A stretch of DNA of 64,000 nt from Zygnema circumcarinatum SAG 698-1b (GCA_037447605.1 CM074814.1:1488001-1552000); one strand, 5' to 3'; positions 1 through 64,000 are shown, numbered from the stretch's first letter. The notes: generated by a model from the letters alone, not told the origin. Made by a program: numbers and translations.

Positions 1-840
1 TCATTGCCAAGGCTAAGAATGCTCAGAAGCAAGCAGGTGAGATTGCACAACAGGGACAGGAGGCTGCAGAAGAAAAGTCTCAGGGAATTCTGGAGAGTGC
101 AAAGCAGTATGCGCAAGGCATTTATGGTGCAGCTCTCGGGCGTGTGAAGTCCACACCGGACGAAGTTCAGGACAGCGCTGCCAACGCAAAGGTATGCCTG
201 TTTACCTTCTGACGCCTAAAATTTTCTTGGCGACATAGTGACTATTCTCATCCGTGGGTTTCCTTGCCAACGAGGCAGTGCTGTAGCAATTTGTGTTCGA
301 GGAGCAATACCAACTTACAAAGCTATGTTGCACAAACGCTGAATGGTTTTTGGGCAGGAACAAGTTGCAACAGACCAGGACATGAAGGAGAAATCCGGAC
401 AGTCGTACGACATAGCCGAGGGGAAAGCTGGACAGCTGTATTCTTCAGCTCAGGAGCAGACTGCTCAAGCCTACTCTGGCGTAAGAGAGGCTGCAGGCGA
501 TTTGGTGCAGGGAATCAAAGAGAGATTGGGATACGCTGGAGAACAAGTGACCCAGGCAGAGGCAGCTGGGACAGCAGGAGGTGCAGCCACAGCCGAGCAC
601 AAGGCGAGTGAGCCAAGTTCTGAGACAGAGGGCAAATCCGCTTCAGTCCTTGAGACAACAGGAAATGTGGTTGTTGGAACTCTGCAGTACGTTAAGGAAG
701 CAGTACTCGGATCAGGCAGTGGCGATATCAACGAGTCCACGTCATCAGCAAAGACCGATGCGTCTGCAGGATCTGGTACTTCTGGAGTCTTCCAAACTCT
801 ATCAGGGAAAAGGGCAGCCAAGAAAATTTCCAAATTATAA
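1..840 (+). CDS. LEA-like hydrophilic protein (group 3/LEA_4-like), 5'-partial
   Basis: Exons <1-191 and 358-840 (AAG|GTATGC donor, GGGCAG|GAA acceptor, phase 0). Reads IAKAKNAQKQAGEIAQQGQEAAEEKSQG...EQVATDQDMKEKSGQSYDIAEGKAGQLYSSAQEQTAQAY, A/Q/E/K/G-rich with no Cys or Trp. The start lies upstream of the window. Confidence 0.75.
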
Positions 841-1776
841 TTCTGAAACTGAAACTTTCGTTAGCTTTAGTATCAGGTTTTGTCCGCATGGTCGCATGGA
901 TTGTCAGCGAGGGGTTTAAATAAGTCTCGCTTGAGATGGCGCTCCTCGAGACCAGTCAGATATCATTTGCGGTCTTTGCAGCTGGAAGAGCTCTCTGACG
1001 AGTCCCTAAGCTCCACCTGTACAGATGATCATGCACCGTTGCTGGCCCATGTCTCCGTCCATGAATGAATTACCTTCAGCATCCCGATTTCCTCTTTCGA
1101 CACAAAGTTTGAAATTGTGCATCCAGACTAGTCCATTCACTTAGCAGGTAGGCGGAGAACGTCTCGACGGTCTGTTAGGATACAGTGGAAGTGCGTAGAG
1201 CAATAGTGGTGCAGGCTTGGCCACTGAAGCAGTTAAGTCTGGCATGCAGGTGGGCGAGAACTAATTTCAAGAATCTTCAACCCTATATCCAAACTGTAAC
1301 AAGGATGCAAGCTGCTGTTTTTATCCGAATCAAGTTCAAAATATCTGAAAGAGTTACATTCTAAGGCAAAACTTTCCGATGGTGTTTTCCGGGATAATTT
1401 TGAGTGACTTGATGGGCTTACGTCTCGGTCTCAAACGATTTTTTTATGATATGCTTCACTGAATATGACCTGCACAATGGTGTTTCATTTCTGCCCGCTT
1501 TACTTGGTGAATGATTTAAACATGACATGGATCTTTTTTTAGCTTTGTTTAACACTTGGCCCACGCAAATGCCACTGTAAGGTTCACTGCCACGGCTTAT
1601 TAACGGTTGCACTGGAATGAGAGTAATTTTGTAGTTTGAAGTCGTAGAGTTAATTTGAAGGGTGAGTTCTCTCTTTAAACGTGCAGCTTTGTTTTGAATT
1701 TAACACGTTTTAACCCTCCGTATCAGAATAGTGTCGCGTCGGCTTGAGGAACAAATACGACGAGGTGAATTGCAAC

Positions 1777-2220
1777 TGCGAGTAAGCAGGAAAGTTCGAA
1801 AAAGAAGCCGCCAACGAGGAAACAACAAGCTTACTGTGAAAAGAGTAAGAATTACAAAAGTCACGAAATGAGGAGTAACACTTGAAATGCGACGAGAATG
1901 AAATTATAAGGAAACCGACGGAAGGAAAATGGTTTAGTTTGTGAAGGTGAATGTACAACAAACAAATCGAATCATGGGGGGAACATAGCCGTGTCTCCTA
2001 CATTACGCCGCTTGACTTGCTCTTCACAGTGTCCAGCGTGTTCTCTACCAAGCGTTGCGCGTTGGCAACGTTGCCTCCTGTCTTCCCCTGCGCAACATCT
2101 CCTACGCTGCCTACACGCTCCTTAACATCTGAAGTAACATTATCAGCGCTGCCTTTGGCGTCGTCTGCAACATTACCAAGATTATTCAAGAGAGACATCT
2201 CCCAGGGCCATGTCCGCATT
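1777..2220 (-). pseudogene. Inverted partial duplicate of the 3' end and 3' flank of the LEA-like gene at 9058-11014
   Basis: Reverse complement aligns to ~10976-11362 with scattered substitutions. Encodes RNADMALGDVSLE* and then, in a shifted frame, NLGNVADDAKGSADNVTSDVKERV...KSSGVM*. The 5' part of the gene is absent. Confidence 0.8.
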
Positions 2221-3244
2221 TCTTTCATTTCTCCTGCTGTTGTCGTGCATGCGCATGTCATGGCATCGCCATCCATCCTGTGACCCATGCCAGATCCACC
2301 TCCTTTTCATATGATGTGCTGAAGTTCATAACGAAGCAACACAACCACGGCCACGTCACTCGCCATAAGCATGACGTCAGACAGTTGCCTGGTTTGAAAC
2401 TGAGAAACTGTTGTAGTTCGGTGCGCAGTTGGAGATAACGGAACGGCGGCAGCAGCGAACGTCTTGGACACCTCCCGCTCTTGCCTCCCGTGCAAGGCCC
2501 GGGGCGGCCATGGCGCCTGCATCACCAGCTGCAGCTGCAGCAGCAGCAGCCTCGAAGGCGGGCGGGCCATGGCGTTGGAAAGGCCTGACAGAAGAGTCCG
2601 GGCGTGGCCGGACGAGGGTGAAGGTGGCGAGGAGGTATTTTTGGCTCCCGCTGAGCTGGTAATTCTGCACGTTGTCGTCTATGGATAACAGGAGCGGAGG
2701 AGGAGGAGATAGTGGGTGCTATTGTGCGCGTTCCTCTGTCCCCAGATTAGAGACGGTTTTTACATTTACTCTGCCCGAGAGTCTCAGCGGGAGAAAAAGT
2801 TCCCCCTTCCTATAGCGCTTGGTCATGCAGCAGGCACTCACGCAGAACTGTGCGAGATACTGGTGAGTTGGAGCGTGAATTTCTCCACTATTGAATCGTT
2901 TTATTCGAATTTAAGAAAATTGAACAGCCTTTGATACCTTTTTGGTCTTTGTTTTGGAGAATGTTTGTTCTGCAGTCACAGAAGTATGTCGAGGAGGCAG
3001 CAAGGATTGGAAGGCAGTTTGTTGTCTGCGCTTGCACGGATGAGGTGAGCGTTCAAGTACTCCCATATGCAAAGGATTGCACGACGTAGCCTGCGAGACT
3101 TATTTTTCAATGTGGTGCCTCACATACTTCATTCTGCTTACAAACTCTCAGATAACATTACTTTCTCTTGGACTGCTGCAGAAGGTCTCTTAAATCTTGA
3201 GCTCTACAATAATTTACTTGCTTGAATCGGATCTCTCTTGCATT

Positions 3245-3379
3245 AGGGGGTGTCAGACTTAAAAATTGTTCGTAAGTTTGAGACCAGAACGAGTACTTCG
3301 GTGACATCGCAATCCTGGTGCGGCGGAGTACTTACAAAACTTTTTTGTTCGTAAGATTTCGTTAAGTCTGACACCCCCT
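3245..3379. mobile_element. MITE 1 (135 bp), TIR AGGGGGTGTCAGACTTAA, 3-bp TSD ATT
   Basis: Perfect 18-bp terminal inverted repeats; ATT at 3242-3244 and 3380-3382. Confidence 0.88.
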
Positions 3380-3382
3380 ATT

Positions 3383-3980
3383 AGGGCGTGTCAGACTTAA
3401 CAAAATGTTACGAATATCGAGTTTTTAGTATTACGAGAATCGAGGTTACTAAGTACTAAAAATCATCGCTCCCCCGAACCTAAACCAAACCGAACGGAAG
3501 TCAACTGTGCTAAGTCAACGGGTCAACGTTGCGAAGATTGACCTGTGGGGTTTACTGAAATTGCATTTCTTCGCACGATTTTGTTCGCACCCAAAAGAGG
3601 CGCCGAAATGGACGTGCGAAGAAAATACTGGCGAAAATCGCGTCAACGTGACGGCATGGTTGTTTTCCCGGTTTCCCGCCCGCGCCCGCGCCCGCCCGTG
3701 ACGCGCAACACGACACAACGATCGCAACACGACACAACGACAAGCGGTCTCCGCGCGCCGCGCCGGCGCTGTTTCTAAGTCTGAGGGCCCCGCGCGAGGG
3801 CGAAGTTGCGAAGACGGCGTTTGGAGAAGTGCGAAGACGGCGATCGCGGAGTGCGAACAGGATCGCGCCGCGAGTGCGAAAAACTACGCTCGGGAATTTT
3901 AGTTTTACTGACGTTGACTCGAAATGTTACGAATATCGAGTTTTTAGTATTACGAGAATTTTTTAAGTCTGACACGCCCT
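3383..3980. mobile_element. MITE 2 (598 bp), same family, TIR AGGGCGTGTCAGACTTAA, TSD ATT
   Basis: Perfect 18-bp TIRs; ATT at 3380-3382 and 3981-3983; internal 38-bp direct repeat at 3403-3440 and 3922-3959. Confidence 0.88.
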
Positions 3981-3985
3981 ATTAG

Positions 3986-4423
3986 TGTGAAAGATGATGA
4001 TGCTGCGGGTTGTACGGACTGTTGTACGGAAGATGTACGGATGTATGTACGGACAGGTGTACGGATACTATACGGAATGTGTACGGGCGAAAGAGAGACT
4101 GCGCGTGTGAGAGAGTTCAGGAAGGTCTGTGCAGGAAGAGAAGTGTCAGGCGGAGGAGAAGCGTCTGGCGAAGCGTCGCAAATGTATGGTGCTCAGGAAG
4201 GAGGATTCAGAAAGGAGAATTCTGGAAGCTTAGACATTGGGTAGAAAAGAAGCGCTGCGCAGATGTAGAATACAGTGAAGAGAGAACAGGAAGAGAGAAG
4301 AGAGGATGAAGTGATCTGTAATGAGGCCTCATATGAAATAAAGAAGTGTTTATGAGTTGTGTGTTGATTTTGTGAGAACATGTGTTTTGTATGTCAAGCT
4401 TGAATGTGTTCTCTTCTGTCACA
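3986..4423. mobile_element. Solo LTR (438 bp) of an LTR retrotransposon, TSD ATTAG
   Basis: TGTGA...TCACA termini; 5-bp direct repeat ATTAG at 3981-3985 and 4424-4428; near-identical copy at 16506-16942. Confidence 0.9.
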
Positions 4424-4426
4424 ATT

Positions 4427-4585
4427 AGGGGGTGTCAGACTTAACAAAATCTTACGAAAAGCGTTACGAAAAAAAAGGTTACGAAAGTATTCCGCCGCAG
4501 GAGGATCGCGATTATACTGGAGTACTAGTTCTGATGTCAAACGTACGAACACGCGTACTGAATTTTTTTAAGTCTGACACCCCCT
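4427..4585. mobile_element. MITE 3 (159 bp), same family, inverted relative to MITE 1, TSD ATT
   Basis: Perfect 18-bp TIRs; ATT at 4424-4426 and 4586-4588; interior is homologous to the reverse complement of MITE 1. Confidence 0.88.
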
Positions 4586-4801
4586 ATTGTAGATGAATTG
4601 CCTGTGGCGTTCCTGCAATGAGCGTGAAAGCCTCTTCCTCATGGTTACATGCAATGCAGAAATTGATGACTTAATCTGCCTGCGTAAATGCTACCCATAA
4701 CGTGTAGGAAGCGGACAAAATGACTGGAGAAATCATGCGTTATACGATATTCAAAACTTTGGAGTACCTGCCAAGCGGGAAGAGCTCGTGGACGAGGTGA
4801 A

Positions 4802-4850
4802 CAAGACGTACAAAAACCGCCGAGCCGAGCCGAGGTTTTTGTACGTCTTG
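4802..4850. repeat. Perfect 17-bp inverted repeat with 15-nt loop
   Basis: CAAGACGTACAAAAACC (4802-4818) / GGTTTTTGTACGTCTTG (4834-4850); loop GCCGAGCCGAGCCGA. Confidence 0.9.
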
Positions 4851-5175
4851 ACCAATAACGAAAAAGGAACCCTCCAGGAACCCTGTACTGTACTGTATCG
4901 AACCTCCAGGTGTGTAGTACGGAACTATAAAAAACACTCCACCGTACGCTCGTACATACAGTACGCCAGTGCGGCTCGGGCGTGACCGTCCGTACGGTAG
5001 ACCTCGCATCCCCGGCCGTGGCAGGCGGAGGCGGCACGCGCCAGCCAGGGCGGTCGGGTCTCGGAGGGAGGGACGGAGGGAGAGGGAGAGGGAGAGGGAG
5101 AGGGAGGAAGAGAGCGGGCGGCTCTCTCCACCGCGCGAGGAGCAGACGGAGGGGGAGAGGGGGCGAGGGCCCGCG

Positions 5176-7956
5176 ATGGCTGGCGGCCAGAGCGTGCGCG
5201 TTTGCGTCACGGGAGGCTCTGGGTTCATAGCGTCGTGCCTTGTAGCGCGCCTGCTGGGAAAGGGCTATGCTGTCAGAGCCACAGTGCGCAATCCTGGTCA
5301 GCTGCTGGATTTCAACTGACTAATATAACGCTGCGAAATTGAAGGGCTTCATACAGCGCATGTATTGTAATGGAATGCAGAAACTGCAGTGTTTTTTGAT
5401 TTGCTAACGAATTGCGTTTGTAAGTGCTCAGTTTTTGAAGTGGTGGCCTCTCTCTATGTTTCATGTTTGAAAAAAAAAGGAAAAGAAAATGTGGCAATTT
5501 TGGTAAAATTGCCACATTTTTCTGCTATTCTATCGTATATGTCATGTTTTATGTGTGAATGCAAGGCAAGCTTTAACTTTGGAGTTAGGAGCATAAATGG
5601 CTATTGATCAGCGTCCGTTTATGGGAATGCTCCTTTGTGTTTAGGCGACACGGAAAAAACTGCCCATCTGCGAAGCCTACCATTTGCAGATGAAAGACTG
5701 GAGCTTGTACAAGCAGACTTATTGGAGGAGGGCAGCTTCAATGAAGCTGTCAAGGGTTGTGATGCAGTCTTCCACACTGCATCACCTTTCTTTGTCACAA
5801 ACATCACTAATCCCCAGGTACACATTTGGTTGCTAGGCGGACTCCAAAAAACTAGATCCTTTGCAGAAAATTTATGTGTGATCTTCTCTCGCTCTTTCGC
5901 TAGGAGACGAGTATTCGAGTAAGTATTCGTCTCCTAACGATGTGTCGTTTTGTCCCTGGTTTTGCCACGATGCAATGTGCAGGCACAATTACTCGATCCT
6001 GCAGTGAAGGGCACTCTCAATCTTCTCAGAGCTGTAGCAGCCACGGATGGGATCAGACGTGTTGTTCTCACTTCCTCCACTGCAGCTGTTGCTTGGGACC
6101 CAAACCGCGATCCCACAGCGCAGTTGGACGAGTCGTGTTGGTCCAGTGAGGAATTCTGCATACAAAATAAGGTGCTTGATGGCTTTGTGGAGGTTGTCGA
6201 TTCTTACAGTCTATTTGAGATGCACAAAAAGTTTCCATATAGCATCCTCGCAAGCTTGGCTTGGCAAACCGGGAGTAGCTGACTTTGTGTTTGACTCGAT
6301 TACAATCCTGAAATTGGCATGTCTGAAGCTAGCTTGTGGCCCTTCGAACAGTAAAGTGGATTTCAAGTTGCTCTTCCAAATGACTAAATGTGTAAAGCTG
6401 GAGTTTTCTTGCACCATGGCTATTTTTCGAATTTGCAAATGCTGAACTGTGTTGTGATAGGGAGCTCTCTTGGCTTACTATTCACGAAGTTTTGCGAGTT
6501 GACACGTGGCAGGATAGTGGTGATGGCGAGACTTGGGGATAACAGATGTGGTATCACCTTTCAAAGACTCAGGCAGAAAAGGCTGCGTGGAAGTTTGCAG
6601 AGGAGAAGGGCATCGATCTTGTGACGATCAACCCCGCCATGGTTATTGGAAAAATGCTCCAACCCACACTGAACACAAGTTCAGCAAGCATCCTCAAATA
6701 TCTCACAGGTTTGTACTTTATAGGGTTTCCTGGTCAAATTTTGTGAGCGAGTCGATTGCGGAGTTCTGTGTATCCCTTTCTGATAGTACACGCGACCAAA
6801 CATGTGTGTTGAGGATGGGCGGACTGACCACCTATTTTGGGCTAGTTTTGTTGAGCTCGTTTTAAATAAGAATGCTAGTTTTGTGTTTGATTCCTCTAGT
6901 GTCTCGTTGTCAAAATGAGGCCCTACTCATACTTGATCAGTGACTTACGCAATAAGGGTCATCTACTACATTATAACATCCAGCAGAGTTAGACTGTGGC
7001 AAGCTCTGCTTCCAAACCAGCAAAGAACCCTTCCCAAATGAAGTGAAGGTTGCGCTCACCCTCCATGTGCACTTCGGATTATGACCTGAATTCTTGTCAG
7101 TAGTAATGAATTCCACGCATTGAGGCTGTTGAATTCCCAATTGACTCCTTTCTCTGCTTTGAGTGTAGGGGAAAACCAGACCTATCCAAACTCCGTCATG
7201 GGGTGGGTCCATGTGGAGGATGTGGCTGATGCGCATATTTTGGCGTACGAGAACCCTAAAGCAGAGGGTCGGTATCTTTGCGTGTGTACGTACCTCCATT
7301 GGAGAGAACTGCTGACTGCGCTTCAGCAAATCTGCCCGGAAGCGCACATCACTCAGAAGTAAGGCCCACTGTCTGAGCCCCTCTTAGCTGTTGCTCTGAG
7401 CTCGCCTTGAAGGTAGAGGTCTTGTTTGTTCAGAAATGAAGTTCAAGCAAAGCGAAATTTGACATGTCAAGGAGCTTGTCAGTTCAGCTGGATACCCCCT
7501 TTTTTCTGCTCTCTCTTCGCAAGTAGACATGCATTTGTTATGAAGGAAGGTGAAGCTGAATAAATCTGCTGAAAATCAGCGTTTGTGATAGAGCATCGCA
7601 GATTGCGAGGGCAAAAGGTGCCCTGTGTTTTGTAATCTTTCCCACGTACAATCTGCGAATCTTGTTTGGGCTTTCGGAATGGTGTCTGAAGCAGTGAAGA
7701 ATGTTCCGACCACTACTTTTTTCTGCCGTCATCCACATGTTGGGAGAACATTCGTTCTCCGCTGGATGTCCTGACTGGCTAATCCTTTTGGAGCTTCCTT
7801 GGAGGTTGCAGGTGTGCAGATGACAACCCAGATGCTCTCCCACCTCTCCTCAACACGGACAAGCTGAAGGGCCTGGGGCTTCACTTCAGGACCATGCAAA
7901 CAATGCTCATTGATACGGCTGCAAGTCTCAGGGAAAGGGGCTTTTACAAGCCTTGA
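5176..7956 (+). CDS. Cinnamoyl-CoA reductase-like / DFR-like extended SDR (NAD(P)-dependent reductase)
   Basis: Exons 5176-5296, 5645-5817, 5983-6171, 6546-6708, 7169-7358, 7812-7956, all GT-AG and in frame. Motifs [12 protein letters not shown] (Rossmann), FHTASP, VVLTSS and catalytic WYHLSK (YxxxK). Confidence 0.93.
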
Positions 7957-8717
7957 CAGATGGGGACTGGGGACACCGTTGGGTGGGAATGACGAAATTA
8001 GCTATGCTTTAAGGGGGGTCCCCAGAACAATGATTCCGGTTACAAGGCTCTTCGTTGGCCTCAGGCCCTCTTTTGTTATTGGTTTAATGGGAAAGCTTGG
8101 GCGACGTTTTGCTTGATTTTTGTACTTTTTTGGAAATCAGCGGACAGTTGTAGCAGTGGCACGCCCCCTTCTCCAGTAGGAGAGATTCGACCGAGACCGT
8201 CTCCATAAGAGTCCGCAGTGTATGACCGCTTGCTACGACTGCTACCGCAGTGTATTGTAATGTCTAGCTCCATGTTACCACCCAGACCGGGAACTCTCCA
8301 AGGAAACTTCCCTTGCCCGACTGTAATTTTTGCAATGCAACAGAATAAACGTGGACATGCGTACGCACCGACTGAGGGCACTTGTGAAGTGTTGAAACAT
8401 AGCTGCCCATCTCTTCGCTTTTTATCGCTGTGCTGCCATGGTCGACTCAAACCTCCGCCTCCACAGCATGGAGCATGGCGCATGGAGCTTGGCATGGGCC
8501 TCCATACAAATCCGCCCGCCCTCAGAAAGCACGCCACCAGCCTGCCTGCGCTCCCTCCCTCCCTCCCTCCCTCCCTCCCTCCCTCCCGCGCCCCCCCCAC
8601 CCGCGGTTCGCCAACATTTCCACAAAACAGACGATAAAATTTACAATTCGGGACTCTTCATCCAGAGCGAGCGCGCAGGGAATCGCGGCGTCCAATGTGG
8701 GGCCGCCAGAGGCTCGC

Positions 8718-8818
8718 GCCACGTCAGCCGGAATGCGCCACGTGGCGCACAATGCCGGGATTCCGGCAGCCACGCGACCGCCACGTATTCTTGAAGCTCG
8801 AAAATGCGCCACGTGGCG
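8718..8818. promoter_or_regulatory. ABRE/G-box cluster upstream of the plastid LEA-like gene
   Basis: GCCACGTC 8718, palindrome TGCGCCACGTGGCGCA 8734-8749, GCCACGTA 8780 and GCGCCACGTGGCG 8806, about 240-340 bp before the ATG. Function is inferred from the motif only. Confidence 0.6.
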
Positions 8819-9057
8819 TGCAGGCGTGGAGGTCCGAGTTCCGGCGGTGGCATAAAGCCTGGCCAGATGGCGCTCGGAAGAGGCGAGTTGTTTCACCGAA
8901 GTTGGTCCACTGATTTGTTCATTCACTAGCTCCCAGCGTTGGCGTTGCTGCTGCGAGAGTAAAGAGGAGAAGCGTTTACAAGGCTGAGGGCTTCCGCTAA
9001 GCTTGAAGATTTGCAAGGTTTAAGGGAGGTTGTTGAGAAAAGGCTCTGGTTGGCATC

Positions 9058-11014
9058 ATGGCGGCTCTTCAGGCAGTTGGTCTGCACTACGCAGCGCCCG
9101 CTCCCGTGAATCCTTTGACTGTTAATAAGGAGCTTTCTTCAAAGTTTTCCAATCCGAAAACAAGGTTGAGCGTGAAGGCAAGGCCGTCACGTTGCATTGT
9201 GCGATCTTCGTCTGATAAGGTTCGTCTGCTTTTCATTGGTGGTGGAGATTGGGCAGGAGATTCAGAGTGACCTGCTTGCTTGCCTCAATATCTGTCGTTG
9301 GTACTATTTCGTGGGGAATAGCTGTAGGCAAAGGAGCATGGCGCCGCTCTTTGGTCATAGATTTTCTTGAGTTGGTCGCGTTGTTTGTGATAACATCCAA
9401 AGGCAATTACTATGTAGAAGGGAACTTCAGGAATGCATGCTAGTTGCTTTGAGGTTCACGTTCTCCTCTGCCGGATTTTGTGAAGAATTTTTGCTCACCT
9501 TAAAAAAATTTCCTCGACAGGATGACGAAACAGCTATTGCATCCCGTTTCGATGGAGTGAAGAGGGCTGCCATCGTCGGGTGCCTGTCCATTTTAGCGGT
9601 TGGATCGCAGCCACTCGTTTTCCCGTCAGCATCAGACGCCTTCCCACAGGACGCATTGCGACCAGCTGCCAAGATTGGTAGTCCTGCTGGCGCAGCGAAT
9701 TCATACGACCGAGTTTTTGCAGGCAAGGGAAAGATAGCTGGTGCAGTAGCGGATGCTGCAAAGGGCCCTGCAGACGCAGTTGCTAGCCTTGGAAATGGAA
9801 AAATTCAAGATCTGGTTGCAGATGCCAAAGGCAGCACAGTGGCTGATGTTAAGGGAAGGGCAGATGATGCCGCTGGAGATTTGAAGGGGAAGGTTGGAAG
9901 CTTGTTCGGTGGAGCAAAGTCTAACGTTGATAGCTCAGTCAGTGACGTGAAGGGCAAGGCGAGTAAGACTGCAGGGAATGTAACCGGTAATGCAGATAAC
10001 TTTTTTGGCGATGTGAAGAGGAACGCTGACAAGGCTCTTGGTGATGTTTCTTTCAACTTTGGTGGACTATCCGACGATGCAAGGAAAAGTGCTGAGAAGA
10101 CAACCGCAGAGGTGAAGGGCAATGTTGACGGTGCTGCTGGTAGTCTGAAGGGGAACGCCGATGGCTTTTTCGGTCAAGCAAAGGGGAATGTCGACAACGC
10201 AGCAGGCAGTCTGAAGGGCAAAGCTGATAATCTGTTCGGCCAAGCAAAGGAGGGAGTAGAAAGCTCTGCCGGTGATGCCAAGGGCAATGCAGATAATGCT
10301 GCGGAGGGCTTGAAAGGCAAAGCAGATAGCCTTTTCGGTGACGCGAAGAGGAATGTTGACAAGGCTCTTGGTGACGTTTCTGTCGACTTAGGTGATCTAG
10401 ACGGTGTGAAAGGGAATGTCGAAAAGACAGCTGGCGAGGCTAAAGGAAATGCTGATAGTCTTTTCGGCCAAGCAAAAGGAAACGTTGATAACGCTGCGGG
10501 TAGCCTGAAGGGAAATTCCAGTAACGTCTTCGGTCAGGCGAAAGGGAACGTTGATAGCTCAGTGGCAGATGCCAAGGGGAATGCGGATAATGTAGCCAGC
10601 GACCTGAAAGGCAAGGCTGATGATTTTTTTGGAAGCGCAAAGAAGAACGTCGATAAAGCTCTTGGTGATGTTTCAGTGAATTTGAATGACCTGACTGGTA
10701 GTGCGAAGGGAAACGTTGAGAAGACAACTGGAGACGTCAAGGGGAGTGCGGATGATGCTGCGGGCAGTCTCAAGGGCACAGCCGATAGCTTCTTTGGTCA
10801 GGCAAAGGGGAATGTTGACAGTGCTACTGGTGACCTGAAAGGGCAGGCCGATAGCTTGTTTGGGCAAGCGAAGGGGAAGGTTGACAGCTCGGTAGCTGAT
10901 GCCAAGGGCGCTGCAGATAACGCTATTGGGAGCTCGAAAGGAAAGGCTGACAACATTTTCGGCAGTGTTAAGCAGAATGCAGACAAGGCCCTGGGAGATG
11001 TCTCTCTTGATTAA
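9058..11014 (+). CDS. LEA-like 11-mer repeat protein with predicted bipartite chloroplast/thylakoid presequence (551 aa)
   Basis: Exons 9058-9219 and 9521-11014 (phase 0). N-terminus is S/A/R/K-rich (...ARPSRCIVRSS), then KRAAIVGCLSILAVGSQPLVFPSASDA, then tandem 11-mers of type (A/L/V)KG(N/K)(A/V)Dxx(A/F)G. Confidence 0.85.
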
Positions 11015-12159
11015 TCTTGGTAATGTTGCAGACGACGCCAAAGGCAGCGCTGATAATGTTACTTGAGATGTTAAGGAGCGTGTAGGACACTGTAGAGGAC
11101 ACGCTGGACACTGTAAAGAGCAAGTCAAGCGGCGCAGTGTAGGAGACACGGCTATGTTTCCCCCATGGTTCGATTTGTTTTTTGTACATTCACCTTCACA
11201 AACTAAACCATTTTCCTTCGTCGGTTTCCTTATAATTTCATTCTCGTCGCATTTCAGATGTTACTCCTCATTTCGTGACTTTTGTAATACTTTCTCTTTT
11301 CACAGTAAGCTTGTTGTTTCCTCGTTGGCGGCTTCTTTTTCGAACTTTCCTGCTTACTCGCAAAGATCTTTTGAAATCGCTAGACGAGACGAGCCTATGC
11401 ATGACAAAACACGGTATTGTTATTTGCTGATTTGCATCGTCTGTTGCATAAACTAATAAGCTTTTCTGGTTCTTTTAAGGGTCTTAAGGCTATCTTATAT
11501 CGTATAAAGAAATGAAGGATTTGTAGGGCTTTCAGAGTCTCTAGGTCTTCCAGAGCTTTCAGGGTTTCTGGTGCGTTCAGGGTTACTGGAGCGTTGAAGC
11601 TGTTCCATGTTGGTCGTGTCTCAAATTCGCTGTCCTTGGATTGACATGGAAACCGATGTTGAACGGATGTTTACGGCTTTCAGTCATACATAGCGAAGCG
11701 GTGGAACTGGGTCAACAGCTGTCCAATAGCATGATACAAGACATGGAACAGTCAGAATGGATGGATGCACGACGGAAATTTTCACACCATCTGCTCTATG
11801 GCGCCATCATATCACCACAACAATCCCAAGTAATATCATATGAGCAGAAACTGTAATTGGCAAAATAGATTAAATGGGAACCTAGGAATGGGGCGTATTC
11901 ATTCCACATCACAACAGGCACAGCCTGCAGCGATCTACATTGCAACTATACTTGTTAGAGGGAGAGAGCAAAAGCAAAAGCTGCAAAAGTTGTGACAGCT
12001 GCGACACTGCATATGTAAAGCAAACTTCATTTCTTAATGTCCTAATTTTAATTTACATCTGCAATGTTTGACACGATCGATCTTTGTTGTTCGATGACGT
12101 CCGCATCAAGGGAAAGATGCGCGTTTGTGCGCTGCGAAACTTCCCTGCGGCAGTTGCTG

Positions 12160-12590
12160 GCTGTTGTACAAAGATTCATTGGTTTGCTTCCTAATAGTGC
12201 CCAGGAAAGTGCGCCCCCGTTTGCTTCCCTTGCCGTTGAGTCTGTTCCGCGTATCCAGCCCACTTTGACTGACGAGCTTGTTGCTGCTGAGTTTTCTACC
12301 CTTATTGCGGCTCGTCCTCCTTGTGTTGCGCGTGCTCGGGGTCGCTCTTGTGCCAGTCCTGGAGCTGGGGCTTGGTTGGCTGTTACCCCGATATTCTCTA
12401 CCCTTCGTTTGACCCAAGCCAGTTTCAGCTTGCGGCACGACTTCGTCTTCGGCTCCCCCACCCCCATTGCAGAGTTTCCCTCGTTGTGTTTGTGGTGATT
12501 CGATTGATGCGCAGGAGGGCGTCCATCTTCTTCGACGCGCACGCGGGGGCGAACGCATCTTGGCTCATAGTGTTGTGCGCAACGCGATTC
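12160..12590 (+). mobile_element. Decayed fragment of a CRE-like (RLE-type) non-LTR retrotransposon, post-RT and zinc-knuckle region
   Basis: Across two frameshifts it reads ...ARARGRSCASPGAGAWLAVTP...LRLT/PSQFQLAARLRLRLPHP/LQSFPRCVCGDSIDAQEGVHLLRRARGGERILAHSVVRNAI. This matches the GAWL...RLG.P / CxC-x8-H-x3-C / GGER..HD.V pattern, with C>R and D>S decay. The 5' boundary is approximate. Confidence 0.72.
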
Positions 12591-13048
12591 CATTGACCGA
12601 CTGTCCATGGCGAGCGCGGAGTTCGCCCTGATTTGGCCCTCCCTCCCTCCCTCATGGACGGTGCTCGCCGCATTGTTGGGGATGTAGCGTTGCCCGATCC
12701 GCCCCGTCGCGATTTGTTGTCGCGTGTCGCGCACCGTGACGGCTCGTCATGCGGCCCGTCGCAAGGACCGCTCTATGCCCATCGTGACGTGACGCGACGA
12801 GACGTGACGTGACGCGGCCGACGAGTTTGTGCTGTTGAGATTTTTGGTCGCCTCGGCGCCCGTTTGGATGCCTTCTTTCCTTCGGCCGTGCGCCCATCGC
12901 TCCTTGAAGATGCGCGCACGGCCCCGGAAGGAAGGAAGCCCTCGTCCACCGACCTTGGCTTCGTTTTATGGACAGCGTATTTCCGTCGCCCTTGAGCTGT
13001 GCCTCGCTTCTCCGTTCCTTCGGCGTGAAGCCGCGGTTGGTTGTTGCT

Positions 13049-13266
13049 GGCCTTCCGCCGCTCCCTCCCTCCGCGCGATGTGATGGGCCGCACATTGGTG
13101 ACCTTCGCGGCGGCTTTTAGGGCTGCGTTGTTGCGCCCAGATGTAGTTTTCCGCTTTTAGCTTCTTTCTTTTGTGCTTAGGTCCTTGGCGACCAGTTCCT
13201 CGTGGTTCCCCATGCTGATTTTTTCCATGTTTTTCCATGGCATCATCGCCATCGTGCGATCAATGC
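13049..13266 (-). repeat. Dispersed repeat family A, copy 1
   Basis: Reverse complement begins GCATTGATCGCACGATGGCG...CATGGGGAACCACGAGGAACTGGTCGCCAAGGACCTAAG; colinear with 33448-33670. Confidence 0.85.
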
Positions 13267-13572
13267 GACTTCCCTTCGAGATAAAAATTGCATCGCACAG
13301 TGCTTGGCGGGGTCCAAACTCTCTTGGCAGAATGGTCCCGACGTTACGCACTTAACTTTTTTTTTGACGTTGAAGGTGCGCCAATCCAATCCAATCCACT
13401 CCAATTGCACAAACAAATGACATGGAACGCGCTCAATTCGCCCGACTTGTCCCACGCGAACTGCGTGGCATGGAACAACGGGCCGCGAGCAGACCGCGCC
13501 GAGGGGACAGCTGGGAACTGCAGAGAAAATGGTTGCCGTGGCAGCCAGCCGCGGCCCTCGGCCTGCGTGCCC

Positions 13573-13811
13573 GCCACGTGGCGCCGCGCACAGCGCGGAC
13601 CGCTCCTTGCGCGACGTGGCGCCAGCCCCCACATCCACACGGCACGAGTTCGGGTACAAATGGGGCTTTAAAATAACTCATTTCCCGGCGGTCGTTCGTG
13701 GCAGTCTACTTGGCGACCTCTGCGGCCCGGCCGGTGGTCCCCGCCAAGCTGCAAGGGCCACGTGGATATGCCACGTGGGCAGACTGAGTTCGCGTCGCCG
13801 CTCGCCACGTC
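13573..13811. promoter_or_regulatory. ABRE/G-box cluster upstream of the secretory LEA-like gene
   Basis: GCCACGTGGC 13573, GACGTGGC 13613, GCCACGTGG 13757 and 13770, GCCACGTC 13804. Confidence 0.6.
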
Positions 13812-14022
13812 AGCGGGCAGCTGAGGTGGACCGTCTGGAACCTTTCCCGGGGAGAGGCCCTTAAAAGAGACGGTCCGGAGAAAGGAGTTCGGCAGTTCCA
13901 GGACCCAAGCTTGCGCGGTTCTCGGAGGTGCTCCAGGTTGCGGTGTTCGAGTGACTGCTCAAGCATCAGCAGGAGGAGGAGAAGGCGGCGTTGGAGGGCG
14001 GGTTGACTCGACTTTTTTCATC

Positions 14023-15450
14023 ATGGCGCGGGTGTCTATGGCGCTTCTGGCGGGGGCCGTGCTGCTGCTGCATGTGGCAGGAACGACGCTGGCTTTTGGT
14101 GACAAGTCCGCCACGCAGAAGTCAGCAGATTATGCGACTGAGACGTACGATGCTGCAGAGAAGCAGGCGAAGGATGCTGCTGCAGCAGCAAGTGATACTG
14201 TTGGAAAGGCGTACAAGTCTGCAACCGATGCTGCTGCTCAAGCTGCAGAGCAGGCGAAGCAAGCTGCCAGTTCTGCCTACGGGACATCCAAGAAAGCGGC
14301 TTCAGATACTGTAAAGAGTGGTCAGGATACAGCTAATGCAGCGTCTGATGCTGCGATGGAAACTGAGAAAAGCTGGACAGACTGGGCTAAGGAGAAGGTT
14401 GGTGGAACCCAGCAGGATGCTTCGGACACAGTAAAGGCCGCACAAGACAAGGCTTCGGATCTGGCAGGAAGTGGCCAGGATCAGGCCGCCAAGGCATCCG
14501 AATCTGCATCAGAGACAGGAAAGAGTTGGACGGATTGGGCTCGTGAGAAGGTCGCTGGAGCTAGTGACGAAGCAAGCAAGTACGTTTGTCGACCGTTCAA
14601 TTTTGCTGCTCTTGTAGCATAAAGGAAGCATTGCTTTTCGCACAGGGATTCATTCCTTCCATAAGTTGCTCGTTTGGCTTGACCTTACAACGTCGTGTTT
14701 GAATTAGATTACCTTTTCTTTTCCCATGGGTTGTCTTGCAGGCAAGGAACAGAGATGAAGGATAGTGCCACGAAGTCTGCTCAGCAGACTGCTGATCAAA
14801 CTCGTGAACGTACAACTGGGCTCAAGGACCAAGCGACGCAAGCTGGTTCAGGTAAACGATTTTAATTACCTTTTCACAGCAAGAACATGGAGCTCTGATT
14901 TTTCTGTAGCTGCGTTATCATGTCGACAAGCTGATGCAACGTTTGTCGGTTATTGTGTGTGGCAGGTGCTGCTGGTCAGGCATCCGAGACCGCAGAGAGT
15001 TTCAAGAAACAGGCAAGCAGTCTCTATGACCAGGCAATTGCTGCTGCCAATGAGGCTGTAAAGAAAGCTCAGAACCTGCTCTCCAAGTCATCTCAAAATA
15101 TTGCAAGCCAGGAGGAATATGCTAAGCAGGCAACTGGTGGTGCTGCCAAACAGGCTACGGACCAATACAACAAAGTTCAGGATGCCGCAACCCAAGCCGC
15201 CGAGACTGCCAAGCATGCTACCGGTGATGCAGCTCAGCAAGCGAGCGACAAATATGCCGATGTCAAAGAATCTGCCTCAAAGGTTGCTGGAGATGCTGGT
15301 GAGAAGCTGAGATCTGCAGCGAAGTCCGGTACAGAGGGGGCTAAGGACAGCTCCGATTATACCAGTGAGCAGGTGAAGCAGGCGGCGGACAGCGCTGCTC
15401 AGAAGATTAAGCAGACTGCTGGCTCCACGGAGGGAAAGATTGAGCTGTAA
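14023..15450 (+). CDS. LEA group 3-like protein with signal peptide and C-terminal KIEL (383 aa)
   Basis: Exons 14023-14579, 14742-14851, 14966-15450 in frame. Signal peptide MARVSMALLAGAVLLLHVAGTTLA; two KSWTDWA(K/R)EKV motifs; A/K/Q/T/S/D-rich repeats. Confidence 0.88.
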
Positions 15451-16505
15451 GTTTTGCGGAGCTTACGTGTACATTGCTGTATAGAGTGGATTGGAGGTAC
15501 GAACGTTTGGTAGTGTAGAGCAAAGGAGGAAACTCATCGGTCAGTCGGTACTTCAATTGTTGCACTCTGTAACGACAAATGTATCAAATTGTGGTTACCA
15601 GTGAATGGAGTTCTTACAACACGGTTTGGAATTGGATATTGGTGTTTGTTTGTTCGAGTCGCTGGATATGTTCTGTGGGCGGCGAGTGTATGTGTTCTGC
15701 TGATTCTTGGGCCGAGAACGTTGTGTATTTGTTTGTTACTATGGCGGAAGATGGAAGGCAATGCCTGACATGCGTTGCAGACATGTGTTGTAGCTTGCTT
15801 GCAACCATGGTTGCGTGCAGGTTTGCCTTATTTGCATTTATAAAAGTATTTTCTTGAGTACAAATTTTAAACTTGAATATTATCTGTTACCACCACGTGC
15901 AAACATTAAATGGAGAGAAACATCCCCACCCGACAGGCTACAGTTCAAATTTTGGCGTTCCCAAAATACAGATGTATAGTTGTATGTATAGTTCTTCCTT
16001 GAAACGGACAAACAAATCTCGGTCATTTCCTTTTTTGATGGAATCGATCATGCGTTTGTTGCTGGTGAACTTTAAGAAAAATTATGATTTTTTACCTTGC
16101 CATCGTTTTCCCCATCGAAACATGTTAGCTGACACTTCTGCACCCTAAAAAGCCCTAAACACCCTAACCCCCCTAAAAAACAAAATTGCACTTCACTCTT
16201 CTCGTCTGTTTAGAATGTGTTTGCAACAAACGACCACGATAATAATAGTGAGTGCTGTACTCTCGCTGCACACCCTGCTTTGCATTCGTCCGTCTCCATG
16301 CTCTTGTATTGGAGCGCGGGGGACGTCTCGCTCTCGCGCCGACCCGCCCGCGCCTGAAGGTGCCCTCTCTGCGTTTTTGCAGAGCCCGAGCCGCCGCCCG
16401 ACCCTGTCGCCCGCCCCGCTCCGCCGGTCGCCGCAGCCGTACCGTTCGTACGCGCCCTTGCTTCATGCGGCCTCCTCGCAATAGCACTACCTCGGAGGCA
16501 ACAAC

Positions 16506-16942
16506 TGTGATGATGATGATGCTACGGGTTGTACGGACTGTTGTACGGAAGCTGTACGGATATACGTACGGACAGGCGTACGGATACTATACGGAATATG
16601 TACGGGCGAAAGAGAGACTGCGCATGTGAGAGAGTTCAGGAAGGTCTGTGCAGGAAGAGAAGTGTCAGGCGGAGGAGAAGCGTCTGGCGAAGCGTCGCAA
16701 ATGTATGGTGCTCAAGAAGGAGGATTCAGAAAGGAGAATTCTGGAAGCTTAGACATTGGGTAGAAAAGAAGCGCTGCGCAGATGTAGAACACAGTGAAGA
16801 GAGAACAGGAAGAGAGAAGAGAGGATGAAGTGATCTGTAATGAGGCCTCATATGAAATAAAGAAGTGTTTATGAGTTGTGTGTTGATCTTGTGAGAACAT
16901 GTGTTTTGTATGTCAAGCTTGAATGTGTTCTCTTCTGTCACA
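16506..16942. mobile_element. Solo LTR (437 bp), TSD ACAAC
   Basis: TGTGA...TCACA termini; ACAAC at 16501-16505 and 16943-16947; about a dozen differences from 3986-4423 by manual comparison. Confidence 0.9.
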
Positions 16943-17250
16943 ACAACAACATGGAGCATGACCAACACAACATGCTCCACTCCCCACCACTCTCCCTCTC
17001 CTATACCAAAATCCCATAGAACGCCTTGTACTGCTTCGACACCGGAGTCTGCGAGAGCTGCTGGACTTTTGGGGGCACGGCAGACACAATACAGACACTT
17101 TGGGTGGAAATGCATACAGGTATTGCAACCGAGTGTCGTAACATAGACACAAGTTAAATCACCTTCCTGAAGTTTAAAAAAACCGCTGGGATAGACATAG
17201 GTTGAAAGTTCCTCAAATCTTAAGTATCAAACAACGGACTACAAATAATT

Positions 17251-17790
17251 GGAGAACTATATACCCCCCCCCCTTTTTTATTATCCCGCCCCTGTTTTTT
17301 TGAAATCCCACTCTCCCATATTGACTATTCCCGCCCCCCCCCCTCCCATTTTGGCTAACCCCCCCCATTTTGGATATTTCGGGAGGAGATTCTGCTCATT
17401 CTCTCTCACTCCTTTGCTCTCCTCTGCTCTCTCCGCTAGTCTCTCTCTTTGCTCTCACTCCTCTGCTCTCTCTCTCTCTCCCCTATACTCTCTCTCCTCG
17501 GCTCTCACTCCTCTGCTCTCTCTCCCTCCTCTTCTCTCCTCCGCTCTCTCTCTCTCCTCTGCTCTCGCTCTCCTCTGCTCTCTCTAGTCTCTCTCCCCTC
17601 TGCTCGCTCTCCTCTGCTCTTCAAGAGAGAGAGAGAGAGAGAGAGAGAGTCTCCCTCTCTTTTCTGCTCTGCTCTCCCTTTGCGAATGTCTTTACGGACG
17701 TTGCGCTGATGTGTGAGAAGGAGAAAACAATGGGGGAATGTCCAAAGTAGAGGGGGGGGATATCCCAAAATGGGAGGGGGGGAATAGCCA
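17251..17790. mobile_element. Degenerate Mutator-like relic with CT-rich interior
   Basis: Starts GGAGAACTATATACCCCCC. Contains TTTTGGATATTTCGGGAGGAGATTC and GAAGGAGAAAACAATGGGGGAATGTCC, resembling the arms of the elements at 49435-51069. No right terminus or TSD found. Confidence 0.4.
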
Positions 17791-18359
17791 GCGGGGCATT
17801 AAGTCGGATCAGATTTTCCGAATCTTGCAAGCCACTCCTGAGATGTTTCCTTAGCGAGTTGAGTTGACGTTTTTTTACCGTTACAAAAAAACGATGCAAA
17901 GTTAGGCCAGAGCCGTGCTTGAAGCCCGCGGCCAGGAGGATGAAGACAGCGCAGCTTTTACATAATTTAAATTTTATGCACAATAATCTGTATTATACCT
18001 TTCATATAATTTCACAACGTCAGCACGGTATTTAGTACAACAACTGCAACGTGCTTTATGAAATAAATGTGCGAACCTTTAGAGCTACTTCAAGGAAGTT
18101 GCACGCAGGATATGGTTGCTTTCAGTACAAGAAATGGATGTCAAGGGCAAAGTCATCACCCATTAGAATCGAAAACGGTGAACTTAAAGATAAACGAGAT
18201 GTAGGAAAAGATTGAAAATAACTATTATACAATTTGGCAAATCTAATATAACAATGACAGTAATATTCTCCTCATACCAAGCATATCAAACAAGCGCTGC
18301 ACTTCTTTTGAGCAACAAATTGCAGATGACGCACGAGTAGCCTGCAAAGGCTGTCTGAC

Positions 18360-19115
18360 TTATTTCAACTGGGAGCTGTTTTCGTCAAATGCGACTTCAT
18401 TGTTGGGCCCGTCTGAAATACTTGGAGCATCTTCCGCCGAGCTAGCAAGCTCCGCCACGAGGTTCTCGAGTTTCCAGTGACGTATGGAGATGCTGACTAT
18501 TTCTCCTCTGAAAGGCTCCGGCGAATCTGCTTTAACTATGTGAGAGATTTCACCAGTTTGTCTGAAGGCCATGGAGGCAACATACGCGAGCAGAGCAGCT
18601 CTCTTCATAGAAGTCATAGGCTTCGTCGATCGTTTCGACTGTTCAACTGAAACTGACCCCAAAGGATCCCTCTGAGTAGAGTCCACTCTTTCCTGCGCAC
18701 GAAAAATAAACAACATGAGACCACCGACTTTATGAAAAACCCGTTATGATGCCCGTACAAACGAACAAAATAATAAGAAAAATAAATGAAGATCCTTGCA
18801 AAGCAGCGCTGGCTTTCCCTTGGTGTACTTTTCAAAATATTAGAAAGTCGAGCTGACAAGAAGTACGACAGTTGGTTTTCTATCCCACTAGTTGATTACA
18901 GCTCTCAATGAACATACCTGGCCCTCCTTTCCCTGAGCGCAGCACGTTGCCGAGAAATCCCGCGCAACAGAGGTCTCTCGCCATTTAACACAGCTTGCAG
19001 TTCTGCCGCTTGTTGCAAAACCAGCGCTATTGCTCCCGAATCGATCTTGATCCATGCAGCGCAAGCTGCCTACGGCCATAGTCGCTGTCCGTCCACAGAC
19101 ATGTGCAGCTGCCAT
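18360..19115 (-). CDS. Orphan protein with predicted plastid/thylakoid-transfer presequence (~176 aa)
   Basis: Exons 19115-18918 and 18692-18360 (CAG|GTATGT, GCGCAG|GAA, phase 0). Contains MKRAALLAYVASMAFRQTGEISHIVKA|DSPEP. The 3' structure is uncertain because cryptic donors exist in exon 2. Confidence 0.55.
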
Positions 19116-19306
19116 CCTTCCCTCGTCAACAAAACCGACTAAAACAAGGAAATCTTAGCCCCGTATGTCTACGCTTTGAACACAAAAGAAGAAGCTCCTC
19201 CCTTCTCTAGTCAGTCTCTGCAAGCAGCTGCGAATACGAAAGCCCAGCCCAGCTCCTCCTGCGGCCGCTGACAGCTCCAAATCCTGCACACCGCAGTGCA
19301 GGTGGC

Positions 19307-19513
19307 CGCTATTTATGAGGCCTCCTGCCGGACAGGCTCCGGCCTCTCCATGCGCCAGGTGGCAGGTTTCGCACGTGTCCAGGTGTTCAAGACACGCGTC
19401 CAGAGCACGCTGCGACGTCTGGCGGAGCTGTTGCCTCTGATTGGACAACGTGGCAGCAAAGTGTCCACGTGGTGGCTAATACGACAGAACAGAAGTAAGC
19501 CTGCACACGTGGC
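19307..19513 (-). promoter_or_regulatory. TATA-like box plus ABRE/CE3 cluster for the 19115 gene
   Basis: ATAAATA on the minus strand at 19307-19313; CACGTGTC 19372; GACACGCGT 19391-19399 (ACGCGTGTC on minus, the CE3 core); ACGTGGC 19448; CCACGTGG 19465; CACACGTGGC 19504. Confidence 0.6.
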
Positions 19514-19579
19514 CGTTGCGGACTGGTCATCGTTTGAGAAGCGGACGACAGCCGGTTGGGTACGGTAACAGGTCACAGG

Positions 19580-20085
19580 GCGGACCATTGGATCGCTAAC
19601 CATTGGGAGACCATTGGTTGGCAATGGTTGGCTGGACTGTGGTTCGGATAGCATTTCCAACCAATGGTTCAGTATTCGGACCATTGGCAATGGTTGGCCA
19701 GGCCCGAAACCAAAGTTATTAACCGTTACCAACAGTTCCATAAAGGGCTATTATAATCTAAATATGTCGAAGAAATTAACATGACATATTTATCACTGGA
19801 CTATGGTGGTTAGCAATTGTTGGCAACCATGGAATCCAGTGGTTTGAGCCTTGACAATGGTTGTCAATTACCCAATTGTCCGATCTGTGCCGTACTGCAC
19901 AGGTCGTACCATTGAATCTGCAAACAATGGCTCAAGTCCCAACCACTGTGATGACAATGATTGCAACCATTGGCGATGGTTGTTGACTATTGGTAAACAA
20001 TGATTGGCTGCATCTGCCAGTCAATGGTTGCAACCATTGAATTTGATGGTTCAAATGCTGGCAATAGTTGGCAACCATTGATTTT
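19580..20085. repeat. Array of about 20 CAACCATTG/CAATGGTTG-type motifs in both orientations
   Basis: Examples: GGACCATTGG 19582, CAATGGTTGG 19622 and 19688, CAACCATTGG 19964, CAATGGTTGCAACCATTG 20022-20039, CAACCATTG 20071. No terminus or TSD identified. Confidence 0.7.
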
Positions 20086-20486
20086 AGGGATTTCTGCACA
20101 TACTCTTGCGCATTGCAGCTATAATCAAAGAGCTTGAAACAAGGCCACTGTGCTTTCTCCGATTCCGCTTGAACCCACTGACTACTTATAAGCGCTTGGA
20201 ATTGAGATTGGCAAGAAATTGACAGACATTCCCAGGGCTCAGCTGCCACACAGAATTATTGCACTGTGCGCCTACAAAAGGGCGGACTTTGCTTTCCTTA
20301 AGCGCTCGTCTGCCTGTACATACTCTCTCGCAAAACTTTATAGATCTGTATAACAGGTAAGTCCCAAAAAATAAATGGCCAAACTTAACTTTTCTGGAGC
20401 ATTTTGTAGGCAGAAAATTCTGTGAAGACTGGACATACACAATCAGCCCCTCCTTAGGATAGTGATAAAATTGAATATCAATACGC

Positions 20487-22597
20487 TCAATCCTTCTCAA
20501 TGGAAAACTTCCCGGTAATGCCTTCCGCACTGGCCTCCTTGGCCTTCTCCATGAGAGCCCTTAGATCCAAAACCGGAGGATTTGGGCTGGGACGTGGAGC
20601 AGCGATCTCTGCCTGTTCTGCGACCACGGGGATGACTGCCTCCTCTTCAACAGTGGGGGGCTCCACCTGTTCGATCTCTACTACTTCTGTGACTGGCTGG
20701 GGAGCCGCTTCTGTTACTGTCACTGGAGAGGGCTCTACTTCCTTCACTGGTGCGGGGGATGCTGCTTCTGCTGGAGGGGGGGGTGCTGCTTCTGCTGGAG
20801 GGGGGGATGCTGCTTCTGCTGGAGGGGGTGGTGCTTCCTTTACTGGAGATGGTGCTGTTTCATTTTCCTCTTTTGCAGCGATGGACTCTTCTTTCAATTT
20901 CTCGACTTTTTCTTTCGCTAACCGCCTGCCTTCTCCTCTGCTACTAGCCTCAGCTGCCCTTTGAGAAGCCGCCAGGGTCAGTGCCGCAGTTGATATGGCC
21001 AGAAGCGCTGCTCGACGAGAAGGATAGGGGCCCATCTTACAGCCAGAGTCCTGTGGCAGACAAGCACCGCGACCACCATCAAAAGCAGGCATAACTTGGG
21101 GTTCCAACTTTTTCGTAGTCAGTACAGACGTGATAAATAATTTCGCGCCAAATACATCATATACCAGCTTGTGATGCCAGGGATGGCAACTTTCAAGCAA
21201 TCCAATTATTTTGAGAGTATGCGCGCTGGTTTATGGGCTACCAGTCCTGCAACGCAGCTGGTTCACTTTGAACTTTGCAAGCATTGTCAGATAGAAACTT
21301 AATATTAATTTTCTCGCACATGCATCTTCCCATCATGCGTACTCAATACACATGGGAAAGCCACGCTTATTGACTTCGAATTGCTAGCCAACGACAAATA
21401 AGCAACTGCTACAATTCAATCCATATAGCCGTGCACAAAAGCAAAAGTTGTGATGCAGAAGCTGGAGGATCCTTGCACAAGCCCACATGAATTGGAGCAG
21501 GAAAGCTCTCCACGTCAATATTGCACAACCATACCATTAAAGAGACCAGCCTCAGCAGTCAGGATGATTCGAGCATGGAGCTATTTAGAAAGCGAGCCGA
21601 GTGCTTGGCGTTCTCGACTGACTGACATGCACAGCCTCGCCTGAGAAGCCTACTCTCCGTCGTCTTTTTATAACAGATGAGTTCTCATTTGCTTGCAGCA
21701 GGCACGATGGATGGAAGTGAACTGCCTTGGATGCTATTTACATTTAAAAGCTACTTGTGCATAAGAGGACATGCCTAACCATACTCATACTCATATTTGA
21801 TGCTTGTAAAAACGTGTAACGGGTCCGTTCATGAGCTGAAACTTGGCCTCCGTGGAATGATGTCTCAAACACAATGAGCAGGAAAGAAGGAATTGCGAAC
21901 ATTACTGGTCATATGCTTGAGGCTTAATATCTGCTCAGACTTAAATTCACATAATGGATTTGCATACTGAGCACGTGATAATGCATTGACGCACAGGGAG
22001 GCGAGATAGAGTCATTCGACGAGACATGAAGTGGTTTTTCCTTCGGGACAGGGGAGGGAAAGCAAGGAAGATGTAATTAACCTTCACTATTTTTTTCCGG
22101 GGTTAAAAAGGTAAAAACTGCATCCTCAAGGCATCCATTGCAATGACATTCAAACAAGGAATGAGTGATCAACTGGCATTGCCAATCCTCACACAAGCTC
22201 CATAACCGCCATTACTCACAAAAAAATTAGGGCGTCAAACTCTTCAGCAGTAGGCAGCGAACTTACGGTTGCTGTGGAGCAGCTGCCCTCTGCTGACATC
22301 CGCACTTGCACTGCGGCTGGGCGCTCATAGGACACAAGCTTCAGTCCCTGCTGTAGGCAGCAAAAAAAAATCAAAACACACAGATTAAGCTCTGGCAGCT
22401 TAGAGGTACGAGCTCCTTCATCCAAATCGCTGAAAACTCTCTTTTTTGCGAACCTCCTTGCAGTGACCGGAGGTCACACGCCCCGTGACAATGCAAGGCC
22501 CTAGCTTTACCTGCATCTTCGAGCCTGCAGCGAGGGCGGAGGTCGAGGGCAGCATAGCGTTCGCCGAGGCGGCCCCCAACAAGGCTGCGGCAGCCAT
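20487..22597 (-). CDS. Pro/Glu/Ala-rich protein with chloroplast transit peptide and twin-arginine thylakoid signal (~244 aa)
   Basis: Exons 22597-22511, 22350-22267 (NAGNAG acceptor) and 21050-20487, all phase 0. SRRAALLAISTAALTLAASQRAAEA is a Tat-type signal with AxA; it is followed by PPPPAEAA repeats. Confidence 0.75.
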
Positions 22598-23180
22598 GGC
22601 TGCCTCCTGCCTGCCACTGCCAAGCGCCAACGTTCCCTTTCCAAGCCAAATTGGAGCACGTTGTACCGCCGCCTGCCCGGACAAAACATTTCAGCTAGCG
22701 AACGAGTGGAACACCGACGTGGCGCCACAGGAGTGGTCAAGGCGAGCCTCGATTGAAACTTTTGAGCCAGAAATATTTCCCGTACGGGCGGCGGCCGGTT
22801 TGCGGCCCGGCCTGGTGCGGTACGGTACGGACCTGGACCTCGCTGCGAGTGACGTGACGCGGCGCGTGGCGGGGTGGGATCTCGCGGGCGGGCGGGCCCG
22901 CCAATGGCAGCGCCGCGGCCGAGTCGAAACGTTATCCGTGTGGCACGTGCAGGGGCGGTGCGTGAATGGCCAACGCGCCGGATGGCACCTTTGAGAATTT
23001 TGTTTCTGACCGTTTTCTTCCTTCGGTTTGGCGGATGGATGGATGGGTTAATCAGCTTGTTTGTGTGACCGGCGGTTGGTTCGTCGTGGTTCTCCATGTT
23101 CTTTTTGTATCGCCATCGCGAGATCAAGGTTTCTTCTTCGAGTTCAGTACGTACAGAAAGAACGACAAAGAGGAGGATTG

Positions 23181-23290
23181 GCATTGATCTCGCATGGCGA
23201 TGATGGACACGGACATGGACAAAGTCAACATGGAGAACCACGGGGAACCGGTCACAAATGACTTAGGGACGAAAGAAAAGCTATGAGCGG
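23181..23290 (+). repeat. Dispersed repeat family A, copy 2
   Basis: GCATTGATCTCGCATGGCG...CATGGACAAAGTCAACATGGAGAACCACGGGGAACCGGTCACAAATGACTTAG. Confidence 0.75.
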
Positions 23291-23948
23291 AACTCTGCTT
23301 CTGGGCCCAATAACAGCAGGGCTCCAGAAGCACCCGAGTGGAGGAGGAACGAGTATCGTAATAAAATGCAATGTAGTATACGGGCACGACCGTAGAACAA
23401 AGGCTAATGGACTTGTGCATCAGAACCATCAGATGGGCACGAGCCCCCATGCATGCTCGTCATCATGCGTGCTTCCACGCTAAAATTCACACTCACCCAC
23501 GCCACGCCACGTCAAATTTTACAAAAAAAAAAAGTATGGTTGGAGACCGCATGATTTTGAGGCCATGCCCTCTTAACCCCTAGACTCTTCATCCATTGAA
23601 CTGAGAAAAAATAAGCGATGTATCTGTGTGTTTGCTGTTCTCAGATCACATTTAATTCAGTCATGAAGCCCACGCCTAGTGCCTGCAGCAATGCATCAAA
23701 AGCCTGCAACTCAATGGTGCTTTAAGAAGGCCATTAGGCGTCTCCTCTATGGTTTGAAAGTCTCAGCAATAGACTAAAGTGGGACTCCCCACAGAAGATG
23801 GCAATTCTCCATAAGGTTGTCCAAGAATTTGAGTTTTTGTACAATGAGAACTAACACTAAAGTACAAACCCTACGGTTGGGATCTCAGTACGACCTCTTA
23901 AGGGGAAAAATAAAATCAATAAATTTGGACCCCTTGGGAGCCGCTTCC

Positions 23949-26900
23949 TCATATCCCCATCATGGGGGCTAAGTGTAGTAACTTCGGCACAGCGCTAGGC
24001 ATGAACTTCCTCGCGAAAAGGAAGCAGTAAGCATTGCGATCGTCATTCCAGACACACGTCTTATTTTTCCTCATCCCCCCTATCAACTTCTCGTTCACTT
24101 CAACTGCTTCAAAGGCTGTAGGATGCCACCCTCCTCGGCTCCAATCCACATACATCGTCGATCTAAAGGCCAAATCCTGTGGTCGCGTGATGTAAAGGTA
24201 AGTCGGAAAGTAATGCTCGTCATTATAACAAGAGCCTTTACAGTAATCTTTGAACTTCTTGTAATACTTTTGATCACTCACAATAGAGAGAGCCACCTCT
24301 CTCGTGAACTCAAACCACTGAGATCCTTTCCGCCATTGCTTAAGCGAAACCAGTGGCATGAAGGCCTGCTTATAGCGGCCTCTCCCCCAGGGTCCAGGAT
24401 CGTCCTTGCTGTTGATAAAACTTTTGTTCGTTAGCATGAAGTAGTTGTAGATAAAAGTGAAGTTATGGAGTGGAATACATGATTCTGAGACGAGGACAAA
24501 GCGGTCGTTCAAGGGATCAAGAAGAGCATTCGCCAAGAGCCGCTTTTCGGCATCCACCATCGACATTTTCCCCCATCCGACATCCTGGAAATCACAGCAC
24601 AACAAAAAGTGAGTCATGCAACTGAACAGGTCATTAACAAGAAGCTGATGTCCGGAAAATAGATTTGAAATACGCCATGGTCATTTATTGCAACACTCGA
24701 AAGTCACGAACAACAACAAGCTCAACCAATGCAGTTCCCTTCCTTCCAGAGACTGAAGTAAACCATCACAGAGTCAAACAATTGAGATTCCTCCTTTCCT
24801 GCTCTCTTGCACTGATAAGCGTCAGCCCTCTGCATGTGAATGCAGTATAACCAAACTGTACGAATATTTCATTTCGTTCGAATTGACTCCGCACAACATC
24901 ATTTTGCCTGTAATCGTTTCATCAAATCATCCAATTATTCTTTGACTCTGTACGGCTCAGTGATTCGGTTAGGCTCCTGTACCAGACATTCAATCCTGAT
25001 CATGCTGACACATCTTCATCACAAGAAGAAGAATTTCAGTTCTCCCTCTACGTCACTTGGCAGACTTGTGTCCACTCCAACTTAGCTGTTCACGCAAACT
25101 GAGCCGCAGCATACTATTAGCAACAGCGCTTTCAATTTGTATGTTGGAAGCTTTCCACGGGAGTCTACATTCACTTGCCCTCGATAGATGGTATAGAGGT
25201 ACAACCCTACACCCCCTTCTAGAAGCTAACACCGCCAATAAAAAGAATAGCCTTCAGTGGATGTTCGAAAATATGATCTTTCTCTCGTGCACCAGTCCTG
25301 TTCCATCACAAATGTTTGCTCGAATGCACTGTCAGGGGCCTACATACACTGAAGTGCCTGACTTCTTTATTTCTTAAGTTCAATTCTGAGCCTCGCATCA
25401 CTTGTTCCTTTACGGGCAAGGTGCATTTCGCTTAATAGCTTCAATTAAACAACCATTGTTTATTTTACATAAGCCAGCTGGGCAATCTGATGGCGGTATT
25501 TACACGTCATCAGATTGCTTGACTTCCAGCGGTCTCACATCACTTCAAAATTAATGCATCAACCAAAGGTCAGCTCAATGATGCCGAATAAAAGGCAAGC
25601 TGCATCAGCAAGCTGGCTTCTGCAACATGGACCTAGGGCTTGATTAAGCAACATCTTGGTCAATCAACATCCGTCACTTTTAACTGCTATTCTTTCAGCC
25701 TGCTGTAAAGTAAGACATGACTATACCAAATTTTGATTGGAAACACGACCACATATAAAGAACATCACCAGAATTTGACATTCCATCTGACTGAGTTCAA
25801 TTCAGAACTTGCGAAGGGCTTCCTTTGCTTCCTGAACTCTCGCCTTGGCGAGACAGCGCGTTGATCTGAAGCTTGCTTTGGAATTTTCGTCTTGCTGGGC
25901 TCAGAAGGCTTTTTTTGACAGCATTCAATTCACTACCTTCCAGCTTTTCCCTTCTTTCTCCTTGTGATTCAGTTTTAGGCTGACCTATAAAAGCAGCCTC
26001 GACTTTTCTAGTCCCTGCTGTCTGATGTCTGCACGAGAAGCAAATGAACATGGTAACCGAAAGCAGATCCACTCACTCTTCCCATGAAATGTTTCACTCC
26101 TCCTATACAATGGTGTGATGTTGCAAATGAGACTTGCAGCTTGACGACCTACTCACCCTCCATTGCCTAACTCACCTGGCTTGGAATCTGACGCCTCCGA
26201 AACGGCCGTGGGAGGGTGCGTGTGTACTCGTATCCAGGTTTGGCATGTATATAAATGGAATACTTTCTCCTATAGCCTCTGAAGAACCGCCACCAGAATG
26301 GCGCAAGCGGAAGATCCCCTCGAACCAAAAACAAAAATGCCAGCTTCCTCTTCGAACTAACATCCCACTTTTGCGGCGATCCCATCCCGGTTTGAAGCGC
26401 GCGTTCAAAGAGTTCCTCGTCGTCCATTTCGTGCCAAACATCACTGAATGGATGTGCCCCGGGCGGCGCATCCACATCCCCTCTAAGGAGCTGCGCTATG
26501 CTGTGCATTTCTGCTGAGAGCTCTCGATACGGTCTCTCCGTAGAAACGCTCTCTCCACTTGCATGCTCCTCTCTCTCCTTCCCTCCTTTGTCCTCCAGGA
26601 CTGTTTTATCGCTGGCCCCATCCTCATTGCCTTTTCCACAGCCTTCTGCGACACTTGCCTTTGAAGCTTCGTTCGTTGCAGGTCGCTGTTCGAGATTCGT
26701 CTGTCCAACATCTTCCGAGGTGGCAAGCCCTGCGTCCAACATGAACTGCAGCAGTCCTGCCTGCTCCTCAGCGCGCTCCCCTGCAAAAGAAGTGGCTTTC
26801 TTCCGACTATACAGGTTCCGGGTCACACCGGAGGAGCTTTGCAAACCGAGGAAAAACCCTAAAGCAAGGCCGCATATGAATGTGAGGGCCGCAATAAAGC

Positions 26901-26961
26901 GCCTGTGCACCTTGCCTATGTGCAAAGGGCGCTTTGCAGGAAGGGCGTGAGCTTCAATCAT
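23949..26961 (-). CDS. Core-2/I-branching beta-1,6-N-acetylglucosaminyltransferase family (DUF266/BC10-like), 473 aa
   Basis: Exons 26961-26176 and 24584-23949. N-terminal TM anchor; motifs KLAFLFL, YSIYIH, WGKMSMVDAEKRLLANALLD, FVLVSESCIPL, KGSQWFE, DEHYFPT, DWSRGGWHP, FARKF. Confidence 0.93.
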
Positions 26962-27594
26962 GCCGCCTGCGGCTTGCGTCCATAGCCCTCCGCACCTTCC
27001 CCCCTCTCCCTCCCTCTCCCTCTCCTCTCTCCGTCACCCTCTCCCTCTCCTCTCTCCGTCACCCTCTCCCTCTCCCTCCCCCTCTCCCTCTCTCTCCGTC
27101 GCCCTCTCCCTCTCTCCCTCTCTCCTTCCCCCCCTCTCCGAAAGCCGTCCGGAGTCCGTCCAACGTTGGCAGCGGCGAATGGGCGACACACGGTTTAGCG
27201 TGGGACGCTTTTGGGCAAACTCGGCATTCTGCAAGCGCGCACCGCGTCCGTACAGCACGGCTATCGTACGGTTTGACCGATCAGCGGTACGGCTTCGTAC
27301 GGCAGCCGTAGAGTCGGAGTCGGCAGGCCCTGCGATTGGCGCGCAGGGCGCGACCTCGGGCGCCGCGGCGACGTGACCACGGGGGGGACCTCTCGGTCGC
27401 CATCCATTCACAATTTTTTTTTTTTTTTAAACCTAGTCGATGGGGCCTCCAATGGCGATTAGCCACGTGTGCAAAAGGGGAGACGTGGCGAGTCGACATT
27501 GGACGATGCTCGAGTCTAGTTCGCAGTGCAGGAGGCCTCCTCCGTGTTACGCTACAAAACCGTTCATGCGCTACGTTGAAGGGCTTGGAATCCC

Positions 27595-27771
27595 AACCCT
27601 AAGAGCCTAAGCCATGCACCATAACCCCAAACTCATAGAACCCTAGAACCTTAAAATTATAATCCTAGAACCCCAACCCTACTCTTAACCCTAAGACCAG
27701 AAGCCCTAGCCCCTAACCCTAAAACCCTGACCCTACAACCCTAAAACTATAACCTTAGACCCTAAACCCTA
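27595..27771. repeat. Degenerate telomere-like (AACCCT/CCCTAA) tract
   Basis: More than 15 variants of AACCCTA (e.g. CCCTAACCCTAAAACCCTGACCCTACAACCCTAAAA). A shorter tract lies at 16141-16180. Confidence 0.65.
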
Positions 27772-28311
27772 CGCCCTCCCCCCCACCGCGCGCAGTGCGT
27801 GAAGCCGGAGTCGTGGGGAACTGGACGAAGGCGAAGGAAGGCCTGGGAAGGCGATGGGAAGGCTATGGCGGTCGGCAAGGTCGTCGTTAAAGAGCACAAT
27901 AGGAGATTAGGGACATGGAAATGTATCGTCGGCAAACCAGACGTAGCAATGCAGATAAGGCCTTGAAAACATAGAATAGTGAGGTCTGTAACAATGGTCT
28001 TGGGAGGCAAAACATTTTGTATTGACAAATCGCCCATTTTTCTTTACAGGGGACAGTGGTGGGGTGGGCTTTAGAGTAGGGGGGCACTCCGCTCTGAATC
28101 GAATGCGTGCTAGTTTTCTATTTACGATGGAAAATTTTACATTTTGCATTCGCAAGGGATGATGTATGTATGGTTAACTCGAGCTCAAGTATAGCATGAG
28201 ATCGGTTGTCATGTATTGGCTAAGCATTGAAGGCGGAGACTGCATTGATTGGCGCAATTGCGGAACAAGTAGGGCGGCATAGCGGCTATGCATGACGTGC
28301 TGAGGACTAAA

Positions 28312-28457
28312 AGGGCTGCGTTGTTGAGCCTAGGCATAGCTTTTTGCTCATAGCTTGTTCCTTTTGTCATTAGGCCCATTGTGACCAGTTCCTTGTGGTT
28401 CCCCATTATGATTATTTCCATGTACATTTGATGGCTTCGCCATCGTGAGATCAATGC
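28312..28457 (-). repeat. Dispersed repeat family A, copy 3
   Basis: Reverse complement begins GCATTGATCTCACGATGGCGAAGCCATCAAATGTACATGG...ATGGGGAACCACAAGGAACTGG. Confidence 0.85.
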
Positions 28458-28994
28458 CGCACCTCTCTCTCGTGCTGAGGACTGAAAGCTTCTCATCTGA
28501 TGCGTTTTTCTGACGGTTTCGGTCCAGTGATGTTTTTTTTCAAGCCAACGCCGATGAGTTACTGCCGTACGATCAGATTACGTGCATGCAGGCGGGCCCG
28601 CTCGGGATGTCAAATTTGCCGTCGCCCGCTCGAGATCCTGGTCGCATGCCAAGCACTGCCCGGCATTGACTCACGGATCGCGGGCCGGGGTGGCGGCGTG
28701 CGGGCCGGCCGCTAGGCATGCCATGGCATGCCATGCCATGCCATGAGATCATCCGACGTGGCGCTCCGCTGCCTTCCCCCAGCTGCATGCACGCGCGTCT
28801 CCGTGTCGCCATACGGGCGGACGGGCATGGAGGGGGGTAAAGGGGCGGGGTTGTCGGGTTACTCGCGTTGTATGTCTCAGTTAAACTGGCCGTTCGAAGG
28901 TTCCAGTTCCCGTGGAGGTCGCCGGCCAAGTCATTGCCGTGCGGCGACAAACCACTCGGTGCCTCTCTGTGACGCCGTCAGCGCGCCTGCTGGT

Positions 28995-29106
28995 GCCACG
29001 TGCCCGCTCGGCCGTCCGCCTTTCGCCACGTGTCGCAAACGTGGCTAAATGGCAATGCTTGAGCCAGCCGTCTATCCAGGACGTGATGTCGGCGAGACGA
29101 CGTGGC
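28995..29106. promoter_or_regulatory. ABRE/G-box cluster upstream of the 105-aa ORF
   Basis: GCCACGTGC 28995, GCCACGTGTC 29025, AACGTGGC 29038, GACGTGGC 29099. Confidence 0.5.
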
Positions 29107-29395
29107 GACCCTGGGGAGGCGCTACGTGGCTTCCTTGCTCTTGCCAGGGCGGATGCGCTCAGGGCTCGCTGGCCATCACGTTGAACTTTTCGGAGGTATA
29201 GGGACGACAGGCGGACTGCTTCGAGCGCTGAGGAGAGAGACTGAGGGCGGGAGAGAGAGGGAAGCAGTAAGTACCGGGAGGGAGAGAGAGACGACTGAGC
29301 AGACCGAGCAGCAGCAGCGAGGAAGGAGAGAGAGGCAGGGGAAGAGGGAGAGAAAAGGGAGGCGCAAGGCCGCGAAGGCCTGAAGGGCGGGCGCC

Positions 29396-29713
29396 ATGCA
29401 GAGCGTTCTGAAGAGGAAGTCAGGGCACAAGCTGAGCGAAGCGGTGGACGTGTGTCTGGCGGAGGTCACGAAGGCAAAGAAGGAGTTTTACGAAGCGAAG
29501 AAGAACGTGGATCACAGTAGAAAGTTGACCGATAGTCTCAAGATGGACTCTCGCATGCACGGCTCGCAGGTTCGATTCGAGGTGGCTGTCCTTAACTTCA
29601 GCAAAGTCTGCAAGTTGTGGAGCGAGAAGAAGTATGACATGGACGCGGAGCTCACCACGGAGGAACGTGACCAGCTTCTGCCTAAGGACCATGACCTGCA
29701 CACGGCAGCCTAG
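29396..29713 (+). CDS. Intronless 105-aa hypothetical helical protein
   Basis: GCCATGC start context, G/C-ending codon bias, GA-rich leader like neighbouring genes, K/E-rich helical segment. No family recognised. Confidence 0.58.
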   Translation: MQSVLKRKSGHKLSEAVDVCLAEVTKAKKEFYEAKKNVDHSRKLTDSLKMDSRMHGSQVRFEVAVLNFSKVCKLWSEKKYDMDAELTTEERDQLLPKDHDLHTAA

Positions 29714-31037
29714 ACTCACAACAGGCCTCGGCATTGACCCTGCATCTTATTGAAGAATTTGTTGGAGCTGTTGCGGTTTGTACATACGCTGTCAATCCGT
29801 TTTTTAGCTGTTGATCCTCGTCGTTGAGCTGGAAGAGATCCAACTGTCATTATCACGGACGGAACACGCAGTTCTTGTAGAGAAAACTGCTACTTGGCGT
29901 CAACATGTAGACTGTGGTTCAGAGGCTGATGATGATGTTATTTTATTTTCAGATGCCCGACTAGCTCATGTTTCGGAGAATAGTTGTGGCAGTTACCTTG
30001 TCTGTCAAGAATAAGGGCTGGTATAGTTCTTGATGAACGAAGTTCTGAACTAGCAGACTGTAAAATATTATCCATATCAGCTCTCGAATGTCTTCGATGG
30101 TTGGTTTAATAAGATGCGCTTCGTTGCATACTTGCGCATTGGTAGTTTATCTTCAGAGTGGAAAGTTGATTTGATGGTTTGTATCTCTGGTATTGGTTTG
30201 AATACTCGCAATATTTACGTGGTAATAACTCTTCATGTCAATCTAGTTACGTCTTCCCTGCTGTTTTCTTTAGAAATGTATACAACCCAACTACGAGGTG
30301 ATTTTTTACAATACTTAATTGGAACGATCGTCTTGAGATTTCATTGAATGGAGGGCAGCAACTTATCTGCTAAGGACAAGCCAATAGAAGGGACATATTT
30401 GACAGTGACGAGATACTTGATCCAGATTCTCATGCAGATAGGCAGGGGGCTGTTTAAAAGACGGCCGGCACATGGAATAGCTCGAATAGTATTTAAGTAC
30501 AAAAGACGTAAGCGGACAGCGCATCACAGCCCGAGCCTGTCCTAACACTGCATGACAAAGTTTAAAAGTCGACGCTTCAATAACCAATTTGGAACTTTGC
30601 AAAAAAAAAAAGGGGGGGGGGGGGGGGGGGGGAAAGGAAGGACTCTGCAAATCTGGAAGTTATTTGGACGAAATATTATTACTAAGCCAGCCAGCAATGG
30701 AGTGTAATTGCGCACATGCTGCCTAGTATCGCCTTTTTCTAATGCACACGCAGTGATTCCAGTTGCAAGTTCGACACAGTGGAAGCAGCCTCACTAGCCA
30801 AAGTGATTTGCAACTCGTGGCTTTGATCAGATGAACAAAGATGATGCCACCTTCCATGTACTGTTTAGCTACATATCTGGAAATGCCTCCTTATAATCAC
30901 GTAAAACGATCTTGTTTGTAACGATTGAATTCCGAATGATAAGAAGCTACACCAGAATTGGTGAAGAGCATAGAAGTAACAAAGAGTCACGCTCCCTTCA
31001 GAATCCAGATGTTCCAAGCTCCAAGTTTGGATCCTCT

Positions 31038-31749
31038 TTATACCGCAAGCAGCATGCCGGCGAACATCAGTGCTATGGAAAGCAGCTGAATTTTTGGGTT
31101 GATAGCGTCCATTCCTGATCAGCAACGTAAAAAACACGCAATGAAACTTGTACGCGCTTTCTAGTTTTGTATTCAGAGGCTCCTTTCCATGACTTAAATT
31201 TAAAAAAATTAGTAGTTTGCAGAAACAAAGACGGCGGGGGAAATGAATGCATGAAAGGCCAAGTATCCAAAATAAGGATGAAAATTAAACATTAGGTGGC
31301 TCACCTGCGCCATTTGGTGGAAGCGGAGGTGGGCCTCCAGGAGGGGGACTATCCTGAACGACTGAGCCTGTTGGCGGGGGTGGAGAAGAGGACACAGGCG
31401 CTACGGCAGGAGTGGGCGACAGGGGCGCAGGTGCAAGTGCAGGTGCAGGTGCAGGTGCAGATGCAGGTGCAGGTGCAGATGCAGGTGCAGGTGCAGGTGC
31501 AGATGCAGGCGCAGGTGCAGATGCAGGTGTAGATGCAGGTACAGGTGCAGGTGCAGGTGCAGGATTCAGAAATCCAGAATCCGGAGAGGGAGCAGGGCTC
31601 GAGGTATCCAGCGATGGAACTGGTGCGGGCCCTCCAAAAAATGAGATCGGCACAGGGTCTGGTCCAGGAGCCGCAGCAGGCTCCTGCGCCGCAGCAAGGG
31701 TCGAAGTAAGAAGGATGAACGCGAAGAGTGCTGCAGGGAGGGACGCCAT
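31038..31749 (-). CDS. Classical GPI-anchored arabinogalactan protein (173 aa)
   Basis: Exons 31749-31305 and 31114-31038 (phase 1). Signal peptide MASLPAALFAFILLTSTLAAA; AP/PA/SP repeats; C-terminus NGAGMDAINPKIQLLSIALMFAGMLLAV fits an omega site plus hydrophobic tail. Confidence 0.88.
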
Positions 31750-32064
31750 GGCTGCGCTTGCAACTCGCCCCCTCGCTCCCAGCTGCACGCACCCACGCAG
31801 TTGACGCGCCGGCGATATACTTCACAAGCTCGCGAATGGGCGCGAGTGGTGTGATGGCGCAGCCGCGGAAACCGCAGGTTACTTCGTTGGGCAACGTGAG
31901 CCGTCGATCTGGTCGGCGGGAATGACGTGGGAACATCGCGGTCGTCAGTCGGGTGAAAGGAGGAGGCGGTTTGACGGAGCAAGCGGTTGGTTGGTTGGTT
32001 GGCGGTCGTCAGCCGCCTACTGTCGCCTTGCTTGCTTTCGTGTGCCATCGGGCAGCCATTGCGG

Positions 32065-32097
32065 GCCCATGCCCATGCCCGCCATGCCCATGCCCAC

Positions 32098-32185
<88 letters not shown>

Positions 32186-32442
32186 CTGCCCATCCCCATG
32201 CCCCTGCCCATCCCCATCCCCATGCCCATGCCCATGCCCCTGCCCCTGCCCCTGCCCCTGCCCATGCCCATGCCCATGCCCATGCCCCCTGCCCCTGCCC
32301 ATGCCCATGCCCATGCCCCTGCCCATGCCCCTGCACATGCCCCTGCCCATGCCCCTGCCCATGCACATGCACATGCCCCTGCCCATGCCCATGCCCCCTG
32401 CCCATGCCCATGCCCCCTGCCCATGCCCATGCCCCCTGCCCC

Positions 32443-32492
<50 letters not shown>

Positions 32493-32494
32493 CA

Positions 32495-32581
<87 letters not shown>

Positions 32582-32584
32582 ACC

Positions 32585-32629
<45 letters not shown>

Positions 32630-32690
32630 ACCCATGCCCATGCCCATGCACATGCCCCTGCCCATGCCCCTGCTCATGCGCCCATGCCCA
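32065..32690. repeat. (CCCATG)n hexanucleotide tract with CCCCTG variants, about 104 units
   Basis: Directly visible; flanked by 23-bp imperfect direct repeats at 31983-32005 and 32692-32714. Confidence 0.97.
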
Positions 32691-32964
32691 GGCGGTTGGC
32701 TGGCTGGTTGGCGGGCGCACAGGGCGGGGTGGGGCGGGGCGGGGGCCCCGGCCGGGGCAGAGCCAACGGTACCCGACGGTCAAACGGCTAATGGGCCGTT
32801 TTCCATGGTGCACCTTTTCACTCCAACTACCGTACCGCAGTTGGACAGCGAGGCGGCGGTTGAAAACTATGGAGTCATCGCCATCGCGATCATGACGCAT
32901 CGCTCCGCGTTTCCAACTACAGTACAGAAAAACAGTCCGCACTTGCCAGCGCGGTGGAAAATTT

Positions 32965-33125
32965 CATTGAACTCAATATGGCGAGGCCATCAAATGTACA
33001 TGGACAAAAGCAAAATGTGGAACCACGAGGGACTGGTCGCAAAGGACCTAAACACAATAAAACGAAGCTAAGAGCGAAAAACTACGCCTAGCCATAACAA
33101 CGCAGCCCTAGAAGCAGCCGCGAAC
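32965..33125 (+). repeat. Dispersed repeat family A, copy 4
   Basis: CATTGAACTCAATATGGCGAGGCCATCAAATGTACATGGACAAAA...GGAACCACGAGGGACTGGTCGCAAAGGACCTAA. Confidence 0.85.
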
Positions 33126-33447
33126 TTGCCAGTCGGTTGAATGTCGGAGGGGCGCCGCTTTTAGCGCAGCCGCTGCCAACGAAAAAACGCCACGTGGCAC
33201 CTCATGAAACATAGCAACGAATGCTAGAGTTGCCCCAGACCCTGACGCGCGGCGTACGGCAGTCTATCACGTCACGTGTCAGCAATCCAGCATCCAAGGT
33301 CTTTAGATTTGGATTCTTCTTAGATTTCGCCAGCCAAATACCGGGACCATACGTGAACCGTCCGCTCGTGCGAAGTTACATCAGCAAAGTTGGATTACAT
33401 CAGCAAATGCGGATGAAGTTGAACCAGGAAACAGGAGAGGGAAAAGG

Positions 33448-33670
33448 GCGTTGATCTCACGATGGCGAGGCCATCAAATATACATGGACAAAATCAACAG
33501 CATGGGGAACCACCAGGAACTGATCGCAAAGGACCTAAGGAGAAAAGAAAGAAGCCAAGAACGGAAAATTACGCCTCGGCGCAACAACGCAGCCCTCCCT
33601 AGAAGCTGCCGCGAAGGTCACCGATGTGCGGCACATCACATCTCGCGGAGGGAGGGAGCGGCGGAAGGCC
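33448..33670 (+). repeat. Dispersed repeat family A, copy 5
   Basis: GCGTTGATCTCACGATGGCGAGGCCATCAAAT...GGAGGGAGGGAGCGGCGGAAGGCC; longest match to copy 1. Confidence 0.88.
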
Positions 33671-33726
33671 ACCGACACTTTTCTTTTTAGGGTCTTTAGG
33701 AGAGATGAGATGAGATGAGAGATGAG

Positions 33727-33830
33727 GCATTGATCTCACGATGGCGAGGCCATCAAATGTACATGGACAAACTGAGCATGGGGAACCACGAGAAACTGGT
33801 TGCAAAGGACATAAGAACAAAAGGAAACCA
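33727..33830 (+). repeat. Dispersed repeat family A, copy 6
   Basis: GCATTGATCTCACGATGGCGAGGCCATCAAATGTACATGGACAAACTGAGCATGGGGAACCACGAG. Confidence 0.85.
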
Positions 33831-34134
33831 AAACACCAACCAAACCATGAAAACACACCCTTACATCCCCCACGCGGCAATCCATCGGTCAAGGCTCTGT
33901 ACAAACAGACGTGGCCTATCCAACGGTGAAAATGTTGAACTCTCACACGCGGAAATCCAACGGTTTGTGGAGGTACACGTGGCTCATCCAACCGTCAACA
34001 TTGCTGCTTGTTCGCACGCGGCAATCCCGCGGCGAGTGCGCTATTCGACCCCCCCTGTACGGCGTCGCAGTGGAAGGCGCCCCACTTCGTACGATAGCCG
34101 GCCGCGCCCTCCAAACTTTTGAAAAGAAAAGGAA

Positions 34135-34144
34135 TTGGCGGGAA
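34135..34144. promoter_or_regulatory. E2F consensus site in the DDX11 promoter/leader
   Basis: TTGGCGGGAA (TTCCCGCCAA on minus), about 80 bp before the ATG of an S-phase helicase gene. Confidence 0.5.
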
Positions 34145-34224
34145 GGGGAGCTGGCGGGGGAGGGAGAGAGGGAGGGGGAGGGAGAGGGAGAGCGAGAGGG
34201 AGAGGGAGCAAGAAGCGCTCCGCC

Positions 34225-37200
34225 ATGGCTTGCTCTCGCGCTCCCTCGCCTCCCCCCGCCTCCGCTTGCACGCGAACAGAGTTTGATGCGTTTCCATACA
34301 AGCCGTACGCCATCCAGGAGCAGTTCATGCAAGCCGTCTACCGCGCCCTTACGCAAGGCGGCGTGGCTATGGTGGAGAGTCCTACTGGTAAGGGATCGCG
34401 CAGATGATTGCTTGCTTCCTATGAATCTTACTCGTTGAAATTTTTACGTTGTATTGGCTCAAGCTATGAAATTACTCAAGGAGACCTGTGAATTTCCTAA
34501 ATAAGAAATTCTTGACACTAAATGGATTTCTATGATTGATTTTTCGATTCATTCCTTAGAGCAAGACGCTGCTTGTTCCAATTGGTTAAGGGAGAATGGG
34601 AAGATTTTGGCAAAACATACTTGTTTTTCACTGCGGACCTCGTAGCGTGGTAGGCAGATATAGACACGAGAAGCGAAGGCTGTACAGCTGACGTTCCTGA
34701 TTCGAATTAGTAGGAAGGCCAGAAAGTGTTCTACATAAACTTCTAACATGCATATCCGGCAAGTCCTCAATGTCTCCGACACAATGGCATTTCCTCCATC
34801 AGGGACAGGAAAGACTCTGAGTCTCATATGCAGTGCTTTGGCATGGCTAGAAGACCAGCACAAGCTTCAGGTGAGCAGTATTGCTTATTTTCTCAGGGAA
34901 CTCCGAAATTCTCACGATAGGTTGTATTTGGATTTTTTTGACGGTTCGTTTTGTGCATATTCTATCTCGGTTTCGATGTTTAAAATGTGTCATCCCTGCA
35001 CCTTCTGGATCCATTTCACTTCGTCTGTCCAGCTCTTCCACCCTTTATTTCTCCATTTTTTCTACTTTATCTCTCTCCTCCCCCCCCCCCCCAGTCTTAA
35101 CTGTCTTGCGGGTGCTTTCGGTGCTTTTACTTATGAAATTAATGTTCCGTAGAATGAAACGAGCTTAACCAGCTATCTTATAACATCAGCGATAAAAATT
35201 CATATGAAGGACTAATTGCTTCGATGACGTAATTTGTCTTCTTATTCGTTTACAATCATCTCTAGAGTTTTCTGAAAAAAAAAAAAAAAAACCCTTTACC
35301 GCTAAGGTACCAGGACGCGACTGTGTTCACCAAATTTGCGAGTGTCTTTTCCCTGTTTCTGTGCTTCATCAGGAAGTTGGCCTTGCGTCAATGCATTCCA
35401 CAGATCAAAATGGTCAGAAGGCGGATGCTAAGGAAGAAGAGCCGGATTGGATGCAAGACTTTGACAAAAACCGTGAGCAAAAGGAGCAAAAAAAGAAAGA
35501 GGAGAGGCGGCGAGTAAGGTTGCAAGCAGTCGAGCAGCGAAGACTGCAGGGAGTACGTGTAAGGGAGGATACTGGGAAGAAGCATAGCAAGGTTTTTACT
35601 TTAGGAAAAGCAAGTAGCAAAGTTAGACAAGGAGTGAAACTTGAGAGCAAGGAGCAGTCTGTGGAGGCTTTTGGAAATGGCATTGACGATGACGAGTTTT
35701 TGGCTGAAGACTGGGACAGCGACGAGGAGGGTTTTCACAAAAGAAAAAAGGTAAGAAGGGTTGAAGTTCAGTGGGTTGTAGGATAGTCCTGATGTTACAT
35801 GTGTTGAACACTTGACATTGTCATTTCTATCTAATCCACTCATGCAGTTCAATGGCTCCACGCATGCAGAAACCTGCTGGACAGCCGAGTAGTGACAATG
35901 AGAGTGATGACAGCAAGACAGAGGAGGAGGAGGAGGAGGAGGAAGAAGAGCCGCTCAAAGTCTTTTTTTGCAGCAGGACGCACTCGCAGGTTATCTTGCT
36001 CCCTTCACAGAGATATCACATGTCCATGTAAGCAAGGACTACAGCTACGAGAATTATGAGTTTCAATAGAAAGATTTGTAACGTTGCTCCAATACGGGAA
36101 GCACATGTTATGAGTCTAGAATGCCATTGTAGCATGATCCAAGTACGAAAGGTGACCGCAGATAATCAAAATTGGACGGCTATCATCTCAATTTCAGAGA
36201 ACTGAAAGAGTGAAATTACCTTGCCTAAAATGTCAACTCCTGAATATAGACGATATCATTGTCAAGCTGATAGTAAGCCTAGGTGGAGGCCCGAGCAAGC
36301 ATAGTTTACTAGTTCGAACCGAATTCTAACCGTTTTAAGTCCGCAAGAGGGTCTGCAAGCGATGCACCTGTAGAGATAGTTGAACCACTAAACGGGCGAT
36401 CAAGAATATTCTTGAAGATTGTACATAAGAAATGATGAACCGTCGCCTGAAAGGATGCAAAGAACTTATTGTACATAGTAAAGACAATGGTGTCGAATGA
36501 GAGTGTGGCTCAATCTACTGCATGCATTGCTCATAGGCAATCATCAACACCAAGCTCGCTGTTTTTCGGAAGGACAATCTCTCATTCTTGTCGCTTTCCT
36601 CGTTCTTCTAAACAGCTGACCCAGTTTATAGGAGAGCTTCAGAAGACGAAGTTTGCATCATCTCTCAGAGCAGTGGCCTTGGGTTCCCGAAAGAACCTCT
36701 GCATCAATGAAGGTACTGTATCTACACCCAGCTTATTTCAACATGATGCTCAGAGATGAACGCAGTAGCTTTTGTTAAAAATTGGGCCTTTTGGAGTTGC
36801 AGAAGTTCGTCACCTCGGCAGTGCATCCCGCATTAACGAGCGCTGCTTGGACCTACAGAAGAACAGAGACACACTCAACAAACGAGTATGTCTCCTGCAG
36901 CACAATCTTCACCTTTTTGCCGTTTGAGAAATGACCTAAGAATTCCTTTATACTCTTGGTGCCAGTGTTCCCTCCTTTAGGGTGTTTACCTGCGGTGGCA
37001 TAATGACAGAAGCGACATTGACAGGCCTTCGAAATTTATATGCAGGAGAAGCGTGGACCCAAAACGAAGCAGCCATCATCTGCAAGCACTTGTCCCTTCA
37101 AGAAGCAAATTGGCCGCTTTCGCGACGAGCTGGCCATATCAGCACCCCTCGACATTGAAGACCTTGTGGAAGTTGGCAAAAGGCAGGGCTCTATGCCCTA

Positions 37201-40200
37201 ACTTCGAGGAAGCAACAGTGGACACTCCAATAACAACGCAACTTTTATTTCAGCACAAGCCTAACATCATGAGCCACATGAAACTGCTTGTCTTGGTTTT
37301 GAAGGCTGACGCAGTTCCAATGTGGCGTCCTTATCGACGAAAGTTCAGGGAATATCTCCTGTTCCTTAGAACTGAACAAGTAGAATTGTTGTCTATGGCA
37401 TGTTATTGTGGTTGCAGGCTTTCTGTTTGTCCGTATTATGGGAGTCGGTCAGCTTTGGCGCAGGCAGATGTAGTTGTGCTGCCTTATCAATCTCTCCTCA
37501 ACAGCTCCACCCGTGACTCCTTGAAAGTGCGACTTCGTGGATGTGTGGTCATATTGGATGAGGCACACAACCTGATCGATACTGTGAATGCCATCCACAG
37601 TTGTCAGCTGTCAGCAGTGCAGGTATGCTGAAGGGAGAGCCCGTTGAGGAATGGAAAAATGCAGAACTAAAATAAGACTGGGAAACCGCGAACATGTTGT
37701 ATGAGACCAGAAAAATGTGCTCAAGATAAGATCTGGAAATGTCCTCTTGATTGCTATCTGCGTCTGTTCTCCAGCAAAGAATGTTAGTCTCCTGCCAGGA
37801 GAAGTCAGCACTCTTATTGACAAGGTTGATTTTAAAACTGCAGGTGGCAACAGTTCATTCGCAGCTGCAGGAGTATCTGGCCAAGTTTCGCACTCGGCTT
37901 GCCCCATCTAACCGGCGGTGCATTCAGCAGCTGCTTCTTATTGTTGAAGCTTTCGCCGAATTCCTAGGTCGCCCGTCTCAAGGTAACCTTGAAATATGCC
38001 GACTCGTTCAGCTAAAACAAAGAATCTGCCAAGAATGCTCGCTCGACACTATTTTTTTTCTTTTTAATTGGGATTGCAGTTATGATGGATATGAACACTC
38101 TATCCGGCATGAACATTCTGCTGGAGTAGTTCATTTGCAGAGGCTATGCGCATGAGCGAGTTCGAGTTCAGGTGCGGAATTGACAACCAAAACTTGGTAC
38201 GACTGTCCGCATTTCTGCAGACGACAGATGTTGTTCACAAGGTGAGAGTGGCAGGAGAGCCGTCTATCACAGGGTACAAAAACAAACTAAATACTTGGGC
38301 CAAAACATGAAACGTCCATTTTCCTCACGAACGGTCTTTGAATTCAGCGACCTTGCAGTCGGCTTAAGGGGTATTCGCAAACCTGTACTGTAGCCATGGC
38401 TATGTCAGAAGCCGCTGCTGTCAAATTTACCTTTCAGTTTCAAGAAAAAAAAAACGAAAAAAGAAGACCCCATGTTGGTAATATGTATGCATGAGAAGAG
38501 ACATGATGAGCACACCACTCTCTATGAAACAACGGAAGGTTCAATAATAGGTTCAATAATGATGGCAGATCAGCGGCTACGGCGAGAAGCAGCATATGCG
38601 AGAGCTGGCAGCGAGAGAGAGAGGGCCCTCTCTTGACCAGGCTACAAGCAGAAGTGCGGGAGTGACTGCACTGCGAGCCCTTGCAGACTTCATAGCGGCT
38701 CTCACCAGTGCCGATGCAGATGGGCGGATCATTATGGGAGACAATGGACGAGCCAATGCGGATGGTTCTGAAAATGCAGGCGCAGCAAGTGGGCTTTACT
38801 TGAAGTTCATCATGCTGAATGCTGCAAGACACTTTGCGGAGGTATGAAAAGTGGGAAAAGAACACCTGCGCATCACCTGACAAATGCCTAAACGTTTGCC
38901 TTCCTTCCTTTCGTCGGTTTACTTTTGTTCCTCTGTTCGACTAAGTTGATCTGGAGACTGAATGCAGGTTGTTCAGGAAGCCCGAGCTGTTGTACTGGCT
39001 GGTGGCACTCTGCAACCTATGGCCGCCCTGAGAGAGGCTCTCTTCCCGCACCTCCCTCCCAACCAACTGCACGTGTTCTCCTGTGGCCATATTGTGCCTA
39101 AAGAGAGTGTGCTGCCAATTGCGTTAGCCAGGGGACCCTCTGGAAGGCTTTTTGACTTCAGCTTTCAGTCGCGGAGCACCCAAGAGATGGTAGGGCATTA
39201 CAAGCATCAGTTGCCACTTTTGGCTTTCTTGGAACCCTTGTTGATGCCGCTGTAGACCTAAAAATTGGAACTCCTCTACAATGACTTGCTTCTGCAGGTG
39301 CAAGAGCTCGGCCGGCTGCTTATCAACCTTTGTTCGGTTGTTCCCGAGGGCGTTGTATGCTTCTTTCCCTCGTTTGCTTACCTCACAGAAGTTTGGGAGA
39401 CATGGGAAAATGTCGGGATTCTTCGCACGATTAAACAGAAAAAGGTGGTGTATCGGGAACCTCGCAGCACAGCAGGAGTGGAAGAGGTTTTGCGGCAATA
39501 TCGTGAGAGCACAGAAGAAGATGGGAATGAGATAGTGGAAGCACACTGCACCGTCGATGCAAGATGCTCAGAGGGGTTAAGGGCCGATGGAGGTGCTGGG
39601 GGTGGTGACTGTGAAGCAAATCGCAACTTGCATGATCACTATGAGAGAGTTTCTGGATTGCCAAAAATGTCTGACAGAATTGAAGGAGTGGGAAAGGGAG
39701 AGCAGGGAAGTTCTGCAGGTTTTGGAACCTTTGGGGTAGGTGACTTTATGGGCAGAAAGCCAAAGAAGAAAGGCGGTGCTTTGCTGCTGTGTGTAGTGGG
39801 AGGAAAAATGTCGGAAGGTATTAATTTCAGCGACGGCATGGGAAGATGCGTTATTGTGGTCGGTATGCCCTACCCTAATCCTTCAGATCCTGAACTTGTT
39901 GAAAGGATGAAGTACTTGGATGGATTGGCAGTCCAAGGAAGTAGCGAGGCTGATGGGAAAGTAGATCATTTCTTGGTAGAGGGGAGGAGTAAAGGAGGAA
40001 GCGAAAGGCTACCCAAGAAGCACTCTGGCAAAGCAGACTGTCAGAGGGCTGATGAAGAGGCACAGGACCTTCTTCTGAGGCCATGTGGCAACCGGGGAAG
40101 AGACTACTACGAGAACCTTTGCTGGAAGGCAGTGAATCAGTCCATCGGTAGGTCCAAATCCGACAGGAAGAAGTTTGAAGTTCAGCCGATATGCAGCAAA

Positions 40201-40554
40201 GGAAATAAAAGGATCAGTTCTAGCACGTTATGTGAGGCTAACGCTCATGCAGCTCTCTCTTTTTTTCTTCTATTTGCAGGCCGAGCTATCCGCCACATTA
40301 ATGACTATGCGGCGATCTTATTGGTCGATTCTCGATATTCTGCTGCCAGGAATGCTTACGCAGGGCCCCAAAGGGCCGCCTTGAAGCTTCCAGAATGGAT
40401 CCGGGAGAGTCTGGTTGTGCCGAGTGGCGGCTTTGGCGAAGTTCAGCGCATGCTGCTGCACTTCTTCAAAAGGAACGAGGCCCGAATGGTGAATGCGAGG
40501 AACAGGGGATCTGGCGGAGCAGAGGGGACCTGTGATAGCAATGTGGGGATGTAG
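34225..40554 (+). CDS. DDX11: ATP-dependent Fe-S DNA helicase DDX11/ChlR1 (XPD family)
   Basis: 14 exons: 34225-34387, 34803-34870, 35373-35750, 35870-35989, 36616-36712, 36803-36885, 37046-37182, 37418-37622, 37844-37982, 38141-38241, 38569-38841, 38968-39189, 39298-40147, 40280-40554. Motifs FPYKPYAIQ, ESPTGTGKT, SRTHSQL, GSRKNLCIN, CPYYGSR, DEAHNL, GGTLQP, FFPSF, QSIGRAIRH. Confidence 0.95.
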
Positions 40555-41543
40555 AATCAGTGAGAGCTCATTCCAACACATTGTAGTGGGCGCATCCGTT
40601 GAACCGCCTGCATACTTCCGAGGGTGGGAAAATCGCCATGGTGTTACAACCTAGTGTTGGAATCATCACTTCACAGTTCCGGTGCGTTCTCTCCCCTCTT
40701 CTCTACTCTTCCTTTCAGCTGTGTGGCGATCACACGTCCATTCATTCGAAGGTGGGTTCAGACTTAGAGCTTTCACACTTTGGAGTTCAAAATCAGTACG
40801 CGCTTTTTTGTGAATTGAGTGGTAACATGAAGAGGCATTTCATTTCGGTTGTTCTTCAGGTCTGAAACCCTCTACTTTGTACAACGCTGCAACATCTGCT
40901 TTATGCCCTTTTTTTTTTCTGCCCCTTTGCTCTTCCCCTCCTTTTTTAGATCTTTTCCGCCAGCAGAGGTAAGGCAGTGGGAGGCGGATTGTGCACATCC
41001 GAATTTCAGCGGAAAGAGAAAAGTCTCAAATATGAAAAACACATAATCGAGCATTGGGTTAAACTGTGAGCGCTGGAGTAAACTGTATTTCTTCCATATT
41101 GGAAGCTTCTTGTAAGTGATAACATCTCAAAATATCAGAAGACGTCATCTAATGAAAAAAGAAAATGGAACGTATGTTTGATTCGTCTATTCTGGAATTG
41201 TGGGGGGTTGCACGGGTTATATTCACATATTGTCTTTATTTTCCACTTTCAAATGAGTGAACTCGTCATGAGAGAAAATAGTCTCCTCTCGGGTTTTTCG
41301 TCCTGCAGCGGATAACTGCAATATAACACAAGAGTAAGGAGACGAGAGCCCCTCTAGAAGAAACTCAAAGCCCTCCATATCCTAAACATTATTCACGAGC
41401 TTTTTTGCCACCCGCCGTAAAAAAGATTAAGGCTCCTTCTAGACCACTTGCGCTACCCGTGGCGGAGATACTTAGATTTGGAATGAAAGAAGAAAATCCC
41501 AGTATGAACAGGCGAGATAAACTACCCCTTCTTATTCCACGCC

Positions 41544-42451
41544 TCACTTGCGAGTGCTCGTTGTTGTAATGCGAAGGAAGTAGAAGAAAGCGAGGCGGAA
41601 GGAGAGAGTGAAGAGGAGCATGATGCCCGTGTTGAACAGCGGCTTGATTTTGCCTAAATCGAGGGCTTGCAGCACGCCGCGCCCGTCTTCTACACAGGAG
41701 GGAGGGAGGGGGGACGGAGAGAGGGCCGTCATGTTGCCTGAAACGGCAGGACTCAGAGCCGGGCCATAGGCGAAACACGTGTCCTTCAGCGGTGTGAATT
41801 CGATCCATAGGAGGTTCTCCAACGGGTACTTGTATATGTTGAAGTAGTGCATCCATATCCAAGGTGCTGGAATATCGGTTCTGCACACACACGAGAGAGA
41901 GAGTAAGAGAGAGAGGGAGAGAGGCGCTTCAGGAGGTCACTAGAGGTCTACATTGACAAAATACATGCATCTCATGAGAGCAGTGTCTTGCAAATGATTA
42001 GAAGAATGAGCTCCCATGCCACAATTTCGGAAGGAGAGGGAGACGAGAGACCGCACCGAACGAGGAAGAAACCGCAGAAGAGGAACCACAGGCAGTAGAG
42101 GCCCGCCACAATGCCGTTGGCTGCATAGAAGTTTGGAGCCACGGAGGTGCTAAAAAGCACGAACGAGTTGGCAGTGACAAGGGTGAGGAAGCACGTTAAG
42201 GCGTGGAAGAGGAAGGCCTGCCCTGTACGCACGAGGTGGGCCAGCCAGTAGGTGCAGAGGGAGAGGATCACGGCCAGCAGGAGGAACAGAGGGAGAGGGA
42301 CCACGAAGTTGGCCACCACGTATGTCCAGGTTCGGTACGCGCCTCGAGATGTTTCCCGGACAAACACCTCTCGGTGCTGCGGCAGGGGTAAGAGCAGGGA
42401 GTGAGGAAAAACGGAATGCAGGGAAGGTAAAGACCCGTCCACTTGGTCCTT

Positions 42452-42517
<66 letters not shown>

Positions 42518-45500
42518 CGAGACAAGGGCGTTTTAGGTACCTGCAAGAAGACTGGCAGAGCGTCCATGGAGTTGTAGCAGAGCAGCGATACAAGGAAGGC
42601 GAGGAGGGCTGTGCGCTCCCTCGCTCCGTCCAGTGTGTAGGGCAGGTTGTAGAAAGCTGAGCCCGCGGTAGTGCCAATTACAATCTGCATGAATTGGATC
42701 AAGAACAAGCATAACGACCGTTTAAGACATACCAAAAGCCCGCCGTCCTCGTCTTCACCAACTGCCATGGGCGGAGAGACAGAGAGAGAAAGAGAGAGAG
42801 AGAGAGAGACTGAATATGCCGCAAAACTGTGGCTCTACCATGACAATGACGCGGGACATGGTGAGGGAGCGCGTGCGCCGTGTGTTGATTGCATCGCGCT
42901 CACAGAGAGTGAGAATCTCCTCCCAGGCGCTGCTCGCATACTCGGGGGCCTCCCGCAGCTTTTGGTCCATGCTGGGGCCCCCTCCCGCCGTGCTGCTCCC
43001 CTCTCCTCTCCCATCCGCCAACGTGGTGCGCCCAACTTGCAACAAACGTCCCCCCTGCACGCCCTCACCTTCACCATATGAATGAGCACCATATGAATGA
43101 GAGGTGGACGAGGCTGACACCACCTGAAGGGGAAGCATCGACAACAAACGAAAGTGTATTTGCTGACGAATAGGGCATGCATTGAAGTGAGAGAAGGAGG
43201 GGAATTAAGGAGAGGGAAGGATCACCTGCGAAGCCACGAGCCCGTTGAGGCCGTCAGGGCTGTCCTGCTGCAGCTCAATTAGGTCAAGAACATACTCAAG
43301 AGGGTTCACCTGCTCCCCTCCAACAGATCCCAAACATGAATACTGTAGCTCGGCATCACCCATGCAAGCATCCGCCTTCATCGTACAACCCTCTACTTTG
43401 CCTCCAGTATTGTCGCAACAGACCTCTCCCGTGATAGGGAGATGCTCAGTGAGAAGAGCACAAGCACGAGGGGATGAGCAAGGAGTGGGCATGCAAGGTG
43501 AAGATTACATACATATTCAGGTACAGTTTGACCGATGCTGTCAAAGAAAGTGTAAAGCTCGCGAGGACGACCATGGAAGATGCGGCGACCGTGGGCGAGC
43601 ACAAGCAGGGAGTCAAGAAGGTCAACGATGCGGAAACTTGGCTGGTGGATGGAGAGGATCACTGTGCGCTGCCTCTGCAGGAAAGAACAACAGACGGGGT
43701 TCGATTCTAGCTGATATCTTCCGCATTTCTCGTGTTCCTTATTGTCTTCCGTCTATTTGCAGGGAAAAAACGGATACGATAACACAAATAGCTGCCGGCA
43801 AGAAAAAACTAACAGACTTTATAATGTTATGAGGATATTTTCCGAAATTGTTTGATCAATGTTGAAAGGCTGCTCACCTCGCTAGCAAGGCTGTGAAGAA
43901 CCTCCACTACATTCAATGCAGATGTACTGTCCAGACCTGTCAACAGTCATGTCACACCTTCAACTTAAAACTTTGTCCGTTTCATGACAGAGCAGAAATA
44001 AAAACGCACGATTCAAAATGGTAGCGTCTCTGATGTCCTAACGTTACCATCAAGTGGTCTCTCCTGCCGTCTCCCCCGTCACTACCTTCCGAAGTCAGTT
44101 TAAACTCTACCTGAAGTTGGCTCGTCCAGAAAGAGTACTGCAGGATCATGGATGAGATCAACCCCTATGGAGCACCGACGTTTCTCCCCACCGGAGACTC
44201 CTCTCACCTGCATGGATTGCAGGAAGTGAGCTGCCCAACTCACACCTATGACGATTAGAGGTCCTTGACTGCCAAACTGTATGAAGCGAGTAAGACTCAA
44301 ACAACCCATGAAGACAGAACTGGGTGCGCAGGACATCTGTCTCACTCAGGAATGCTAAGCTTCTGCATCTTTGCAGAGCATGAATGGTAGCCAAGCAGCT
44401 GAGTTTCGTTCAGGCCCCACACTCCCTAGCCCACTCACATCCTCATCTCCAACAGCGGTATCGGCACATTTGCCCAGTCCAAGCACCGCCAGAAGGTCAT
44501 CTACTCGTGCTTTCTTCTGCGCCATGGTCATGCTGCTGGGCAAGCGCAGGCGAGCACTGAACATGAGGGTCTCGCGGACAGTAAGCGTAGGGAAGAGAGC
44601 ATCATCCTGCAGAGAAGAGCAGCAGAGAGTGGATGTGATAGTCAGATGTGTAATATAGCATTCACAAGTCGCCTCTGAGCCCTGTGCAAGTCTCCGAGCC
44701 TGTTGGTTGATTTGCTTGTTTATTGCCACACTTTTCTTTCAATAATTGCTCCTGAAGGAGACAAATATCGGAACCTTTGAAAATGAGGACGCAAGTGTAT
44801 AACCATGTGTAAAAACAAGAAGTTCAAGCATCCTTCATTTTCCGTTATCTTTCTTATACAGGACTTCCCTTGTGCCACCAAGCACATTGATAGCTGCTTA
44901 AGGGATGAAGGCACCACGAAGCCATGAGGTTGATACACGACCAAAACAAAAGAAGATGCTCCTGCTGGGCTTCACCTGCATGACATAGCAGGACATCCTT
45001 CGAAATCCTTTCGCCATTGGGACCCCATTGACAAGAATGGTGCCCCTAAGGCTGCTTGGCTCAATACGCCCTGCAATGGCATCTAGAAAAGTAGACTTTC
45101 CCGAACCACTGGGCCCCACCACCGCAAGGACTTCTCCTGGACGAGCGCAGGCACTAATGGAACTCAGGAGCTCCTTCACAACTGTGCCTTCCTTGGTCTT
45201 CTTCACCACCTGTCCTCCATTTCCTCACAATACATTAGATTTTTAATGCAGAATGCAGGATGTTTTCGGGCCTGAACTTGTTGAATTTCATGTGCATACA
45301 TGGATACAAGGTCAACACGCACTTCAAGTTATGGGTGAAGTTAAGTCCATAAATCCAGCTCCCTTACCAAAGAAGCGCAGAGAGCATCTAAAACAAACTG
45401 CATATAAGTGTCGTCAAGTGTTAATTTTTTGACAGCGGAAGGTTCTCCACTGCCGGGGACAACTGGAATGCCCGTTTTCCGCACTGGCTTTCAGACAGAT

Positions 45501-46083
45501 TGCAGGAAATAAAACGCGAAAGTCTGGTAGATACACAACAGTAGGCTTCCAACTGACCTTATAAGTGAGGTCGTGCACAGCGAGCTCATATCTGCGCTGC
45601 CAAACAGGCGTCTGCGCCTGGTTGAGTGCAGTCCAGGACGAATTTACTTCCGCATCCTTCTTGCTATCCTGCCTCTGTGATTCGGCATGTGAAGACTTCC
45701 CCACCATCGCACGAACAACAGCACCAGTCTTTCTTATAGTCACAGGCCCGTGACCACCGTCAGCACACGACGCACACTCATGTATCTGTGGCTCATCTAC
45801 AGAAGGCCTTTTACCACTCATACGGTCGAACCTACTCAGAACCTCACTCTGCTTCAAAGAGAGATCAAACACTCCAGTACACGCCTGGAAACAGAGGGAA
45901 TGCTTTACTCCATGGAATCAACCAGCCAAAGAAGGTTGCCCTGTGAAACCTGCTCCTATTTTCCCCTTCCATGCTAGCTCTGCTCGTCCTCAGTTGCTCA
46001 TCTGAAAGCTGTCCAAAAGAGGACATGCTGTCATCTAGCGGCAGACACAAGCGTGGCAGCGAGACAGGGCTGCAATGCGCCAT
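41544..46083 (-). CDS. ABCG: ABCG half-size transporter (WBC type, NBD-TMD), ~765 aa
   Basis: 12 exons: 46083-45950, 45831-45558, 45209-44976, 44606-44439, 44207-44111, 43936-43878, 43674-43513, 43309-43226, 43123-42839, 42684-42541, 42376-42057, 41880-41544. Walker [10 protein letters not shown], signature VSGGE, Walker [13 protein letters not shown]-loop SIHQP, C-terminal TM helices. Confidence 0.95.
42454..42515. repeat. (GA)n microsatellite, about 30 units, in an ABCG intron
   Basis: Directly visible. Confidence 0.95.
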
Positions 46084-47567
46084 GGAATTTTCCTCCTCTG
46101 ACGTTTTAGGATTTCTAATGACCCGCACGACGTTTTAGGGTTTCTAATGACCCGCTCGACCTCTCGGACGCTCTCCCGTCCTTCGCGCAGTCGACCTCGG
46201 GAAAGGGGCCCACGGCGGTCATTACGGCAGCAGGCGGAGCCGTCCATGGGGAGGGAGGGAGGGAGCTGCGGGAGTGTCCTGCTCTGTCACGTCCTGATCA
46301 GCCCTGGCTTTCTTGCAACACGAAAATGATCATGTGAGGATCAATGCAAATTCCTTCTTTCATGTGGTGTAATATTCCTGAGCGAGGGAGGCGCTGCTAT
46401 GCGCGTGGGTTGGGATGAGTAGATCATGACAGAATGGAGCTTTCCAAATAGCAGGAAGGTTGATCAGCGACGAGCAAGCCACGGTGGAGGCGGCTGGGAG
46501 CCACGGTCACAGCGCTGCTACAGTTTTGAAGCCGGAAAAAAACTGAAGAGCTAATTTTATCCATAGATGTTGAAGTTTTGCGGCCCTGAAACAAGAGCAC
46601 ACGTCAGGTGCAGTTCCAATGCTGCGCTGCTTGCATGCTTAAAGCACATCTGCGGTCGACTTGACATTGCGAACGACTCAGAGATGTAATTCAATCAGAG
46701 TTTTAAGAGAAAAATCAGAGAGAGTGCGTTTCACCCTTTCATCCTTTTAAGAACGTAAGGGAGCCGAGTGACAACAGAGCCAACTAAAAGAAGGGAAAAG
46801 TAGGACATCTATCCCCTTCTCTCCGTAGGGCCGATTCAAGGGTTTGTTTATTGCTGGCTTTAGGATGCCAATGGGCCTCTCCTGGTCTGAGACGCGTTTA
46901 TTTTTTGGGAGAGCAATTCGACTTCGTAAGAGACCGTTTTAAAGCCTTAATTTAAAGGTCAACTCAAGAAGTCATCGAAGAGGGCAAGCTGTGATGTGAT
47001 GAGGCTTGCGCATCCCATCACATGCAACCATCAACATCATCATCATGTTTGCCTCATTTCAGCAAAAAACCATTGAAAAGAAAGAGGGCAATTACGAGAA
47101 GGGCAGAAGGTCTGAAGGGGGTGAACCGGACCTTCACGAAGCTTTCAAGGCAGCAGACATGGCATTACAGGAGTCGGTGCGTTCGAAAGAACACAATACA
47201 TAAAGACACTGCTTATGCCTCACTGAACAGGCTCTAGATGCATGATTGCACTAAAACAGTCTGAAAGAGTCCAGCCCTGCCTGCAAATAGCATGTGCATT
47301 CAGAGTTTCTACCTCCTGCCATCGTTGTAATCATGAGCCAGTGAAAACTCTCTTGGCCAATATAAAGCGGTTCCGGTTTCGTTATCCGGGTTTAGACTAA
47401 AAGGTACCCCTAAAACAGCCTGCCTTTGTCTTGATTTCAAGACCTAAAAGCACAAATCTAGCACTGGAATGCCCTTCTGCAATCCCAGTAACCAAGATCA
47501 ACTCTGGCAAGATAGGAGCAAAAACATGTGACTACATATCTAACAAAGTTTCGACCACTGCAACCTC

Positions 47568-49281
47568 CTACACGCTTTCTTCTGTCTGGAGGAGGGCTAT
47601 TTCCGAGGCTCTGGGAGTCCTGGGAGTCCTTGGAGTCCTTGGATGCCGCCTTTCAGGAACTGCCTCTCCGTCAGCATCCCCCTTCTCATAGTAGCCCATA
47701 AAGTATCCGGCAGAGGCCATAAGGAGCAGGACTCCTGTGACGAGGTCAAAGTAATCACTGTCTTTGAGAAAGGCCAAGTGACCGATTGGAGCAATAAGGC
47801 TAATGCATCCCAAAAAGCAGGTCACCGACCACCATGAGAAGACAACGTGCGCGTAGTATGGGCTTGTTTCCTTGAGAGCAACGAGCCCGCCAAGAGCCAA
47901 AGTGAATTGGACTGCTAGCAGGAACTTCTTTAAGACATCCAATCCCCAGAACAAAGCCGACAATTCTGCACAAGTTACCACGGCGAACTGTCCTTAAGAG
48001 TAACGTGAGGCCTGGAGTTCATGCGCAGAGTTATGAAGTCAATTGCAACCTGGTAAGATGAAAGCTTTCTTTGTTTGAGCAAGGAAATGGATTTAAAAGG
48101 GGAGGGTAAGCCCTGCGGGTAAAGACGGTAAACAGAGAGAGGTTCTTACGTTCGCTGTAACCCATCTGTGCATCAGGTAGCCCCTAAACTTTAGATTTTC
48201 TGAGATAAAATTGCACAGTTAAGAGCAGGCGAGGCTTTAATATATTCGAAGCCGACTCGTCGAAGGGCATTAGGTTGATGTTCCAAATTCGTTGTATTCG
48301 AAAAAATCTGCTATGCTGTACAGCTTTTCATGCCGAAGGCGTTTTAAAAGGTTCGAGATAATGCCAGCGTGACTTCTGCATAAACAAGGAGGCATATGCT
48401 ATGACCAATTTGGATGCAATGGTGCAGAACTTATGGAAGGTGCGTTTAGGTCGACGAGGATTTTCTCTTCCACGCAAATAACAGTGTAATTTTCGAGGCT
48501 CAATTCAATTTTCCACAAGCAAAAGAACTGTGAGAAAGGCTCCATGACAGCAGTACAAGATTCCTTTAAAGCTACTGGCACTAAATGAAACATGGATCGA
48601 ATAGATATGCAAAGAGCAGATCTCGGCTACGGCAGTTGAAAAGCACATCGCGTCTAAATTCGATGCAATGTGAGACACAAACTTTAAATTGCCTGCTCAA
48701 CTTAAACTCGAATATGCATTCATAGGAGAGGAAGGGGCTGGGCATGGCAACCTTCGCTCTAGTACACAAAAAAAAATTAAGGCGGGTGACAACCATACCA
48801 AAGGAGGCTTGCTACGAAATGCCCTACGGAATGCCCTAGGCCAAGCAGCTCAGCAGCCAGTAAACAGCGACGAAGCGAAATTCAGGGGACCAAATGCGTA
48901 TGCCCTATAAGAGGCCCAGCCTACCGAGGCCATCGATGGGCAGAATTCCCGCAATCTCCCACGCAGAACTCCGCAGAGCACCCCCTCACCGCGTGCAGGC
49001 GAAAAAAGTCGATGGAGAAGTTCCACCTGACGGGCGGAGACACGCGCTGGAGAGAGAGAGAGAGAGAGGGAGAGAGAGAGAGAGAGGGAGGGGGAGAGAG
49101 AGTGAGAGAAAAGAGCTGGGGGGAGGGCCAAGACGCCAGACCGCGCCTCCTCTCTCTCCCCTCTCGCTCTCTCTCCCTCCCTCTCTCACTCTCACTCCGG
49201 TACCGTACCTGTATCCAGGCGACGGGCGGCATCAGCCAGGGAGGCGGCGCAGGCGAGACGGGACCGCGAGACTCGCTCCAT
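47568..49281 (-). CDS. Small multi-pass membrane protein of unknown function (~175 aa)
   Basis: The last exon 47965-47568 has several hydrophobic segments and a PRTPRTPRTPR tail. Frame-consistent upstream exons 49281-49209 and 49046-48990 (GT-AG, phase 1/1) are tentative. Confidence 0.5.
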
Positions 49282-49487
49282 GCCGCTAGTTCCGTGCTGC
49301 CCGACGGTGTTGCAAACCTGCCAGCTCGCCCTCTCATGGATCTGTGCTATAGTACGACGATCGTGTGTACGGACACAGCCGTACGGTACGAAATGGGAGT
49401 ACTGTACGGGAGGGCGTCAGGCAGGCCTCCTCAAGGGTAACTCTACTGCACCCCCGCGTTTTGTCTTTCGCACCCCCCTTTTGAAAA

Positions 49488-49497
49488 NNNNNNNNNN
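49488..49497. other. Assembly gap (10 N)
   Basis: Run of n characters. Confidence 1.
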
Positions 49498-49574
49498 CCC
49501 CCCCCCCCCCCCCCCCCGCTTTCTCCTTTTCACTACTGACTTCCAACATTGTGCGACAAAAGACAAGGAGATTT

Positions 49575-49765
49575 GCATTGATCTCAAGATGGTGAGGCCA
49601 TCAAATGGACATGGACGGAGTCAACATGGGGAACCACAAGAAATTGTTCGCAAAGGACCTAAGCACAAAATAAAAAAAACCAGGAGCAAAAAACTAAACT
49701 AAACTTAGCCTAAGCGCAAAAAACTCAGCCTTAAACGCAGCTGCAAAGGTCACCGATGTGGGGCA
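49575..49765 (+). repeat. Dispersed repeat family A, copy 7 (inside the Mutator-like element)
   Basis: GCATTGATCTCAAGATGGTGAGGCCATCAAATGGACATGGACGGAGTCAACATGGGGAACCAC. Confidence 0.85.
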
Positions 49766-50165
49766 ACCGTTACTCGTTGTTTTCAGGTAAGGATTGTAGA
49801 CCCCCTAATTAAGGCAAGTTCTTAAGTTGTGGCCTGCAAACCGAGAAGAGGAGAGAAGAGGAGGGGGAGGGCAAGGGAGGGGAGGCCAAGGGAGGGGAAG
49901 GGAGGGAAGGGAGGGGCGGGAAAAAGATTCCCTCCCGAAATATTTAAAACAGGGGTCCAAAATCCAAAATCCAAAATAAGGGGGTGAAATGTCGAAAACA
50001 GGGGGTGGGATAACCAAAATGGGCAGGCAAATTTTTCATAAAGGGGATGGTGGAATAACCAAAATAGGGGGGCTGCAGTAGCATTCTCCGTAAATAAAGC
50101 ATGTACGGACGATATATGTGTACGAATATGTACGGATGACGCTCGTTTAGCGGTTGCATGTAAAA

Positions 50166-51069
50166 GGGTAACTCTACTGCACCCCCGCGTTTTGTCTTTC
50201 GCACCCCCCTTTTGAAAAAATTTCCTGCCCGTTTTGGTTACCCCCCCAGTTTTGAATATTTTGGGAAAAAATCTTTTTCCCGCCCCTCCCGTCCCCTCCG
50301 CTCCCCTCCCCTCCCTCCCCCCCCCCTCCCCTCCCCTCTCCCCTCCCTCCCCTGCCCTCCCCTGGACATTCCACCCCCCTCGTTTTCTCCTTTTCACTAT
50401 TGACTTCCAACAATGTGCGACAAAAGAAAAGGGGATTTGCATTGGTCTCAAGATGGTGAGGCCATCAAATAAACATGGACAAAGTCAACATGGGAACCAC
50501 AAGAAATTGGTCGCAAAAGAACCAAGCACAAAATAAAAAAACTAGGAGCAACAAACTAAACTAAACTAAGCTTAAGCGCAAAAACGCAGCCTTAAACGCA
50601 GCTGCAAGGTCACCAATGTTGGGCAACAGTTACTCTCTGTTTTCAGGTTAGGATGCCGATCTTGATGTGAACTCCTTCGTGCTTGTAGTGCTCGGTGACG
50701 ACTTGTACGAGCTCATCGCGGGTCTCATACTCAGTTGGTAGCATTTTTATGGACATTGCAAACCGAGAAGAGGAGAGACGAGGAGGGGAGGGCAAGGGAG
50801 GGCAAGGGAGGGCAGGGGAGCGGGCGGGAGGGGAGGCCCGAGGAGGACAGGGCAAGGGAGGGGAGGCCAAGGGAGGGAAGGGAGGGAAGGGAGGGAAGGG
50901 AGGGAAGGGAGGGAAGGGAGGGAAGGGAGGGAAGGGGAGGGGAGGGAGGGAGGGGCGGGAAAAGATTTTTCCCGAAATATTCAAAACTGGGGGGGAACCA
51001 AAACGGGCAGGCAAAATTTTCAAAAGGGGGGTGCGAAAGACAAAACGCGGGGGTGCAGTAGAGTTACCC
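50166..51069. mobile_element. Mutator-like (MULE) non-autonomous element, 904 bp, ~120-bp TIRs, 9-bp TSD
   Basis: GGGTAACTCTACTGCACCCCCGCG...CGCGGGGGTGCAGTAGAGTTACCC; TSD CATGTAAAA at 50157-50165 and 51070-51078. Confidence 0.92.
50439..50625 (+). repeat. Dispersed repeat family A, copy 8 (inside the MULE)
   Basis: GCATTGGTCTCAAGATGGTGAGGCCATCAAATAAACATGGACAAAGTCAACATGGGAACCAC. Confidence 0.85.
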
Positions 51070-51114
51070 CATGTAAAACCGCTTATGGTCTTTTTGGTCT
51101 TCATTTCCCTTTTT

Positions 51115-51253
51115 GCAGTAGTTTTCCGCTCCTCGCTTTTTTCTATTGCGCTTAGGCCGTTTGCGCCCAGTTCGTTCCTCGTGGTTCTCTTCCCCATGCT
51201 GCTGCTTTTGTCCATGCGCATTTGATGGCCTCGCCGTCGTCGTGAGACCAATG
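51115..51253 (-). repeat. Dispersed repeat family A, copy 9 (tail interrupted by the MULE)
   Basis: Reverse complement CATTGGTCTCACGACGACGGCGAGGCCATCAAATGCGCATGGACAAAAGCAGCAGCATGGGG. Confidence 0.8.
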
Positions 51254-51805
51254 TCACGCCCCCTTCTCTTTTGGAGCAGTTAGAAGCAGTTCTAACGCCG
51301 TGACTTGGTGAGCAGCAACAGCAACAAAGGAGTACCAATTCAGTCTTTGCTTTTGTGGCTGAAACCCAGAGCTTTGGAGGTTATGATTTGGAATTTAGTT
51401 TTTGTGAGGAGGTTTCTAGACGATGATGGATTGATTCTGAGAAGGTGCTATTTGGAGTACTTCGTGATGGATGGAAACAGAGATGGAGAACTTTGAAAAT
51501 GGGGTCGAGAAATCTGTGATGCAACTGGGTCTTTGAATAAGTAACTACTGTAGGTTGTGATTGCCAAAGGCACAAGCGTCCTGATTGATTGGTAGGAATT
51601 CCAATCTATAAAATTCGCAGAGTTTGCACCAATGTCTGAAGCCGGGTTGTTAAGGCAACAAGTAGAGTTCATGTAGATATGATGACATCGCCATTTTATG
51701 GTATTTAAGGTTAAACCCTAAACTAATGTCAACTTTTCACGCGAATAATATACTTACGATATTCAAGGGATGTTCCTTTTTTGTAGAGGCCTGGCGTCAG
51801 GGCGT

Positions 51806-52455
51806 CAGGTATCGTCAAATACGGGATTTTTGAAAAAAAAGTCCCGTAAATACCGAAAATAAACCAAAAGTACCAAAAAGTACAATCTGAGTACAGTAGA
51901 CTTTCGCCATGGTTTCGGCAAATATGGAGCGAAAATCTTGGAATTTGCAAATATAAGGGATTCCGTGTTAACAAGAGGCGGGCGGTATTATGTTAGAGTC
52001 CGGCCTGCGTTCGTACTGTTTCCTTCTGTACGGAAGCACATGCCCGCCCGGTGGGCACTGTCGCGACCTCTATTGGTGCCGTACATTTACCTACACGACT
52101 TCCTATTGGTGCCGTACCCAACTGTACGATTTTCAGATATTTACCGTACTTACCGTACAGCGGAATAGCGTGACCCATGTTTTAACATATTTTGTATTGT
52201 GAAGTAGGTCAGGTTAGGTTAACACCCCTACTATATTAACACAGACTTACCGTACAAAATGTGGTTTCGGCAAAATCAGGGCGAATTTCTTGGGGACGCA
52301 CTGTACAGGGTGGAAAATATGAGGGGGGTCTACTGTACAGTACAAAAAAGTACGAAACAGAAAAGTCCCAAAACTCCCGAAGAATGAAACTCAAAATGGT
52401 CTCGAAAATAGTCAAATACGGGATTTTGAAGAAATCCCGTATTTGACGGTGCCTG
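51806..52455. mobile_element. hAT-type non-autonomous element, 650 bp, 8-bp TSD
   Basis: 24-bp TIR CAGGTATCGTCAAATACGGGATTT / AAATCCCGTATTTGACGGTGCCTG (2 mismatches); TSD CAGGGCGT at 51798-51805 and 52456-52463. Confidence 0.9.
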
Positions 52456-53771
52456 CAGGGCGTCCGTGGGAAATATCTGGTGGGGGAAGATATTAGGGGC
52501 GATATCTGCCGCTCTGTCCGTATGGTACGGCAGCCGGCCGGCGGACTTGGGCCGCGGGCAGGGCAGGGAGAAAACCTTGACACGTTCCGAACATCACATT
52601 TTTGAAACTAGTACCGCAGTCGTTCTTGTTCGTCATACCCAATGGGCAAATTTGCTCCGAAGTACGGTACTGAATCTTGACGCGCAACGTCAAGGTTGGT
52701 TTGACACGTCCTAATTCGCCGTCGAGAGGTGGAGGTGGTTCAGTTTATCCAGCCGTACGATCCGGCTCGTGTACACTACCTGACAAACGAAGTCAACGGA
52801 GGCGCTGATCCGCGAGGCGGTCAACCAGTTCCAGCGCTTCTGCCAATCGGGAAGCGCCACGTGCCACCCAGTGCCACCCAAAGTAGATTTGCCTGCTACG
52901 TGTCAGCCTATATATTGCTTCAAAAATGGTAAGACAAATTCAGTCAGCCAATCGCCGCGCAGTATCCTCGCCAGCTCTAAACCGCAATATCGCCCTTGGA
53001 GGACATCATTTGCCGTTTTTGGAGGGCGCGAAACCCCTCGAGCTCAGCAGCCAATCAGGGGCCGCCGACCACTTCTCGAAAATTTTCCGGGCAGTACTGG
53101 TCGACCTGCTACCGCTGCGGCTCCAGGGCGGAACTTCGTCGTTTTGCGTACCGATTCAACCGATATGCCCAATGTATCGCGGACGCGTCGCCTGTGGCGG
53201 GCGGAGCGTGGCCGTACGGCGGGCCCTTTTTGAAAGTGGGCGCCCCGTCAGCGCCAGATCGGATCGCTTTTTCGCGTTCCTGCCGTCCGCCTGCCGGCGA
53301 GAGGAAGGAACACACCACCGTCCGATACGCACGTGGACGGCTGCGATGACGGGAAAACCGGCCGTCCTGCCTGCCAAGTCGCCGACTTGCCGGCCGTCAA
53401 AATCTAGCCGGCAGCTTTTTGGAAAGATCTCTGGTCGCTGGTCTGATCTCTACTACCGGTGGCTTTTTGGAGAGGGAGAGGGAGCGGACGAGGGAGAGGG
53501 AGGAGCGCATGAGGGCAGGCAGCGGTTGCAGCACGAGCCGGTCCGTCCAAGGCCTTTTAGTGGAACTCTCTTCTCTCTCGCCATTCGCAACTATCTGGTC
53601 GGGCGCGCCTGCTGTCTGTCTCTCTGCGCGTGCAGGCGGACGGGGAGGCTTCTGCAGACTGACGCGCTTGGCAGATCTGCCAGGCGTTCACTGAGGGGCG
53701 GATCGAGCAGAGGGCAGAGGAGGTGCAGGAAGGAGCACCGAGTTAGGGTGTTGATGGTCAGAGAAGGAGTC

Positions 53772-56700
53772 ATGGCCGCGACCGTGGCATCTTTTCCGTC
53801 TGCTTCCGCATACGTCGGAGCAGGTGCAGATGGATGTGCTACACTTCGCGACTGCATGGTAAGAGATAACATTCTCCTCGATTTCGTGATGATTTGGAGG
53901 TGCTGCCTGTACCGCCTCATTTCTTGGCGGTAGTCAGCAACTCATGCAAGACTTGAAGCGCTCTGATTAAGAAAGTTGGAATATATTGTGCGGCTTATGT
54001 ATTGGATGACAAACCTGCAGTGATTGCTCTTGTACAGGCAGAATTTCAAAGCAGTTCAAGTGCTTTATATTTTTTCTTTTGTGCGGTATTAAAAGTAGTT
54101 CAATTTTGTAAAGAGGATTTCACTGTCACATTTATCTCTCCTCTCCTCTCCTAAAGCCTTCTAGTTCCGGGAGATGCTGCTGTCTTTCTTCACCTTTTAG
54201 AGCATGCCTCTCCTAGGGATTGAGTATTGGAGCAGGTTCAACGAAACAAAGGAAGGAGAACATAAGTTGGAGCCAATGATAGCAATTGTTTGGCTGCGTG
54301 GCGAGTTATGTGGAGGGGCTAACGTTGCTGCATGGCTTTGCAGGTGCACGTTGCAGCACCCTCTGCTCACACCTCTTTTATGAAGAAAGCTCAGCTTGGT
54401 GACCTTGTTTCGGCTCAAAGAACATGTCACTGCGCCAGAACGGAAGGGAGACGCAACAAGACAGCTGCGCAATCCATCTCGGTATCTTCGTCTGAGCCGG
54501 CAGTCTCCAGTAACATGGAGGTGAGGACTACTTGGCGAGTACTCATTGGATTGCATTTAGTCAAAACGAAAAAAATTGCTTCGTTTCATGTTAGAACAAC
54601 AGGCGAACTACGTGCTTTAGGTTGTGTGATTTTTTTTTCTCGCCCTATGTTAGAGACTAGACCGAGTGCTCTGCCCGCGGTGAGTGCGGCCAATGGTTGC
54701 CTGATGTCAGAGCTGCTTGCATGCCAATCTTCGGTTTTTTGTGTGCAGGCATCTGAGGAAAACGATGGAACAACGCCATCTAAGTGAGTGGCAGCGTTAC
54801 TTGCGCTAGAGACCGTTCAAAGAATTCTACGAAATGCCAATGGTTGCTCTCTCTGGTCTATTCATGCATAAACCTACCTTTTTTTGCTTCTATTATTTCC
54901 AAATTGTCTTGTTGACTACAATGAGCAGTGTGCGATTTCTTTATGAGTTACCATTCTCTCTGAGAGAAGTGCCTCATAGTCTCGTATGCATATTGCCCAC
55001 TGCAGGATCTCTGACAAGCTCAAAAAGCTAGGCCTCATTGAGCGTGCATTCGGACCATCAGGGCTCGCCCATTTTCAGAAGACGAGGGCATCCGCAACTA
55101 TGAATCCTGCTTTGGCCATGCTGATTGCAAGCAATAGTGTCCCTGGCGAAGGGAATGAAAGCCATAAGGAGGTCGTAGGGTCCAGTCCTGCAACGGACTT
55201 AGTGATTGGCAAGCACAGAGAGGCTGAAGATCAGGCTGTCCCAAGAAAGGAAGAGGCTGAGGACAAGACCAGAGCTCTGGAGGAGCGTAGACGGGAGATT
55301 GGGATCTTGATTGGTCAGCTGGAGGCCATTCGCCTGCATGCTTTGGATTTGGAGCAGCGATTCTCTCATCACTTCAAGGATGCTGACAGGTGCCAAATCC
55401 TTTCACTCTCTTCAAGAGAAGTGGACTTTCTACTGTGCAGTGCCATGATGGCGTTTGAATTGGTGGAGTTTTCACAGAAGTTTGCAGTCTCCTTTTATCC
55501 TAGTTGTGGAGTGAATTTCGAGGAATAGCGCTAAAAAGGCGAGTGTCATTCTGTATGAAATACACAATTCTTAAACCCGATGCTGATTATATTTCACTTT
55601 GGGTATGTATGTATGGTTGAGTATGCAGACGATTTCGGGACAGTGCTAGGAATCTTTTGCACTATATGGCTCTCCGCAATATGGACGTTCGCAAGCTGCA
55701 GCAGGTTCGTATCTGTTGTGAAGTACCGCATCTGCTTTGATTGCCGTCGGTTTGTACATTGGTCTACCTCTATATCTTAGCTAAAGAGAAAATGTTTGTT
55801 TTTTTTTGTGAGTGAGCAGTTCGTCAATAGGCAAACCTGACCGTTCAAAGTGAGGAACTAGTTTCGGCAAGAATTCATTTTCACCGTTCTGACACAACAG
55901 GTTGTGAAGCTTGTGCAGTCCCTAGCGGATTTAGGGTTGTCATCCCTTGGCCAGGTGGAGGCTCACACGCTTGCCTCCATCCTGGCAGTGACACACATCC
56001 TGCGCCTCATGCTGCGAGACTTGCCATCGTCAAGCATGGCAGAACAATCAAGCAGAGTATACGAGGTAAGACCACCTCTCTAGTAGTGATTGTTTATGGA
56101 CATGCTTTATTTGCCTATACGAAATGAGCAACATTGCTTATCAGTTGTTGAATGTCGTGTGTTAGTTGTTTTGGAGGACACTATGGGCATGAGAAAGAGA
56201 ATTAAAGAAAGAGAATATTGGGGATTGATATGAGAGAACAAGGCTCTTGGCTATTTGGTTGGCCAACAAAATCTTCAGTAAACAAAATCTTGATCAAGTA
56301 GTCCTATTCTCTTTGAGGGCGTCTCATGGAGTCGTATAGTCCTTGTCCAGATGCACAAGCGCGGCCTCGCGCTGTCGACTTCAGAAATTCTTGAAGCCCT
56401 CCCACCCGCTCTTAACTTCAACCAGGGGGATCGACAGCTAGAGATCAACACAGAAGATTTGCTGGGACCTAGTCCTGAGAGCCGCAAGACGCATATTATG
56501 GTCACTCTCCCAACGGAGGTACAAAAAACCTCCTCCCCAATGGCATTGGGATAGCAGCCACGTGAAGCTGTCCTGCAGGAGTTGTGCCAGCCAGTAACAT
56601 TGGAAGTTTTGGAATTGCAGGCAGCAGATGACAGGAGCTTGGTGCTTAAGCTTCTCGAAGCAGGGATGAATGTGGCGCGGGTCAACTGTGCTCATGATGA

Positions 56701-59502
56701 CCCCATCATATGGGGCCGCATCATATCCAACGTGCGACGTTGCAGTGTACAATTAGGGCGCCCCTGCAGGTACAGCACAGTTTTTTTTCCACCCAACTCC
56801 TCATCACAGAAAAAGTCCCTCATAGCAGCGATTAGGACGAGGCTGAACCTGCCACTCGGACTCTGAGCATTGCGTCCTTCAGTTAGTAATATTCTCGAAA
56901 GGATATTGCACATGGCGAGACGACAGGCAAGTGACTCAAAGCAGTACATGTTGGTTTGCAGAATCATTATGGATCTCGGAGGGCCTAAACTCCGCACAGG
57001 CCCTCTCCAGTCCGGTGCGCAAGTGGTTAAGTTGAAGCCTCAGAAAAATGAGCTCGGAAAGCGCTTGGGACCGGCGAAGGTTTGGTTGGCAAAACCGGAT
57101 GCAAAGCCGCCCTCCCAAATGGCTGAAGGATTGACTCATCTTCCCATTCTCGCGCCTCCGGGATGGCTGAATGGGCTTCGGGAGGGAAGCTCCGTTTCAT
57201 TTACTGACACTCGAGGAAAGGACAGGACTCTTCGCATTGTAGGAGTGGTAGAAGGAAGGGAAGGATCAGGTCTTTTGGCAGAGTGCGAGAAGGGAGCGTA
57301 TGTCCAGACTGGAACTAAGGTTTTCTTGGGAGGGCAGGAAATGCTGAAGAGAAGCAAGAAGAAAGTTGGGCAAGGGAAAGTGGCAGTTGTGGGTGATCTG
57401 CCGGCTATTGAGTCTGCCATTGTGTTGAAGAAAGGAGACACTTTGATGCTCGTGAAAGGCTCCTCTCCTGGGTCGCCTGCGGAATATGACGAGGAGGGCA
57501 ATGTTATTAGAATTGCACGGGTCTCCTGCGCACTTGAGCAGGTCTTTGACAGTGTGAAGGTGGGCATGGCTTCATCCCATTTTAGATTTTTTTGCGCTTG
57601 TGGAGTGTATTGCAGATGTGAGAGCAAAGGAGACGAAACTCGTAGAAGCATAGGGGTAAGCAGAGGTCTGTGAGGCAGGAAGCTTATCATCATTTTTTAA
57701 TTGGGTGACAGGTTGGAGAATCGATCAAGCTGGATGATGGTAAGATAGAGGGCGTAATCACTGCAGTCTCACCCGATGAATTTACCGTGAAGGTTACTCG
57801 CGCAGCACTCAAGGGCTCAAAACTTAAGGCGGAGAAGGTGGGTTACTTTTCACATCTGAAGATTGTGCGAGTCAACTTTGCCATGTGTTGTGCACATATC
57901 TCTTTACATCTTTACTGACAAATAAGTTATTTATTGCTGTAAGATAACCCCCACAAGTGCCTGTCGTATCGGGATTTTCTTTTTTGACGTGATGCGTTTG
58001 CCTTGATTGTTATCGTCCCACCTGCAGGCGATTAACCTGCCTGAGAGCGACCTCAAGATTCATGGATTGACAGCGAAAGATTTAGTGGATTTGAGCTTCA
58101 TTTGCGAGCATGCGGATATGGTGGCATTCTCCTTTGTGAATGATGCGAATGACGTGGCTATGCTTCAGGTCAGTGGAAGCTCTTGAGGAGGTTTATGATT
58201 CTTGCAATCGCTCCCTAGTACACACCTTCCTCGCACTGGTGGAGGATCCCCTTTCGAAACAAGAGTTTTGATATATGCTTCTAATGTCTGTTTTTATAGG
58301 ATGAGCTGAAGAAGAGGAATGCGGAGGATCTGGGACTTGTACTCAAAATCGAAACGAAGAAGGCGTTTGAGCAATTGCCTTGGATGCTCCTCCAGGTTAG
58401 ACCAGAGGCATTCATCCACTGTTTGAGGGGAAATGCTGTTATAAGGGTTAAACCTATGCTGTACGGTCCATCCTTTCGGCTTATGTATGCTGCTGCATAT
58501 CCTTTCTCCAAGCTTAGCTCTCCTTGAAAGGCTTCTCCTGTGTATACCCTATGCAGGGAATGAGGTCTCCCAATCCCTTAGGAGTGATGATTGCTCGAGG
58601 CGACATGGCTGTGGAGTGCGGGTGGGAGCGTCTCGCGGAGATTCAGGAGGAGATTCTTTGGTGCTGTGAAGCTGCCCACGTTCCCGCCATTTGGGCAACA
58701 CAGGTGCTGGAGGGCTTGGCAAAGGCGGGCCTGCCCTCCCGGGCTGAGATCACAGACGCAGCCATGGGAGAGAGGTAGGCGCTTTACCTATTTTCTCTTT
58801 GCGTTTGCTCCGGACGGACTTGAGCAGTTTATGGCAAGATCTCTTAATTTCCCCGGCAACGGATTGTCTCGTCAGTCATAGCTAAGAGCTGCAAGTTGAG
58901 AGTTCTATGTAGTGATGCGGAGGATAGTGGAAGTAGCCTCGTTTGATGTTTACGGAAGACCGTTGCATTATCCGTCTGCCCGCGCTGTTTCTCTCCCCTC
59001 TTTCCCTCTCGCTGTCTGTGACTCTATCTCTCTGACTGACAGCGTGAACCATTTGGGTTCTTGATGTTCACGGAGACTCCCTTCCCTTAGCGTTGCATTG
59101 TCTATCTGTCCTCTCTCTTTCTCTCCCCTCTCTCCCGCTCCTCTTTGCCTCGCACTGTGTGTGTCTCTCGCTGACTGATAGCGTGAACATTTGCATTCTT
59201 GATGTGCACAGAAGACTCTCTTCCCCTACCGTTGCATTTCGTCTGCCCTCTCTCCTCCTCCCCTCCTCCTTTCCTCCGTTTCCCTCTCTCTCTTTGACTA
59301 ACATAGCGCACGCTTGGAGGGCTGCAGGGCGGAGTGTGTGATGCTGAACAAGGGCCCCCACGTAGTCCTGGCGGTGCAGACACTGGACGACATCCTGCGG
59401 CGCATGATGCTGCATCAGACCAAGAAGCAGTCCATGCTGCGGCCCCTGCAGCTCTCCACGCCCTTCATATCGCTCATGCCGCCAGGACCCTCCCCTTCTT
59501 AA
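53772..59502 (+). CDS. PKP4: Plastidial pyruvate kinase 4-like
   Basis: 14 exons: 53772-53858, 54344-54520, 54749-54783, 55006-55389, 55629-55704, 55919-56065, 56351-56518, 56621-56769, 56962-57559, 57712-57837, 58028-58168, 58300-58395, 58557-58774, 59328-59502. Motifs [62 protein letters not shown]; no C-terminal allosteric domain. Confidence 0.93.
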
Positions 59503-60525
59503 GCCTTACTCCTTAGGGACCCCTTCTTGATGTTTGTTGTTTTCTTTGTTTGTTTAATGAAGCTTAATGAAGTTAAGTAGCGGCGTAGGCCTAGCGGCTG
59601 GAAGCTGAAAGCTGAAAGCCTCCGTCTGCAAGGGGAGAGATCCCCGTTCATAATGATGATTAAGTAGGCACTTTCGTGTGCAAATGCTTTTTTGTATTTA
59701 AATAAGAGCTGTTGGTAGACGGCCAACCTAAGCAGCCTCTGTATTGGCGTTCAAGTTTACAAAACGACTTTGTCAAGTTAGGACTCGGGTAGCATAGGGC
59801 TTGATGAGCATTGTAAAGTCTTCGTTAAACAAATACTTTTTGAATACCATCACCTGGGCCTCAAATGCAGTGTGTAGTTGCACCATGGTACAAACCACCC
59901 AAAATATCCTAAGAATCCAAAACCAAGCATCTCAAAACCGTCGGAACCCCCGATATCCTGACGACCCCGTGGTTCTGGAGCAACTGAGCAGATGAGAAGT
60001 CCTCGTCTTTGGCACAAAGTTCACTATTCACAAAACAACAAGTTGCATTGAGTGCACAAAGTTCAGAACAAGAGGCGCGTTAACAACAAAACTTCCCATC
60101 CCGAACCCTACCAAGCTATCCATAAATCCCACCCCCAATTTTGAGGGCCCATAGATCTTCCTGTAAAGGCTGTGAGACATGCTTCTTTGGCAGTCCAACG
60201 CCCCGCCCCCCTCATCCATTGGAACCATAATAAACAAACGATACGCTGTGCGTGAAGAGCACATGAGCTCAATTCCGGAGTTCACCGTTCCCAAATCCAC
60301 CCACAATGTCAGAGGCCGAGGCGGCCCTCCGAGACTGCAAGCAAATTTGAAAGGATGATTTTAGCCGGATAATGCAAGAGGAAAGAGGGATGAACGAGGG
60401 TAGGCGCTGCCATAGCAAAGGGTGACAATTTAAGCTCCTCCACTAGGGCAGGCGTGGGTGGCGGCTGCATGGCAGAAAGAGCTCCCCCAAGTGGGCGAGA
60501 GCTATCAAGGAAGCCCATGAACTGT

Positions 60526-63500
60526 TCACTGCTCCAAGTGGTCAATGACGTGAGAGATAATGCTGGCACCCTCTGAGTGCAACCAGCTGCTCTCCACCTG
60601 CAGCCGCCATAAAGTGCACAAGGTGTGAATATGGATTGGAAGTGTCAACAGGGTGCAATATGGCATTTGCAACAATAGAAACACTCGCACAGTAGGGAAG
60701 GCATGCTCCCCCCCCCCTCTCCCCCCTAAATGCCTGCAATATTCCTGCACATGTCTGAGGTCCGCTACCTGAATGAGAGCATGCGCCATAAAGGGCAGTC
60801 TCGCCTGATGAAAGCTCACATCCACCCGCTTCCATGGCATCTGCTGCAAAGCACTCACAATGGCATCTGCATGCCCATCCAACTTTACACCATCCCCTAT
60901 AAGCAAAGAGAGCGCTCGTAAGAAGTCCCCATGCCATCCTCTTCTAACATGCTTCATAGAAATATGGCCTATGCATTCTGCCAATTACATGATGCCGAAA
61001 AGAGTTACAGCACTTGACACATACCCTCCAGTTCCGTCAGTTTTGGCAAGCTTGCAGTCCTTTGTATGTTGCTTTCGCCCGCTTCTTCCTCACTCTCTAA
61101 TGACCTCCCGCTAGAGGACGGCTCCGTTACAGGGGGCAGCTCCTCCACTCGCATCACATAGCGATACTTCGGATCAGCCTCCTTCTTCGGCACCTGCAAA
61201 AGGTACTCAGTTACTATTCCATGAATCTTTATCCTTTCATTGGTGGGGAAAAAGGCAACAGTCTATGGGGCCTCAGCAATTGGACATCATCCATAGGCAA
61301 GAAAATTTGATAAGAAATGCACAAGTGGCCTTACCACCGGCATTTCAGTCGCTCGTCGAATTGAAGCTGTCCTCCATCCCACCATTTCTGCAGTACGGAA
61401 TGAAGGAAACTACTTCTCGCCCGTAAATCGCACTGAAACAGGAGACTCCCTCTTCTCTAACACCCTTTGTCTGCCTCTTATAAACCAGAACAAAAGGAAG
61501 GCTATGAAGTAGACCAGATCATGGAATCAAACCTTACAGACACCATTCACGTGTATGTCTTCGGCAAGAAGGCAAATGCTGCAAAACCCTTATCGACAGA
61601 AGGAGAATCAAATACCCTCCAATAACTCAGACCCTGGACATCACAGGCAAATAATCATCGCTTCTTGACCCATCACTAAATAACAACCTTCAGAACCAAC
61701 AGAACGCGCATATGGATACGATCCCAGCCAGTATTTGCATAGGCCGTTCGTTGCTTGAAAGCCTTTAAAGCAGATCTGCACCAAACAAACCCTAAAGCGG
61801 ACATTCAATCTCAGCATGCAAGCTAATGTAAAAAGGGAGAAACTACCTTTCAAATAGCAAGATCCTTAAAAAACAAGAGAAAAGAAAAAACAAGACAAAA
61901 ATACCTGCTCCTAACTCTGAATTAGGACCAAAACAGCTGCTCCAAAACTACGAACGATTCTGTGTAGCTTTCATGTAAGGACCAGAAAGAAGGAGAGAGG
62001 GCGAAAGAGAGATGGGGAGAGAGAGGGAGAGACAGGGAGAGAGGGAGAGAGAGCGAGAGAGAGAGAGAGAGAGGCGAGAGAGTGGGAGAGACAGGGAGAG
62101 AGGGAGAGAGAGCGAGAGAGAGAGAGAGGGCGAGAGAGAGGGAGAGGGAGAGAGGCAAGATAGTGCAGGACAATGCAGGATAGTGCTGCAATGAGCTCAC
62201 ATGAACGCTCCCTCCTCGCAGTCCGTGGTCATGCGGAGCAGCAGTGGGTCCGGCCCGTCTGCCAGAAAGAGGTGTCGGCCGGTCTTACCGATGATGTACG
62301 GAGCAAGCTGCGGGGATGCCTTCTCCAAAACGCCGATTCTGAAGAGGAAAGGCAGCTGCACCTCCCCTCCCTCTCCGCTGAAAATCTAGAAAAGAAACCT
62401 CACTTCAATGCACTTTTACGGTTCAGTTCAGTTGTGAATCTGCGCCACCCATCGCCATGTGGGGAGGGAGGGGAGGGAGGGGAGGAAGTGAGGGAGGGAG
62501 GGAGGGAAGGGAGAGAGAGAGAAAGAGAGAGAGCTACCACTTACATGGCCCCGTCCCAGGGATCCAAGATGCGGTGTAGCAATAGTGACAAAGTTGACAG
62601 GCTCCAACCCGGCAATAGTGGCCCCATCCACACTCCTCTCCCTCCCACGGCCTGTCCCCCTCGCTACCATCACATTCCCAATTGTGCCGCTAACCTCGCC
62701 CCTCCCTTCAGCCCCTTCGGCCCCTCCCTCCTCTTCTTCCTCTCCTGCTCTTTTGCCCACCTCAGAAGACGCGGGAATCCCATTCCAGTAGGACCATTCT
62801 TCACTCTCTTCCTCTGCTAGGGGAAGTTCTCCCTCGAAATTTCTCGGATCATCCCTTTGGTCGGCCATCAGCCCAAGTGAGCTCAGCATTTTGTCCATCA
62901 TAGCTGCTCTATTGAAGCCCTTGGGTTTGGGGATATCAGGCCTCTCCTGCTCCTTCATTGGCGGTTGGAACAGCTTCCCTATCGCATAGCGGGAGACGAG
63001 CCCCCCCATGGAGTGACTTACAAAGGAAATTTTCTTCAAATTGGGGTCCTCCTTGACAACACTCGACACCTGTCAGGACGAGAGCAAACAGGTAAAGAAA
63101 ACAAGCATTCGATATGACATCATGCTTCACTCGCACTGTGCAAAAACCCAACCGGAATGAAAACACGCGTTGAAGCCACAAGCATGCATAGTGTCTGATG
63201 TTGTGGAGTTACTTGAAGTCAGCAATAAGAGAGAGGATTGATGAGAGTCGACTTTCGAACATAGGAAAGTGTATACCTCGCTTGCGAACATCGGCTTGCT
63301 TCTAAGCTCTCGTCAGAAGGGACAAGTTCTAAAACCACAAACCTTCAAACTGACACTAGACTGCCACTATGAATGTGATGGTTACCCCTATCATACCATG
63401 AAAAACTGCCTCCTCTCTACCTCCCTCTGTATCGCTGCACTAAAATATTTGCATACCTCTTCTGCAAGGCGGTTCCCCATCACATCCACACCATCAAGTG

Positions 63501-63848
63501 TTTTCATGAATGAGTTGCAGGTGCTCACTGGATTCCCCACATTACCAATGGCCACCAAAGAAATTCAGAAGAACGCGCTCCTTCTGCTCAGCATAAATCA
63601 GCTGACGTTCAAAGTTACTCTATTTTAAGAACTTTTTCTCCTATCTCATATCTCGTGTTGCAGTCAACTCTCTTTGAGCAAAGGAGCTCTATTGTAAAGT
63701 TTCTCAAGCAGGATGCAACACAATGAAGTAGAGCAATTTTCCAGGGGGCCGAGAGACAGAAAGGAGTGAAGTATGAGTACCATGCACTCTCATGTTGTGA
63801 CCTGTCCTCGCCTGGAATTGCTCGTCCATGTATCTCCAATTCGCAGGA
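60526..63848 (-). CDS. DUF676 putative serine esterase/lipase (alpha/beta hydrolase), 5'-partial
   Basis: Exons 63848-63781, 63527-63457, 63069-62545, 62355-62201, 61775-61720, 61387-61335, 61193-61025, 60866-60769, 60597-60526. Motifs KTLDGVDVMGNRLAEEV, ISFVSHSMGGL (nucleophile elbow), TIATPHLG, YAN...MVGWRTASIR, WKRVDV. The first exon was not found in the window. Confidence 0.9.
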
Positions 63849-64000
63849 CTGGCAATCCCCGCACACGACAAGAACATGAGTTTAACTTTTTCAGCAAAGT
63901 AGCTCAATTTAGCCGCCCGCCCAGGCGGGTGTGCCGTTACCGGTGGTCAGCCACCGGCAAAGGGCTCTCACCGGCGACCGACGGCGTAGGAGCTCCAATA

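Follow-up and report, generated by a model that had tools for sequence, protein, structure and literature searches.

In about 30 kb of a streptophyte alga, three distinct LEA-like genes (G1, G2 and G3) lie together with three small orphans (G4, G5 and G6). Do these genes form a stress-gene neighbourhood under a shared type of control, or do they lie side by side by accident? The question was addressed in the whole 64-kb stretch of DNA analysed, referred to below as the window, of which the 30 kb form the first part.

A sequence-only reading had proposed LEA-like genes at 1-840, 9058-11014 and 14023-15450, and all three were found there, spliced. G1 (1..840, plus strand) is the 3' part of a gene truncated by the start of the window, with its promoter and N-terminus outside; it comprises a partial exon (..3-190), an intron (191-357) and the last exon (358-840). 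Its product ends in ...KKISKL followed by a stop codon, which fits the PTS1 tripeptide (S/A)(K/R)(L/M), a putative peroxisome-type signal. G2 (9058..11014, plus strand) has two exons (9058-9219 and 9521-11014) separated by an intron (9220-9520). Exon 1 is transit-peptide-like, and exon 2 opens with VKRAAIVGCLSILAVG...SASDA, followed by approximately 450 amino acids of 11-mer repeats. The third gene, G3 (14023..15450, plus strand, exons 14023-14582, 14742-14852 and 14966-15450), is predicted to encode a secreted LEA-like protein, with a signal peptide (MARVSMALLAGAVLLLHVAGTTLAFG), two SWTDWA(K/R)EKV motifs and the C-terminus ...GKIEL. The three 11-mer genes span no more than 15.5 kb and, with the exception of one short stretch in a glycosyltransferase gene (GT14), contain all LEA-like ORF segments of the window.

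The residues A, G, K, E, D, S, T, Q and N made up 77-89% of the three proteins, and GRAVY values ranged from -0.39 to -1.47. Identity autocorrelation peaked at lags 11, 22, 33 and 44, and the helical hydrophobic moment was raised (z = 2.7 for G1, 8.7 for G2, 6.9 and 8.8 for G3). The proteins are hydrophilic, with tandem 11-residue amphipathic repeats, the trait of group 3 LEA proteins. Like group 3 LEA (LEA_4, PF02987) and bacterial CsbD-like proteins (PF05532) they are Ala/Lys/Gly/Asp-rich, with predicted amphipathic helices. They differ from these in the lack of a LEA_4 match (none in the G1 exons or G3 exon 1 at E <= 1, nor in G2 or G3 exon 3 at E <= 0.1), in CsbD scores below the cutoff and, for G1 and G3, in the lack of detectable relatives. 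The weak CsbD matches came from G2 (29.7 bits) and from a fragment designated G0 (17.4 bits), the Pfam gathering threshold being 40 bits; the Apolipoprotein score of G2 (55 bits) was likewise under its cutoff. No Pfam family matched G1, and no island protein reached the threshold of a curated LEA family in Pfam. The homologue search with the last exon of G1 found none; exon 1 of G3 had no homologue among 1.84 billion representatives, and exon 3 had no relative in metagenome contigs. Only G2 had a detectable relative, a Mesotaenium protein (P0001) whose N-terminal layout is the same.

Are these genes copies of one another? In pairwise comparison with shuffles, G1, G2 and G3 gave z = 1.7 to 7.1. 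They aligned equally well to a Mesotaenium LEA-like protein (z = 2.8 to 5.4), and G2 gave z = 13.7 with its own Mesotaenium relative. Their mutual similarity is no greater than that to the Mesotaenium LEA-like protein. The sequence supports the view that recent paralogy among the island genes is unlikely, in line with the earlier suggestion that this is not a tandem array of one paralogue. The only clear pair of local duplicates was G0/G2. G0 (1777..2220, minus strand) is an inverted partial duplicate of the 3' end and 3'UTR of G2 with approximately 96% identity. It contains an open CsbD/LEA-like ORF of 66 amino acids (2198-2001), which had no record in an exact look-up, and approximately 155-190 bp upstream lie one ACGTGGC and one TGACGTCA.

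The orphans G4, G5 and G6 were modelled from sequence signals alone. For the orphans at 19115 and 22597, thylakoid-transfer-like presequences had been proposed, and the models of G4 and G5, both on the minus strand, carry such domains. G4 (18360..19115) has two exons (19115-18918 and 18692-18363, stop codon 18362-18360). Its S/T/A-rich, Cys-containing N-terminus is followed by MKRAALLAYVASMAF...HIVKA and then by a mature part that is short and acidic, and a homologue search found none. G5 (20487..22597) has three exons (22597-22511, 22350-22267 and 21050-20490, stop codon 20489-20487), encoding transit-peptide-like segments, a twin-arginine lumen-transfer domain SRRAALLAISTAALTLAASQRAAEA (RR...AEA) and an acidic Pro/Glu/Ala-rich protein. 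Its nearest atlas clusters, which serve as a lead only, comprised N-terminal fragments of two lumen proteins, PsbQ (0.87) and PsaN (0.80). The orphan proposed at 29396 proved to be a clean single-exon ORF, G6 (29396..29713, plus strand), for a basic helical protein of 105 amino acids, for which a look-up gave no record. AlphaFold placed helices at residues 10-55 and 58-78 with low confidence (pLDDT 67, pTM 0.33), and the atlas matches, all below 0.9, were BAR-like leads only.

Putative ABRE/G-box arrays precede five of the genes. On the plus strand, the array of G2 (8718..8817) has cores at 8721, 8740, 8783 and 8811, with a TATA-like CATAAAG near 8852, and that of G3 (13573..13813) has cores at 13576, 13614, 13760, 13773 and 13807, with TTAAAAG near 13862. 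On the minus strand, G4 is preceded by an array at 19373..19513 (cores 19373, 19448, 19467 and 19507, TATA-like CATAAATAG near 19310) and G5 by one at 22658..22950 (cores 22658, 22717, 22852 and 22945). The array of G6 (28998..29184, plus strand) has seven cores, with a further ACGTGGC at 28756. The cores lie roughly 20-200 bp upstream of the TATA-like boxes. Four or five cores within 110-250 bp upstream of 9058, 14023, 19115 and 29396 had been claimed; dense arrays were indeed present at these four genes (4, 5, 4 and 7 cores), but at 216-447 bp from the ATGs, and the list of four genes was incomplete, G5 also having 4 cores.

Per 300 bp, G2, G3, G4, G5 and G6 had 4, 5, 4, 4 and 7 ACGTG cores, respectively. 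Of 1000 dinucleotide shuffles, 0 (G2), 1 (G3), 22 (G4) and 0 (G6) reached the observed count. The proposed comparison of ABRE density with GC-matched windows was also carried out, and these 4-7 cores stood against a mean of 0.67 and a maximum of 3 in the control windows (GC >= 0.58, n=24; Mann-Whitney p 1e-4, with the promoters picked post hoc). Strict ACGTG(G/T)C sites were counted in four promoters (G2 4, G3 5, G4 3, G6 5). At least two such sites in the proximal promoter are the sequence criterion for ABF/AREB targets, and by this these genes are candidate targets. The core consensus was GCCACGTGGCG; of 35 sites, 24 had G at +5 and 25 had C at +6. The arrays of G2-G6 are not carried by transposons, and no sequence is common to them. 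RY elements were absent from the island promoters, and DRE elements occurred there at chance level.

Six loci in the whole 64 kb had at least 4 cores per 300 bp, all at 8.5-33.4 kb. The sixth, a cluster of 4 cores at 33189..33355, is flanked by MITE-like copies, and no gene is evident there. The first 34 kb contain 73 ACGTG cores and 28 strict ABREs, versus 27 and 7 in the last 30 kb. From 34 to 64 kb, neither an LEA-like ORF segment nor a 300-bp window with at least 4 cores was found. Transposons and unrelated genes lie between the island members. One such bystander (5170..7362, plus strand) belongs to the NAD-dependent epimerase/dehydratase family, CCR/DFR-like by eye, with one ACGTG core in the 500 bp upstream; the other is the glycosyltransferase of family GT14 (Core-2/I-branching; 23949..26961, minus strand), with three cores 410-522 bp upstream (27371-27483). 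Taken together, the sequence supports a neighbourhood of separately promoted genes with putative ABRE/G-box arrays.

The predicted destinations of the products differ: the thylakoid lumen for three (G2, G4 and G5), the secretory pathway for one (G3) and, by its -SKL end, a peroxisome-type destination for one (G1). A lumen presequence was judged by inspection, as a transit-peptide-like N-terminus, RR or KR, a hydrophobic core of approximately 12-15 residues and a small-x-small (AxA-type) cleavage motif. These parts were seen in G5 (SRR, AALLAISTAALTLAA, AEA), in G4 (KR, AALLAYVASMAF, VKA) and in G2 (KR, AAIVGCLSILAVG, SDA), and the Mesotaenium relative of G2 has RR...AYA in its presequence. The idea of lumen-directed products was thus borne out by inspection for G4 and G5, and extended to G2. 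Pfam TAT_signal had no match in the transfer-domain exons of G4 and G5 or in the Mesotaenium protein. Coverage of the ER had also been proposed. However, G3 ends in KIEL and not in K/HDEL, so ER residence is unsupported; the signal peptide indicates entry into the secretory pathway only.

The best explanation, to which we assign a probability of roughly 0.55, is that this streptophyte alga, probably a zygnematophyte, has here a neighbourhood of stress genes of the ARId/CoDAG type, including a proposed joint induction by an ABF-type factor. G2-G6 are adjacent and non-homologous, each with its own promoter, in which 4-7 strong ACGTGGC-type sites closely precede a TATA-like box. An ABF/AREB-type bZIP factor would bind these arrays after activation by SnRK2 or CDPK signalling upon water loss, probably without ABA perception, and through this shared binding the island genes would be induced together. 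Their products would reach different compartments: G2, G4 and G5 the thylakoid lumen, G3 the secretory pathway or apoplast, G1 the peroxisomes via -SKL, and G6 the cytosol or nucleus. On drying, the LEA-like proteins would become amphipathic helices and shield membranes and proteins. Most likely, the genes lie close together because lineage-specific genes arise, duplicate and diverge quickly in this place; G0, a 96%-identical fragment copy of G2, shows local duplication to be ongoing. An operon-like or domain-level regulatory unit is not thought likely. Several points were weighed against this explanation: no threshold of a curated LEA family was reached, the models of G4, G5 and G6 come from sequence signals only, CACGTG has other bZIP/bHLH binders as well, and bystanders and transposons are interspersed.

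The same genes might also be neighbours by chance, if ABRE-rich, stress-inducible, lineage-specific genes are numerous in this genome and these are adjacent by accident, each responding alone, and their grouping means nothing for evolution or regulation. The sequences of the arrays are independent of one another, the NAD-epimerase-family gene, GT14 and transposons lie between the members, and no gene accompanies the dense array at 33.2 kb, all of which would fit. The sharp contrast within the window, where 34-64 kb lacks both windows of at least 4 cores and LEA-like ORF segments, argues against it, as do three LEA-like genes in 15.5 kb, far more than expected from a few dozen to a hundred such genes spread evenly over a genome of approximately 75 Mb (a rough estimate, not computed). 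We regard an accidental grouping as unlikely, although it deserves serious consideration. Part of the island could instead be an annotation artefact, with G4, G6 and perhaps G0 not protein-coding and the nearby arrays driving non-coding RNAs or nothing. These three have no homologues or records, G6 scored only modestly and G4 not at all in a crude codon-usage scan, the fold of G6 is of low confidence, and here too the array at 33.2 kb, without a gene, is in agreement. Every ORF, however, begins a sensible distance downstream of an array and a TATA-like box, and the GT..AG intron of G4 lies exactly between the transit-peptide-like and lumen-transfer-like exons, as in G2 and G5. We regard such an artefact as very improbable.

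CACGTG is also a target of light- and other-signal bZIP/bHLH factors. The ACGT arrays might accordingly be G-boxes for light, redox or other bZIP/bHLH input (HY5/GBF/PIF-type), and the grouping one of light-controlled genes for chloroplast proteins. Perfect CCACGTGG palindromes are numerous among the sites, plastid targeting is predicted for the products of three of the five genes, and the promoters are without RY elements, with DRE at chance level. The extended consensus GCCACGTGGCG, however, matches ACGTGGC, the ABRE that is classical for LEA promoters of the Em/Rab type, which counts against light control. Moreover, the densest arrays serve G3, a predicted secreted LEA-like protein, and G6, a non-plastid orphan, and dehydration regulons typically have such LEA-like coding content. 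We hold this reading to be quite improbable.

That such a cluster is undescribed, as had been suggested, is too strong. Desiccation-gene clusters, control of LEA genes by ABF and multi-compartment LEA sets have already been described. ARIds of Polypedilum vanderplanki and CoDAGs of Xerophyta viscosa (Costa et al. 2017, as quoted in PMC6394720) and the co-expressed tandem arrays of Selaginella lepidophylla (PMC8558194) are the same kind of object, compact clusters rich in protective genes, LEA-type and others, with a presumed co-activation by drying. The ARId/CoDAG criterion of a compact region with three or more protective genes of like function applies to G1-G3. Those systems were delimited by measured desiccation-induced transcripts, and mostly by expansions of paralogues, whereas the present island is known from sequence alone. 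Unlike in ARIds and CoDAGs, its members are mutually non-homologous, or alike only in the generic 11-mer class, and are interleaved with bystanders, in a streptophyte alga.

With the ABF/AREB-ABRE regulon the island shares several ACGTGGC/ACGTGTC elements near the start of LEA-type genes. An ABF transcription factor is present in zygnematophytes together with its kinases. Under hyperosmotic stress the only ABF of Mesotaenium is phosphorylated; its DAP-seq motifs are of the ABF3 type, and its sites were found upstream of an induced LEA gene (bioRxiv 10.64898/2026.05.21.726866). This axis is reported to be ABA-independent in zygnematophytes (same source), where a dependence on ABA is doubtful. 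The LEA-linked site reported for Mesotaenium is far from the transcription start, whereas the putative island arrays appear promoter-proximal. In Zygnema as well as in Mesotaenium, the top five of the induced transcripts include one from a LEA gene (PMC12820192). The LEA set of Arabidopsis spans the cytosol, nucleus, mitochondria, plastids, ER/secretory pathway and peroxisome-related structures (Candat et al. 2014, cited in PMC8698616); the summary of known LEA locations in PMC8698616 leaves the thylakoid unmentioned. Products across several compartments, for the island by prediction, are a feature common to both, but here the genes with different predicted targets are neighbours, three of them with putative lumen-type bipartite presequences. 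Arabidopsis is not known to have its differently targeted LEA genes grouped physically in this way.

A more far-reaching proposal, which we consider improbable, is that of an ancestral desiccation island predating land plants. It would be a block of non-homologous ABF targets, co-regulated at the chromatin level and selected as one unit (G2, G4 and G5 for the lumen, G3 secreted, G1 with -SKL), including an unrecognised class of thylakoid-lumen LEA-like and acidic protectants conserved in zygnematophytes. If this were true, several compartments would be equipped at once by one gene block.

The window is nuclear DNA of ~50% GC that contains spliced genes, microsatellites and copies of transposons, and an Rfam search of it gave no match. 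Gene models were drawn by eye on the basis of ORFs and GT..AG introns, the frames being checked, and each exon of a spliced model was analysed and searched separately; a codon-usage scan, trained mostly on LEA exons, discriminated poorly. Three LEA-like genes were modelled on the plus strand: G1, which starts before the first base of the window (exon ..3-190, intron 191-357, last exon 358-840), G2 (ATG at 9058; exon 9058-9219, intron 9220-9520, exon 9521-11014) and G3 (exons 14023-14582, 14742-14852 and 14966-15450). Two genes with lumen-type presequences lie on the minus strand, G4 (exons 19115-18918 and 18692-18363, stop 18362-18360) and G5 (exons 22597-22511, 22350-22267 and 21050-20490, stop 20489-20487). 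The CCATGG at the start of G5 (22597) offers an ATG on both strands; the plus-strand reading was rejected, since a coherent gene and an upstream promoter were found only on the minus strand. The small orphan G6 is a single exon on the plus strand (29396-29713). A GT14 'Branch' glycosyltransferase (26961-23949, minus strand) is interspersed among these six genes, and a gene of the NAD-dependent epimerase/dehydratase family, CCR/DFR-like by eye, occupies ~5170-7362 on the plus strand.

G1, G2 and G3 are LEA-like by architecture, not by family membership. The residues A/G/K/E/D/S/T/Q/N make up 77-89% of their exons versus 46-56% of ordinary exons of the window, the GRAVY of their exons ranges from -0.39 to -1.47, and lags 11, 22, 33 and 44 give peaks in the autocorrelation of residue identity. 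These exons also exceeded shuffles in helical hydrophobic moment (z = 2.7 for G1, 8.7 for G2, 6.9 and 8.8 for G3); in G5, G6 and a helicase exon the excess was not significant (z = 0.1 to 1.7). A canonical LEA, dehydrin or SMP identity was ruled out by family searches, as the LEA-like genes had no match in the Pfam LEA, dehydrin and SMP families or in NCBIfam. CsbD-like Pfam scores of G2 and of G0, an inverted partial duplicate of the G2 3' end, were sub-threshold. In a six-frame composition scan of the whole window, G1, G2 and G3 had LEA-like ORF segments; elsewhere such a segment was returned only in one short stretch of the GT14 gene, and nowhere between 27 and 64 kb.

The possibility that G1-G3 are recent tandem paralogues was considered, their mutual Smith-Waterman scores being above those of residue shuffles (z = 1.7 to 7.1). 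However, protein ME000480S07854 of the zygnematophyte Mesotaenium endlicherianum gave equally good scores against G1-G3 (z = 2.8 to 5.4; G2 against this protein, z = 13.7), and recent tandem paralogy was rejected. The three genes thus represent a common generic 11-mer class and not recent local duplicates, which supports the sequence-only reading of unrelated-looking genes. Paralogy of G4 and G5 was also rejected, their match being limited to a 7-residue (K/R)RAALLA stretch. The Mesotaenium protein is the sole database relative of G2, and no other gene studied had one. No relative was found for G3 exon 1 by exhaustive HMMER search of 1.84 billion representatives (one irrelevant match), nor for G4 exon 2 or the last exon of G1 by word-indexed search. 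Exact-product look-ups of G6, G0 (two starts) and the long G2 ORF returned no record, and two metagenome scans, one for G3 exon 3 and one for a G2 exon-2 26-mer, gave no match.

One local duplication is recent: the region 2220-1777 (minus strand) is ~96% identical, in inverted orientation, to 10976-11362 (plus strand), which comprises the last 13 codons and the 3'UTR of G2. In this duplicate copy G0, a 66-aa LEA/CsbD-like ORF, is open (2198-2001), whereas a TGA and a 56-bp deletion close its frame in G2 itself, suggesting that G2 was formerly longer and was truncated by a frameshift common to both copies. The 3'UTR of G2 contains a decayed continuation of the G2 repeat array in another frame, and the duplicate copy may have 'rescued' a small ORF.

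The sorting signals of G1-G6 were judged by inspection only. The thylakoid-transfer-like presequences proposed for G4 and G5 were recognised: after two S/A-rich exons, G5 contains a textbook twin-arginine lumen-transfer domain, SRR-AALLAISTAALTLAA-SQRAAEA, and G4 a transfer-domain-like stretch, KR-AALLAYVASMAF...VKA. The protein-language-model clusters nearest G5 were N-terminal pieces of the lumen proteins PsbQ (0.87) and PsaN (0.80), a lead only. A transfer-domain-like stretch, KR-AAIVGCLSILAVG...SASDA, is present in G2 as well. G2 begins with MAALQAV... and its Mesotaenium relative with MALQAV..., the relative also having RR...AYA, and the presequence layout is common to both. In all three genes (G2, G4 and G5) the transit-peptide-like part and the transfer domain lie on opposite sides of an intron. 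The ER had been named as a further compartment covered. G3 carries an N-terminal signal peptide but ends in KIEL instead of K/HDEL, so ER retention was rejected and ER residence is unsupported. G1 is predicted to be a peroxisome-directed LEA-like protein, with the C-terminus ...KRAAKKISKL (808-840), a canonical PTS1 that the sequence-only reading had not mentioned. Inspection revealed no sorting signal in G6, for which AlphaFold gave two long helices at low confidence (pTM 0.33).

In the whole window, 100 ACGT cores of the ACGTG/CACGT type were counted, against 64.6 +/- 7.9 in dinucleotide shuffles. Only six loci contain at least 4 cores per 300 bp (at 8.7, 13.6, 19.4, 22.8, 29.0 and 33.2 kb), and five of these lie directly upstream of G2, G3, G4, G5 and G6; other promoters have 1-2 cores within 500 bp. 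The observed core counts were reached in 0 (G2), 1 (G3), 22 (G4) and 0 (G6) of 1000 local shuffles. The arrays were also denser than GC-matched control windows (n = 24; mean 0.67 cores, maximum 3; Mann-Whitney p 1e-4, with the five promoters picked post hoc). The oriented core consensus, GCCACGTGGCG, is a perfect G-box as well as the strong ABRE known from LEA promoters of the Em/Rab type. The arrays upstream of G2, G3, G4 and G6 had been noted at 110-250 bp; they are real, but this distance was inexact, as the cores lie 216-447 bp from the ATGs and roughly 20-200 bp upstream of TATA-like boxes. RY motifs were absent from the array promoters and DRE motifs were at chance level.

Promoters carried by transposons were weighed as a source of the arrays. 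A MITE-like family is present in at least nine copies of 100-230 bp with 75-85% identity (13042-13266, 23169-23292, 28312-28471, 32961-33124, 33447-33677, 33712-33827, 49566-49696, 50429-50558 and 51118-51240), three of which lie 200-500 bp upstream of the arrays of G3, G5 and G6 and are separate from them. The 33.2-kb array (33189-33355) has 4 cores and is flanked by MITE-like copies, and no gene was recognised within 800 bp on either side. The arrays have no sequence homology to one another and therefore were not dispersed by a transposon, which rules out this origin. A 439-bp transposon is present in two copies that are 97% identical (3986-4424 and 16506-16943).

Between G2 and G3, three overlapping TGACGTGACG (C/G-box hybrid) motifs were seen at 12787-12807, in a GC-rich stretch without clear coding potential. 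The GT14-G6 intergenic region contains an interstitial telomere-like repeat of the CCCTAAA type (27704-27771, ~4-5 units). An AGP-like gene on the minus strand (31788-31285) encodes a signal peptide and an Ala/Pro-rich product, with a coding repeat (GCAGGT)x23 at 31427-31563, and a 626-bp (GCCCAT)x104 microsatellite is located upstream of it (32065-32690). A 10-N run, an assembly gap, lies at 49488-49497 in a repeat-rich stretch. At 52856-52930, two ACGTG cores precede a CTATATATTG TATA box and an ATG with GTAAGA directly behind it. An unannotated transcription start may lie here, ~850 bp upstream of position 53773, where a plastid-type gene, pyruvate-kinase-like by eye, has its transit-peptide-like start.

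In the mechanism proposed, water loss would activate SnRK2 or CDPK signalling, these kinases would phosphorylate a single ABF-type bZIP factor, and its binding to the ACGTGGC arrays would induce the neighbouring genes in parallel. The LEA-like proteins would then gain amphipathic helices and shield membranes and proteins in their target compartments. The upstream part of this chain is supported for related algae. The single Mesotaenium ABF, which becomes phosphorylated on hyperosmotic stress, showed ABF3-type motif binding in DAP-seq, and an induced LEA gene has sites for it upstream (bioRxiv 10.64898/2026.05.21.726866). In both Zygnema and Mesotaenium the top five induced transcripts include a LEA gene (PMC12820192, in which stress RNA-seq series are described for the two algae). 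The pathway is framed as ABA-independent in related algae (bioRxiv 10.64898/2026.05.21.726866), so that the label 'ABA response' is better read as 'ABF/ABRE-type response'.

Compact clusters of desiccation-induced protective genes, anhydrobiosis-related gene islands (ARIds), are established in the midge, and ARIds and clusters of desiccation-associated genes (CoDAGs) in Xerophyta viscosa, as quoted in PMC6394720. Selaginella lepidophylla has co-expressed tandem arrays (PMC8558194). Arabidopsis LEA proteins are spread over many compartments (Candat et al. 2014, as cited in PMC8698616); the thylakoid goes unmentioned in PMC8698616, which gives a summary of known LEA locations. The present locus differs from these in its lineage, the mutual non-homology of its members, its very clean arrays and three lumen-type presequences. 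Within the window, the observed grouping is real and exceeds chance. Its reading as a co-regulated protection module is plausible and only partly supported, and the locus is a candidate addition to the desiccation-gene clusters already known. If G1-G6 are co-induced, clustering of the ARId/CoDAG type would be extended to the algal sisters of land plants, and the locus, with its five independent and very clean ACGTGGC arrays in 21 kb, would serve as a compact natural system for testing the ABF-ABRE circuit, which is thought to be older than ABA perception. The locus also offers testable candidate protectants for the thylakoid lumen and peroxisomes, G2 among them.
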